Source: Calothrix sp. HK-06 (lineage in GTDB: Bacteria > Cyanobacteriota > Cyanobacteriia > Cyanobacteriales > Nostocaceae). From it: DNA of 24,000 nt. How positions within the stretch are numbered: the stretch's first letter is position 1; the number at the start of each line of letters is the position of its first letter. Position numbers and translations under genes: made by a program. Below the pieces are notes generated by a model. The model did not search any database and was not told the DNA's origin. It saw only the letters and a program-made list of their open reading frames with translations. Shown here one piece after another: positions 1 through 24,000 of the stretch. The DNA lies in contig MRCD01000119.1 of the NCBI GenBank assembly GCA_001904745.1, positions 1,749-25,748 on the forward strand, given 5' to 3'.

Positions 1-233
1 CATCACTAACTGAAATACGAAATAGATTGATTCACGGTGGGAGGTTTGAGAAAGCAGAGTATGAAGCGTTAGTTTGTGCTAAGACTCACCTTAAATGGAC
101 ATTAGAACGTTGTATTCTACGGGTGCTAGATTGGGATATTGAAAAATCCAACGTGCGCCCTTTATTTCTGAAGCACTATGTTAGCTACAATGAGTGGGAG
201 CAAAAGAGGAGCCTTTTAAGCCATATTAGTTGA
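1..233 (+). CDS. 3' end of a larger ORF running off the left edge; HEPN-like C-terminal region
   Basis: The frame of the tracked 27..233 ORF stays open back to nt 3 (SLTEIRNRLIHGGRFE...), so the TTG at 27 is probably not the true start. The translated IRNRLIHG has R-x4-H spacing, as in HEPN RNase motifs. Stop TGA at 231-233. Confidence 0.4.
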   Translation, partial: SLTEIRNRLIHGGRFEKAEYEALVCAKTHLKWTLERCILRVLDWDIEKSNVRPLFLKHYVSYNEWEQKRSLLSHIS

Positions 234-636
234 TTTCATGCTTCAGTTATCAGTAGTTGTTCCAACGCGGCATAATAACCTGGTTGAAATTGGCTGTTAA
301 GATATTTTGGTGGATTGCAAAGACTGTTTACAGCCGCTCATCAAGCCACCTAACGGTGCGCTTGAGTTGTGGGTGGGGATAAGTAGTCGAGAAGTTGCCT
401 GTTAGTATTTGGAATCAAGTGCTACAAGGTTATTGAGGTTGAGCCGAGATAACTATATTTTCGGAAATTGAGGGTTGAAACGCTTACCCTACCTTCTTTT
501 GATAATTTGCTACTTTATTGTACGTAACATGATTTCCAGTAACGAAAAATCAAGCATTTCAAGCCTCTATTTCCGTTCTCGTCCGTATCTCGGATCAACC
601 TCCCGTAGGCGCCGCTACATAATTTATAAGTCTCAG

Positions 637-816
637 TTAGTCGAATTTCAGATTCCTCCTCATGCGTTCCGGCATTTGGGCAATTTGTGCATCAAGGTGG
701 GCGATGAGTTTGTCCATCATCGCGTTTCCTTCTTGTATTTCAGCGCACGTTTTTCTTAATCCTTCCAGGTGTTTTTGTCGAACTTCCAGTGGTGGAATAA
801 CTTTTTTCTTATCCAT
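637..816 (-). CDS. small hypothetical protein (59 aa), second gene of a two-gene cassette
   Basis: ATG at 816 (MDKKKVIPP...) is preceded by GGAG at 6-nt spacing. It overlaps the stop of the upstream ORF in a TAATG junction. The tracked start at 828 is a TTG. Confidence 0.45.
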   Translation of the reverse strand: MDKKKVIPPLEVRQKHLEGLRKTCAEIQEGNAMMDKLIAHLDAQIAQMPERMRRNLKFD

Positions 817-1112
817 TACAATCTCCAATTATTGATTATTTCTTCGATACTGCTAACCCGCGCTGGAACCTTTGCTTCATTGTACATGAGTGTTTCTTCC
901 AGCATATTAGCAGTGGCAATGTCAGCATATGGTTGAATTGTAGTAATTCTTAGTGTAATGGCATTTAGCCTTTTAAACCTATCCGTTGCATCTGTCACTA
1001 CACCTGCAAGTGTATCTGGGTAATACTTCAATGCTTCGTACTGGTCATGCTTATGTTGGTGCCAGTGCCGAAGTTGAAATTGCTTCGATACTGGATAAAG
1101 AATTGAAACCAT
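816..1112 (-). CDS. hypothetical protein (98 aa), first gene of the cassette; start uncertain
   Basis: Translationally coupled to 637..816 through a TAATG overlap. Its first about 80 nt overlap the divergent NERD gene start, so the real start may be internal (a TTG lies at about 1031). No recognisable motif. Confidence 0.35.
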   Translation of the reverse strand: MVSILYPVSKQFQLRHWHQHKHDQYEALKYYPDTLAGVVTDATDRFKRLNAITLRITTIQPYADIATANMLEETLMYNEAKVPARVSSIEEIINNWRL

Positions 1113-1471
1113 CAGGATGGCGCATTGAACATAATTTTAACTTTCCCCGACATGGTGACATTGATGTAGTGCTACTTTCACCTGCATCGCGCGTGTATTG
1201 TATTGACGTGAAATCGCACGAAGGCACGAAACAGTTTATCAATGGTCATTTAGTACGTATGTATAACAAGAATGTTTACTCATTCAAAGAGGGCGATTTA
1301 TTGGAGAAGGTGCGGTTTCAAGCTGATTATGTATCGCAATTAATGAATACTAAGTGTACACCCATACTATGCTTTACCCAGTCGGATGTGGATATTAAGG
1401 GTAATATGGCGAATGGTATCTATGTTTTAAGTAAAAGTAATTTGGTCGATATCCTTAAGAAACTAGGCTAG
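1031..1471 (+). CDS. NERD (nuclease-related domain) protein
   Basis: GASAEVEIASILDKEL...GWRIEHNFNFPRHGDIDVVLLSPASRVYCIDVKSHEG matches the NERD pattern (G..GE...L, then g-IDhvvi...vfviEvK..G). The ATG at 1031 was chosen over the tracked start at 986. Confidence 0.6.
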   Translation: MLRTGHAYVGASAEVEIASILDKELKPSGWRIEHNFNFPRHGDIDVVLLSPASRVYCIDVKSHEGTKQFINGHLVRMYNKNVYSFKEGDLLEKVRFQADYVSQLMNTKCTPILCFTQSDVDIKGNMANGIYVLSKSNLVDILKKLG

Positions 1472-1513
1472 TTAACAGCTTTTTCCACCTAATTCAATAT
1501 CTAACAAAGCAAC

Positions 1514-1543
1514 AGGGGGCTAAAGTGAGTCCCCTTTTTCTTT
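1514..1543 (+). terminator. weak hairpin plus T-run after the NERD gene
   Basis: AGGGG(1514-1518)...CCCCT(1531-1535), 5-bp stem and 12-nt loop, followed by TTTTCTTT. Confidence 0.3.
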
Positions 1544-1730
1544 GCAGCTTTTAATAATTAGTAAGCTTGGTCAATATATACAAAATCTCTATTTGCTTAT
1601 TTTGTACACATATATGCCGAATATCAGAGATGGCTTGTTTTGTGCAACTAACCATCGTAACTATTTTCTAAGGGATTTTAAGCGTATAAAGTGTTGCGCT
1701 TCAAATCTTTACTGTGTATGCTGTCTAAAG

Positions 1731-1862
1731 GATAGCAAAGTAAAAAGCTATCAAAAGGCTATCAAAAAGTTACTTCAAATGAACTTACCTTTAGCTATCG
1801 TTTTACTTGTAGTGAACCTAATGGATACTTTAAATGAAGTTTATTGAAGTTCATTTGAACTT
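1731..1862. promoter_or_regulatory. operator-like repeat cluster upstream of the long operon
   Basis: GATAGC (1731-1736) faces GCTATC at 1747, 1758 and 1794. TTCAAATGAACTT (1774-1786) recurs inverted inside the palindrome AAGTTCA-TT-TGAACTT (1847-1862), 23 nt before the ATG at 1885. Confidence 0.4.
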
Positions 1863-1884
1863 TCGCATGAGTATCGTATGAAAA

Positions 1885-2277
1885 ATGGGATGTAAAGTAA
1901 TCCACACACGTTCGAGCTTATCTCAACGTTATGGAGTGACGACGACAGCGATGAAACTTTGGTATTCACCTGCGGGGGTGATACCACCAAGAAAGAAAGG
2001 AGGGTACTTTAATCACAAAGAGGTAGAGATGTTGGATTATTTTTATTTGGCAACACGTTTTTGTAAGCTGACCTTTAGGGAGTATGAAAGTAAAGTGTTG
2101 CCGATGGGTGGATTAGCAAAATATGTTTTATATGCAATTGAGGTGACGTTAAAAGATTTTTTGCTTAATCCTGAGTATGTAGACCAAGAAGATGTTGTAG
2201 TTAAAGATATTTTGAGGAGATTAGAGAATGATGCTTCATATCAATCAAGTGGTTTCAGAGTTGAGAGTGCAGCGTGA
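1885..2277 (+). CDS. hypothetical protein, possible HTH DNA-binding protein (first gene of operon)
   Basis: 130-aa ORF. The segment SSLSQRYGVTTTAMKLWY looks like a helix-turn-helix. Weak RBS. Confidence 0.45.
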   Translation: MGCKVIHTRSSLSQRYGVTTTAMKLWYSPAGVIPPRKKGGYFNHKEVEMLDYFYLATRFCKLTFREYESKVLPMGGLAKYVLYAIEVTLKDFLLNPEYVDQEDVVVKDILRRLENDASYQSSGFRVESAA

Positions 2278-2851
2278 TGAGATTGTTTCGGCTTGCACTT
2301 TATTAGAATTAAAAGTTGATGGAGACCAATTATCACCTGACACGGTTAGCGTTCTCAACAATGTGAAAGCGGTTGCCGATAAGGGAAATATTAGTTTTTT
2401 GGAAGCAGCACAGCATGTAGCTAATATGAAAAATGGTGAGGGTAGCGCGCAGCAAAGCAATAGGTTTAGCAAGCGTGAGTATATCAAGCAGCGTTTTGGA
2501 GTTGACCCAGAAGCTGCGGCGCCAGGTAGTTTTATATGGATGCTTTATCAAGATGTCAATATTCAATCTGAGCAATTGGGTGAAGTGAGGTATCAGACAG
2601 TAATTGAAGCTTCATCGCATGTACTTCGCGATAGATTGATGAATGGAAATCCTGAAGAAGCGAATAACGAAGGGTTTGAGCAAGCGAATAGTCGTGTGTC
2701 GGAGAATATTACAAGTTTTTTGGGAAACGTCAATTGGGGGGAGTTGCCACAGTTGATGGGGTCATCGACACAACCTACCAAACAGTTGCAAGCGGCGCCT
2801 GCATCGACATCGAAGACTCCTACATCAGCGAAGAAGTCATCAGACAAGTGA
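2228..2851 (+). CDS. hypothetical protein (207 aa), S/T/K-rich C-terminus
   Basis: GGAG lies 8 nt upstream of the ATGATG start. The stop overlaps the next start (TGATG at 2849-2853). Confidence 0.55.
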   Translation: MMLHINQVVSELRVQRDEIVSACTLLELKVDGDQLSPDTVSVLNNVKAVADKGNISFLEAAQHVANMKNGEGSAQQSNRFSKREYIKQRFGVDPEAAAPGSFIWMLYQDVNIQSEQLGEVRYQTVIEASSHVLRDRLMNGNPEEANNEGFEQANSRVSENITSFLGNVNWGELPQLMGSSTQPTKQLQAAPASTSKTPTSAKKSSDK

Positions 2852-3117
2852 TGCCGGAAATTGTTGAGCATCGCAATCAAGCTTTATCACAATTACATCT
2901 AAGTATTGTTTCTGGTTGCCTTGTTCAAACAATATCAACGTTATTAGGAGTGGCGGCTGGTTGGTATACGGTGCAGCCGCCAGTACCTGAGAAGGTTGTA
3001 ATCAAAGATGTTTTCCCGGTAGTGTCGGGTGGATTGTGGGGTGCAGGATTAGGGTTTGCGTTGGCATTAATTGTTGTTAATCGTAAGTTGAGGGAATTAA
3101 AAGATGGCAGGTTTTGA
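2851..3117 (+). CDS. small two-TM membrane protein (88 aa)
   Basis: ATG at 2851 overlaps the upstream TGA. Hydrophobic segments LVQTISTLLGVAAGWY and GGLWGAGLGFALALIVV. The tracked start at 2734 would overlap the previous gene by 118 nt. Confidence 0.55.
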   Translation: MPEIVEHRNQALSQLHLSIVSGCLVQTISTLLGVAAGWYTVQPPVPEKVVIKDVFPVVSGGLWGAGLGFALALIVVNRKLRELKDGRF

Positions 3118-3331
3118 TTTTCTTGTTAATGCAGTGACTGGTTTGGCGGCAAATTCACTGATTAATAGCTTGGTGGGTATTGCGACTGGTGTAGGCGCCG
3201 CTATTGCTTTGCATCCTGTGCTTATTGCAAGTGGAGTGATTGTTGGGGGGACAGCGATAGCTACAATGCGTTCCCTAATAAAAAAATATGAGCGCCCAGT
3301 GTTGGAAGTTATTCAGGGAGGGTTAGAGTAA
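3104..3331 (+). CDS. small hydrophobic membrane protein (75 aa)
   Basis: Gly/Ala/Ile-rich, with two predicted TM helices. The stop overlaps the next start (TAATG at 3329-3333). Confidence 0.6.
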   Translation: MAGFDFLVNAVTGLAANSLINSLVGIATGVGAAIALHPVLIASGVIVGGTAIATMRSLIKKYERPVLEVIQGGLE

Positions 3332-4224
3332 TGGTGCCTAATAAAAAAAAGACCGACTTATTGGGTGTGCTTGATGGCAAGAAGATAAAAAAAATCAATC
3401 CACTTGTACTGACTTCTATTGTTGGTTCACTGTTTACGCTTGTTGCGGTTTTGATGGTATTGAAAGTTTCTGCTGATAAGCGTAACGAATTAGCTAGCGT
3501 GAATAGCCTTTCGTCTCAGTCGGCGCAGGTAGTACAAGCTCGCGAGAATTTCTTGACAACACGCAAAGCCTACGTTGAAAAGTTAAACCGAACTGATTAT
3601 TCGACAAACATAAGGACTAACATTAACTCTGCCAGTGGTGAAGGAGTTCAAACAGGGTGGCGCCAATTAGCAGGTGCAAAATGGTCACAAGATATAAAAT
3701 CGGATTTGAGTAATTTACGGAACGACCCCAAACATCCTTTATATCGGACGGGTGAAACACCAGCACTAGAAGTTTTGAAACTTCAAACACTTGGTACATT
3801 ATCTGAAATTGCAGCAGGTAATACGACCTTCTATGTTGGATACGTCAAAACAGATGGCACAAAAGTCGAGCAAAAACTTTCAACTGGCGCCGCTGCTTAC
3901 TTAACGCTGGGTAAATTGGAAGCAATTGATTTGGCTAATACTTTGGAATCGATACCTGAAGTTAATTTTTCGTTGATGTTGAATGACATTGGAAAAGTCA
4001 ACGAGTCGTATGTATTAGCGCTGCGTGGTTATTTGCAAGCACAAGGGTACAAAGACCCAGTAGACCAATTAGGTGATGCAAGGAAGACGGCTGATGAAAT
4101 TCAGCTTTTACAGGATTTGAAAAATCAAAAGTTGCGTGATATCCAACAGCCATCACAACCACAAGGCATTCAAAAGTTTGCACCTGAACCACGACCTGTA
4201 ATAAGGAGGAATCAAAATGATTGA
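3331..4224 (+). CDS. N-terminally anchored hypothetical protein (297 aa)
   Basis: GGGAGGG RBS upstream. Single TM segment (LVLTSIVGSLFTLVAVLMVL) followed by a soluble domain. Confidence 0.65.
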   Translation: MVPNKKKTDLLGVLDGKKIKKINPLVLTSIVGSLFTLVAVLMVLKVSADKRNELASVNSLSSQSAQVVQARENFLTTRKAYVEKLNRTDYSTNIRTNINSASGEGVQTGWRQLAGAKWSQDIKSDLSNLRNDPKHPLYRTGETPALEVLKLQTLGTLSEIAAGNTTFYVGYVKTDGTKVEQKLSTGAAAYLTLGKLEAIDLANTLESIPEVNFSLMLNDIGKVNESYVLALRGYLQAQGYKDPVDQLGDARKTADEIQLLQDLKNQKLRDIQQPSQPQGIQKFAPEPRPVIRRNQND

Positions 4225-4717
4225 TGTTTTGATGCGTCCATCAATTGTTTTAAAGTTGTTTGGCGCCACTATTTTTGCAGGATTGTCTTTATATAATCTC
4301 GTGTCTTCGAGCGACCAAGTGTTGATTCGGTCAGCTAATTCAAATAGTTCACGCACTGAGGTACGGGTATTTGAATCTCCTAGCCGCAATTTAAATTTGA
4401 TTAGTGGCATAGCATTTGGGGCGGTATCTATTGGATTAATTTATTTTGGTTTGAAGGAATACAACAATGTGGTAGAGGAGTTAGGGGATATTGAATGTGC
4501 TATGCAGCAAGAGGAAGACCACCCCCAATTACAACAGCCAGTGCAGCAACAAATTGTACAACCACAGCCATCTGCACCACATGTTGTACAACCATCGGTT
4601 GAGTTGGGTAACAAACCATATTTAAGGTTAGTACCACCAATTACGGCTGATGGTACATCACTGACTCCGCCTTCGGATTTTATGGAAGATATGGAAGCGA
4701 AAGATTTTTGGGAATAA
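4217..4717 (+). CDS. membrane protein with Q/P-rich linker (166 aa)
   Basis: AAGGAGG RBS. Two TM segments, then QQPVQQQIVQPQPSAPHVVQP. 8-nt overlap with the upstream gene. Confidence 0.6.
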   Translation: MIDVLMRPSIVLKLFGATIFAGLSLYNLVSSSDQVLIRSANSNSSRTEVRVFESPSRNLNLISGIAFGAVSIGLIYFGLKEYNNVVEELGDIECAMQQEEDHPQLQQPVQQQIVQPQPSAPHVVQPSVELGNKPYLRLVPPITADGTSLTPPSDFMEDMEAKDFWE

Positions 4718-4745
4718 CGACACAGTTTAAACAAGGAAAATTGGA

Positions 4746-5288
4746 ATGGCACATCGGAATAACGTGAATAATAACGGTAACGGAAAAAATAACGGGTTTG
4801 TCGATGTCGATTATTCAACATCAGGTGCAATAGTACCAGTTTTGAATACGATGTTATCGAACGCAGTTAATCAAAATGCTGCAACTCAAAGAACTTGTGG
4901 TGGTTTACAAACGTATGATGCAGCGCAACCGTTAACGGTTGAACAAGCTTATAGTCAACCTACTGAAGTTCGCTATGTCAATGCTCGAACGATAACCAAG
5001 CCGGCAGTACCAAGTATAGAAATTCCGTACACAGAGGTATGGAAAGCATCAAGGTTACATCCACAAAACCAGTGGAAATACTTTTGGTATCCGTATTACA
5101 CAGTGATGACTTTTGTTTCGTCACCAGTTGGGATATTGATAACAATAGCGTTGATTTTCCTAGGTGGTGTGAATTTTTTACTTAATGGCAGCTATCAAGG
5201 ACCAGGTTATGCGGCTGGAAAGAAAATCGAGGTAATTCCAAAGGAACTGCCAAAGTTCGCGACACCTGTTATAGATACAGTGGAGTAA
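4746..5288 (+). CDS. hypothetical protein with C-terminal TM helix (180 aa)
   Basis: AAGGA RBS. TM segment SPVGILITIALIFLGGVNFLL. TAATG overlap with the next gene. Confidence 0.6.
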   Translation: MAHRNNVNNNGNGKNNGFVDVDYSTSGAIVPVLNTMLSNAVNQNAATQRTCGGLQTYDAAQPLTVEQAYSQPTEVRYVNARTITKPAVPSIEIPYTEVWKASRLHPQNQWKYFWYPYYTVMTFVSSPVGILITIALIFLGGVNFLLNGSYQGPGYAAGKKIEVIPKELPKFATPVIDTVE

Positions 5289-5599
5289 TGATTATGTGGA
5301 GTAGATTGACTTTCTGGAGTGTTTTTGCGGCATTTATTTTGAATATTTTGCAACCAGGGTACATGCAATTTTATGACGTGCGTAAACCAATGCTTGCTCT
5401 TTTAACTAATTTGAAAGTGCCAGCGACTAAGGAAGCAAACCAATCTCAAGAAAATGCGGCTAAAACACCTGAGTCAAGTTCTACTCCACCACCAACTCCC
5501 TCACCAACTCCTAAATCTACGTGTCAACCACCAAAGAATGATTACGACCGAATACTTTTCGCGCAAGGAATAGGAGAATGTAATGCGTCTGGTGATTGA
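5288..5599 (+). CDS. small membrane protein with P/T/S-rich tail (103 aa)
   Basis: N-terminal TM (FWSVFAAFILNIL), then SSSTPPPTPSPTPKS. Coupled on both sides. Confidence 0.55.
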   Translation: MIMWSRLTFWSVFAAFILNILQPGYMQFYDVRKPMLALLTNLKVPATKEANQSQENAAKTPESSSTPPPTPSPTPKSTCQPPKNDYDRILFAQGIGECNASGD

Positions 5600-6449
5600 T
5601 TTAAGTCGTACTCATAACGATAATGATGAATTGGTTGTTGATAATCAGTTAGTAGATACGGATGATACTGATGTTGAAGATAGTAGCGGTAAATGGTTGT
5701 TGCCACTTTTAACCTGTGGTTTAGCGATTGCGATTGTGGTTAGACCAGTATCCGAGTTAGTTAAAACGGCGCCACCCGTTGTTTGGCTACAAAGTCAAGT
5801 TGGTACATTAACATCCACGTCTAATCAGCAAACTTCAATAGTTGCTAATCGTTTATATGCGGCAATGCAGCGTAAAGGCTATCCAATAGCTAAAGGTAAG
5901 GGTGAAACTAACATTATTTATGTACGTGGTGGGGATATTAACGGTCAGCCTACAGGTAATCGTATAAATGAATGGTCAGACGCGCGCTTTGTGTTGATGT
6001 TCCGTGGTGGGCAACCATATATTGCGGGGAAGTGGAAAGCGACGATTAAGCCAGGGCTTCCTGCAATTAGGAATCCATTAGGTAAGCGTGGTGCGGCGTT
6101 TATTGAGGATGGTTACTACAAAGCATGGCGCCTGGGTATTCATCAAGGGATATTTGGAAGAAGAGAGCGTGGTTTGGTGCAAGTGGCGCCAGTAAACTTT
6201 CGTCGTGATGTTAATCGTGATGGAAATGTATCGGGCGAGCCAGTACAAAATGGAATGATTGGGCTTAACCAGCATTCTGGTAGTAATAATAGAGAGGTTG
6301 ATAAAACTTCATATGCCTGTCTGGTAGCACAGTCAAGTGAAGGTCACTTAGAGGAATTTGTACCATTACTTGAAAACGACCCTCGTTACAAAACGAATTC
6401 GCAGCATATGTTTGGGACTGCGATATTAAGTATTGGCAACTTACGATGA
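5583..6449 (+). CDS. membrane-anchored putative cell-wall-active enzyme (YkuD-like His...Cys signature)
   Basis: Short N-terminus (MRLVIDL...) plus a TM helix, then a domain ending in GLNQHSG-x10-SYACLV. This resembles the H...S-x-G-C catalytic pattern of L,D-transpeptidase-fold proteins. The family assignment is tentative. Confidence 0.6.
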   Translation: MRLVIDLSRTHNDNDELVVDNQLVDTDDTDVEDSSGKWLLPLLTCGLAIAIVVRPVSELVKTAPPVVWLQSQVGTLTSTSNQQTSIVANRLYAAMQRKGYPIAKGKGETNIIYVRGGDINGQPTGNRINEWSDARFVLMFRGGQPYIAGKWKATIKPGLPAIRNPLGKRGAAFIEDGYYKAWRLGIHQGIFGRRERGLVQVAPVNFRRDVNRDGNVSGEPVQNGMIGLNQHSGSNNREVDKTSYACLVAQSSEGHLEEFVPLLENDPRYKTNSQHMFGTAILSIGNLR

Positions 6450-7078
6450 AATTAGTAGTCGATTTTGAAGGTGGTAGTAACCCACGTCCGAAACGGGGTA
6501 AAAAGCAATCGAGTGGTAAATTAGGTGATGCCAATTGGCAGACAGCAGTATTAACGGGATTGATGGTTGCTGGAATAGTAGTTCCTCAATTTTCAGCAAC
6601 ATTGAAAGGGATTTTTGCTTTATCTGATAGCGCAGTAGAAACAACAGAAATCAATACTGGCTCGGAATCTGTTAAGTTTCGACTACCTGTAGCAAAGGGT
6701 GTATCTACTACATCAGAGTATGGGTGGCGTACTCACCCAATTACAGGGCAACGTAAGTTTCATGCAGGTCTTGATTTTGGTGCGGCGTATGGACAACCTA
6801 TTTATGCAGCGGCGCCGGGAGTAGTCACCTTTGCTGGAGAGAAAGGTGGATACGGCAATACTGTAGAGGTTAAGCATAATAATCGCGAATCAACATTATA
6901 TGGACATGCAAGTAAATTGATGGTGAGTGTTGGGCAACGAGTAGCACAAGGGCAGGTAATTGCACTTGTTGGTAGTACAGGATTTTCAACGGGTCCACAT
7001 TTACATTTTGAAGTGCATATCAACGGGCAACATACTAATCCCCGACCATTTTTAGGTAATCAAATAGCAGGTAGGTAA
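6446..7078 (+). CDS. membrane-anchored M23 family metallopeptidase
   Basis: HAGLDFGAAYGQPIYAAAPGVV...GYGNTVEVKH...GSTGFSTGPHLHFEVHING carries the HxxxD and HxH motifs of M23/LytM peptidases. N-terminus MKLVVDF... plus a TM helix. ATGA overlap with the upstream gene. Confidence 0.9.
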   Translation: MKLVVDFEGGSNPRPKRGKKQSSGKLGDANWQTAVLTGLMVAGIVVPQFSATLKGIFALSDSAVETTEINTGSESVKFRLPVAKGVSTTSEYGWRTHPITGQRKFHAGLDFGAAYGQPIYAAAPGVVTFAGEKGGYGNTVEVKHNNRESTLYGHASKLMVSVGQRVAQGQVIALVGSTGFSTGPHLHFEVHINGQHTNPRPFLGNQIAGR

Positions 7079-7079
7079 T

Positions 7080-8045
7080 ATGGTTGAGAAATTAGTACTA
7101 GGAGGAATAGCTGGGAGCGTAATAGGTGTTGGTATTGCGTATGGTTTTGCGTCATTACCATGTGGTTTAGTTTCAAAACCTGCGGATAAAGTATGCTACG
7201 TGCGCGCGTTTAATAAATCATTAGATGCGTGGAAGATTGGGTGTTTGGGTGGGGTAATAATTGGGTTAACACTTAGTAATAGTAATAAGCAGCGTCGATT
7301 TAAGTTTCAGCCCATGCATTTATCAATAGTAGGTATTTTGGTATTAGTAGGGGCTGTTGCAGCTAATAATAAATCGCTTGGATTTGGAATTACTAATACA
7401 CAATCACTGTTTCAACTTAATAACACTAACAATTTATCTCCTAGAATGAGCGCATTTCTTGCCACGATAAGATGGGCAGAAACGGGTACAAGTGATAAGT
7501 CGAGTTATAATAAATTAGTGTTTAATGGCACTTTTAATGATTTTTCGGCTCACCCTAAGATTAAACAATGCGCTCCAATAAATGGAAAACGTGTTTGTTC
7601 AACTGCTGCTGGTGCTTATCAAATGTTAGATATATCTTGGAATGATGTGGCGCCAAAATTAGGGTTGAAAGATTTTACTCCACCTTCGCAGGATAAAATG
7701 GCAATTGAATATATTCGCCGTAATAAAGCTATAGATGATGTGGAGTCAGGAAATATTGAAATGGCATTTTGTAAGGTAGGAAAGGTATGGGCTAGTTTGA
7801 TTTGTAATAATTATAATCAAAATCCATGGACTACAGAGGAGTTAAAAAATTACTATAATAAACAATTAATTGCTGCGGGTGGTGAGCCAGTCAGCGGTAA
7901 GTCCAGTTGGCGGGAATGGTTTTCTTTCCGGAAAGCTCGCCACGGGGAGTACTCCCTGTGGCAGACTTTCCGCCAAACTGGCGAACCCCAAAGGGGTGGA
8001 AGCTTCTTTCCCGTTGGACTGGCGAACCCAAAGGGAGGTAATTAA
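7080..8045 (+). CDS. membrane-anchored lambda-R-type lytic transglycosylase (GH104-like); 3' end may be an artefactual extension
   Basis: FLATIRWAETGT...YNKLVFNGTFNDFSAHP...STAAGAYQMLDISWNDVAPKLGLKDFTPPSQDKMAIEYI...VWASL aligns motif-for-motif with phage lambda R (FLDMLAWSEGT...DYSDHP...STGAGRYQLL...LGLKDFSPKSQD...IWASL). Three N-terminal TM segments. The last 53 or so codons translate the GC-rich element at 7880-8040. Confidence 0.88.
   Translation: MVEKLVLGGIAGSVIGVGIAYGFASLPCGLVSKPADKVCYVRAFNKSLDAWKIGCLGGVIIGLTLSNSNKQRRFKFQPMHLSIVGILVLVGAVAANNKSLGFGITNTQSLFQLNNTNNLSPRMSAFLATIRWAETGTSDKSSYNKLVFNGTFNDFSAHPKIKQCAPINGKRVCSTAAGAYQMLDISWNDVAPKLGLKDFTPPSQDKMAIEYIRRNKAIDDVESGNIEMAFCKVGKVWASLICNNYNQNPWTTEELKNYYNKQLIAAGGEPVSGKSSWREWFSFRKARHGEYSLWQTFRQTGEPQRGGSFFPVGLANPKGGN
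7880..8040 (+). other. GC-rich, highly structured element at the lysozyme/FtsK gene junction
   Basis: Nested hairpin: GGAAAG(7930-7935)/CTTTCC(7966-7971) encloses GCCACGGGGAG-TA-CTCCCTGTGGC (7939-7962). The outer arms are CCAGTTGGCGG(7903-7913)/CCGCCAAACTGG(7970-7981). A competing CTTTCC sits at 7924-7929. Direct repeats ACTGGCGAACCC(C)AAAGGG at 7977-7996 and 8018-8035. Two forward frames stay open across the element. Confidence 0.5.
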
Positions 8046-8047
8046 TT

Positions 8048-10216
8048 ATGGATAGCAATTCATTAATACTTTATGTTAATAACGCGCGCGCTGCTGGGTA
8101 TTCAAGTCAGCAAATAATTGAAACAGTTGAAGCAACTGGTAATATTGCCGCTACATCATATGTTAGTAGTTTAGTTCAGCAACTTGAGTTTCGTGATAAG
8201 CTTTGCCGAACTACGATTAAGTATGACCAGAACTTTTTATATGAAAGTGTATACATTGCAGTGCTTTCGGGCATGGCTAATGATGATATCCTTCATACTT
8301 GTGGAGAATATTGTGATGTAGAAGATTATGCTTTTTGTAAGTTAGCTTTGCGCCATATTTTAGTCCATCGTGTGCCAAGCGAAGCGGAAATAGCAGTGTT
8401 TTTGATGGATTTAAAAAATAAATTTACTCAAATTGATAGCGTATTTAATTTAATTAAAGAAACAATTAATGAACACTATTTATCATTAATACGTAAAGCA
8501 TTTTTAGAGTGGTATATATATCCAGCATTTGTACAAGGTCAAGATATTAATTTCTTTTTATCGCTTGCTGATAAATGTGGTGATATTAGAATTGCTGATT
8601 ATTGTCGGCGTACTGCTGACAAAATATCAATACAAAAGCATGGCATTCGGTTAGATTTAAATGTATCTGGAAGTTTGGCTTCATTAACTGTTGATGAAAA
8701 TACGGTTCCTGTTGCCGAAATTCAGGCAAATCCAAATCAACCTTCAATTGACGAAGCAGGCAAGTTACTAGTTGAGGTACTAAAAGATTTTAAAATTGAA
8801 GCCGAGTTGGTTGGCGCCGTTAGTGGTCCAACGTTTAATCGTATCGAAGTTAAGCTTGGTCGTGGAGTTAAATTCGGCAGCGTCGCGAATTTTAGTGACG
8901 ACTTGATGCAGCAACTCGGTGATGAGTTGGGTATTGACAAGGCGCCGATGATTAGCAGTATTAAAGGTCGGACGGCTTTTGATATACCTAAATTTAACCG
9001 TAAAACTGCTTATTTTAAAGATTATGCTGATTTTGATACCCAAATTGATATTCAAAAAATATTGATACCTGGTGGCATTGATGTAAATGGTCAATACTAC
9101 AAAATCAACTTTTGTGATGACAATTCGCCGCATATGATGGGTGGTGGTCGTACTCGCAGTGGCAAGTCCCAGTTTTTAAAAAGTGGGATTATGTACTTGG
9201 CTCGACGTTATCCTCCGTCTGTAGTACGTATGGTGCTATCTGATGTAAAGCGTGTTACATTTGGTAAATTTAAGAATTTGCCGCACTTAATAGGCGACGT
9301 TTGTAAAGATGCCAAATCTACGGCTGATATGTTGGATTTTTTGGTAGCGGAAATGGAATTACGCTATCAGGAGTTTGAGCGATGGGAGCATAGTGGTATT
9401 GAAAACATAAACCAATATAATAAATTGCATTTTGATAATCATGTAATGCCTCGTATTATTTGTTGGATAGATGAAATATCTGAATTATTGAGTGACGAGG
9501 GCTATAGTGCGCGTATAGAAAAGTCACTTGCTTCGTTGTTACGTAAAGCTGGAGCTGCGGGTATACATGTTGGTGCGTACACACAGCGACCTGATGCTGG
9601 CGCATTAAAACCACAGATTCGGTCAAACTTTCCTGCAAAAACAGCGTTTGCAGTTGCGAGGCCAGAGGATAGTAAAATAATTTTAGGCGACCCCAATGAT
9701 GAGCGTGCTAAAGATTTGTTAGGTAGAGGTGATTTTATATTGCGTACTCCTGAAGTTGATGTACGGTTGCAGGCTTTGTACCTCGACGATGCGGATGATA
9801 TTGAGTATTTTAATCAAATAACGGAGGAAATAATAAATGCTACTGACCCATATACAGCATGGGATTCAGGGTTGAGTTTTGATGAATTTATTGAACAACT
9901 GTATTTGAATCAGGATACCACTGACCCTCATGCTGTTGATAGGATTGTCACCAATAATCAAATCAAAAATGGGAAAAACAAAACTAATTTTAATTCATCA
10001 TTTCAATTTAGTGTGGAATTAGATGCTCGTGCTAAGGACACAATAGAGACGTTATGGCGCCGGGGGTATAATGCAAATCAAATTACGGCTGAGGTGTTTG
10101 GTAAGTCAAAGGGAGGACGTGACGGTGATAGGAAATTTGAGAAAAATAAGAAGGTGGTAGAAAAATATATTTCTGATTTGAGTACCAATAAGGGTGAGGT
10201 GGACGATGATATATGA
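8048..10216 (+). CDS. FtsK/SpoIIIE-family DNA translocase (TraB/Tra-like)
   Basis: GPTFNRIEVKLGRGVKF, Walker A PHMMGGGRTRSGKSQ, VRMVLSDVKRVTF...LPHLIGDV...EMELRY, Walker B ICWIDEISELL, and AGIHVGAYTQRPDAG...IRSNFPAKTAFAV...DSKIILG...LLGRGDFIL all follow the FtsK motor-domain pattern. No obvious N-terminal TM region. GGGAGG RBS. Confidence 0.9.
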   Translation: MDSNSLILYVNNARAAGYSSQQIIETVEATGNIAATSYVSSLVQQLEFRDKLCRTTIKYDQNFLYESVYIAVLSGMANDDILHTCGEYCDVEDYAFCKLALRHILVHRVPSEAEIAVFLMDLKNKFTQIDSVFNLIKETINEHYLSLIRKAFLEWYIYPAFVQGQDINFFLSLADKCGDIRIADYCRRTADKISIQKHGIRLDLNVSGSLASLTVDENTVPVAEIQANPNQPSIDEAGKLLVEVLKDFKIEAELVGAVSGPTFNRIEVKLGRGVKFGSVANFSDDLMQQLGDELGIDKAPMISSIKGRTAFDIPKFNRKTAYFKDYADFDTQIDIQKILIPGGIDVNGQYYKINFCDDNSPHMMGGGRTRSGKSQFLKSGIMYLARRYPPSVVRMVLSDVKRVTFGKFKNLPHLIGDVCKDAKSTADMLDFLVAEMELRYQEFERWEHSGIENINQYNKLHFDNHVMPRIICWIDEISELLSDEGYSARIEKSLASLLRKAGAAGIHVGAYTQRPDAGALKPQIRSNFPAKTAFAVARPEDSKIILGDPNDERAKDLLGRGDFILRTPEVDVRLQALYLDDADDIEYFNQITEEIINATDPYTAWDSGLSFDEFIEQLYLNQDTTDPHAVDRIVTNNQIKNGKNKTNFNSSFQFSVELDARAKDTIETLWRRGYNANQITAEVFGKSKGGRDGDRKFEKNKKVVEKYISDLSTNKGEVDDDI

Positions 10217-10682
10217 TTTGATAATGCCTTTACCTCCAACAATGAACGAAATCATCGAAAGCGCGCGTTCGGGGTGGCAAATAAATGCTGCACTAAAAAA
10301 GAAGTGGACTAATTTGATTGGCGCCTTTGTGACTGAGTGCGATTTTGAATTATTGGGTGTGGTGTGGATTGAATTCCATTGGCATTTAAAGAATTATGGG
10401 CGCGATGCAGATAATGTTGCAGCGGCAGCTAAGTTTATTATGGATGGTCTGCAACAAGGTCGGGCGATAAAAAACGATAATCTTACAATTATCCAATCTC
10501 CTGTACCTCATTATTATCATCGTAGCGAAGGTGATGATGGGGTGAAGGTTAGATTGTCTGATACACCAGATTTTTTGTTAGAAAGCTTTATTGATGCGAA
10601 TCAATACTCAAACATTGCTTTAAGTCAACTAAGTAAAAAAATAAGTAAAATCTTGGGAATAGATTCATTCAATGGAGTTTGA
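10206..10682 (+). CDS. rusA: RusA-like Holliday-junction resolvase
   Basis: MIYDLIMPLPPTMNEI... and GRDADNVAAAAKFIMDGLQQGRAIKNDN parallel E. coli RusA (LPWPPSNN... [25 protein letters not shown]). The ATG at 10206 lies inside the last codons of the FtsK-like gene, which ends at 10216. Confidence 0.72.
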   Translation: MIYDLIMPLPPTMNEIIESARSGWQINAALKKKWTNLIGAFVTECDFELLGVVWIEFHWHLKNYGRDADNVAAAAKFIMDGLQQGRAIKNDNLTIIQSPVPHYYHRSEGDDGVKVRLSDTPDFLLESFIDANQYSNIALSQLSKKISKILGIDSFNGV

Positions 10683-10709
10683 TGTATGATTAAATTAAGT
10701 GAGTAAGCG

Positions 10710-10916
10710 ATGGCTATAGCAGTATTTGTAGTAATGTGTCTTCTGTATATATCTCAAGCATGGAGCAGGCGTAATATATTAGATATAGCGAATGCAATTC
10801 TTGCGGCTGTTATTGCGGGATATTATTTTAAAATGGCAGGATTTGTAATTTATTTATGTATCAACATTCTGCTATTTAAGTTTGAGGATTTACGAGCGAG
10901 AAATAGATTTAGATAA
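10710..10916 (+). CDS. small two-TM membrane protein (68 aa)
   Basis: Hydrophobic ORF in operon orientation. Weak RBS. Confidence 0.45.
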   Translation: MAIAVFVVMCLLYISQAWSRRNILDIANAILAAVIAGYYFKMAGFVIYLCINILLFKFEDLRARNRFR

Positions 10917-10928
10917 TTTGAGGAGGTA

Positions 10929-11123
10929 ATGATAACGCCCTTTATATTGGGTAATCATGAAATGAAGAATGGAGCGGTTACTGCTACCTATGTTGATAAG
11001 GAAGGTAGACCAACTCAAAAATTGGGAGAAGCAAAGGTATTCGATGCTCGTAGTGATGCAGAAATGTATGCTGTTCAGAAAGACATTGAAGCAAACGTAA
11101 TTATAGTGAAAGGAGAAAAGTAA
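10929..11123 (+). CDS. small soluble hypothetical protein (64 aa)
   Basis: GAGGAGG RBS directly upstream. TAATG overlap with the next gene. Confidence 0.55.
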   Translation: MITPFILGNHEMKNGAVTATYVDKEGRPTQKLGEAKVFDARSDAEMYAVQKDIEANVIIVKGEK

Positions 11124-11833
11124 TGACAGTGTGTAATGTCGTATTTAAGAGAACTCCCAAGTACGAAGAGATTCTGGATAAGTTGATGGGTGGAGCTAAT
11201 GTATATTTACAAGGCGCCACATGTACAGGTAAAAGCACGCTTGTTAGAGAGTTACAGTTCGATTTGGAGACAAGATATGTTTATGTGAGTGTACCAAGGG
11301 ATGCAAATTACTCAGTTTTATATAAAGTTTGTGAGAGTATAGCTGCACAACTGAATATTGAAGTTGAGTCTAAGTGTGTGGGTGGGGTTTCACCCGAAGG
11401 TACGTTACAAGCAATTAAACAGCTTGAGGAAAGAGTACTGTTTGTATTTGACGAAGTTGGCAATATTCAAAATTGCCACCCAGATGCGATAAAAGGAATA
11501 AACAAGTGGCTGCATGATTTATCTATGGTAGATGGTTGTCAAGTTGTGGTGGCATCTCAGACTACATTGGATAAGGCTTTGCCTCATTTCTTTGCTAATA
11601 AAAGTTGGCGAAATGTATTTGACATAGTTAGTTTAGACGATGTGAGTGCGGATTGCGAAAGTGTTGATATAAAATTAGCAATGCAGCAATGGATGAAACG
11701 GGAGTTATTAAAGGGTAAATATACAGAGTCTTTCCTGAAATTAATATCGATGGGTATTAATGGTGAACTAGAGTTACTCGATGCCATTCGTGCTGCAAGT
11801 TCGGTTGAATATTACAATATTAATGTGAGGTAA
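11123..11833 (+). CDS. P-loop (AAA-type) ATPase
   Basis: Walker A GATCTGKST and Walker B-like VLFVFDEVG. 236 aa. GGAGAAAAG RBS. Confidence 0.7.
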   Translation: MTVCNVVFKRTPKYEEILDKLMGGANVYLQGATCTGKSTLVRELQFDLETRYVYVSVPRDANYSVLYKVCESIAAQLNIEVESKCVGGVSPEGTLQAIKQLEERVLFVFDEVGNIQNCHPDAIKGINKWLHDLSMVDGCQVVVASQTTLDKALPHFFANKSWRNVFDIVSLDDVSADCESVDIKLAMQQWMKRELLKGKYTESFLKLISMGINGELELLDAIRAASSVEYYNINVR

Positions 11834-11837
11834 TAAA

Positions 11838-12323
11838 ATGAATACTCAAATGTTAAATATTAGTGGAGCAATTGAGGATGTGGTAAATGGTGGTTTATTA
11901 TCATCTGATGAAATAACATCGTTATCTACAAGCTTGAAAAGGTTATCAGTAAACTTGAAAAATTGTGGTGAATCGCGAGAAGCAGCATCGTTCATGAATG
12001 ATGAGCAGGAATTATATAGTATATCAATTGCAGTAGCTGAATTAGTACGTGGTAATCAGGATTTGACTGATACAGTGTGGAGTATACTTTGCTGGTTACA
12101 TCAAAGTATGGGTGCTTTGGTATATCTAAAATTTCAATTGGAGGAGGTGATAAGGCATGATTTGAATGAGGTGCCGATTAGTAAAATTATGCCATTCATC
12201 GAATTGAAGATAGCTGATTTATTCAATGAGGATAGGCATTATAAACAAGCAGTGCGTTATTTGCGTGTACTGAATGATTTTTTGATTGAACAAGGAGTAC
12301 AGCAATGGAAAAAGTTATATTGA
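11838..12323 (+). CDS. hypothetical protein (161 aa)
   Basis: GTGAGG RBS. Operon context. No recognisable motif. Confidence 0.55.
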   Translation: MNTQMLNISGAIEDVVNGGLLSSDEITSLSTSLKRLSVNLKNCGESREAASFMNDEQELYSISIAVAELVRGNQDLTDTVWSILCWLHQSMGALVYLKFQLEEVIRHDLNEVPISKIMPFIELKIADLFNEDRHYKQAVRYLRVLNDFLIEQGVQQWKKLY

Positions 12324-12511
12324 TGGATGGTAGAGAGCAGTATTTGGGTAATTATGAAGGGTTTCCAATTGCAGTAACTCAAACAAACAATGGTGAAGGC
12401 TATTCTGCTTGGAAATATGGTGATAACGAAGCGACAACAGGACATGAAAACGCTGAAGTAGCATTGAAGAGTGTAAAAACAGAAATTGACGAATTATTAG
12501 TTAACCAATAG
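12305..12511 (+). CDS. small hypothetical protein (68 aa), last gene of operon
   Basis: Overlaps the upstream gene by 19 nt. Acidic, soluble. Confidence 0.5.
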   Translation: MEKVILMDGREQYLGNYEGFPIAVTQTNNGEGYSAWKYGDNEATTGHENAEVALKSVKTEIDELLVNQ

Positions 12512-12607
12512 TGGTAATCCAATTGGTGGACGTGTCTTGAAAACTTTTGTGCGAGGAAACCTCGACACACAAAGTTTCCGCTAGCAAGTTCGATTCTTGC
12601 TACCACT
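12510..12607 (+). ncRNA. tRNA-like element (aberrant tRNA-Phe(GAA)-like with a 20-nt insertion)
   Basis: 7-bp acceptor AGTGGTA(12510-12516)/TACCACT(12601-12607). Canonical T-arm GCAAG-TTCGATT-CTTGC (12584-12600). D-arm-like TCC-AATTGGT-GGA. GTGTC(12532-12536)/GACAC(12564-12568) stem with loop start TTGAAAA (anticodon GAA at 12539-12541), followed by the 20-nt insert 12544-12563, which contains a CGAGG-AAA-CCTCG hairpin. 15-nt variable region. No encoded CCA. Confidence 0.45.
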
Positions 12608-12786
12608 CTTGGAAATTGTGCGACTTGGATTCACTGAAAATTAATAGTACTTTACCAATTAATTATGAGTAAAAGTCAAATTAAAAGAGTATGTGATGGA
12701 TGGTCGCCGTTTCCATTTCCCTTCTAAATGCTGAGGCGTGAGTAATTGAATTAATTATTTATTTTGCAATCACATTTGGAGGAATT

Positions 12787-14073
12787 ATGTCGAAGAAACA
12801 ATCTAAGCTAGAAAGTTTGATTTTTGCTGTTGGTATTTCGTCAATTACAGCAATTGCTCTTGGTTGTGTTGGGTTTTACGGCGCCCTTAGCAATGGTCTT
12901 GTCAGTATGCGTAGTGCGGGAGAAAAGTTGCCAACACCAGATGCAAAAGTTTGGAATATTGGTAAATTTTCTTATAACGCGATTATTGCTGGCTTTGGGG
13001 GTGTTGGAATTGCAGTTGCTTCTGCTTATGTTGCTGGCAACTCTGCTGCCAATAAAGAGTACAAGCAAAAACGAATCGAAAGTTCTCAACGTCCACAGGA
13101 CAAAATTTCCTATATCCCTTCAGTGATAAATCATGAAGAGGAGCGAATCAACGTAGTTGAGGATACTAGAAAATTACACATGTTTCATTTTATCAAGAAT
13201 GAACAAATTGCTAGTGACGGAAAATTAATTGTTTTAGGCGATGTTACTTCTGGAGCAGCGTATATTGCGATTGTTAGTGATGAGCAGGCTAGTTTATTAA
13301 TGGAGTTATTTGATTGTGTTGGTGATGATGAGCTAATCGGGAAAGCTTTTACGTCATACTTTGTGACTGCGGAAGTTGCATTAATAGATTTTGTAGAAAG
13401 GCATACTAAATGTAAGCCTGCCATTGAAGAAGGATACACACTTGCCGATTTTGATTACTGCGTTGGGTGTATAAATCTTTGTTCTAAAAATTCTGTTATC
13501 TGTCCTTTACATGAGGAAGGGTGGTATGGCGAAGGTAATTGCCCTGATAGACAAGTTATTGATGGCTATCCAATGGCGCCATATGAAGACCAGGCTGTGA
13601 TTCGCGATTTAAACAAACGCATTGAATATAGCGGCGCATCGATTAATATTATCGATGACGGAACTATTATGCTTTGGGATGATATTACCAACAGACGTTT
13701 TGAGTTTGATTGGTTCGGTAAACGCCAACTACTGAGTGATTATCTTGACCAACTATTAAGTAACTTTGAAGCGTATATCGAGTATTACTCTAAACGTGAT
13801 AGAAGTTTTTTTACTGATTACAGTGCTTGTATAGACGAGCTAGCAGAGTCTCTAAAAGGGATTGGTTGCCTTCAGATTTGTGGTAAACAAAAAGATATCT
13901 ATCTAACTTTGTATAGAAACAAAGATTTGGGTATTAAGTTTGTGACACATGAATTTAATAGATACGGATTTCCAAAATATCCTTATCAGCGTAGGGCGCC
14001 TGTGGTTTTAAAGCCTGACCTGCTTACTTTTATCAACTACTTAGGTAAAAGCAAATCAAATCAAAAAGTGTGA
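12787..14073 (+). CDS. membrane-anchored hypothetical protein with a Cys-rich segment (428 aa)
   Basis: GGAGGA RBS. N-terminal TM helices. CVGCINLCSKNSVICPLHEEGWYGEGNCP suggests a metal-binding cluster. Confidence 0.65.
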   Translation: MSKKQSKLESLIFAVGISSITAIALGCVGFYGALSNGLVSMRSAGEKLPTPDAKVWNIGKFSYNAIIAGFGGVGIAVASAYVAGNSAANKEYKQKRIESSQRPQDKISYIPSVINHEEERINVVEDTRKLHMFHFIKNEQIASDGKLIVLGDVTSGAAYIAIVSDEQASLLMELFDCVGDDELIGKAFTSYFVTAEVALIDFVERHTKCKPAIEEGYTLADFDYCVGCINLCSKNSVICPLHEEGWYGEGNCPDRQVIDGYPMAPYEDQAVIRDLNKRIEYSGASINIIDDGTIMLWDDITNRRFEFDWFGKRQLLSDYLDQLLSNFEAYIEYYSKRDRSFFTDYSACIDELAESLKGIGCLQICGKQKDIYLTLYRNKDLGIKFVTHEFNRYGFPKYPYQRRAPVVLKPDLLTFINYLGKSKSNQKV

Positions 14074-14134
14074 TTGTTTAAATAGATAGCATTCCTTTTC
14101 TTCAATGGTGTGCTGTTGGTAGTTCATTCAATAA

Positions 14135-14181
14135 GGGGGTTAAGCCCCCCACTATTGGGTGAACCCTTTTAAAACACCCAA
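14135..14181 (+). terminator. two hairpins downstream of 12787..14073
   Basis: GGGGG(14135-14139)/CCCCC(14145-14149), and TTGGGTG(14155-14161)/CACCCAA(14175-14181) with an internal GGGT-ga-ACCC followed by TTTT. Confidence 0.35.
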
Positions 14182-14205
14182 CAGTACATTTATTTGGAGA
14201 CGACC

Positions 14206-14697
14206 ATGTTTAATCTTTTTACCTCAAACGCATTTGAAGTTGCACCTGCAATACAAACAATTAACGATATTCTTTTTCCTTGCGTTTTGTTTGGGATGAT
14301 ATTTATGTTTCTGTGTGTAATTTTCTTTGATAGTTCTTCAGTATTGAGTGATGAAGAGAATGTTGTCGCACAAAGTACTGAAATTTTAGCGGAAGCTATA
14401 GAAACTATAGTGCCTGAAGATTACCTTGAACAACAGCTTGCCTCAATGGTAGCTGTTATGGAACAGTATTCTCAACCCAAAGTAGAAGCAAAAGTCGATT
14501 TATTCGATGTGGAACCAGAAATCAAAAAATTGCGTACATTTGGCGCTCGTTCGCTGAAAGCATATTGTAAAGAGCATAAAATCAAAGGGTATTCAACAGC
14601 AGCTAATGCTGGAGTGGAATCTCTTGCTAAGTTTATGTTGGCACAACAGGTAAAAGCGTGCGATGTTCAAAGTTTTAGGTCGAAGTTTGTTGCTTAA
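14206..14697 (+). CDS. hypothetical protein with N-terminal TM helix and a SAP/HeH-like C-terminus
   Basis: ATG at 14206 with GGAG 7 nt upstream (the tracked start at 14194 is a TTG). The C-terminus LRTFGARSLKAYCKEHKIKGYSTAANAGVESLAKFM resembles a helix-extension-helix DNA-binding motif. Confidence 0.55.
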   Translation: MFNLFTSNAFEVAPAIQTINDILFPCVLFGMIFMFLCVIFFDSSSVLSDEENVVAQSTEILAEAIETIVPEDYLEQQLASMVAVMEQYSQPKVEAKVDLFDVEPEIKKLRTFGARSLKAYCKEHKIKGYSTAANAGVESLAKFMLAQQVKACDVQSFRSKFVA

Positions 14698-14801
14698 GTA
14701 GGTTTATGAAAAGCCTCAGCATTTACGTAGCGGAATAAACACGGAGCATAAAACATGAAAACTAAAAAAAACCAAACTTATAGGAAAATACTGAACTGTA
14801 A

Positions 14802-15260
14802 TTATTTAACCTCTGCGAATTCCTTGAGAAATCGTGTGACAGTCCTAATTGATAGTTTTAAGCCTTCTTTTTCCGCCATCTCGACAATAGCTTGCGAGCG
14901 CGCATGTCGCGACATCCCTTGGTTGAGCAGATTATTGTACTGTAAAACAATGTCAACTTTTTCTTTTACCCTTTTCCCTTTACTTCTAGAGCCAACTCTT
15001 GATAGTCCAAAACATACAAAATCAGCTTTTTCACGCCCTGTTAAAATGCTCTCAACCCACTGCTTTTTTACTGCCACTACAGTTGGAACTGATGCATTAG
15101 ATATAACAGATGTTTCATTTATACTTTTGCCATTTTTTATTGATAAAAGTATCTTTGCTCTTTTCGCGGCTGCTACATCTGCTTCATTCGCTATTACTTC
15201 CAAGTAATATTTCTCATCCTCCTTAAAATTAATGGCACACCCTTTTTTATCCAATAACAT
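14802..15260 (-). CDS. double helix-turn-helix protein (transposase-N-terminal-like or regulator), 152 aa
   Basis: Two HTH-like units (AKILLSIKNGKSINETSVISNASVPTVVAVKKQW and MSRHARSQAIVEMAEKEGLKLSIRTVTRFLKE) resemble the N-terminal DNA-binding region of IS630/Tc1-type transposases. No catalytic domain follows. GGAG RBS. Confidence 0.6.
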   Translation of the reverse strand: MLLDKKGCAINFKEDEKYYLEVIANEADVAAAKRAKILLSIKNGKSINETSVISNASVPTVVAVKKQWVESILTGREKADFVCFGLSRVGSRSKGKRVKEKVDIVLQYNNLLNQGMSRHARSQAIVEMAEKEGLKLSIRTVTRFLKEFAEVK

Positions 15261-15292
15261 CTTAATCTCCTCTTCAACTACTTAATATTTTT

Positions 15293-15321
15293 TTGGCAAA
15301 TTTAATAAGCTCTGTTATAAT
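15293..15321 (+). promoter_or_regulatory. near-consensus sigma70-type promoter with no ORF downstream
   Basis: TTGGCA (15293-15298), 17-nt spacer, TATAAT (15316-15321). Confidence 0.45.
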
Positions 15322-15349
15322 AAAATTCATGTAAGCCATTATACAAAAA

Positions 15350-15418
15350 GCCCTCATACTTTGACAAGGGCTTTTGGGAAAGTAGGGCAAACTAACAAAA
15401 TCCCCTACTTTTGTTTTC
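15350..15418. terminator. two tandem intrinsic-terminator-like hairpins (readable on both strands)
   Basis: GCCCT(15350-15354)/AGGGC(15367-15371) followed by TTTT. AGTAGGG(15381-15387)/CCCTACT(15403-15409) followed by TTTGTTTT. A-runs upstream of each hairpin make them plausible in the minus direction too. Confidence 0.45.
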
Positions 15419-15710
15419 AATTGTCATTGCCGCATAAGAAACTCGACTTCCAGCCCAGTTCTTCAAGCAATTTTATGCGCCAAGGCAAATAATCACCAAT
15501 ACATACCAATATATCATGGATAATCCCGTTTGTGTTCATTTATCTTTTGGCGTATATAAATACGTTAATAATTGTATCCATAGATTGTTATTGATAACGA
15601 TTATTATTCGTTTATCGTTGAAAAATGTTGTACATATTTGCTTAAAGTTCCTAACGGTAGAACTTTTCTCCTTTTTAACTAAAAGTAATAGGAGAATATT
15701 GTCAACGACT

Positions 15711-15964
15711 CAGCCCTGAAGGGACTGAAGCTCTTCAGCAACAGCTTGAAGTTTCAAACTTTCAGGTAAAGGAGACCAGACTCAGCACCCGCTACGTTCG
15801 TGGCAAAGTTAAAGAACCTACCTTGGAGTGCGTAGCTAGCTCCAAGCTCTAGAAACAAAAAGTTAAACATGCCTATCTGAGTTATATTGCAAGTGCTTTT
15901 GTATAGTACTGACCACGAACATTGTCAAAGCTAACATCACCCGTTTTACGGAGTTTTTCAAATC
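15711..15964 (+). ncRNA. candidate IscB omega RNA scaffold (5' boundary uncertain)
   Basis: Non-coding, locally structured region abutting the iscB start, which is where omega RNAs are encoded. Local hairpins: CCCT-ga-AGGG, CTGAAG-ct-CTTCAG, GAAGTTT/AAACTTTC and CTTGGAG(15822-15828)/CTCCAAG(15840-15846). Long-range pair: GTTCGTGG(15796-15803)/CCACGAAC(15913-15920). Confidence 0.5.
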
Positions 15965-17239
15965 ATGTCCAATTACGTTTTTGTCATTGATACAAACAAA
16001 AAACCTTGTAACCCGGTTCACCCAGCAGTTGCGAGAAAATTATTAAAGGAGAAGCAAGCCGCTGTATTTAGACGATTCCCGTTTACCTTGATTCTTAAAA
16101 TCAAGTTAACTGAACCAACACGAGAAATTCAACTCAAAATTGACCCTGGTTCTAAAACAACAGGGATTGCTTTAACTCAAGGTTCTTACGTTATTTGGGG
16201 AGCCGAACTTACACATCGAGGTGGAATAATAAAAGACGCATTACAATCACGCCGTTCGTTACGTCGTAGTAGAAGAAACCGTCATACTCGGTATCGTCAA
16301 CCTAAGTTTTTAAATCGAACAAGACGTGATGATTGGTTAGCACCAAGTTTGCAACATCGAGTTGAAACAACTATTACATGGGTAAACAAGTTAATCAAAT
16401 TTGTACCAATTACTGGAATATCTCAAGAGTTAGTTAGATTTGATTTGCAACAAATTGAGAATCCGGAAATATCAGGAACTGAGTATCAGCAAGGAGAGTT
16501 AGTAGGTTACGAAGTTCGTGAGTATCTACTTAACAAGTGGGATAGAAAATGTAGTTATTGTGGGATACAAAATGTTCCATTACAAATCGAGCATATTCGC
16601 TGCATAGCCAAGGGGGGTACGAATCGAATATCTAATCTATGTTTAGCCTGCGAGTCTTGCAATCTTAAAAAGGGAACACAAGACATTGAAGATTTCTTAG
16701 TTAAGAAGCCTCTTGTATTGAAACAAATTTTATCTCAGGCGAAAAGACCATTAAAAGATGCAGCAGCAGTGAATTCGACTCGATGGGCATTGTTTAATCG
16801 ACTCAAAAAAACAGGATTACTAGTTACTACTGGTTCTGGAGGACTAACTAAGTTTAATCGAACTCGCTTAAATTTAGAAAAAACTCATTGGCTAGATGCC
16901 GCCTGTGTTGGAAAAGTAGACACCTTGAAAGTTTTAACTAAAAAGCCACTAATAATTAAATCAACTGGACACGGAACGAGGCAACAATGTAGAACTGATA
17001 AATTTGGCTTTCCGAGTAGATACTGTTCTATAAACAAGTTTCATTTTGGTTTTCAAACTGGCGATATCGTTAAGGCAATAGTTAAAACAGGCAAAAAAAT
17101 CGGAAATTATATTGGTCGAATTGCAACACGTTCAACAGGTAGTTTTAACATTTCAACTAGTAATGGATTAGTTCAAGGTATTTCTCATAAATACTGTAAA
17201 GCTATCCATAAAAAAGACGGTTACAACTACTCAAATTGA
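15965..17239 (+). CDS. iscB: IscB (RuvC-HNH, OMEGA-type RNA-guided nuclease), apparently intact
   Basis: N-terminal PLMP-like VFVIDTNKKPCNPVHPAVARKLLKEKQAAVFRRFPFTLIL. RuvC-I KIDPGSKTTGIAL (D60). Arg-rich bridge helix RRSLRRSRRNRHTRYR. RuvC-II ISQELVRFD (E155). HNH CSYCG...LQIEHI...NLCLACESCNLKKG. RuvC-III THWLDAACVG (H308/D311). C-terminal GFQTGDIVKA...GRIATRSTGSF barrel. Confidence 0.92.
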   Translation: MSNYVFVIDTNKKPCNPVHPAVARKLLKEKQAAVFRRFPFTLILKIKLTEPTREIQLKIDPGSKTTGIALTQGSYVIWGAELTHRGGIIKDALQSRRSLRRSRRNRHTRYRQPKFLNRTRRDDWLAPSLQHRVETTITWVNKLIKFVPITGISQELVRFDLQQIENPEISGTEYQQGELVGYEVREYLLNKWDRKCSYCGIQNVPLQIEHIRCIAKGGTNRISNLCLACESCNLKKGTQDIEDFLVKKPLVLKQILSQAKRPLKDAAAVNSTRWALFNRLKKTGLLVTTGSGGLTKFNRTRLNLEKTHWLDAACVGKVDTLKVLTKKPLIIKSTGHGTRQQCRTDKFGFPSRYCSINKFHFGFQTGDIVKAIVKTGKKIGNYIGRIATRSTGSFNISTSNGLVQGISHKYCKAIHKKDGYNYSN

Positions 17240-17326
17240 TAAAGACTCAAACAGGTTAAAACCTGTTTGGTCGCTTCCCTCTCAGTACGCTCCGTGACTG
17301 AGGAAACTCGCATACCAGGTAATGTT

Positions 17327-18532
17327 ATGAAAAACAACACGGAAATTAAACATTTAAGTCCAAGTGAATTAGTTATTCATGCTGAATTACTGCGTATATA
17401 TGGAGATACCCAAGAGAAGCATGATTTACAGTTAGATATTGAAAAAAATGGCATCATGGTGCCATTAGTCGCATCAACACGTACATCAATCATTACTATT
17501 GTGTCGGGTAGGCGCCGACTACGAGATGCAATTGCGCTCTTGTTTGAATCAGTACCAGTAATTTGTTACCAATTCCCATCCGAGGAAGCGGAAAAACATT
17601 TCATCCTATCCGCTAACCGTGATAGACCCAAAACAAGGTTTCAACAACTGTTGGAAGGGAAGGAATGGGAATCACTTGAAAAACAGGCTGCTGCATTGCG
17701 GCGCCAACAGGGATTAAATCAACGCTGGAAGGATAAAGACATCGAAAAAGGCATTGATGACTCTGAATACTACCCAGTAGCATTGCTAGACAATTATTCC
17801 CCTTCTGACACATCTCAACGGAGTGTCTCTCAAGAGCCACACGAATTAAATAAAAAGCAGAGAGCGACGGATAAAGTAGGTGAACGGATTGGGATGTCGC
17901 GTCATAGTTATGAAAGAGGCAAGCGCGTTATTGAAAAATGTGAAAAATTACGTGATAGGGGTAAGGAGATTGAAGCGTTGGCGCTTGAGATGTATTTGGA
18001 ATCGGCAGGTATTGTACCAGCAAGTGATTTATTGAAGGCACCGAATTGTGACGAGGTTTTGGACTTGTTGGGCAGTGGTCAATCAAAAACTATTGGAGAG
18101 GCATTGTTGAAAGTGTCGCGCGTGAATAGTGCGAGTGCAGTAGTTGAGGGAGCTATATTTTTCTTTCCAGATGACATATTGCGTAAACGGACTTATTACC
18201 ATTCGGGTCGTGTGGTGAAGATAGCTAACATGACTGCGACGGTGTGCTTCCGAGATAGTGTTGATGATGATTTACGTAAACATCAATATAAATGTGATGA
18301 ACTGCTTGCTTTGAATAAAGAAGATGAAAACCTTCACCATCAAAGGTTACGGGATAGGATGAGTCGGTTATTGGTTCATCCTTGTGCTACTGCGAACGAT
18401 AAATATATGTTAAATCGGTTGCTTGGTGCTGTTGTGTGTACGCAGGATGAAGTTGACTGGCTACAGTTCATTGAACGACGTGTTGAAGATTTGGAAATTC
18501 AAAAAACAAGAACTTTGGAGGTAGTATCATGA
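17327..18532 (+). CDS. ParB/Srx-fold N-terminal domain protein with central HTH
   Basis: LSPSELVIHAELLRIYG...LQLDIEKNGIMVPLVAS...IVSGRRRLRDAI matches the ParB N-terminal domain, including the GxRR box. HTH-like ATDKVGERIGMSRHSYERGKRVIE. ATG at 17327 chosen over the tracked TTG at 17267. ATGA overlap with the next gene. Confidence 0.72.
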   Translation: MKNNTEIKHLSPSELVIHAELLRIYGDTQEKHDLQLDIEKNGIMVPLVASTRTSIITIVSGRRRLRDAIALLFESVPVICYQFPSEEAEKHFILSANRDRPKTRFQQLLEGKEWESLEKQAAALRRQQGLNQRWKDKDIEKGIDDSEYYPVALLDNYSPSDTSQRSVSQEPHELNKKQRATDKVGERIGMSRHSYERGKRVIEKCEKLRDRGKEIEALALEMYLESAGIVPASDLLKAPNCDEVLDLLGSGQSKTIGEALLKVSRVNSASAVVEGAIFFFPDDILRKRTYYHSGRVVKIANMTATVCFRDSVDDDLRKHQYKCDELLALNKEDENLHHQRLRDRMSRLLVHPCATANDKYMLNRLLGAVVCTQDEVDWLQFIERRVEDLEIQKTRTLEVVS

Positions 18533-21500
18533 AAATTGCGCGCACTTCAAAACGCAATAGTTGCCGAGTATGTGGTGAACACGATTCAAAATGTGGATGG
18601 GTACCCGATACCAATATTCATTTTTGCATGAATATTAATGATGCAATATCTGCCCCACCTGGATGGAAATATAAAGGGGAAACCCGCAACGGCATGTGGG
18701 GTATATTTGTACCGGATGATGGTAAAAAGTATACTGAAGAAGAAATTGCAGCATACAAACAGCGCAAGGTAGAGGAAGAATTAAAACGGCGGCAACAGCA
18801 CACCCAGTCGTTAAGTGAAGCATCGCGCCATCATGAATTAACCAAGTTGGTTAACCAGTTACCATTAAATGGGCGCCATAGTGAGGATTTGAAGCATCGT
18901 AATTTGAGTGATGAATTGATTTCAAGGGGTAACTTCCGCAGTGTTGGCCAGTTCCAGAAGCTTGATTTTGAACTATCTCATAACCTACCAGGTGCATCTA
19001 TCAATGGTAAATCTCTCACTAACAGATATTCTGGGTACATAGTTCCTATATGGAATGAACATGGTCAAATGGTTGGTTATCAAATACGTAATGATGATAT
19101 TGAGGGTGAAAAGGGCGCCAAATATGTATGGGCAACGAGTAATGCTAACACGCGTAGGTTGAAGGGTGTATCCTCGCACCTGCAAAATGGTGAATTACCT
19201 CTTACCTTCTGCGTGTCCGACAAGTTAAAAAGTCAAATTAACCATGCATTAATTTCAAATACAAATTCAGATCAAAGTGTAAAGCTAAGTCACTGCATCA
19301 ATTTAGCAGAAGGGTTTTTGAAAACATTCATTATTGCCCATTTGCGTGAGCTACTCGTGATAGGCGCCGCAGGTGGTAACTTTGTTGGCAGCATTGAAAC
19401 CTTCAAACGTTACCTTGATGCAGCGAGTCTTATGTTGGGTGGAACGAAAGAGGTAGTATTATGGGCAGATGCAGGCGCCATAGCGAATAAGCACGTAATG
19501 CGCCAGTATAGAAAAACCTACTCAGTATTAAGAAGGTGGGGCTATAGCTTACAAATAGCATGGTGGGGTCAAATCGATAAAAACTGCCTTGATGGGGATG
19601 AGTACCTGGGTGATTATGAGTTGATTAGCTGGTACGAGTTTGAATCAATGTCGCCCAACCCTAGCAGTATATTGAGGGAAGTTGAAAAGTTATTCAATCT
19701 TACTAAAAAACATTTATTCCGCAATAAATCAAAAACTGCCTTTGTCCCTAATGTAAAACAGGTAAATACATATCAATATGTACCAGGAAACCTGCCTACT
19801 TACGAAGACTATTTGGAAATGGGGTGTCCTTCCATCATTTATAAAAATGATGAACGTGCGACTATATGGAAAGAGGCAGAGTTAAAAGGATGGAAACATA
19901 TACTCGACTTTTCGGCACCAGGACTCGGTAAATCCCATACAGTAGGTAGTCTTACTGCTGAGTATATGGGTATGAACCAGTTGATGTATTTGGCATCAGA
20001 CCACCGTAACCCAACTACTATTACGATTGAAAAGAACTTTGTTGATGTGTTTCCCCGTCATGGTGGGTTAGAAAAAGACCCCACACGTCGAACACCTTTA
20101 GGTAAAGAGTTTCTTATACATAGTGATGGGAGCAGTGTTCGTGAAAAGACTAAAAGCAATTGCGCGCGTCACGAATTATTTGCGATTGCCAGAAAGAAAA
20201 ATATTGACCTTGAAGCTAGTGATGAAGGGATATGCCAAGGATGTAATTTATACGCATCATGTCAGAAAGGGGTGGGTGATAATTTTGGTTATTTGTCTGA
20301 TAGAGCTAGAGCATTAAGAAACCCACAAATTAGGCTACACCCGGATAGCACACCTTTACCAAGTAATTATGAATATGAGAGAGTGCTTGTTATTTGGGAT
20401 GAGACATCAGTATTGATGCGTAGTAAACTTAAAATTGATGTAAGACTTAGTGACATATATCAGTCGTTGGGGGCAATAATTGCAGCATTTGAAGAAACGA
20501 AGTCAATGGGTCGTGACTTCAACGTGTCGGATTCAATATCTCCCTTATTGATAATTACTCACGTATTGTTGAAACTGTTTGAAATACCTAAAAGTGAATT
20601 GGGTAGGTATGGGCTAAGTGATAGTGATATCCGTGAATTGTTGGGTGTGGCGCCAACTGAAACGTATCAAGAAATAGCAATTTTATTGGATAATCCACCT
20701 AACTTAGACTTTTTGAGCGAACAATCGGATAGAATTGACACATCAAAGTTATCCGCTGCTGATAAGCGTGGTGTGGGCAAATTCAATAAATTATTGCGTG
20801 GTGAGCATAATGATGACGCACGTGAGAAATTGGAAGCATTACCACTAAATTGGTTAGTACAGTTTATGGAAGTATGGGCAGGTTATACACCTGGATGCTT
20901 TACTTTCAACTTGGGCGTGTTTACCATACACCAATTTGATAGGCGCCACCGGGATGTAGCAGACGCAGCTGCATCCAATATTTATCTCGATGGTACAATG
21001 CCTGTTGAAAATCTTGCTTTGAAATTAGGCGTGCCACGCTCTAATATATTGGTGCTAAAAACTGAAACACCTGATTATTCCAACCTGGAAATAATACACA
21101 TCCCAGATATGGGAGTACTGAGTCGTGACCGTAGGGATTCTCAACAAGTTCGTGTTGATGCACTACGTGAAGCAATTCTTAATCTTGAAAGCAAGAAGTC
21201 AGATAATGCCATAGTTGGTTGTATTGAACGCAAAGCATTTGCTCGTGAGGGTGATGGGTATCATTTCCGCGATAGTCGGGGTATAAATAGGTTCAGTAAT
21301 GCAACTGCGATAATCGGTATTGGGGCACCTTATGCAAATATAGGGGAAATGCAAGCCGAATATCACCTATTACAAAAAGATAAATGTAAACGCGACGCAG
21401 CGAATTTAAGCAGTATGGGATTGCTGTTGAATTTGCTTTTATATTTGACAGTGGATGATATAGCGTTAATGTTGGCACCATTGTATGAAGTAGATTGTAG

Positions 21501-22188
21501 TAAGCAGGAATATATAGATAAGTTAGTGGATGCGGAGATATTGCAGGAAGTAGGGAGACTGCGTTCCCACCTGCGTCGTGATGAGTTGCTGACTTATTAT
21601 TTTGTGGGTGAATATGAGTTGGGAAAAGTTTTAAATGAGTTGCCGGGTGTGAAGTATACGTGTAGGGAGTCGTGTGAGTATTCGATAAAAGCTTGTGGTG
21701 GAACTAGGCGCCTGGAATTGATGGTTTGTAATGCTATTGGTGCAGTAATGTCAATGGGTATTGAGTCACCGACACAGAAACAAGTTATAGCTGAGATTGA
21801 AAATAAGAGCGACTACGGGAAAGTAAGTCAGGGTCGTATAAGTCAGGTGATGCAGCGGTTCGGGGGATGGGGCGCCATCTTGAAATTAGTGCGTAATGTG
21901 CTACTTGGAGTGAGGGAGTTTCCTTGTACTGATAACTCGTTTGATGATGAGAGATGGATAATAGAGACTTACTTGCCATTGATACTTGAGACAGCTGTCG
22001 ATGACCCAGTAGAAGCTGCACGCAAGTTGGTGGGTATAGCGGTCGTGCATGGATGGGGCGCTTTGAAGAAATGTATCAGTAGTGTTTCCTATGAATTACA
22101 GCAACAACTTGTAGATTTAGTGTTGGGGTTATATGCACTTTTTGATGCTGGGGGTATTGAGGAGTTAGCGGCTTTGGGAACTGAATGA
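18529..22188 (+). CDS. large plasmid replication protein: Zn-finger + TOPRIM-like (DUF3854-type) + P-loop helicase-type NTPase
   Basis: N-terminal CRVCGEHDSKCGW. GYIVPIWNEHGQMVGYQIRNDD...KYVW. LAEGFLKTFIIA and VLWADAG resemble TOPRIM E and DxD-type motifs. Walker A FSAPGLGKSHTVG and Walker B VLVIWDETS. This architecture resembles the primase-helicase Rep proteins described for cyanobacterial plasmids (from memory, not a search). Confidence 0.75.
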   Translation: MKIARTSKRNSCRVCGEHDSKCGWVPDTNIHFCMNINDAISAPPGWKYKGETRNGMWGIFVPDDGKKYTEEEIAAYKQRKVEEELKRRQQHTQSLSEASRHHELTKLVNQLPLNGRHSEDLKHRNLSDELISRGNFRSVGQFQKLDFELSHNLPGASINGKSLTNRYSGYIVPIWNEHGQMVGYQIRNDDIEGEKGAKYVWATSNANTRRLKGVSSHLQNGELPLTFCVSDKLKSQINHALISNTNSDQSVKLSHCINLAEGFLKTFIIAHLRELLVIGAAGGNFVGSIETFKRYLDAASLMLGGTKEVVLWADAGAIANKHVMRQYRKTYSVLRRWGYSLQIAWWGQIDKNCLDGDEYLGDYELISWYEFESMSPNPSSILREVEKLFNLTKKHLFRNKSKTAFVPNVKQVNTYQYVPGNLPTYEDYLEMGCPSIIYKNDERATIWKEAELKGWKHILDFSAPGLGKSHTVGSLTAEYMGMNQLMYLASDHRNPTTITIEKNFVDVFPRHGGLEKDPTRRTPLGKEFLIHSDGSSVREKTKSNCARHELFAIARKKNIDLEASDEGICQGCNLYASCQKGVGDNFGYLSDRARALRNPQIRLHPDSTPLPSNYEYERVLVIWDETSVLMRSKLKIDVRLSDIYQSLGAIIAAFEETKSMGRDFNVSDSISPLLIITHVLLKLFEIPKSELGRYGLSDSDIRELLGVAPTETYQEIAILLDNPPNLDFLSEQSDRIDTSKLSAADKRGVGKFNKLLRGEHNDDAREKLEALPLNWLVQFMEVWAGYTPGCFTFNLGVFTIHQFDRRHRDVADAAASNIYLDGTMPVENLALKLGVPRSNILVLKTETPDYSNLEIIHIPDMGVLSRDRRDSQQVRVDALREAILNLESKKSDNAIVGCIERKAFAREGDGYHFRDSRGINRFSNATAIIGIGAPYANIGEMQAEYHLLQKDKCKRDAANLSSMGLLLNLLLYLTVDDIALMLAPLYEVDCSKQEYIDKLVDAEILQEVGRLRSHLRRDELLTYYFVGEYELGKVLNELPGVKYTCRESCEYSIKACGGTRRLELMVCNAIGAVMSMGIESPTQKQVIAEIENKSDYGKVSQGRISQVMQRFGGWGAILKLVRNVLLGVREFPCTDNSFDDERWIIETYLPLILETAVDDPVEAARKLVGIAVVHGWGALKKCISSVSYELQQQLVDLVLGLYALFDAGGIEELAALGTE

Positions 22189-22340
22189 TGAAATAGGCGC
22201 CCTTGTTTAATGTAACAGCGTTATTCAAAAATCCTCATGCTGCGGTATGAGCAATTTACTGTGCTGACTTTTTATCCTCATATGTCACTTTACCCTGTAA
22301 CTATACCCAAAAGTTTTCTGGGCATGGAAGCATAAGTGTA

Positions 22341-22522
22341 ACTTAAAGGAAAAAGTGGCCGAAATTAAAGCATAAAATGACCGCAGTCCAAAACCTATAG
22401 TAGAAAAGGATTTGAGAGAGTTGAATGCGCGAACTTACAGAATATGATAACGGAATAACAAGCATTTCAGATTACTAAGGGTGGCCACTTTATCCTTTAA
22501 AAACGGCCACTTTATCTTTTAA
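22341..22522. repeat. iteron-like 18-20-bp repeats (candidate Rep binding sites / oriV)
   Basis: GGCCACTTTATCCTTTAA (22483-22500) and GGCCACTTTATCTTTTAA (22505-22522) are direct repeats 22 bp apart. ACTTAAAGGAAAAAGTGGCC (22341-22360) is an inverted copy. A degenerate ACTTTTTATCCT lies near 22266-22280. Confidence 0.55.
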
Positions 22523-23109
22523 GCGACACATTTTTTCTGAATACGCTAAAAAGTTACTGCCATCTGTTGGTTCAAGTCACATCATACATTGTATGAGTAT
22601 TTCCTCTTACAAAGTTAGGCGGGACGGAAACCGACACCGCCTACTTTGCGCTGTCATGTCAATATAAACTCATACGACATGAATTAACCCTATATTATTT
22701 AATTTACACTCCTTCATTGGCGCCTTTAAACTACACGAACCACACTCATATACAAAAATACTCAATATTTCAATGACATTGGTAGTGCTATTCACTACTC
22801 AGTAAATAAAATTATTTAGTATTTATCAATATGGCGCCTTTCAATACATTGAATAAGATGAATAATACGTAAATAAGTAGGTTGAATTATTAGTTTTGTA
22901 TTTATTGCTTTATATACAAAATTAATAATGAGTGATTAGGTACGTCGTAAGTCAACAAACCTACACCATGTCTCACTGTTTTTAAGATTCAATACTTTTT
23001 GTCGTTCGGGATAGCTGACATAACATAGTCTTGGGTCACTGGGGTGGTTTTTCATGATTTGTCCACTCCAGTGATGCGTTCCTTCTCAGGACTGTTACTT
23101 TGAAAAATT

Positions 23110-23502
23110 TTATATTTTAAATTTATCTCCAGCGATTTCTAGCATTATAAATGGTAGAACTTTCTCAGTTTCAAGAATTATTAGTCTTTCTTTAACAGAA
23201 ATTAATCTACACTTTGAAAAATCGCAATTTGATGCTAATTGTGCAGCATAATTTATAAGACTTTTACTATTTTCACTACTAAGTTCAAATATTTCTAACA
23301 ACCCTTTAATTGCTAAAAATTCTATATTTATGATTTCATCCGTATGATTTGTTTCAGGTAATTTAGCTACTATGACACCGGGTTCATTTGCTTCAATAAT
23401 AAAGTCATGTACTTTCCGTAATTTTTTCAAAAGAATACTTAAATTATTAGGTTTTCCATAACTATCTGGATACAACTGTTTACGACGTTTAGCTTCTCCC
23501 AT
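23110..23502 (-). CDS. hypothetical protein (130 aa)
   Basis: AGGAGG lies 6 nt upstream of the second ATG (23502; MGEAKRRKQ...). AT-rich gene with no recognisable motif. Confidence 0.55.
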   Translation of the reverse strand: MGEAKRRKQLYPDSYGKPNNLSILLKKLRKVHDFIIEANEPGVIVAKLPETNHTDEIINIEFLAIKGLLEIFELSSENSKSLINYAAQLASNCDFSKCRLISVKERLIILETEKVLPFIMLEIAGDKFKI

Positions 23503-23595
23503 TGTAGACCTCCTCATTGTCGTTTAAATTATTTATGAAAGTGGTTCTTCTCTTAATTATAGTACCGAATACAGAATAAAATCATTGGCTAATTT

Positions 23596-24000
23596 TTATT
23601 TTGCAAATATACAATATTCAAGTAAGTAATGATATTGAGGTATTGTTGGAATTATAATGATTGTCTGTGTTTTAGTTTTAAAGTTTGGTGCCAATGATTT
23701 TAAGCTTGCTAATTCGTTATCTGATTTTTGTAATTCAGGTGCTTGAGGTGATTGAGGTGTACTTGGATTTAGTTGGCAGGCACGACTTGATGGATAAAGA
23801 ACTGTTAACTTTTTAGGACAGGCTGTACTTTTATCGTTTATCAACTTTCTAGCATCATTAATACTTTTCTCTTTTGCGACCTTTACCGCATTTGTTACTT
23901 CAGATACCTTATCTATCTTGTTTATTTTATATTGAATTAGCATAATCACTGAATGTAGACTCCCATCATAAATATATCGCTTATGTTTGTAAAAATACAT
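23596..24000 (-). CDS. hypothetical protein, possibly truncated by the window edge
   Basis: The ORF reaches the right edge. An ATG sits exactly at 24000-23998, but the true start may lie outside the window. Very AT-rich. Confidence 0.4.
   Translation of the reverse strand: MYFYKHKRYIYDGSLHSVIMLIQYKINKIDKVSEVTNAVKVAKEKSINDARKLINDKSTACPKKLTVLYPSSRACQLNPSTPQSPQAPELQKSDNELASLKSLAPNFKTKTQTIIIIPTIPQYHYLLEYCIFAK

Follow-up and report, generated by a model that had tools for sequence, protein, structure and literature searches.

In Calothrix PCC 7103 and D253, the octamer HIP1 (GCGATCGC) is replaced by the hexamer GGCGCC, described as an "alternative highly iterated palindrome" (Elhai 2015, Life 5:921, PMC4390886). 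The alternate palindrome was reported at densities of 1000-2000 per Mb, and in PCC 7103 it is accompanied by extreme depletion of GATC and by depletion of GACGCC, GGCGTC and GACGTC (PMC4390886). This strain has two GrCGyC methyltransferases, its CGATCG methyltransferase is deleted, and it combines a putative GATC restriction enzyme with the lowest GATC level of all (PMC4390886). A mismatch-repair ratchet that depends on G-m5C was proposed by Elhai (PMC4390886). Even for HIP1 such a ratchet is a hypothesis: HIP1 and its variant GGGATCCC were found to be conserved above neutral, the machinery needed for the ratchet was undemonstrated, and selection was argued for instead (Xu et al. 2018, PMC5861425).

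The window analyzed here is 24,000 nt of Calothrix sp. HK-06 DNA from a region of plasmid transfer/replication type, and it shares 85-91% identity with megaplasmids of Calothrix NIES-4105 and PCC 7716. A preliminary description of this DNA had treated its GGCGCC pattern as new; the GGCGCC iterated palindrome of Calothrix is, however, already known since 2015 (PMC4390886). An exact recount revealed 33 copies (1375 per Mb), at the same starts as had been listed before, none missing and none extra. The sites are given below with codon phase and encoded residues; no strand is assigned to them.

608..613, non-coding
2518..2523, coding phase 2, A-A-P
2794..2799, coding phase 2, A-A-P; GGTGAG in PCC 7716 (lost there)
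3194..3199, phase 0, G-A
3659..3664, phase 1, W-R-Q
3886..3891, phase 0, G-A; GGTGCT and GGCGCT in the relatives, inferred window-lineage gain
4262..4267, phase 0, G-A
5768..5773, phase 2, T-A-P; GGCACC in both relatives
6127..6132, phase 1, W-R-L
6185..6190, phase 2, V-A-P
6811..6816, phase 2, A-A-P; M23 peptidase gene; GGCACC in NIES-4105
7649..7654, phase 2, V-A-P
8813..8818, phase 0, G-A; FtsK/SpoIIIE-like gene; GGTGCC in PCC 7716
8941..8946, phase 2, K-A-P; FtsK-like gene
10056..10061, phase 1, W-R-R; FtsK-like gene
10320..10325, phase 0, G-A
11213..11218, phase 0, G-A; AAA-ATPase gene
12880..12885, phase 0, G-A; GGTGCC in NIES-4105 (CpG-transition loss)
13575..13580, phase 2, M-A-P; GGCACC in NIES-4105
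13995..14000, phase 2, R-A-P; final site ahead of a 3.5-kb site-free stretch
17511..17516, phase 1, R-R-R; ParB-N-like gene; inferred window-lineage gain
17700..17705, phase 1, R-R-Q; GACGCC in NIES-4105
18872..18877, phase 1, G-R-H; 1219-aa ORF; AATGTC and AGTGTC in the relatives (multi-substitution gain)
19114..19119, phase 0, G-A
19363..19368, phase 0, G-A
19474..19479, phase 0, G-A; GGCGCT in PCC 7716
20649..20654, phase 2, V-A-P
20942..20947, phase 1, R-R-H
21707..21712, phase 1, R-R-L
21871..21876, phase 0, G-A
22196..22201, non-coding
22719..22724, non-coding
22833..22838, non-coding

Base composition alone predicts 1.2 copies in the window, and Markov models of order 1, 2 and 3 predict 1.8, 1.7 and 5.9. 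Dinucleotide-preserving shuffles (n = 100) yielded 1.66±1.18 copies with a maximum of 5. The earlier expectation was about 1-2; base composition, low-order models and shuffles span 1.2-1.8. The excess also survives the maximal-order (order 4) model, which predicts 19.5 copies (z≈6.0), a value that is too high because the sub-words of GGCGCC occur almost solely within the hexamer: C follows 33 of the 41 GGCGC and G precedes 33 of the 39 GCGCC. Counts of 7-mers and 8-mers are accounted for by a Markov expectation built from GGCGCC, and therefore the hexamer is the unit. The top 8-mers all contain it, the first unrelated one being a GCGCGC-type word at about rank 28, compared with rank 25 in PCC 7103. 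The 33 copies are genuine and greatly exceed what chance would produce.

An artefact is hardly conceivable, whether from amino-acid or codon usage or from a single repeated element in DNA or protein. Gly-Ala, Ala-Pro and Arg-rich dipeptides are able to encode GGCGCC, and 11 sites read GGC-GCC; however, synonymous-codon shuffling, in which proteins and codon usage were kept, produced only 6.5±1.6 copies (maximum 12; the 6.5±1.6 counts in the four fixed non-coding sites) versus the 33 observed. The coding sites fall into phases 0, 1 and 2 in 11, 8 and 10 cases and are spread across at least 15 different genes, the density is 1.41 per kb in coding and 1.19 per kb in non-coding DNA, and the flanking sequence differs at all 33 sites. 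Flanks, phases and shuffling refute the artefact and mark the sites as independent. The signal is thus at the DNA level and not a peptide motif, as had been noted on the basis of three codon phases and non-coding sites, with five worked codon examples that were right.

Observations on other words were for the most part reproduced. GCGCGC occurs at nine positions (2445, 5982, 7202, 8084/8086, 10261, 14898, 18538, 20162), the window holds 0 copies each of CCCGGG, CCGCGG, GGGCCC and HIP1, and GATC is found twice versus 82 expected. A lean toward T-GGCGCC-A, given as 7 of 33, did not hold up: TGGCGCCA was counted six times, and T at position -1 showed no preference among 280 pooled Calothrix sites (179 observed, 174 expected). 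At this position G is the only depleted base in the pooled sites (61 observed, 106 expected).

Other Calothrix DNA sampled carries GGCGCC at the same density as the window, 1200-1580 per Mb. In 150 kb of unrelated DNA from three plasmids, NIES-4105 p1, PCC 7716 p1 and PCC 7716 p3, the counts per 50 kb were 64, 69 and 73, where about 2.2 are expected. Among the genes in the DNA sampled from NIES-4105 p1 are metE, nrdAB and genes for metal transport. In the MAG of Calothrix sp. C42_A2020_038, a 465-kb contig contained 30 copies in 21.9 kb (1372 per Mb), and two metagenome contigs (L017 and L018) contained 11 in 8.8 kb. This 465-kb contig is of chromosomal scale, with PBP, glycogen-debranching, peroxiredoxin and FeoAB genes. 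Conversely, the syntenic FtsK-like/M23 cluster of Nostoc PCC 7120 pCC7120beta, Scytonema NIES-4073 and Tolypothrix PCC 7601 has 9-12 copies of HIP1 and 0 of GGCGCC. Therefore, GGCGCC tracks the host and not the element.

This bears on the suggestion, made in the preliminary description, that GGCGCC is a word for the element's own DNA-handling machinery. The FtsK/SpoIIIE-like translocase, the ParB-like protein or the Rep-like protein of 1219 aa would then recognize the word, which would be enriched specifically in the element. Genes for an FtsK/SpoIIIE-family protein and a ParB-N-like protein are indeed present in the window, along with a large Rep-like ORF, and FtsK/SpoIIIE-family translocases read short DNA words (KOPS, SRS). 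Yet the density is equal among unrelated genes, on a different plasmid whose relaxase is of another type and on a contig of chromosomal scale; a palindrome is unable to supply the strand polarity required by KOPS- or SRS-type guidance; and no clustering of GGCGCC around any origin-like region of the window was found. Shared density with unrelated Calothrix DNA and absence from the HIP1-host orthologues effectively refute this reading, which we consider very improbable.

The GGCGCC of the window is almost certainly a host-wide Calothrix alternate HIP, given its spread in related strains and the literature. The entire syndrome published for PCC 7103 recurs here (PMC4390886): the word, genus and density range are the same, HIP1 has 0 copies, GACGCC, GGCGTC and GACGTC are near zero, and GATC stands at 2-13% of expectation in the DNA sampled from HK-06, NIES-4105 and PCC 7716. 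The four strains (with the C42 MAG) all lie outside the 2015 survey, the alternate HIP is here explicitly on plasmids, and GATC is at 2% of expectation in the window, whereas the figure given for the genome of PCC 7103 is 16%. The earlier remark that GGCGCC acts like HIP1 with a different word is borne out. Both are short GC-rich palindromes, about 20-300-fold over-represented, present about once per kb on plasmids as well as the chromosome, in non-coding DNA and in every coding frame, host-tracking, and conserved somewhat above background. GGCGCC probably took over the place of HIP1 in this Calothrix lineage. It differs in being a hexamer and in lacking the GATC/CGATCG core, and therefore the Dam-like DmtA and DmtC cannot be its cognate methyltransferases. 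The one-mismatch variants differ as well, concentrating at the central CpG for GGCGCC and at outer positions for HIP1 (PMC4390886).

The extended HIP1 (GGCGATCGCC) without its GATC core reads exactly GGCGCC, as had been remarked speculatively together with the near absence of GATC. On such a reading, GGCGCC sites would be what was left of extended HIP1 sites after loss of their GATC core, when the lineage came under GATC restriction. The arithmetic identity pointed out then, the two GATC in the window and the putative restriction enzyme of PCC 7103 with its lowest GATC level (PMC4390886) favor it. However, 29 of the 33 sites are inside ORFs, in every phase, and a 4-nt deletion there would cause a frameshift. 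Moreover, none of the six mappable HIP1 positions of the orthologues matches a GGCGCC (the nearest is 63 nt away), and HIP1 is found in orthologues at 0 of 16-17 mapped GGCGCC positions. Loss of GATC and excess of GGCGCC are also separable: the C42 MAG has the full GGCGCC density, yet GATC at 35% of expectation, whereas Scytonematopsis has 2 GATC versus 75 expected, yet no GGCGCC. For the coding sites this origin is refuted by the frameshift and the lack of positional match, and as a whole we give it very little credence.

A host-wide palindrome created by a methyltransferase or repair bias, also raised in the preliminary description, is the reading favored by evidence and literature. A host cytosine-5 methyltransferase with a specificity including GGCGCC would mark the inner C (GG-m5C-GCC), a role that in PCC 7103 would be that of the two GrCGyC enzymes (Elhai 2015, PMC4390886). 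Methylation-linked, sequence-biased mismatch correction would turn near-sites into GGCGCC and repair damaged sites, ratcheting all resident DNA toward the word in any reading frame, while deamination of the methylated CpG would steadily erode it to GGTGCC/GGCACC; gain and loss would end up in dynamic equilibrium. Selection for a cellular function like that of HIP1 may contribute as well. No methyltransferase or Vsr-type gene is encoded among the genes of the window. Nostoc (L010) has 0 of each of the four GrCGyC sites. Among cyanobacteria with genomes that avoid each of the four sites, GrCGyC methyltransferases are common, and therefore a methyltransferase alone does not explain the enrichment.

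Comparison of the three related plasmids revealed turnover: 9 sites were lost, 5 were gained and 8 differ in an unpolarizable way, counts that are small and roughly polarized, the plasmids being mosaic. The commonest alternative state at GGCGCC positions is GGCACC/GGTGCC. This CpG-transition product is the only enriched class of nine one-mismatch neighbors (60 observed, 28 expected, O/E 2.1; 0.35 in Nostoc), all others being depleted (O/E 0.05-0.85). In the very-short-patch repair of E. coli Dcm/Vsr, CCWGG is over-represented and CTAG depleted. The concept is alike, a cytosine-5 methyltransferase and site-specific T:G correction skewing oligonucleotide frequencies genome-wide; however, that bias is modest compared with about 25-fold for GGCGCC, and the T-derivative is depleted there and 2.1-fold enriched here, contrary to what strong very-short-patch T:G→C:G correction leads one to expect. 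A decay halo may account for the excess, although the excess does weaken a simple VSP model. A methylation-linked repair ratchet is the most likely mechanism, and we infer with middling confidence that it is the main cause of the GGCGCC excess.

Natural selection could instead chiefly maintain GGCGCC for use by the cell, with mutation bias secondary, either as a self-DNA mark favoring natural transformation or recombination, a role lately suggested for HIP1, or as a binding site of a nucleoid or architectural protein. DUS (Neisseria) and USS (Pasteurellaceae) are words 9-12 nt long, not palindromic, whose receptor is known (ComP for DUS). Like GGCGCC they are host-specific short words, about 1 per kb, in genes and plasmids; they are proposed as a self-DNA tag, an analogy now drawn for HIP1, whereas GGCGCC has no known uptake function or receptor. 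Among the three plasmids GGCGCC is retained at 0.67-0.75, above average hexamers (0.46-0.585) and above other G/C-only hexamers despite its CpG, which favors selection, as does the above-neutral conservation of HIP1 and its variant (Xu et al. 2018, PMC5861425). However, biased repair predicts excess conservation equally, and the excess is based on 23-29 sites per comparison. Coding and non-coding densities are equal, the spacing in the window is Poisson-like (CV = 1.01) with no periodicity or positional preference found, and no GGCGCC-binding protein or competence is known in these Calothrix strains. Selection as the chief cause is compatible with the ratchet, the two not being mutually exclusive, and appears rather doubtful.

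Part of the window lacks the word, an insertion with the following features.

15699..17324, + strand, insertion of 1626 nt, missing from both related plasmids
15701-15940, HEARO/omega RNA, inside the insertion
15965-17239, IscB-like RRXRR+HNH ORF, inside the insertion

No GGCGCC is present in this insertion, nor in the copy, 91% identical to it, that a second genome of the GGCGCC type carries. The insertion is therefore a candidate for recently arrived DNA, not yet 'HIP-ified'.

Overall, a host alternate HIP together with the proposed methylation-linked ratchet is likely to be the best explanation. Very probably, the alternate HIP belongs to the host genome as a whole, with about 1.3-1.5 sites per kb on the chromosome and every plasmid, and the HK-06 window simply bears the host signature.

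An exact recount of GGCGCC in the window returned 33 copies, all at coordinates identical to those in the preliminary description. At a G+C content of 38.8% over 24,000 nt, base composition predicts 1.2 copies, and Markov models of order 1, 2 and 3 predict 1.8, 1.7 and 5.9 copies, respectively. The observed-to-expected ratio (O/E) of this palindrome of 100% G+C is thus about 18-28 (33 vs. 1.2-1.8). In 100 dinucleotide-preserving shuffles of the window, the count was 1.66±1.18 (largest value 5). GGCGCC ranked first among all 6-mers in the window and among all 64 palindromic hexamers. A maximal-order Markov recount, which had been proposed as a check, raised the expectation to 19.5 and left the excess standing (z≈6); the expectation is this high because the sub-words GGCGC (41 copies) and GCGCC (39 copies) almost always sit inside GGCGCC, with C following GGCGC in 33 of 41 cases. 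Every over-represented 7- or 8-mer contains GGCGCC and matches the expectation derived from it, which identifies the hexamer as the unit.

The sites were compared with the called genes. Twenty-nine of the 33 are coding (phases 11/8/10) and four are non-coding, and the densities in coding and non-coding DNA (1.41 and 1.19 per kb) were considered equal. An artefact of codon or peptide usage was rejected, since a synonymous-codon shuffle preserving proteins and codon usage gave only 6.5±1.6 sites instead of 33. Spacing between sites is Poisson-like (CV 1.01), and the longest gap (13995-17511, 3.5 kb) is not significant by itself (P≈0.24 as maximum gap). Dispersed repeats of the REP, MITE or SDR type show extended flank similarity and are mostly intergenic. 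They were rejected as an explanation, because the flanks of the 33 sites are unrelated and 29 sites lie within ORFs. A lean of the flanks toward T-GGCGCC-A, described earlier from seven copies, did not hold: TGGCGCCA occurs six times, and across 280 pooled Calothrix sites position -1 shows no preference for T. The only base affected at this position is G, which is depleted.

Several proteins of the window are identical to NCBI records of Calothrix sp. HK-06, where they lie on a contig of 26.1 kb, and the same sequence is present in the Logan assembly of run SRR4407853. The closest DNA lies, in mosaic form, in parts of two Calothrix megaplasmids: NIES-4105 plasmid1 (395 kb), with 91% identity to the window, and PCC 7716 p1 (385 kb), with 85%. 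The closest pair among the three plasmids shifts along the alignment, being for example NIES-4105 and PCC 7716 around 4800-5800 (99.8% identity) and the window and NIES-4105 around 12600-13600 (99%). This mosaic pattern indicates recombination among plasmids of different Calothrix strains, which come from Finland, Japan and India. Gene products of the window include an M23 peptidase, an FtsK/SpoIIIE-family protein, an AAA ATPase, a NERD nuclease and a ParB-N-like protein; a 1219-aa ORF has no Pfam match. No methyltransferase or Vsr-like protein is encoded within the window, and megablast with the window returned no phage match. Looked up by exact sequence, the 722-aa FtsK-like product had no identical record, and a single scan of genome contigs with this protein matched only the two related plasmids and no HK-06 chromosome.

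About 20 genes (1885-22188) are syntenic with clusters on Nostoc PCC 7120 pCC7120beta, Scytonema NIES-4073 plasmid1 and a Tolypothrix PCC 7601 plasmid, at 25-67% protein identity. They include small ORFs and genes for the M23 peptidase, a lysozyme-like ORF, the FtsK/SpoIIIE-like protein, the AAA ATPase and the ParB-like protein, most of the products being without a Pfam family. The cluster looks like a conserved, uncharacterised cyanobacterial plasmid module for transfer or maintenance. Downstream of the 1219-aa ORF, non-coding DNA around 22337-22607 carries two copies of an iteron-like direct repeat, GGCCACTTTATC(C/T)TTTAA, with a related GTGGCCGAAATTAAAG upstream of them. Beyond the two close relatives, no other stretch of the window resembles cyanobacterial plasmids at the DNA level; the matches are to Nostoc sp. 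ATCC 53789 pNsp_c (73-75%) and Calothrix PCC 7716 p3 (84-90%). The stretch is possibly an origin or an element of the oriT type.

The distribution of GGCGCC was followed into DNA outside the window. Three 50-kb stretches without homology to the window (150 kb in total), from NIES-4105 plasmid1, PCC 7716 p1 and PCC 7716 p3, contain 64, 69 and 73 copies, respectively, where about 2.2 are expected. The NIES-4105 stretch carries genes for metal transporters, metE, nrdAB and TonB receptors, and PCC 7716 p3 is a separate plasmid whose relaxase is of another type. All three lack HIP1, the usual cyanobacterial highly iterated palindrome (HIP), and hold GATC at about 10% of expectation. A search with HetR for Calothrix chromosomes yielded only Nostoc- or Anabaena-type HetR among the best 120 matches. 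A 465-kb, chromosomal-scale contig of the Calothrix sp. C42_A2020_038 MAG was reached from an IscB homologue via a metagenome contig and its FeoB homologue. Besides genes for a penicillin-binding protein, glycogen debranching enzyme, peroxiredoxins and FeoAB, it has 30 GGCGCC in 21.9 kb (1372 per Mb) and no HIP1. In a related organism, two metagenome contigs hold 11 GGCGCC in 8.8 kb. Over all sampled Calothrix loci the density ranges from 1198 to 1580 per Mb, and HIP1 is absent from about 200 kb of Calothrix DNA. Hence, in strains related to HK-06, GGCGCC is found in unrelated genes, on other replicons and on a chromosomal-scale contig.

The syntenic clusters of the HIP1 hosts provided the reciprocal comparison. 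Gene order is conserved and the FtsK-like protein is 46% identical, yet each of the three clusters contains 0 GGCGCC and 9-12 HIP1 per 22 kb. A plasmid of Nostoc ATCC 53789 likewise has 32 HIP1 and 0 GGCGCC per 50 kb. The preliminary description had offered GGCGCC as a word read by the element's own translocase, ParB or Rep protein. Equal density in non-homologous DNA, together with its absence from the orthologous clusters of HIP1 hosts, excludes this reading; a palindrome would, besides, be unable to supply the polarity that words of this kind require. Polar guide words such as KOPS, SRS and Chi were also rejected, as these are non-palindromic, strand-skewed and tied to the replication or segregation axis of one replicon, whereas GGCGCC is its own reverse complement and is not element-specific. 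GGCGCC tracks the host, not the element. The alternative put forward earlier, a host-wide palindrome, is borne out by the related Calothrix plasmids, the MAG contig and the published survey of Elhai (2015).

The near-absence of GATC from the window was confirmed (2 observed vs. 82 expected), the two copies lying at 593 and 19270; this is 2% of expectation. HIP1 is recognised by frequent GCGATCGC or a frequent CGATCG/GATC core, whereas the 24 kb hold no GCGATCGC, as had been noted, and no CGATCG. In the C42_A2020_038 contig, GGCGCC has its full density and GATC reaches 35% of the expected count. In Scytonematopsis contorta, one contig holds 2 GATC (75 expected), only 2 HIP1 and no GGCGCC; no replacement palindrome was obvious in it, and it may represent a 'HIP-less' state. 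The pattern in these two genomes indicates that avoidance of GATC and enrichment of GGCGCC can be uncoupled. It had further been speculated that GGCGCC is the extended HIP1 decamer with its GATC core removed. This origin was rejected, because loss of four nucleotides would cause a frameshift at the coding sites, 29 of 33, and because the positions do not correspond: when HIP1 positions of the Nostocales clusters were mapped onto the window via protein alignments, 0 of 6 matched GGCGCC (nearest 63 nt off), and 0 of 16-17 mappable GGCGCC sites are HIP1 in the orthologues. Thus, among the earlier interpretations only the host-wide palindrome stood; the element-specific word and the GATC excision did not.

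A second enriched class of words consists of runs of alternating G and C, (GC)n or (CG)n, 6-9 nt long. Runs of at least 6 nt number 81 in 174 kb of Calothrix DNA vs. 5 in 116 kb of Nostocales DNA. The nine GCGCGC positions described earlier were found again, as was the lack of CCCGGG, CCGCGG and GGGCCC (0 copies each). GCGCGC, CGCGCG and GGCGCC share a GCGC core; AGCGCT (1 vs. 3.0 expected) and TGCGCA (0 vs. 3.0 expected) are not enriched. The runs in the window are as follows.

(GC)n/(CG)n runs, at 1188, 2445, 5981, 7202, 8083, 10261, 14898, 18117, 18538 and 20162; such runs also occur in the three 50-kb Calothrix plasmid stretches

Six window positions are orthologous to Nostocales HIP1 sites, and two of them fall at or near such runs, those at 2445 and 18117. 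In this very small sample, the coincidence hints that some (GC)n runs are possibly decayed HIP1 sites.

A survey of 97 cyanobacterial genomes found no HIP1 in Calothrix PCC 7103 or in the 19 kb then available from Calothrix D253, and described alternate HIPs at 1000-2000 per Mb, GGCGCC being that of the PCC 7103 lineage (Elhai 2015, Life 5:921, PMC4390886); the window has 1375 GGCGCC per Mb. PCC 7103 shows the most extreme GATC depletion of all, encodes a putative GATC restriction enzyme, has a partly deleted CGATCG methyltransferase gene and is the sole strain with two GrCGyC methyltransferases (PMC4390886). The other GrCGyC words, whose depletion belongs to the published syndrome, behave likewise: GACGCC, GGCGTC and GACGTC are all absent from the window (1.6, 2.2 and 3.0 expected); in the pooled 150 kb, GACGCC/GGCGTC occurs 4 times (21 expected) and GACGTC is missing (18 expected). 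The first 8-mer unrelated to GGCGCC appears at rank 25 in PCC 7103 and at about rank 28 in the window. Every compositional trait of the PCC 7103 syndrome recurs in the window and in related Calothrix DNA. GGCGCC in the window is the known alternate HIP of a Calothrix lineage, here on a plasmid-type contig; the enrichment itself was already known, and the window contains no categorically new finding. Later HIP papers do not mention GGCGCC, and searches retrieved neither literature on GGCGCC in cyanobacteria other than Elhai (2015) nor a paper on HK-06 genome biology. The preliminary description therefore amounts to a correct rediscovery, which is extended here to other strains and plasmids.

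Words one mismatch away from GGCGCC were counted in the 150 kb of Calothrix DNA. Eight of nine classes are depleted (O/E 0.05-0.85). The ninth, GGTGCC/GGCACC, the product of a transition at the central CpG, is enriched (60 vs. 28 expected, O/E 2.1); its O/E in a Nostoc control is 0.35. A halo of variants limited to this class is the opposite of the HIP1 pattern. A simple Vsr-type (VSP) model agrees poorly with the counts: under a Dcm/Vsr-type bias the word is enriched and its T-containing deamination derivative depleted, whereas in Calothrix this derivative is itself enriched. Between the three plasmids, 67-75% of GGCGCC sites are retained, compared with 46-58.5% for all other hexamers in the same alignments and 38-61% for other G/C-only hexamers in the same aligned regions. 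The most frequent alternative state at a GGCGCC site is GGCACC or GGTGCC. A rough three-taxon polarisation, resting on about 30 sites and weakened by the mosaicism of the plasmids, gave 11 sites common to all, 9 losses, 5 gains and 8 ambiguous cases. CpG transitions account for 4 of the 9 losses. At one gain the relatives read AGTGTC and AATGTC, so that three or four of the six positions differ.

These patterns suggest that GGCGCC sites are in a dynamic equilibrium of gain and loss. The central CpG cytosine would be hypermutable and is probably 5-methylated; variants at the outer positions may be eliminated through conversion to the full site or through restriction avoidance. The data fit the methylation-dependent mismatch-repair ratchet of Elhai, short of proof, and we consider the chances about even that a methylation-linked repair ratchet is the main driver of GGCGCC. 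Selection for an HIP1-like function could also maintain the word; it would predict the excess conservation equally well (Xu et al. 2018, PMC5861425) and does not exclude the ratchet, although we regard it as the less probable account.

Freshly arrived DNA may still be without sites. The window contains an insertion that is absent from both related Calothrix plasmids.

15699-17324, insertion of 1626 nt, present only in the window
15701-15940, HEARO/omega RNA (Rfam RF02033, 96.5 bits)
15965-17239, IscB-type ORF with RRXRR and HNH domains

The insertion is an IscB/omega-RNA unit of the OMEGA type, related to IS200/605, and no TnpA is encoded in the window. Homologues 74-81% identical to its IscB are labelled 'RNA-guided endonuclease IscB' in Nostoc, Planktothrix and Microcoleus. 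For the downstream ParB-like ORF, the TTG at 17267 was called as start codon, but this position falls within the insertion, and the actual start is hence probably ATG 17327 (the NCBI product has 401 aa). The 1626 nt contain no GGCGCC. A copy of IscB with 91% protein identity, in other surroundings in a second GGCGCC-type genome, is likewise free of sites, and its flanks hold 11. With P≈0.1 for each of these two copies, it is only suggestive that the insertion may be too recent to have acquired sites. On a HIP1-type 7.65-Mb chromosome (L015), an IscB gene at 10001-11275 has 0 HIP1 inside and 12 HIP1 in the flanking 20 kb; on the GGCGCC-type metagenome contig (L017), the IscB gene at 3526-4800 has no GGCGCC inside. 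In a sample of only three copies, the lack of the host palindrome is consistent with mobile elements younger than their surroundings.

The GGCGCC syndrome now reaches at least four more Calothrix genomes and their plasmids. Avoidance of GATC is a trait separable from enrichment of GGCGCC. The host imposes GGCGCC on a conjugation/replication cluster that bears HIP1 in other hosts. For annotation, GGCGCC density serves as a host signature by which contigs and plasmids can be placed in this Calothrix lineage and recently acquired DNA can be flagged. We think it rather unlikely that the lineage displays HIP genesis in progress, in which a methylation-dependent process would push all resident DNA towards GGCGCC, the central CpG would be methylated and hypermutable, and new DNA would gain sites with residence. 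If this were true, site density would be a clock for horizontally acquired DNA, and the three plasmids of 85-91% identity would allow a direct measure of the substitution spectrum of the ratchet. As a further, speculative possibility, methylated GGCGCC might have assumed an HIP1-like role as a mark of self-DNA in recombination or transformation. The function and origin of highly iterated palindromes have been in question for 30 years, and rare lineages that swapped HIP1 are the most informative. The value of the finding lies chiefly in the use of this lineage, together with its closely related plasmids, as a natural experiment in the origin of HIPs.

Follow-up and report, generated by a model that had tools for sequence, protein, structure and literature searches.

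The 24,000-nt stretch of Calothrix sp. HK-06 analysed here (contig MRCD01000119.1; referred to as the window) contains almost no GATC, and this avoidance was shown to be a trait of a lineage and not of the element itself, with one locus of Calothrix PCC 7103 as the chromosomal sample. Every sampled replicon of the lineage and this chromosomal locus combine a low GATC frequency with the essential absence of HIP1/CGATCG and a high frequency of GGCGCC. The window probably represents plasmid DNA that has long resided in the Calothrix PCC 7103/NIES-4105/PCC 7716 lineage and carries the lineage-wide signature, with a GATC-cutting enzyme as likeliest driver and additional purging of the transfer and replication backbone.

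GATC avoidance and gene content of the window

A full computational count located two GATC sites in the whole window, at 593-596 and 19270-19273, which are the same two positions that a previous sequence-only reading had named. Base composition predicts 82 sites, dinucleotide models or shuffles predict 60–61 (sd 7, with 100 of 100 shuffles far above 2) and a maximal-order Markov model predicts 72. The resulting O/E of 0.03 puts GATC at the bottom rank among the 256 tetramers and agrees with the earlier estimate of about 80 expected sites and a roughly 40-fold depletion; also the comparison with Markov models that had been suggested leaves the ratio far below 1. Of 487 GAT trinucleotides, 154 precede an A, 168 a G, 163 a T and only two a C, in line with what had been noticed by eye. 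In a codon-aware null model, synonymous codons were shuffled with every encoded protein and the pooled codon usage left unchanged. Under this model, 49.9 ± 5.2 sites (minimum 36) are expected in the 19.6 kb of coding DNA, which contains one, and the non-coding DNA likewise contains one site vs 7 expected. The control palindromes CATG, GTAC, TCGA and AGCT have ordinary frequencies in the window (O/E 0.8–1.05). The shortfall holds under mono-, di- and trinucleotide models as well as under the codon-aware null, confirming that the near-absence of GATC is genuine and site-specific and that neither composition nor codon usage explains it.

In genes, GATC is avoided by context-dependent choice of synonymous codons, i.e. 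at the level of DNA and not of protein; amino acid pairs that can spell GATC are encoded by those synonymous codons that avoid it. Asp codons preceding a codon that starts with C are GAC in 23 cases and GAT in one, whereas elsewhere in the window GAT (280) outnumbers GAC (52). Following a codon ending with G, none of 75 Ile codons is ATC, compared to 57 of 363 in other contexts, and none of 195 chances for an xGA-TCx codon pair was used. After Asp, Leu is encoded by TTR 28 times and by CTN twice, and Arg by AGR 13 times and by CGN twice. The leftover GATC sites are not conserved among three related plasmids; the few existing sites are probably young, and they differ from strain to strain. The site at 593..596 is apparently intergenic; no gene called on the public contig that matches the window covers it, and the NIES-4105 and PCC 7716 plasmids have no counterpart that aligns with this stretch. 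The site at 19270..19273 is formed by the Asp codon GAT and a codon starting with C in an ORF of 1219 aa, and is not conserved, as the NIES-4105 sequence aligned with it reads GGGG.

HIP1 (GCGATCGC) and CGATCG are both completely absent from the window, consistent with the contrast to HIP1-bearing cyanobacterial DNA that the sequence-only reading had drawn; such DNA contains roughly 0.3–2.7 GCGATCGC per kb, and the window has none in 24 kb. That reading overlooked the GGCGCC that stands in place of HIP1, and also that many palindromes besides GATC are avoided. GGCGCC was found 33 times (1.38 per kb) vs 1.2 expected from base composition, and 28 times in coding DNA vs 2.3 expected from synonymous shuffles; in DNA of the lineage, its density is 1.2–3.4 per kb. 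Further avoided palindromes are GGCC, TTCGAA, CCATGG, GTGCAC, GTCGAC and others, and avoidance of GGCC and TTCGAA is even across all DNA classes of the lineage. Avoidance of palindromes (restriction sites) in bacterial genomes was reportedly described by Gelfand and Koonin in 1997.

As a whole (1..24000), the window corresponds to a transfer/replication region on plasmids of the GGCGCC-type Calothrix lineage, and 50–56% of its length aligns at 85–91% identity with the megaplasmids of two strains, Calothrix sp. NIES-4105 and PCC 7716. A search of a phage collection, addressing a possible phage origin, returned no matches. A block of co-oriented genes (1685..15700, + strand) has 88–91% identity to NIES-4105 plasmid1 and PCC 7716 p1; two of its products are an M23 peptidase (6446-7078) and a translocase of the FtsK/SpoIIIE type (8048-10216). 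The region 17267..22188 (+ strand), with 75–79% identity to the related plasmids, encodes a ParB-N-like protein (17267-18532, +) and the protein of 1219 aa (18529-22188, +), which searches did not assign to a family; the name "Rep" previously given to this ORF thus lacks family support. An IscB mobile insert (15701..17324, +), consisting of a HEARO/omega RNA (15701-15940) and the IscB CDS (15965-17239), is missing from both related plasmids and contains neither GATC nor GGCGCC. The sequence-only reading had taken this insert as evidence that avoidance extends across modules. Since 79 IscB homologues of other cyanobacteria contain only 1.6 GATC on average and 20 of the 79 lack the site altogether, the zero count in the insert is uninformative and was dropped as evidence. 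The lack of GGCGCC is likewise uninformative at the length of the insert. The IscB of the window is present on one public contig alone, and all relatives of the chromosomal IscB of PCC 7103 have at most 81% identity.

A lineage-wide signature with tiers of depletion

The entire plasmid1 of NIES-4105 (395 kb) has 145 GATC sites vs 1038 expected (O/E 0.14), together with a strong excess of GGCGCC and no HIP1 outside of one island. GATC O/E was 0.10–0.22 for plasmid2, 0.17 for PCC 7716 p3 and 0.25 for the PCC 7103 chromosomal locus, which was the one chromosomal locus with the signature of the window (GATC-poor, HIP1-free and with GGCGCC) in a scan of a genome collection. Unrelated, non-homologous flanks, a non-mobilizable plasmid of 366 kb and a third plasmid are GATC-poor as well, and for the flanks, the 366-kb plasmid and the chromosomal locus the depletion is 4–10 fold. 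In total, GATC depletion recurs through about 730 kb of related DNA, whereas about 75 loci of other cyanobacteria, nearly all of them HIP1-bearing, have O/E values of 0.3–1.4. The related-plasmid comparison that had been proposed earlier therefore revealed depletion in the plasmids of NIES-4105 and PCC 7716 too. It also bears out what had been offered as an alternative to restriction of the element, namely that the host genome itself is GATC-poor, because flanks, other plasmids and one PCC 7103 chromosomal locus are all depleted and HIP1-free. The window shows all four marks of the GGCGCC-type Calothrix signature: GATC O/E ≤0.16, low HIP1/CGATCG, high GGCGCC and relatedness.

Within the lineage, the extent of depletion falls into tiers, and these are the new increment of our analysis: O/E is lowest in transfer/replication backbones (about 0.036), intermediate in the other resident DNA (about 0.16) and highest in a metal-resistance island that bears HIP1 (0.35). 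Backbones including the window contain 28 GATC vs 775 expected and other resident DNA 158 vs 1004 (O/E 0.157), meaning that depletion is 4–5 times deeper in backbones (p ~1e-16). Segments of plasmid1 were assigned to the backbone or to other DNA partly with the counts known, and a count-blind subset still gave about 0.037 vs 0.165. The two sites of the window are significantly below the prediction from the lineage average (P ~8e-4). The metal-resistance island (plasmid1, 90–160 kb) holds all 10 HIP1 sites of plasmid1 and has a halved GGCGCC density, as expected for a recent import that has partly adapted. Mobile DNA is not always more deeply depleted, since the mobilizable plasmid PCC 7716 p3 has an O/E of 0.17 and not of 0.03. 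Along plasmid1, the density of GATC shows a weak negative correlation with that of GGCGCC (Spearman -0.36, p 0.02). Plasmid2 has the top GGCGCC density (3 per kb) and only average GATC depletion, indicating that GGCGCC gain and GATC loss are uncoupled. A simple residence-time model, in which more GGCGCC goes along with less GATC, was discarded on account of the weak correlation and the contradicting plasmid2.

For practical purposes, the signature of no GATC, no HIP1 and dense GGCGCC labels DNA that is native to one Calothrix lineage and exposes recent imports such as the metal-resistance island. Vectors for these Calothrix strains are best kept free of GATC and several other palindromes.

Possible causes of GATC loss

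Restriction is the most likely cause, as inferred from the literature, where one paper predicts the respective gene in the related strain PCC 7103. In its available sections, Elhai (2015; Life 5:921, PMC4390886) describes a putative active GATC restriction enzyme in PCC 7103 that is tied to GATC methyltransferase branches. A Type II restriction enzyme that cuts GATC may have acted on the lineage for a long time. Any GATC left without protection would have been a burden to the resident genome, and an even more acute one to DNA that arrives by conjugation. The extra purge of the backbone could result from added selection at every horizontal transfer or from a longer time under selection.

Some of the following results speak against restriction. 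Neither a GATC restriction-enzyme homologue nor a Dam homologue was found on the window or NIES-4105 plasmid1; the Dam search (tblastn) used an approximate query, which did retrieve the gene from two unrelated loci of cyanobacteria. A cyanobacterial Dam compared with all plasmids had no Calothrix records among the matches listed, and neighbours of the Dam genes in Crinalium and Stanieria plasmids carry no nuclease annotation. Plasmid1 contains three m5C methyltransferase genes with generic matches alone in Pfam, PADLOC and PDB, and the adjoining ORFs had zero matches in the same searches. Across cyanobacteria, GATC frequency has no general relation to the presence of a GATC restriction enzyme, according to the available text of Elhai (2015; PMC4390886). 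In addition, almost all cyanobacteria methylate GATC, so DNA from cyanobacterial donors should already be protected against MboI/DpnII-type cleavage, and the extra purge of the backbone is then difficult to account for, except with an enzyme that is insensitive to m6A. Should the gap between the tiers be genuine and not simply reflect age, plasmid entry might be the main point at which the GATC barrier acts, between strains differing in GATC modification, although we regard this as quite unlikely. Such a barrier is unexpected given the near-universal GATC methylation in cyanobacteria. If it existed, it would imply an m6A-insensitive GATC nuclease or removal of GATC other than by restriction, coupled to GGCGCC taking the place of HIP1.

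Alternatively, the conjugative element alone may have shed GATC to escape restriction by its recipients, independently of the host genome. The deeper depletion of backbones (0.036 vs 0.157), the position of the window below the lineage average and the general avoidance of restriction-modification targets by plasmids, as reported in the available part of Shaw et al. (2023; PMC10359461), are in favour of such element-specific selection. However, non-homologous flanks, the non-mobilizable 366-kb plasmid and the chromosomal locus are depleted as well, the published whole-genome value of PCC 7103 is 0.16 (PMC4390886, available sections), the element bears the GGCGCC signature of the host at full density and the mobilizable PCC 7716 p3 lacks extra depletion. 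We therefore consider this explanation unlikely on its own, and element-specific selection could at most have acted in addition to the lineage trait.

Rather improbable is an origin in mutation or repair, by which GATC and HIP1 would decay and GGCGCC would rise through a changed methylation-dependent repair signal or through deamination of a methylated C in GATC. The coincidence of GATC, HIP1 and CGATCG loss with GGCGCC gain in the same DNA fits this idea, as do the weak anticorrelation on plasmid1 and the methylation-directed MMR ratchet proposed for HIP turnover in the available text of Elhai (2015; PMC4390886). Yet that model itself invokes a restriction enzyme for the drop of GATC, and plasmid2 unites the highest GGCGCC density with average GATC depletion. 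Deamination as the route of GATC loss was rejected, as it left no signature: the C-to-T products GATT and AATC are at O/E 0.93–1.11, and no one-off variant absorbs the loss.

The sequence-only reading had also considered a methyl-dependent, DpnI-type nuclease with Dam-methylated GATC as target. A mobile element leaving GATC-methylating cyanobacterial donors would indeed carry methylated sites, but a host with both a GATC methyltransferase and a methyl-dependent nuclease would attack its own DNA. This variant is very improbable because nearly all cyanobacteria, PCC 7103 included, have a GATC methyltransferase, as the available sections of Elhai (2015; PMC4390886) state; the PCC 7103 gene is described there as a GATC restriction enzyme tied to methyltransferase branches, and none of our findings hints at a DpnI-like gene. 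That the depletion is an artefact of composition or chance, devoid of biological meaning, has a negligible probability, considering that the depletion outlasts all four null models and recurs over about 730 kb.

Comparison with known systems

The signature of the window is already published for one Calothrix lineage, and the window is its most extreme form, residing on a plasmid transfer region. In the available sections of Elhai (2015; PMC4390886), GATC in Calothrix PCC 7103 is at 16% of the expected frequency, the most extreme value of 97 cyanobacteria, and HIP1 is lost with GGCGCC as alternative HIP. All four traits known from Calothrix PCC 7103 and Calothrix D253 (Robinson et al., 1995, cited therein) are common to the window and its relatives. 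The published 16% is a whole-genome average of one strain, whereas our data concern plasmid DNA of other strains (NIES-4105, PCC 7716 and the window), with a transfer/replication backbone at 3–4% of the expected GATC. In the plasmids studied here, depletion is uneven along the replicon, and the available sections of Elhai (2015) contain no description of such variation. The window adds plasmid data to a published case from which it is argued that restriction enzymes and orphan methyltransferases shape the iterated palindromes of cyanobacteria, and opens no new question.

With typical HIP1-bearing cyanobacterial DNA, i.e. that of most Nostocales, the window shares its taxonomic neighbourhood and the avoidance of GGCC and TTCGAA. 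In contrast to the window, which has no HIP1, such loci have several HIP1 per 20 kb and GATC O/E values of 0.3–1.4. Restriction-site avoidance as known from other systems (Rusinov et al., 2015, PMC4687349; Shaw et al., 2023, PMC10359461; both as far as their available parts go) places a short palindrome below the Markov expectation, as in the window, where under-representation is site-specific, changes are synonymous at the DNA level and residual sites are not conserved. Such avoidance follows a synonymous route, is stronger in mobile DNA and affects several palindromes at once, which likewise applies to the window, and the recent import is less depleted than resident DNA (0.35 vs 0.036–0.157). 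The roughly 30-fold loss in the window counts among the most extreme for a 4-bp site, and the cognate enzyme is in this case a putative one from the related strain PCC 7103.

Avoidance of GATC in the window

A direct count found two GATC sites in the window, starting at 593 and 19270, the same two positions from which a sequence-only reading had proposed near-total avoidance of this word. Base composition predicts 82 sites, close to the 80 or so estimated in that reading, dinucleotide models or shuffles predict 60–61 (sd 7, with 100 of 100 shuffles far above 2), and a maximal-order Markov model predicts 72, leaving the observed/expected ratio (O/E) well below 1. At 0.03, the O/E of GATC was the lowest among all 256 tetramers, and 485 of the 487 GAT trinucleotides were followed by A, G or T, as had been noticed by eye. 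Because the window is mostly coding, a codon-aware null was applied in addition, in which synonymous codons were shuffled 500 times while all protein sequences and the pooled codon usage were kept. In the 19.6 kb of coding DNA, one GATC was observed versus 49.9 ± 5.2 expected (minimum 36), and in the non-coding DNA one versus about 7. The depletion is a real feature of high significance; the proposed avoidance held against every null.

Avoidance in the coding DNA was achieved by context-dependent synonymous choice. Aspartate was encoded by GAT 280 times and by GAC 52 times overall, whereas before a codon starting with C, GAC was used 23 times and GAT once. The isoleucine codon ATC was never used after a codon ending in G (0/75) compared to 57 of 363 cases elsewhere, and xGA followed by TCx occurred in 0 of 195 cases. 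Directly after aspartate, leucine was encoded by TTR (28 vs 2) and arginine by AGR (13 vs 2), whereas CTN and CGN are common elsewhere. As controls, the palindromes CATG, GTAC, TCGA and AGCT, which share the composition class of GATC, were unremarkable with O/E of 0.8–1.05, and therefore the constraint acts on the DNA word GATC itself.

GATC is one of many palindromes avoided in this lineage. In the 395-kb plasmid1 of Calothrix sp. NIES-4105 (AP018291.1), TTCGAA, CCATGG, GTGCAC, GTCGAC and CGTACG were absent versus Markov expectations of 66, 25, 37, 28 and 23, respectively, while ACGCGT (1/36), GCATGC (1/37), CTCGAG (4/39) and GGCC (48/467) were rare. The window contained 5 GGCC versus 30 expected and no TTCGAA. 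For some of these palindromes the avoidance matched or exceeded that of GATC, in the window as well as in plasmid1. Avoidance of many palindromes at once is a typical trait of those filamentous cyanobacteria that have many restriction systems.

Gene content and plasmid relatives

About half the length of the window matched NIES-4105 plasmid1 and the 385-kb plasmid p1 of Calothrix sp. PCC 7716 with 85–91% identity; no phage match to the window was found. Its co-oriented gene block encodes an M23 peptidase, an FtsK/SpoIIIE-type translocase with weak similarity to TraB, EssC and EccC, a P-loop ATPase and a ParB-N-like protein. The 1219-aa ORF at 18529–22188 had been labelled 'Rep', a label for which no family support was found: Pfam, NCBIfam and PADLOC gave no match, its family is not recognisable, and its counterparts in both related plasmids (70–79% DNA identity) are annotated as hypothetical. 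Nearly all genes are co-oriented on the + strand, which shows a strong G excess (G 5394 vs C 3915, skew about 0.16). The unannotated stretch 22337–22562 is 75–90% identical to unannotated DNA of PCC 7716 p3 and of a plasmid from Nostoc sp. ATCC 53789. A conserved non-coding element, e.g. an origin or an RNA, may lie here, and Rfam returned nothing at gathering score for the stretch. Positions 646–989 form a short duplicated module: in both related plasmids they match, at about 73% identity, two separate places that lie upstream of the conserved block (such as 13069–13304 and 13541–13878 of L001, a stretch of plasmid1, in small hypothetical ORFs).

The IscB element at 15701–17324 (HEARO/omega RNA 15701–15940, IscB 15965–17239) is a precise insertion; both related plasmids lack it and run on without a break at this position. 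Its IscB has its closest homologues (79–82%) in a HIP1-bearing Calothrix metagenome-assembled genome, HIP1 being the iterated palindrome of most Nostocales. Across loci from many cyanobacteria (L004–L083), IscB genes themselves were GATC-poor, with about 1.3 per kb versus about 3 per kb in the DNA around them, and contained almost no HIP1 or GGCC whatever the host.

Extent of the constraint in the lineage

The depletion is not confined to DNA homologous to the window. In both plasmids, the flanks of the homologous block are unrelated to the window (haemagglutinin-like protein, GUN4 and others), and they were equally GATC-poor and HIP1-free. Plasmid1, assembled whole from nine stretches, contained 145 GATC versus 1038 expected over all 395 kb (O/E 0.14) and 464 GGCGCC; O/E was 0.10–0.22 in the non-mobilizable NIES-4105 plasmid2, 0.17 in PCC 7716 p3 and 0.04 in PCC 7716 p2. 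About 75 loci around IscB homologues of other cyanobacteria, including Nostoc, Anabaena, Scytonema, Tolypothrix, Microcoleus and HIP1-bearing 'Calothrix' metagenome-assembled genomes, had O/E of 0.3–1.4, and nearly all carried several HIP1 copies, bearing out the suggested contrast with HIP1-bearing DNA. The sole sizeable window-like locus among them was on the Calothrix PCC 7103 chromosome (GATC 14 vs 57 expected, HIP1 absent, GGCGCC frequent). In one Calothrix metagenome bin, a 5.4-kb contig had an O/E of 0.19 without HIP1, which was present on other contigs of that bin. These comparisons show a lineage-wide, DNA-level constraint against GATC, in agreement with the suggestion that the host genome itself is GATC-poor.

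Along plasmid1, the depth of depletion varied (chi-square 120 on 38 df). In the pooled lineage DNA, transfer/replication backbones, with the window among them, contained 28 GATC of 775 expected (O/E 0.036; GGCGCC 1.41 per kb) and other resident DNA 158 of 1004 (0.157; 2.01 per kb). The division of plasmid1 into segments was made partly after the counts had been seen; a blind-chosen subset gave about 0.037 vs 0.165. The value for other resident DNA equals the genome figure given for PCC 7103 by Elhai (2015; PMC4390886), and the two sites of the window were significantly below the lineage-average prediction (P about 8e-4). The mobilizable PCC 7716 p3 showed no extra depletion. A heavy-metal resistance island of plasmid1 (AP018291.1 about 90,000–160,000, L088–L085), with Czc, ZiaA, P-type ATPases, ArsR/SmtB and transposases, contained 60 GATC of 170 expected (O/E 0.35), 10 times that of the backbone, half the usual GGCGCC density (0.67 per kb) and 10 of the 10 HIP1 sites of plasmid1; the island was probably acquired recently from a cyanobacterium that bears HIP1. 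GGCC (0.08–0.11) and TTCGAA (zero) were avoided uniformly in all three DNA classes. The constraint on GATC is thus relaxed in recently imported DNA and strongest in transfer backbones. Residual GATC sites were not conserved among the three related plasmids, which fits continuing removal of new sites; only one was common to two plasmids, at a position where the window reads GAC-C, a synonymous alternative.

Possible mechanism and the published signature

The literature suggests that a GATC-specific Type II enzyme of the lineage would impose the constraint through cutting, and the two earlier readings, a restriction footprint and a GATC-poor host, both appear broadly right. No Dam or GATC-nuclease gene was found on the window or NIES-4105 plasmid1. 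The latter carries three m5C methyltransferase genes, one of them in a backbone module at L091 5974–9630 (AP018291.1 255,974–259,630). This R-M-like module encodes the 418-aa m5C DNA methyltransferase together with an HTH regulator and a 403-aa ORF of no detectable family, and is conserved in the plasmid backbone (homologous region at about 44,900–47,750 of L086). Methyl-dependent, DpnI-type restriction is unlikely in view of the near-universal GATC methylation in cyanobacteria reported by Elhai (PMC4390886). This methylation should also protect cyanobacterial DNA on entry against an MboI-type enzyme, so that cutting does not fully explain the deeper purge of the backbones. Loss of GATC by repair or mutation instead of cutting has little support, as the C-to-T products GATT and AATC were not enriched and GGCGCC density was uncoupled from GATC depletion in plasmid2.

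The commonest 6-bp palindrome of the window was GGCGCC, with 33 copies versus about 1.2 expected from base composition, a density of about 6–7 per 5 kb, and 28 copies in coding DNA versus 2.3 expected from synonymous shuffles. In the Calothrix PCC 7103 lineage this palindrome is the 'alternative HIP', and the combined GATC/GGCGCC signature is described for PCC 7103 by Elhai (2015; PMC4390886), who reports 16% of the expected GATC, the most extreme value of 97 cyanobacteria, a putative active GATC restriction enzyme, and GGCGCC in place of HIP1. The phenomenon is therefore already described for this lineage, and the finding of the sequence-only reading is a rediscovery on plasmid DNA of related strains. 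A modest and partly post hoc increment is that plasmid backbones are purged more strongly and that the signature can reveal imported islands.

Follow-up and report, generated by a model that had tools for sequence, protein, structure and literature searches.

Gene content of the operon and its surroundings

In the window, by which we mean the whole analyzed stretch of 24,000 nucleotides from Calothrix sp. HK-06, the ORF list contains 18 to 19 co-directional + strand genes between positions 1885 and 12511. Most of them overlap, and all are tightly coupled: the first six intergenic gaps measure -50, -1, -14, -1, -8, and +28 nt, and the next eleven -1, -17, -4, +1, +2, -11, +27, +12, -1, +4, and -19 nt. 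The operon of abutting or overlapping genes described in the initial annotation was thus recovered, with gaps ranging from -50 to +28 nt. Its count of at least nine membrane proteins was also correct, as hydropathy analysis found transmembrane segments in nine operon proteins. The product of 5288..5599 is a tenth candidate, its N-terminal hydrophobicity being slightly under the hydropathy threshold.

The first core gene (1885..2277, + strand, as are all genes of the operon and the two core genes downstream of it) encodes a soluble protein of 130 amino acids (aa) present in 52 related loci, including chromosomal elements. Its N terminus is weakly helix-turn-helix-like, and the PDB profile search returned only weak homeodomain matches (E 0.14). 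The next core gene (2228..2851; 54 loci) encodes a soluble 207-aa protein with a Ser/Thr/Lys-rich tail, for which family and PDB searches gave no match. Two core small membrane proteins, recognized by hydropathy, follow: one of 88 aa with two transmembrane segments (2851..3117; 52 loci by jackhmmer), counted from the ATG taken as start codon in the AP018291 annotation, and a Gly/Ala-rich one of 75 aa (3104..3331; 54 loci), without a match in the family search. The core bitopic membrane protein of 297 aa (3331..4224; 55 loci) has its transmembrane segment at the N terminus and a mainly helical outer part; the PDB profile search found no match, and the AF2 model was too low in confidence for use (pLDDT 48.5). 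Hydropathy further identified a core 166-aa membrane protein with a Gln/Pro-rich tail (4217..4717; 54 loci) and a core 180-aa protein with a C-terminal transmembrane segment (4746..5288; 54 loci), which is about 50% identical to the Nostoc type. The core 103-aa protein encoded at 5288..5599 (55 loci) combines the hydrophobic N terminus mentioned above with a Pro/Thr-rich linker.

At the other end of the operon lies an accessory block of five genes (10710..12511), found in 1 to 4 loci, mostly of the Calothrix clade. They encode a 68-aa protein with two transmembrane segments, a 64-aa protein, a 236-aa P-loop protein (11123-11833), a 161-aa protein, and a second 68-aa protein. The 236-aa protein, annotated initially as a P-loop ATPase, holds as a P-loop protein but a weak one, its NACHT, AAA_22, and TniB matches having E values of 3e-6 to 5e-4 (NACHT/AAA_22, about 3e-6). 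We rejected this protein, the 288-aa hydrolase described below, and four small ORFs as core components, since they are mostly limited to the Calothrix clade.

Two further core genes lie downstream. The first (12787..14073; 47 loci, including chromosomal elements) encodes a 428-aa protein whose N-terminal region holds two transmembrane segments and whose cytoplasmic part has four invariant cysteines (C-x2-C...C...C-P-D). Fold and PDB searches were empty, and the AF2 model (pLDDT 48) was again too low for use. The second (14194..14697; 49 loci) encodes a 167-aa protein with one transmembrane segment by hydropathy and is the last gene common to the plasmid and chromosomal forms of the module.

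A conserved tRNA-like minihelix (12510..12607, + strand) lies in the same orientation as the operon and at an equal relative position in about 57 loci. In it, an acceptor-like stem of 7 bp (AGTGGTA/TACCACT) encloses both a linker of variable sequence and a T-arm (GCAAG-TTCGATT-CTTGC, 12584-12600). Compensatory changes affect 9 of the 12 pairs, and 95.8% of the cells pair, a covariation reached by none of 500 shuffles. ARAGORN made no call on it, and Rfam gave no match. An IscB/omega-RNA insertion was also noted. The cyanobacterial-plasmid-like replication genes that had been proposed could not be corroborated: searches with the 1219-aa protein (18529-22188) matched no family and revealed no resemblance to CyRepA1 or DUF3854 proteins, and only a weak ParB_N-like protein (17267-18532) was recognizable.

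The motor, the wall hydrolases, and the nuclease

The gene at 8048..10216 encodes a 722-aa FtsK/SpoIIIE-type motor with alpha and beta domains, as the initial annotation had recognized. Pfam detected FtsK_SpoIIIE (E 3.4e-21) and FtsK_alpha (E 1.1e-9), the closest solved structure is FtsK 2IUS (E 9e-35), and all ATPase motifs are in place, namely, GRTRSGKS (Walker A), IDE (Walker B), and TQRP. A motor of this DNA-translocase type is in favor of transfer. The N terminus is a family-specific domain of about 225 aa, the C-terminal tail is conserved, and the gamma domain is missing. In a set of 1.84 billion proteins, the family comprises only four clusters at 50% identity, and a wide gap in score separates them from what comes next. 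Hydropathy detected no transmembrane segment in the motor, which sets it apart from TraB, TcpA, and FtsK. This difference speaks against a role in DNA transfer, as does the search for a DNA-binding domain at both ends of the protein, where none could be demonstrated. The 428-aa protein may be the membrane partner of this motor.

The motor does not group with TcpA, in line with the initial expectation, as phmmer gave 71 bits for TcpA compared to 110 to 146 bits for chromosomal FtsK. Membership in the TraB family by sequence was rejected (34 bits with NCBIfam plasmid_TraB, against a cut-off of 800), and pIJ101 Tra scored 13 bits in phmmer. The motor also matches the NCBIfam EssC/EccC models (87 and 60 bits) and, in PADLOC, the FtsK-like part of the defense proteins SspH and mad8. 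Together with the several small soluble proteins of the operon, these matches would fit a system for protein secretion or antagonism that is powered by an FtsK-like ATPase, comparable to type VII EssC/EccC, or else a defense against phages. We consider this highly improbable. The motor has one ATPase domain instead of three, lacks the transmembrane and FHA regions, scores higher with FtsK than with EssC, and harbors an FtsK alpha domain, and its gene is coupled to that of a nuclease. Moreover, the PADLOC matches were limited to the common ATPase domain, the other operon genes giving none.

The operon had been proposed to encode three cell-wall enzymes. Their genes lie upstream of the motor gene, and the first of them is the weakest call. 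This first one (5583..6449) encodes an accessory, membrane-anchored endolysin-like protein of 288 aa that matches phrog_3000 (E 3e-26) and phrog_33083, "endolysin" (E 1e-11), but neither Pfam nor PDB entries; tblastn found it in 6 loci only, and full-length homologs are limited to a few clades. The second (6446..7078) encodes a membrane-anchored M23 peptidoglycan endopeptidase of 210 aa (PF01551, E 4.5e-36). Its slot belongs to the core, although an NlpC/P60 domain takes its place in four loci (L061, L062, L064, and L065). jackhmmer tied the NlpC/P60 replacement to the M23 and 288-aa proteins, probably through a common N-terminal anchor. Since the slot is retained while its catalytic domain is swapped, wall cutting appears to be the selected function. 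The third (7080..8045; 55 loci) encodes a membrane-anchored lysozyme/lytic-transglycosylase-like protein of 321 aa, matching phrog_90 endolysin (E 3e-34) and phrog_17230 (E 2e-25). It is core in the plasmid clades, and its homology to the 241-aa protein in the same slot of Rivularia-type elements was undetectable.

The gene at 10194..10682 overlaps the end of the FtsK gene. Its initial assignment as RusA-like was supported by phrog_1682 (E 4e-17) and by an hhalign comparison with E. coli RusA (E 6.5e-5), which aligned the PPxxN and RDxDN motifs; the Pfam RusA model gave no match. Within the module, no protein is better conserved than this nuclease, which shares about 67% identity with the Nostoc type; it is missing in four chromosomal elements (L061, L062, L064, and L069). 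Its translational coupling to the motor gene argues for DNA transfer.

The PHROG matches, namely, endolysins, RusA-like nucleases, and phage FtsK-like proteins, could also mean that the module is what remains, or the core, of an element that is virus-like or based on vesicles. In that case, the small membrane proteins would be structural or holin-like, the hydrolases would serve as endolysins, and DNA would be loaded into a membrane-bound particle by the FtsK-like ATPase. An integrase located at a tRNA gene and the PGAP name of the 297-aa homologs, "phage terminase large subunit family protein," point the same way. However, Pfam and PHROGs gave no capsid, portal, terminase, tail, or double-jelly-roll candidate, a search of 2.9 million IMG/VR contigs found no relative, and by hydropathy the hydrolases are membrane anchored rather than soluble. 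We therefore regard such an origin as improbable. The terminase identity of the 297-aa protein itself was unsupported by Pfam, NCBIfam, and PHROGs.

Distribution of the module and its type IV secretion context

The operon is conserved as a module, hitherto undescribed, on plasmids and integrating elements of filamentous cyanobacteria. Its family is nearly confined to Nostocales and forms a discrete clade, almost only in filamentous heterocystous cyanobacteria, which favors a role in transfer. The gene order, with about ten membrane proteins and two to three wall hydrolases, is fixed across clades at protein identities of only 25 to 67%. One form of the module is found on plasmids, adjoining partition and replication genes. 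The other consists of compact chromosomal elements with a tyrosine integrase at the end, beside tRNA-Phe; in a second genome, the end of the element carries the 43-nt 3' end of tRNA-Phe, and one chromosome harbors three module copies. Two negative results on the integrating form weigh against transfer: no replication gene was identified in it, and a search for its left end did not find one.

RusA-type enzymes resolve recombination intermediates, and on plasmids the module directly adjoins ParB-like and presumed replication genes. Both facts would suit a maintenance device, in which pump and resolvase, FtsK-like and RusA-like, respectively, would both clear and resolve copies of the large element where the division septum of filament cells closes, without DNA passing between cells. 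Such a device would also fit a morphogenesis review in which the FtsK/SpoIIIE candidates encoded on the chromosomes of three model cyanobacteria are assigned to the YjgR proteins of the HerA clade (PMC7766704), and the treatment of All7666, the PCC 7120 homolog of the motor, as a putative divisome FtsK (PMC7766704, PMC9426583). We nevertheless find this unlikely, as it does not account for the roughly ten dedicated membrane proteins and the two to three wall hydrolases in fixed order. Integrated elements, which are inherited along with the chromosome, carry the module as well, several integrated copies have no RusA-like gene, and the BACTH text reports All7666 without interaction with Mre proteins.

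Neither Pfam nor NCBIfam detected VirB4, a type IV coupling protein (T4CP), or a relaxase in the window, and tblastn with the VirB4, VirB10, and VirD4 of pCC7120alpha as queries found none. VirB4, T4CP, and relaxase were likewise absent from the module and from the surrounding 10 kb in about 70 related loci, which is in favor of transfer. The initial claim that they are lacking hence stands for the module and its vicinity. It does not extend to the replicons of the relatives: an MPF_C VirB4 is encoded on 14 of the 14 complete module-bearing plasmids, 40 to 100 kb from the module, which weighs against the transfer reading. The module is thus a second apparatus on the replicons of these relatives, which are not VirB4 free; the window's own contig spans only 26 kb. 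The 14 VirB4 proteins form one clade (68 to 70% identity to alr7206), which also occurs without the module on five plasmids; that it does so in the unicellular Chroococcidiopsis favors the transfer reading. On pCC7120beta, the plasmid where they were looked for, VirB10 and a VirD4-type T4CP accompany VirB4.

This co-occurrence raises the question of whether the module is an accessory of MPF_C conjugation, either to open the wall and handle DNA or to act as an alternative coupling motor, and works only together with VirB4, VirB10, and VirD4 encoded elsewhere. There is precedent in Firmicutes, which have FtsK-like coupling proteins, TcpA of pCW3 adjoining the VirB4-like TcpF. We hold an accessory role to be rather doubtful, given the distance between the two loci, the T4CP of the pCC7120beta type IV locus itself, the chromosomal elements that pair module and integrase with no type IV secretion genes within 10 kb, the five plasmids on which the VirB4 clade lacks the module, and the motor's lower score with TcpA than with FtsK. 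The plasmids with an MPF_C system do not require the module for conjugation, and the module may depend on type IV secretion; both points weigh against the transfer reading.

A possible apparatus for double-stranded DNA transfer

The reading that we tentatively favor, while giving it somewhat less than an even chance, is that of a TraB/Spd-like apparatus for the transfer or spreading of double-stranded DNA. The operon, together with the downstream genes for the 428-aa and 167-aa proteins, would constitute a self-contained unit that spans the envelope, translocates DNA, and belongs to mobile elements of Nostocales. Its own membrane proteins, whose individual roles we can only propose, would recruit the soluble hexameric FtsK alpha/beta motor to the cytoplasmic membrane. 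The membrane-anchored peptidoglycan hydrolases (M23 or NlpC/P60, plus the lysozyme-like enzyme) would then open the wall locally, and the motor would pump double-stranded element DNA into the neighboring cell, the RusA-like nuclease processing or resolving it. Gene content, conservation, mobility context, and the lack of type IV secretion parts in the module are observed, whereas DNA transfer, its direction, and its substrate are inferred. Where a plasmid also encodes an MPF_C type IV system, the module would have a second task, for which spread along the filament after entry is one candidate.

The actinomycete TraB-like logic of the initial annotation survives in part. It does not extend to TraB membership by sequence, and a search of the intergenic regions for a clt-like cluster of 8-mer repeats found none, which counts against transfer. 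It agrees with the chromosomal relatives, which share the layout of actinomycete integrative conjugative elements encoding TraB: a tyrosine integrase at tRNA-Phe, an FtsK motor, and small membrane proteins. In Streptomyces, spreading requires a peptidoglycan-binding TraB-Spd membrane complex (PMC4447253), and a 2012 review called FtsK-only transfer exclusive to hyphal Actinomycetales (PMC3429521). The logic proposed here would be that of actinomycete TraB/Spd conjugation and intramycelial spreading, but built on another FtsK lineage and on unrelated accessory proteins.

Gene content and conservation of the module

The window DNA is 85 to 91% identical to the megaplasmids of Calothrix NIES-4105 and PCC 7716. 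Between 1885 and 12511 we counted 18 to 19 genes on the + strand, the majority of their junctions being overlapping or abutting, in good agreement with the initial annotation, which had described about 19 co-directional, coupled genes. It had also proposed at least nine membrane proteins, and hydrophobic segments were indeed found in nine products, with a tenth being borderline. The only ORF longer than 330 aa in this interval encodes the motor (8048-10216, +), which is identical to NIES2101_36970 (100% identity) and is an FtsK alpha+beta protein, with Pfam E values of 3e-21 for FtsK_SpoIIIE and 1e-9 for FtsK_alpha. Two of the three predicted cell-wall enzymes, an M23 peptidase (6446-7078, +) and a lysozyme/endolysin-like protein (7080-8045, +), were recovered, while the third, a second endolysin-like protein (5583-6449, +), was matched in PHROGs only. 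The predicted P-loop ATPase (11123-11833, +) does match P-loop families, though weakly, and like the 288-aa hydrolase and four small ORFs it is mostly limited to the Calothrix clade.

The Holliday-junction resolvase RusA is characterized by the RusA fold and by catalytic Asp residues in an RDxDN...D motif. Motifs of this type are invariant throughout the family of the RusA-like protein (10194-10682, +), which matched phrog_1682 (E = 4e-17) and, in hhalign against the E. coli RusA sequence, gave a probability of 64% and an E value of 6.5e-5 with the motifs aligned. No Pfam RusA match was obtained, and PDB profile searches returned nothing significant for this family, for the 130-aa, 207-aa, 297-aa, and 428-aa families, for the FtsK C-terminal tail, or for the 288-aa and 1219-aa proteins. 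An NCBIfam scan of the uncharacterized proteins gave only noise. AlphaFold2 models of the 297-aa and 428-aa proteins, built from shallow alignments, reached a pLDDT of about 48 each, and a Foldseek search of the PDB with the 428-aa model at this pLDDT likewise returned only noise.

Homologs of the 297-aa bitopic membrane protein (7799-8641 in L001, the pCC7120beta locus; 9984-10826 in the related locus L004; P0122 and P0126) carry the RefSeq name "phage terminase large subunit family protein." This name found no backing in Pfam, NCBIfam, or PHROGs and is probably a misannotation. One rival explanation is that the module belongs to a virus- or vesicle-like element; the absence of any relative in IMG/VR argues against the virus reading.

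In a scan of one genome per species, the module was found at 56 loci, nearly all from Nostocales. The carriers included Nostoc, Calothrix, Scytonema, Tolypothrix, Fortiea, Komarekiella, Brasilonema, Aulosira, and Desmonostoc, and a Hydrococcus assembly and a Chroococcales MAG gave one match each; a protein search added Rivularia, Richelia, Dulcicalothrix, Iningainema, Hassallia, and Hapalosiphon. Among 1.84 billion representatives, just four clusters at 50% identity make up the motor family, and beyond it the score falls from 381 to about 230 bits (single-domain proteins). Core gene order is constant across clades with 25 to 67% protein identity. It opens with soluble proteins of 130 and 207 aa and a pair of very small membrane proteins, after which come proteins of about 280, 160, 170, and 90 aa. 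A slot for a wall hydrolase and one for a lysozyme-like protein precede the motor, and the RusA-like gene usually comes next. The order closes with a roughly 428-aa protein, which has four invariant cysteines and two transmembrane segments, and one of about 140 to 170 aa. Since these last two genes belong to the conserved order, the module extends to about 14700; the gene block annotated at 1885-12511 is real, but it ends short of the conserved unit. Depending on the clade, the hydrolase slot harbors either M23 or NlpC/P60, and jackhmmer connects the two forms, presumably through a common N-terminal anchor. We found no account of this module in the literature.

Relatives carry an insertion hot spot immediately 5' of the motor gene, inside or beside the preceding lysozyme-slot gene (L001, 11565-13867; L004, 13746-14891; loci L016, 7951-9177, and L065, 7941-9159; the Calothrix parasitica copies L061, L063, and L064, about 7700-9442). 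It is occupied variously by an ISKra4-like IS, a LAGLIDADG protein, TnpB genes, or a group II intron, which lies at the identical site in all three C. parasitica copies. On the upstream side, a NERD-domain (nuclease-related) protein (986-1471, +; E = 6.5e-13) is not conserved among related loci. A strong terminator-like hairpin (1514-1535) lies between its gene and the operon start and was the sole useful site of a promoter/terminator scan that did not rise above shuffles.

Between the operon and the 428-aa gene, we observed a tRNA-like minihelix (12510-12607, +; T-arm at 12584-12600), in which a 6- to 7-bp acceptor-like stem encloses a perfect T-arm (GCAAG-TTCGAnT-CTTGC) and a linker varying from 12 to 76 nt. 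About 57 loci from all clades, both plasmid and chromosomal, have it at the same position. Covariation was strong: compensatory changes occurred in 9 of 12 pairs, with the 5' strand picked by best pairing and the linker spliced out. The linker of Nostoc-type loci contributes a further hairpin that resembles an anticodon arm. Neither ARAGORN nor Rfam called this element, which could represent a degenerate tRNA, a recognition site, or a signal for RNase P/Z processing. About 30 to 45 nt downstream, a second conserved non-coding motif, ACTGAAAATTAA-N-AGTAC (12633-12652), recurs in Calothrix-, Nostoc-, and Dulcicalothrix-type loci and may be the promoter or operator of the 428-aa gene.

Placement of the motor

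The motor contains FtsK_SpoIIIE and FtsK_alpha domains with Walker A, Walker B, and TQRP motifs, and its closest solved structure is FtsK 2IUS (E = 9e-35). We placed it by ranking phmmer scores of the motor domain against reference proteins. Its own family scored 425 to 597 bits, followed by orphan FtsK-like proteins (200 to 240 bits), the FtsK-like protein of a Prauserella (actinomycete) plasmid (150 bits), and FtsK proteins with a gamma domain together with Tsukamurella FtsK (110 to 146 bits). The latter, from "Tsukamurella plasmid 15," served as a chromosomal FtsK reference, its housekeeping type being judged from neighboring genes. TcpA of pCW3 scored 71 bits, versus the higher values for FtsK, and the motor thus does not group with TcpA-type proteins, the outcome that the initial annotation had named as counting against its proposal. 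Tra of pIJ101 reached 13 bits. Among NCBIfam models, the motor scored 114 bits with FtsK, 87 with EssC, and 34 with plasmid_TraB, for which the cut-off is 800, placing it outside the TraB family. The proposed actinomycete TraB logic is supported as regards an FtsK-domain motor and the tRNA-integrase layout of chromosomal relatives but not as regards family membership, and we infer that the motor works like TraB rather than being TraB. Separately, a match on a Pseudanabaena PCC 7367 plasmid was set aside, as it has the motor alone in common, in a different context.

Hydropathy revealed no hydrophobic (transmembrane) segment in the motor, which therefore lacks a membrane anchor, unlike FtsK, TraB, and TcpA. 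The conserved C-terminal tail matches no DNA-binding fold, and the family-specific N-terminal domain matches nothing known. A septal maintenance device is another candidate function. Among known systems, chromosomal FtsK/SpoIIIE is alike in its alpha+beta motor and provides the best sequence and PDB matches. However, chromosomal FtsK/SpoIIIE has a 4TM anchor and a gamma (KOPS-reading) domain, whereas the motor has neither (no PF13491 and no PF09397 match), its gene lies in a mobile-element operon, and it forms a separate clade nearly restricted to Nostocales. Among its 40 nearest outgroups, the gamma domain is absent in 38 and the 4TM region in 39. A secretion system is a further alternative, and the motor does match EssC/EccC models, but only partially and far under the cut-offs; type VII EssC/EccC has two transmembrane segments and three FtsK-like ATPase domains, compared to one ATPase domain and no transmembrane segment in the motor.

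The PCC 7120 homolog of the motor is encoded by all7666 (13923-16100 in L001, pCC7120beta), and its operon occupies roughly 166 to 180 kb of that plasmid. Three papers, namely a study of cell division, a review of morphogenesis, and a study of a porin, have taken All7666 as the (putative) Anabaena divisome FtsK (PMC9426583, PMC7766704, PMC9705863). Its operon context on pCC7120beta indicates that all7666 is a mobile-element gene. A practical correction is thus that the protein cited as the divisome FtsK of Anabaena PCC 7120 belongs to a mobile-element operon.

Mobile-element context and type IV secretion

In its plasmid form, the module adjoins a ParB-like gene and large unclassified genes, which may have a replication role. 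The chromosomal form was found in Rivularia PCC 7116, in C. parasitica NIES-267 (three copies), and on one large metagenomic contig, and its core is a compact block with an HSDR_N-like gene and a tyrosine integrase at its end. The integrase abuts tRNA-Phe in Rivularia (L062), and the related locus L069 has the same layout. Homology between the Rivularia and C. parasitica copies ends exactly 43 nt into the tRNA-Phe 3' end, and a C. parasitica copy (L061) bears those 43 nt without the remainder of the tRNA. This boundary is the signature of an element integrating at a tRNA gene. Such integration features occur in chromosomal relatives only, the integrase being absent from the window, which represents the plasmid form. 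Neither a second att repeat nor a left end was found within the 10-kb flanks, and the integrating elements contained no Rep-like family; AICEs have a replication module (RepSA, RepAM, or Prim-Pol) that copies the element prior to transfer.

Several further genes and sites were observed around the module. A protein of about 545 aa of the Pfam families Alr2735/Alr2735_N lies beside it in three chromosomal or contig settings (L062, 218-1855; L069, 1-1242; locus L067, 18535-20157); this family match was precomputed and was not reproduced by a fresh Pfam scan, and the protein may belong to the element or be its cargo. In the window, an IscB-type element (15701-17239, +) separates an HTH gene from the ParB-like gene. 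It consists of a HEARO/omega RNA (15701-15940; RF02033, 96.5 bits, E = 6e-19, versus a gathering score of 83) and, directly 3' of it, a 424-aa RRXRR+HNH protein (15965-17239; PF14239, E = 2e-71, plus HNH). As homologs exist in only 3 to 4 related loci, it is probably a recent insertion. Further downstream, a 1219-aa protein (18529-22188, +), for which a role in replication is only presumed, has a Cys-rich motif in its N-terminal part and a Walker-A-like GLGKS in its center; it had no Pfam, NCBIfam, or PDB match and is unlike the CyRepA1/DUF3854 proteins of pCC7120alpha. Its gene is followed by iteron-like repeats GGCCACTTTATCYTTTAA (22336-22529), of which two direct copies and one inverted copy form an imperfect inverted repeat of 47 nt. 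Elsewhere on the right side of the window there are no matches to other Nostocales plasmids; the repeat-bearing stretch matches those of Nostoc ATCC 53789 and a second plasmid of Calothrix PCC 7716 and may be an origin or partition site.

VirB4-family ATPases are the only ubiquitous T4SS proteins, and MPF_C is defined by its VirB4 (PMC4027160); a 2025 plasmid-mobility review mentions no system other than MPF_C for Cyanobacteriota (PMC12282955). No VirB4, coupling protein, or relaxase was matched in the window by Pfam or NCBIfam, and with the gene content being as stated, the initial description of the sequence was correct. We also used the VirB4 of the pCC7120alpha MPF_C locus (alr7204-alr7213) as a query against all plasmids. 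By tblastn, this protein (alr7206) matched nothing in the window or in about 70 related loci, and no VirD4-type coupling protein or relaxase was found in the window or flanks. However, all 14 complete plasmids with a whole FtsK module also hold VirB4, of a single clade 68 to 70% identical to alr7206 and roughly 40 to 100 kb away from the module; in addition to VirB4, pCC7120beta encodes VirB10 and a VirD4-type coupling protein. The claim that VirB4 is lacking hence holds for the operon, its surroundings, and the window but not for the replicons of its relatives.

This co-occurrence raises the possibility that the module is a T4SS accessory. The MPF_C T4SS shares its hosts and, for the beta-type clade, its plasmids; the two are separate loci with no protein in common (tblastn, 1e-3). 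Against the accessory reading, the T4SS locus already encodes its own coupling protein. Furthermore, five plasmids, including two of unicellular Chroococcidiopsis, have a VirB4 of the same clade but no module, and chromosomal elements carry the module without T4SS genes nearby.

Proposed function and comparison with known DNA-transfer systems

As the most parsimonious reading, we tentatively hypothesize, with somewhat less than even confidence, that the module is a TraB/Spd-like DNA-translocating envelope apparatus of mobile elements. The motor would be recruited by the module's membrane proteins, anchored hydrolases would open the cell wall, and the RusA-like nuclease would handle DNA. The restriction to filamentous Nostocales and the coexistence with a T4SS would fit a Streptomyces-like division of labor. 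That the module is instead a defense system finds some echo in PADLOC, but the matches are at the level of the ATPase domain only, which argues against it. More doubtful than the TraB/Spd-like apparatus itself is its fullest version, in which mobile elements of filamentous heterocystous cyanobacteria would have their own FtsK apparatus to breach the peptidoglycan of the septum and drive double-stranded element DNA from one cell into the next, convergent with TraB/Spd and the first outside Actinomycetales, with the minihelix, as RNA or DNA, acting in control or recognition. If true, the FtsK-only mechanism would be extended from actinomycetes to another multicellular lineage, suggesting that filament architecture selects for FtsK-driven transfer. 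FtsK-driven elements of this kind are likely missed by relaxase/VirB4-based typing. The hypothesis is directly testable because PCC 7120 is genetically tractable.

Compared to known systems, the TcpA/Orf21-type FtsK-like coupling proteins of Firmicutes (MPF_FA; pCW3, Tn916) are alike in that an FtsK-family ATPase, a wall hydrolase, and small membrane proteins occur together in a transfer locus. However, the tcp locus of pCW3 has the VirB4-like ATPase TcpF and the relaxase TcpM adjacent, neither of which is present in the module. The likeness to Thermus thermophilus transjugation lies in ATPase-driven DNA donation encoded on an integrating element, ICETh1 (PMC5365140). Its ATPase, TdtA, is a member of the FtsK/HerA superfamily and is not known to need VirB4 or a relaxase. 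Thermus transjugation relies on the competence machinery of the recipient, and the Thermus system is not known to have a membrane-protein/hydrolase operon of this kind.

The actinomycete systems offer a further comparison. In PLSDB, MOB-suite typing labels the TraB-type conjugative plasmid pIJ101 (L071) "non-mobilizable," and likewise the Prauserella plasmid (L072) with its FtsK-like gene. The clt of AICEs consists of cis-acting short direct repeats recognized by a C-terminal winged helix; no cluster of 7- to 8-mer repeats was found in the intergenic regions flanking the operon, where the conserved non-coding element observed was the tRNA-like minihelix. No rolling-circle Rep was found either. 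Unlike in TraB/Spd systems, the motor has no transmembrane segment, and the accessory proteins match no known family. The dedicated wall hydrolases, the RusA-like nuclease, the diderm cyanobacterial host, and the coexistence of plasmid forms with a T4SS also set the module apart. In Streptomyces, TraB mediates transfer, and a peptidoglycan-binding TraB-Spd complex spreads the plasmid through the mycelium (PMC4447253). According to a 2012 review, FtsK-only elements are exclusive to Actinomycetales and tied to hyphal growth, and the recombinase with which AICEs integrate, frequently at a tRNA-gene 3' end, is of the tyrosine or serine type (PMC3429521). The module resembles the Streptomyces TraB/Spd systems and AICEs (pSVH1, pIJ101, pSAM2) in its single FtsK-like motor with small membrane proteins, in the absence of VirB4 and relaxase from the module, in the tyrosine integrase at a tRNA-gene 3' end of its integrating form, and in its filamentous multicellular hosts and the involvement of peptidoglycan.

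Follow-up and report, generated by a model that had tools for sequence, protein, structure and literature searches.

Nested small dispersed repeats as the probable origin of a structured GC-rich stretch between a lysozyme-like and an FtsK-like gene in Calothrix sp. HK-06

Between a lysozyme-like gene and an FtsK-like gene of Calothrix sp. HK-06 lies a short stretch of DNA packed with hairpins and direct repeats, and the question it raises is whether such structure serves the gene downstream or was brought to the junction from elsewhere. The window, that is, the whole 24,000-nt stretch analysed here, covers positions 1749-25748 of contig C23 in the HK-06 assembly (G000; 9.99 Mb, 38.8% G+C). It includes a run of ORFs that abut or overlap, encoding an endolysin-like protein (5583-6449), an M23 peptidase (6446-7078), a membrane-anchored lysozyme-like protein of the endolysin type (7080..8045, plus strand, 321 aa; phrog_90 endolysin match over residues ~101-268), an FtsK/SpoIIIE-family ATPase of 722 aa (8048..10216, plus strand; Pfam FtsK_SpoIIIE at 3.4e-21, FtsK_alpha at 1.1e-9) and, last in this gene order, a RusA-like protein. 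The FtsK-like gene is a neighbour of the repeat cluster and lies outside the element. At the junction itself, a GGAGG Shine-Dalgarno sequence (8034-8038) stands before the TAA stop of the lysozyme-like ORF (8043-8045), and the ATG of the FtsK-like gene (8048-8050) follows two bases after that stop, all on the plus strand. Two Calothrix plasmid records, plasmid1 of Calothrix sp. NIES-4105 (AP018291, 395 kb) and plasmid p1 of Calothrix sp. PCC 7716 (AP025019, 385 kb), are collinear with this region of the window over 3.9 kb at 91-92% identity, and the stretch GGTAATTAATTATG (within 8034..8050) is identical in all three plasmids. Our analysis points, with a probability of roughly 87%, to small non-autonomous dispersed repeats, of a kind typical of heterocystous cyanobacteria, that are nested in three levels and sit at the junction as a tolerated passenger.

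The GC-rich stretch and its unusual structure, both pointed out in the original prediction, were confirmed. Positions 7881-8033 have a GC content of 58.2%, against 33.8% in the 500 nt on each side, and all the structural features listed earlier were found in the sequence at the coordinates given for them. A near-perfect palindrome is centred at 7950/7951, with arms of 22 nt (7929-7950 and 7951-7972) that are 82% complementary; outer arms read CCAGTTGGCGG(GAA) at 7903-7916 and (TT)CCGCCAAACTGG at 7968-7981; CTTTCC occurs at 7924-7929 and a second time at 7966-7971; the direct repeat ACTGGCGAACCC(C)AAAGG is found at 7977-7994 and 8018-8035, the two copies being 41 nt apart; and GAAGCTTC occupies 7999-8006. 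When 7880-8060 was folded as RNA, the minimum free energy (MFE) was -78.3 kcal/mol, compared with -59.1 +/- 4.1 kcal/mol for 200 dinucleotide-preserving shuffles, none of which (0/200) folded as well (z = -4.72). A second open frame had also been proposed at 7870-8055. The frame exists, and it carries little weight as evidence of coding, since the insert can be read without a stop in four of six frames and an open frame there is consequently uninformative.

Comparison of the sister plasmids showed the same junction in three states. In the PCC 7716 plasmid the site is empty, reading ...ATTACTTTAGGGGGTAATTAATTATGG where the window carries 156 extra nucleotides (junction sequence ...AAACAATTAATTACTTTAGGGGGTAATTAATTATGGATAG), and the flanks of the insert are 94-95% identical between the two. 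Its lysozyme-like ORF ends ...KQLITLGGN* (NYYNKQLITLGGN*) with no tail, its TAA is followed two bases on by the FtsK-like ATG in the same stop, Shine-Dalgarno and start context as in the window, and its FtsK-like protein is 94% identical to that of the window. The insertion site is G-rich and lies three codons before the lysozyme-like stop. NIES-4105 displays a third state, in which both copies of a repeat unit that we call module A are present (relative to the window, the first 95 nt of the insert carry two substitutions and the last ~40 nt a few), the hairpin at 7930-7971, a second unit called module B, is missing, CTTTCC occurs once, and a separate block of 45 nt stands further on. Homology of the lysozyme-like protein had been said to end near nucleotide 7884, and its last 53 or so codons had been taken for read-through of a non-coding insert. 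Both statements were borne out: the phrog_90 match stops at residue 268 of 321 (~nt 7884), and the net difference from PCC 7716 is 156 nt, or 52 codons. Furthermore, more distant lysozyme-like ORFs, compared at FtsK-like protein identities of 56% and 47-50%, all end a few variable residues past a conserved ...YY(N/Q)(K/Q)QL. Because the tail is absent from PCC 7716 as well as from these distant homologues, it represents inserted DNA. Two further in-frame indels of 24 nt with mini-hairpins, at ~10960 and ~11139, also separate the plasmids from the window.

The GC-rich stretch is made up of three small dispersed repeats nested three deep and holds no locus-specific device. With the inner pieces taken out, both module A copies of the window align to their family (alignment A2, rows 1-2). 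The 5' part of the outer module A (GGTGAGCCAGTCAGC; 7881..7895, plus strand; row 1) has a left arm that pairs with 8010-8021 in the MFE fold, and its boundaries are uncertain by 1-3 nt owing to G-rich microhomology. Within the loop of this copy lies a complete inner module A (7896-7993, plus strand), composed of a 5' part (GGTAAGTCCAGTTGGCGGGAATGGTTTTCTTTCC; 7896..7929; alignment A2) and a 3' part (GCCAAACTGGCGAACCCCAAAG; 7972..7993) that holds the first direct repeat; the covariance model recovers the inner copy as one match with a 42-nt insertion (G000:C23:9644-9742, equal to 7896-7994 of the window; 50.9 bits). Module B, a 42-nt hairpin (GGAAAG-CTCGCCACGGGGAGTACTCCCTGTGGCAGA-CTTTCC; 7930..7971, plus strand), is nested in the 3' stem strand of the inner module A, and its 3' CTTTCC repeats the host CTTTCC of 7924-7929. 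The outer copy resumes at 7994..8033 (plus strand) with a loop remnant, the CCGTTGGACTGG arm and CGAACCCAAAG, a part that contains the second direct repeat as well as GAAGCTTC and that was matched by nhmmer at C23:9744-9783 (model positions 18-57, E = 2.3e-5).

Every conspicuous feature can be placed within this arrangement, the boundaries of the module inserts being ambiguous by 1-3 nt. Each of the two direct repeats corresponds to the 3' end of one module A copy, the outer arms (7903-7916/7968-7981) are the stem of the inner module A, and CTTTCC-GGAAAG...CTTTCC is the junction left when module B inserted into its host. The mutually exclusive CTTTCC/GGAAAG pairing had been read as a switch; it is better seen as that nested-insertion junction, as CTTTCC occurs once in NIES-4105, where the hairpin is missing. 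Nesting of module A within module A was also found on two other HK-06 contigs, C168 and C176, at the matching loop position (after ...GGCG).

Module A proved to be a dispersed family in its own right. The unit, of 55-57 nt, consists of GGTGAG, a covarying hairpin and then CGAACCCGAAGGG with a CCC-GAA-GGG mini-hairpin; as collected from its genomic contexts it reads GGTGAGTCCAGTTGGCGGTGTCGGTTTCCGTCCCGCCAAACTGGCGAACCCGAAGGG. Its 12-mer GAACCCGAAGGG occurs 21 times in the HK-06 genome against 0.3 expected. In a RNAalifold analysis of 22 module A copies, 11 of 15 consensus pairs kept their pairing through changes on both sides, and some copies have wholly different stem sequences with an unchanged architecture. 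A search for other copies across the genome, as called for by the original prediction, yielded dozens of dispersed module A copies. The covariance model built from the 22-copy alignment (R1) gave at least 44 matches in HK-06 and at least 27-51 in each of four genus mates, these counts being lower bounds, as the best 150 of more than 1000 candidates were scored. R1 matched all five sampled genomes of the HK-06 family and, elsewhere in the order, at least 11 of 115 genomes belonging to other families. In addition, BLAST identified a 94.7%-identity copy on a plasmid of Nostoc sp. UHCC 0302 and another inside an annotated primase CDS on plasmid2 of NIES-4105. Twenty of the 24 full-length copies in HK-06 lie outside long ORFs, and intergenic copies are 49 to 60 nt long. 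Relative to the upstream gene their orientation is mixed (14 same, 9 opposite), which lends no support to a role at the transcript level. A 21-nt sub-unit (CAAACTGSCGAACCCAAAGGG) was seen in tandem on contig C242. A literature search for the exact words GAACCCGAAGGG and GGTGAGTCCAG returned no relevant paper.

Module B, which follows the pattern CG-N-AAAG-CTCGCCAC...GTGGCAGA-CTTT-N-CG, is rare: HK-06 has four copies (the others on C157, C158 and C192), and the module was found in 7 of 61 genomes of the family, that is, in six besides HK-06. Its arms covary as GCGAAG/CTTCGC, GCAAAG/CTTTGC, GTAAAG/CTTTAC and, in the window copy, GGAAAG/CTTTCC.

Further filled and empty sites show how such units are placed. 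First, the NIES-4105 homologue of ORF 5583-6449 carries a 57-nt module A in frame midway along its length, at the site CGTGGT^GGGCAA, which is empty in both the window and PCC 7716. Second, an IS transposase gene on HK-06 contig C212 contains an in-frame copy of 57 nt and has an empty paralogue on C211 (site AAGTTT^GGACAG). Third, a 55-nt copy on C177 causes a frameshift in a GMC-oxidoreductase-like gene whose empty paralogue is on C111 (site GTCGAT^GGTGCT). Across all five filled/empty comparisons the module units stand immediately 5' of GG, and any duplication amounts to at most 2 nt (GG).

These sites bear on the possibility that the repeat is a classical MITE or REPIN which a genome-encoded IS or RAYT (Y1) transposase moves in trans. 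The short, structured, dispersed and mostly intergenic copies, polymorphic between filled and empty states, are what such an element would leave, and the class of dispersed repeat was correctly named when a MITE was offered as an alternative; the terminal inverted repeats and target-site duplication of a MITE are what module A does not share. Its ends, GGTGAG...GAAGGG, do not repeat each other in inverted form, inspection of the unit ends revealed no terminal inverted repeats that would match an IS, and the duplication is limited to the 2 nt given above. Moreover, the unit begins with GGTGAG in place of a GTAG or CGTC tag, and PF01797 (Y1/RAYT transposase) had no match in the HK-06 assembly, which is 99.98% complete, while control genomes did match. 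Two module A copies in genome G002, 3 kb apart and inverted relative to each other, were considered as possible flanks of a RAYT or mobilising gene and rejected: they lie inside two copies of an IS transposase gene. We therefore consider a conventional MITE or REPIN unlikely. RNA intermediates were reportedly proposed by Elhai et al. for the spread of small dispersed repeats (SDRs).

Tentatively, module A may represent an as yet undescribed family of ultra-small mobile elements of Nostocales, which insert 5' of GG without a recognisable transposase, prefer the loop of existing copies of themselves and are repeatedly tolerated in real genes as 19 codons in frame. We regard this as possible rather than probable. 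If it were true, the record of strict multiples of three at this operon junction, 111, 42, 45, 57, 24 and 24 nt, would show selection for translational coupling through translated repeat DNA.

At the lysozyme/FtsK junction, then, one module A occupies the G-rich site three codons before the lysozyme-like stop, a second module A lies in the loop of the first and, in the lineage of the window, the 42-nt module B lies in the stem of the second module A. The host frame meets no stop codon within the insert, whose overall length is divisible by three. The lysozyme-like ORF would therefore run on to the original TAA, two bases before the FtsK-like ATG, and translational coupling would be preserved. 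Hairpins, direct repeats and alternative pairings alike would arise from the family architecture together with the insertion junctions, and the repeat DNA at this locus would be a tolerated passenger without a dedicated function.

The three independent length changes at the junction, namely 111 nt (the shared pair of module A copies), 42 nt (module B) and 45 nt (the NIES-4105 block), are all multiples of three, which hints at selection on the reading frame and at a tail that is not entirely neutral. This can be taken as a hint only, as there are three events, the chance that all of them fall in frame is ~1/27 and four of the six frames are open anyway. Plausibly, selection against frame-breaking insertions keeps termination beside the FtsK-like ATG. 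A secondary effect of the element on mRNA stability or coupling may also occur.

A stronger claim would be that the nested structure is a cis-acting regulatory RNA, modulating mRNA stability or the flow of ribosomes into the FtsK-like start and thereby gating translation. The very stable fold described above, the 3' mini-hairpin that adjoins the Shine-Dalgarno sequence, the change from GGGGG to GGAGG made by the element and the frame-keeping of all three length changes, hence of termination 2 nt before the ATG, are in keeping with such a role, as is a start codon that is predicted to be somewhat less accessible (computed unpaired probability 0.40 in the window and 0.52 in NIES-4105, against 0.64 in the empty PCC 7716). 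Yet the Shine-Dalgarno sequence, on which gating had been predicted to act, is about equally accessible with the insert (computed unpaired probability 0.53 in the window, 0.54 in NIES-4105) and without it (0.49 in PCC 7716), and the PCC 7716 plasmid, which lacks the element, agrees with the window in these genes and in the spacing from Shine-Dalgarno to start. The insert also lies in a translated ORF, so that ribosomes would melt the structure, and the same units occur at dozens of unrelated sites in both orientations to their neighbours. An Rfam 15 scan of 7700-8250 (E up to 10) gave chance matches only, the best, to an unrelated viral family, reaching 21.7 bits where the gathering score is 90, and a terminator and promoter scan detected nothing in the element. 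These findings make a dedicated regulatory RNA quite improbable.

G-rich recognition words are known for DNA translocases, including the Streptomyces TRS (GACCCGGA) and the SpoIIIE SRS (GAGAAGGG). That the repeated GAACCCNAAGGG forms a clt-like transfer locus bound by the neighbouring FtsK/TraB-like translocase, like the 8-bp TRS for Streptomyces TraB, is hardly credible despite its place directly upstream of the FtsK-like gene, its two direct repeats 41 nt apart and a motif superficially like those words, because the element is absent from the orthologous junction of PCC 7716 with its 94%-identical FtsK-like protein, 'ACTGGCGAACCCNAAGGG' forms the conserved 3' terminus of a family dispersed across chromosome contigs, the family is also present in genomes where the search found only an FtsK of ~36% identity (G021 and G028), Pfam detects neither a gamma nor a winged-helix domain in the 722-aa protein, and about 44 copies in 10 Mb in mixed orientation are unlike a polar guide sequence.

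Reading the stretch as nested dispersed repeats removes a striking structure beside an FtsK-like gene as a lead to a transfer origin or a riboswitch. The empty, filled and differently filled sister plasmids document a fast pile-up of tiny hairpin repeats in Calothrix, and such repeats become translated tails or internal protein segments. For annotation, C-terminal extensions or 19-aa insertions of the form GE(S/P)..GLANP.G or ..RQTGEPEG in Nostocales are to be read as repeat-derived. Furthermore, the filled/empty pairs and the GG-adjacent target offer a starting point for finding the mobiliser of SDR-type repeats.

Several known systems resemble the element to different degrees. The clt locus of Streptomyces conjugative plasmids consists of TRS repeats bound by TraB; the likeness lies in short direct repeats beside an FtsK-like translocase gene on a plasmid, whereas the insert described here is not conserved between sister plasmids, is not plasmid-specific and is part of a genome-wide repeat family. 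Nezha (Zhou et al., 2008; in PMC3184786) is a cyanobacterial MITE of 130-170 nt whose terminal inverted repeats match ISNpu3 and which is flanked by direct repeats. Like module A, it is a mobile non-coding element, of Anabaena/Nostoc, shown through empty and filled orthologous sites, whereas module A has 55-57 nt, lacks ends like those of an IS and shows a duplication of no more than 2 nt. REP/BIME and REPIN-RAYT systems are likewise short GC-rich extragenic hairpins that form mosaic clusters and attract more insertions (PMC3116915, PMC3733652); module A differs from REPIN-RAYT in having no GTAG/CGTC tag, in the lack of a Y1/RAYT gene in the HK-06 assembly and in its insertion inside ORFs. Rickettsia palindromic elements (RPE; Ogata et al., 2000) are among the ORF-fused repeats reviewed by Delihas (2011; PMC3184786), and here the likeness concerns palindromic repeats within genes or extending their 3' ends, with the frame kept and the repeat translated as an extra peptide (PMC3184786). 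RPEs differ in their size of 105-146 nt, their unrelated phylum and their absence of sequence similarity to module A, which is moreover a mostly intergenic family (20/24 full-length copies).

The closest known systems are the SDRs of Nostocaceae, to which the modules are likened by general features and not by sequence. SDR1-SDR8, reportedly described by Elhai and colleagues in 2008, are said to have cores of 21-27 nt, compared with the 55-57 nt of module A, and the host in our case is Calothrix. To our knowledge, no mobilising enzyme of SDRs is known. The SDR work of Elhai et al. (2008) is cited in PMC5861425, PMC4390886 and PMC3116915. Both kinds of repeat are very small GC-rich dispersed units in heterocystous cyanobacteria, with a hairpin backed by compensatory changes (here 11/15 pairs of module A and the arms of module B). 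They also share nesting in their own copies, as in the window with its module A within module A plus module B and on C168 and C176, and presence/absence between close relatives, represented in our analysis by five filled/empty comparisons.

Within the homologue of window ORF 5583-6449 carried by the sister plasmid of Calothrix strain NIES-4105 (L028:2121-3047), a 57-nt copy of module A, the dispersed hairpin repeat (GGTGAGTCCAGCCGCGTGCGGGGGTTTCCCCCGTTGAGCGGACTGGCGAACCCGGAG), sits mid-ORF and preserves the reading frame, and the corresponding site (window ~6010) is empty in both the window and the sister plasmid of strain PCC 7716. In the genome of Calothrix sp. HK-06 (G000) itself, two genes each have a paralogue pair in which one member is filled by module A and the other is empty. 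The first is an IS transposase with an in-frame copy (G000:C212:45067-45123 and C211:154103), and the second a GMC-oxidoreductase-like gene frameshifted by a 55-nt copy (G000:C177:65253-65309 and C111:~227200). A Y1 transposase (PF01797) was not found anywhere in this 10-Mb genome; its assembly is 99.98% complete and comprises 243 contigs, across which IS copies may have escaped assembly.

The association of the nested 42-nt hairpin, module B, with module A is not unique to the window, because a module B copy of a different genus (locus L037, G019:C27:~136827) directly adjoins a module A-like loop sequence (GCGGTGTCAGCTTCTGTCCCGC).

Additionally, a 47-nt stretch (TCTTGAAAACTTTTGTGCGAGGAAACCTCGACACACAAAGTTTCCGC) at window 12535-12581, absent from both sister plasmids, falls within a region previously labelled tRNA-like; ARAGORN called no tRNA in the window or at the corresponding place of NIES-4105.

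Furthermore, module A's 3' part, 21 nt long, occurs as a tandem duplication (CAAACTGCCGAACCCAAAGGG CAAACTGGCGAACCCAAAGGG) at G000:C242:12877-12952, suggesting that the mobile or expandable core of the module may be about 21 nt, as in the small dispersed repeats (SDRs) of Nostocaceae. Two in-frame 24-nt indels with mini-hairpins, situated at window 10960 and 11138-11140, each at the 5' end of an ORF (10929-11123 and 11123-11833), are SDR-sized; both inserts are absent from the window, one (TTCACGTAGTGTCTCCGTAGGAGA) being present in NIES-4105 only and the other (..AACGAAGTTTGCCCGAAGGG) in both sister plasmids.
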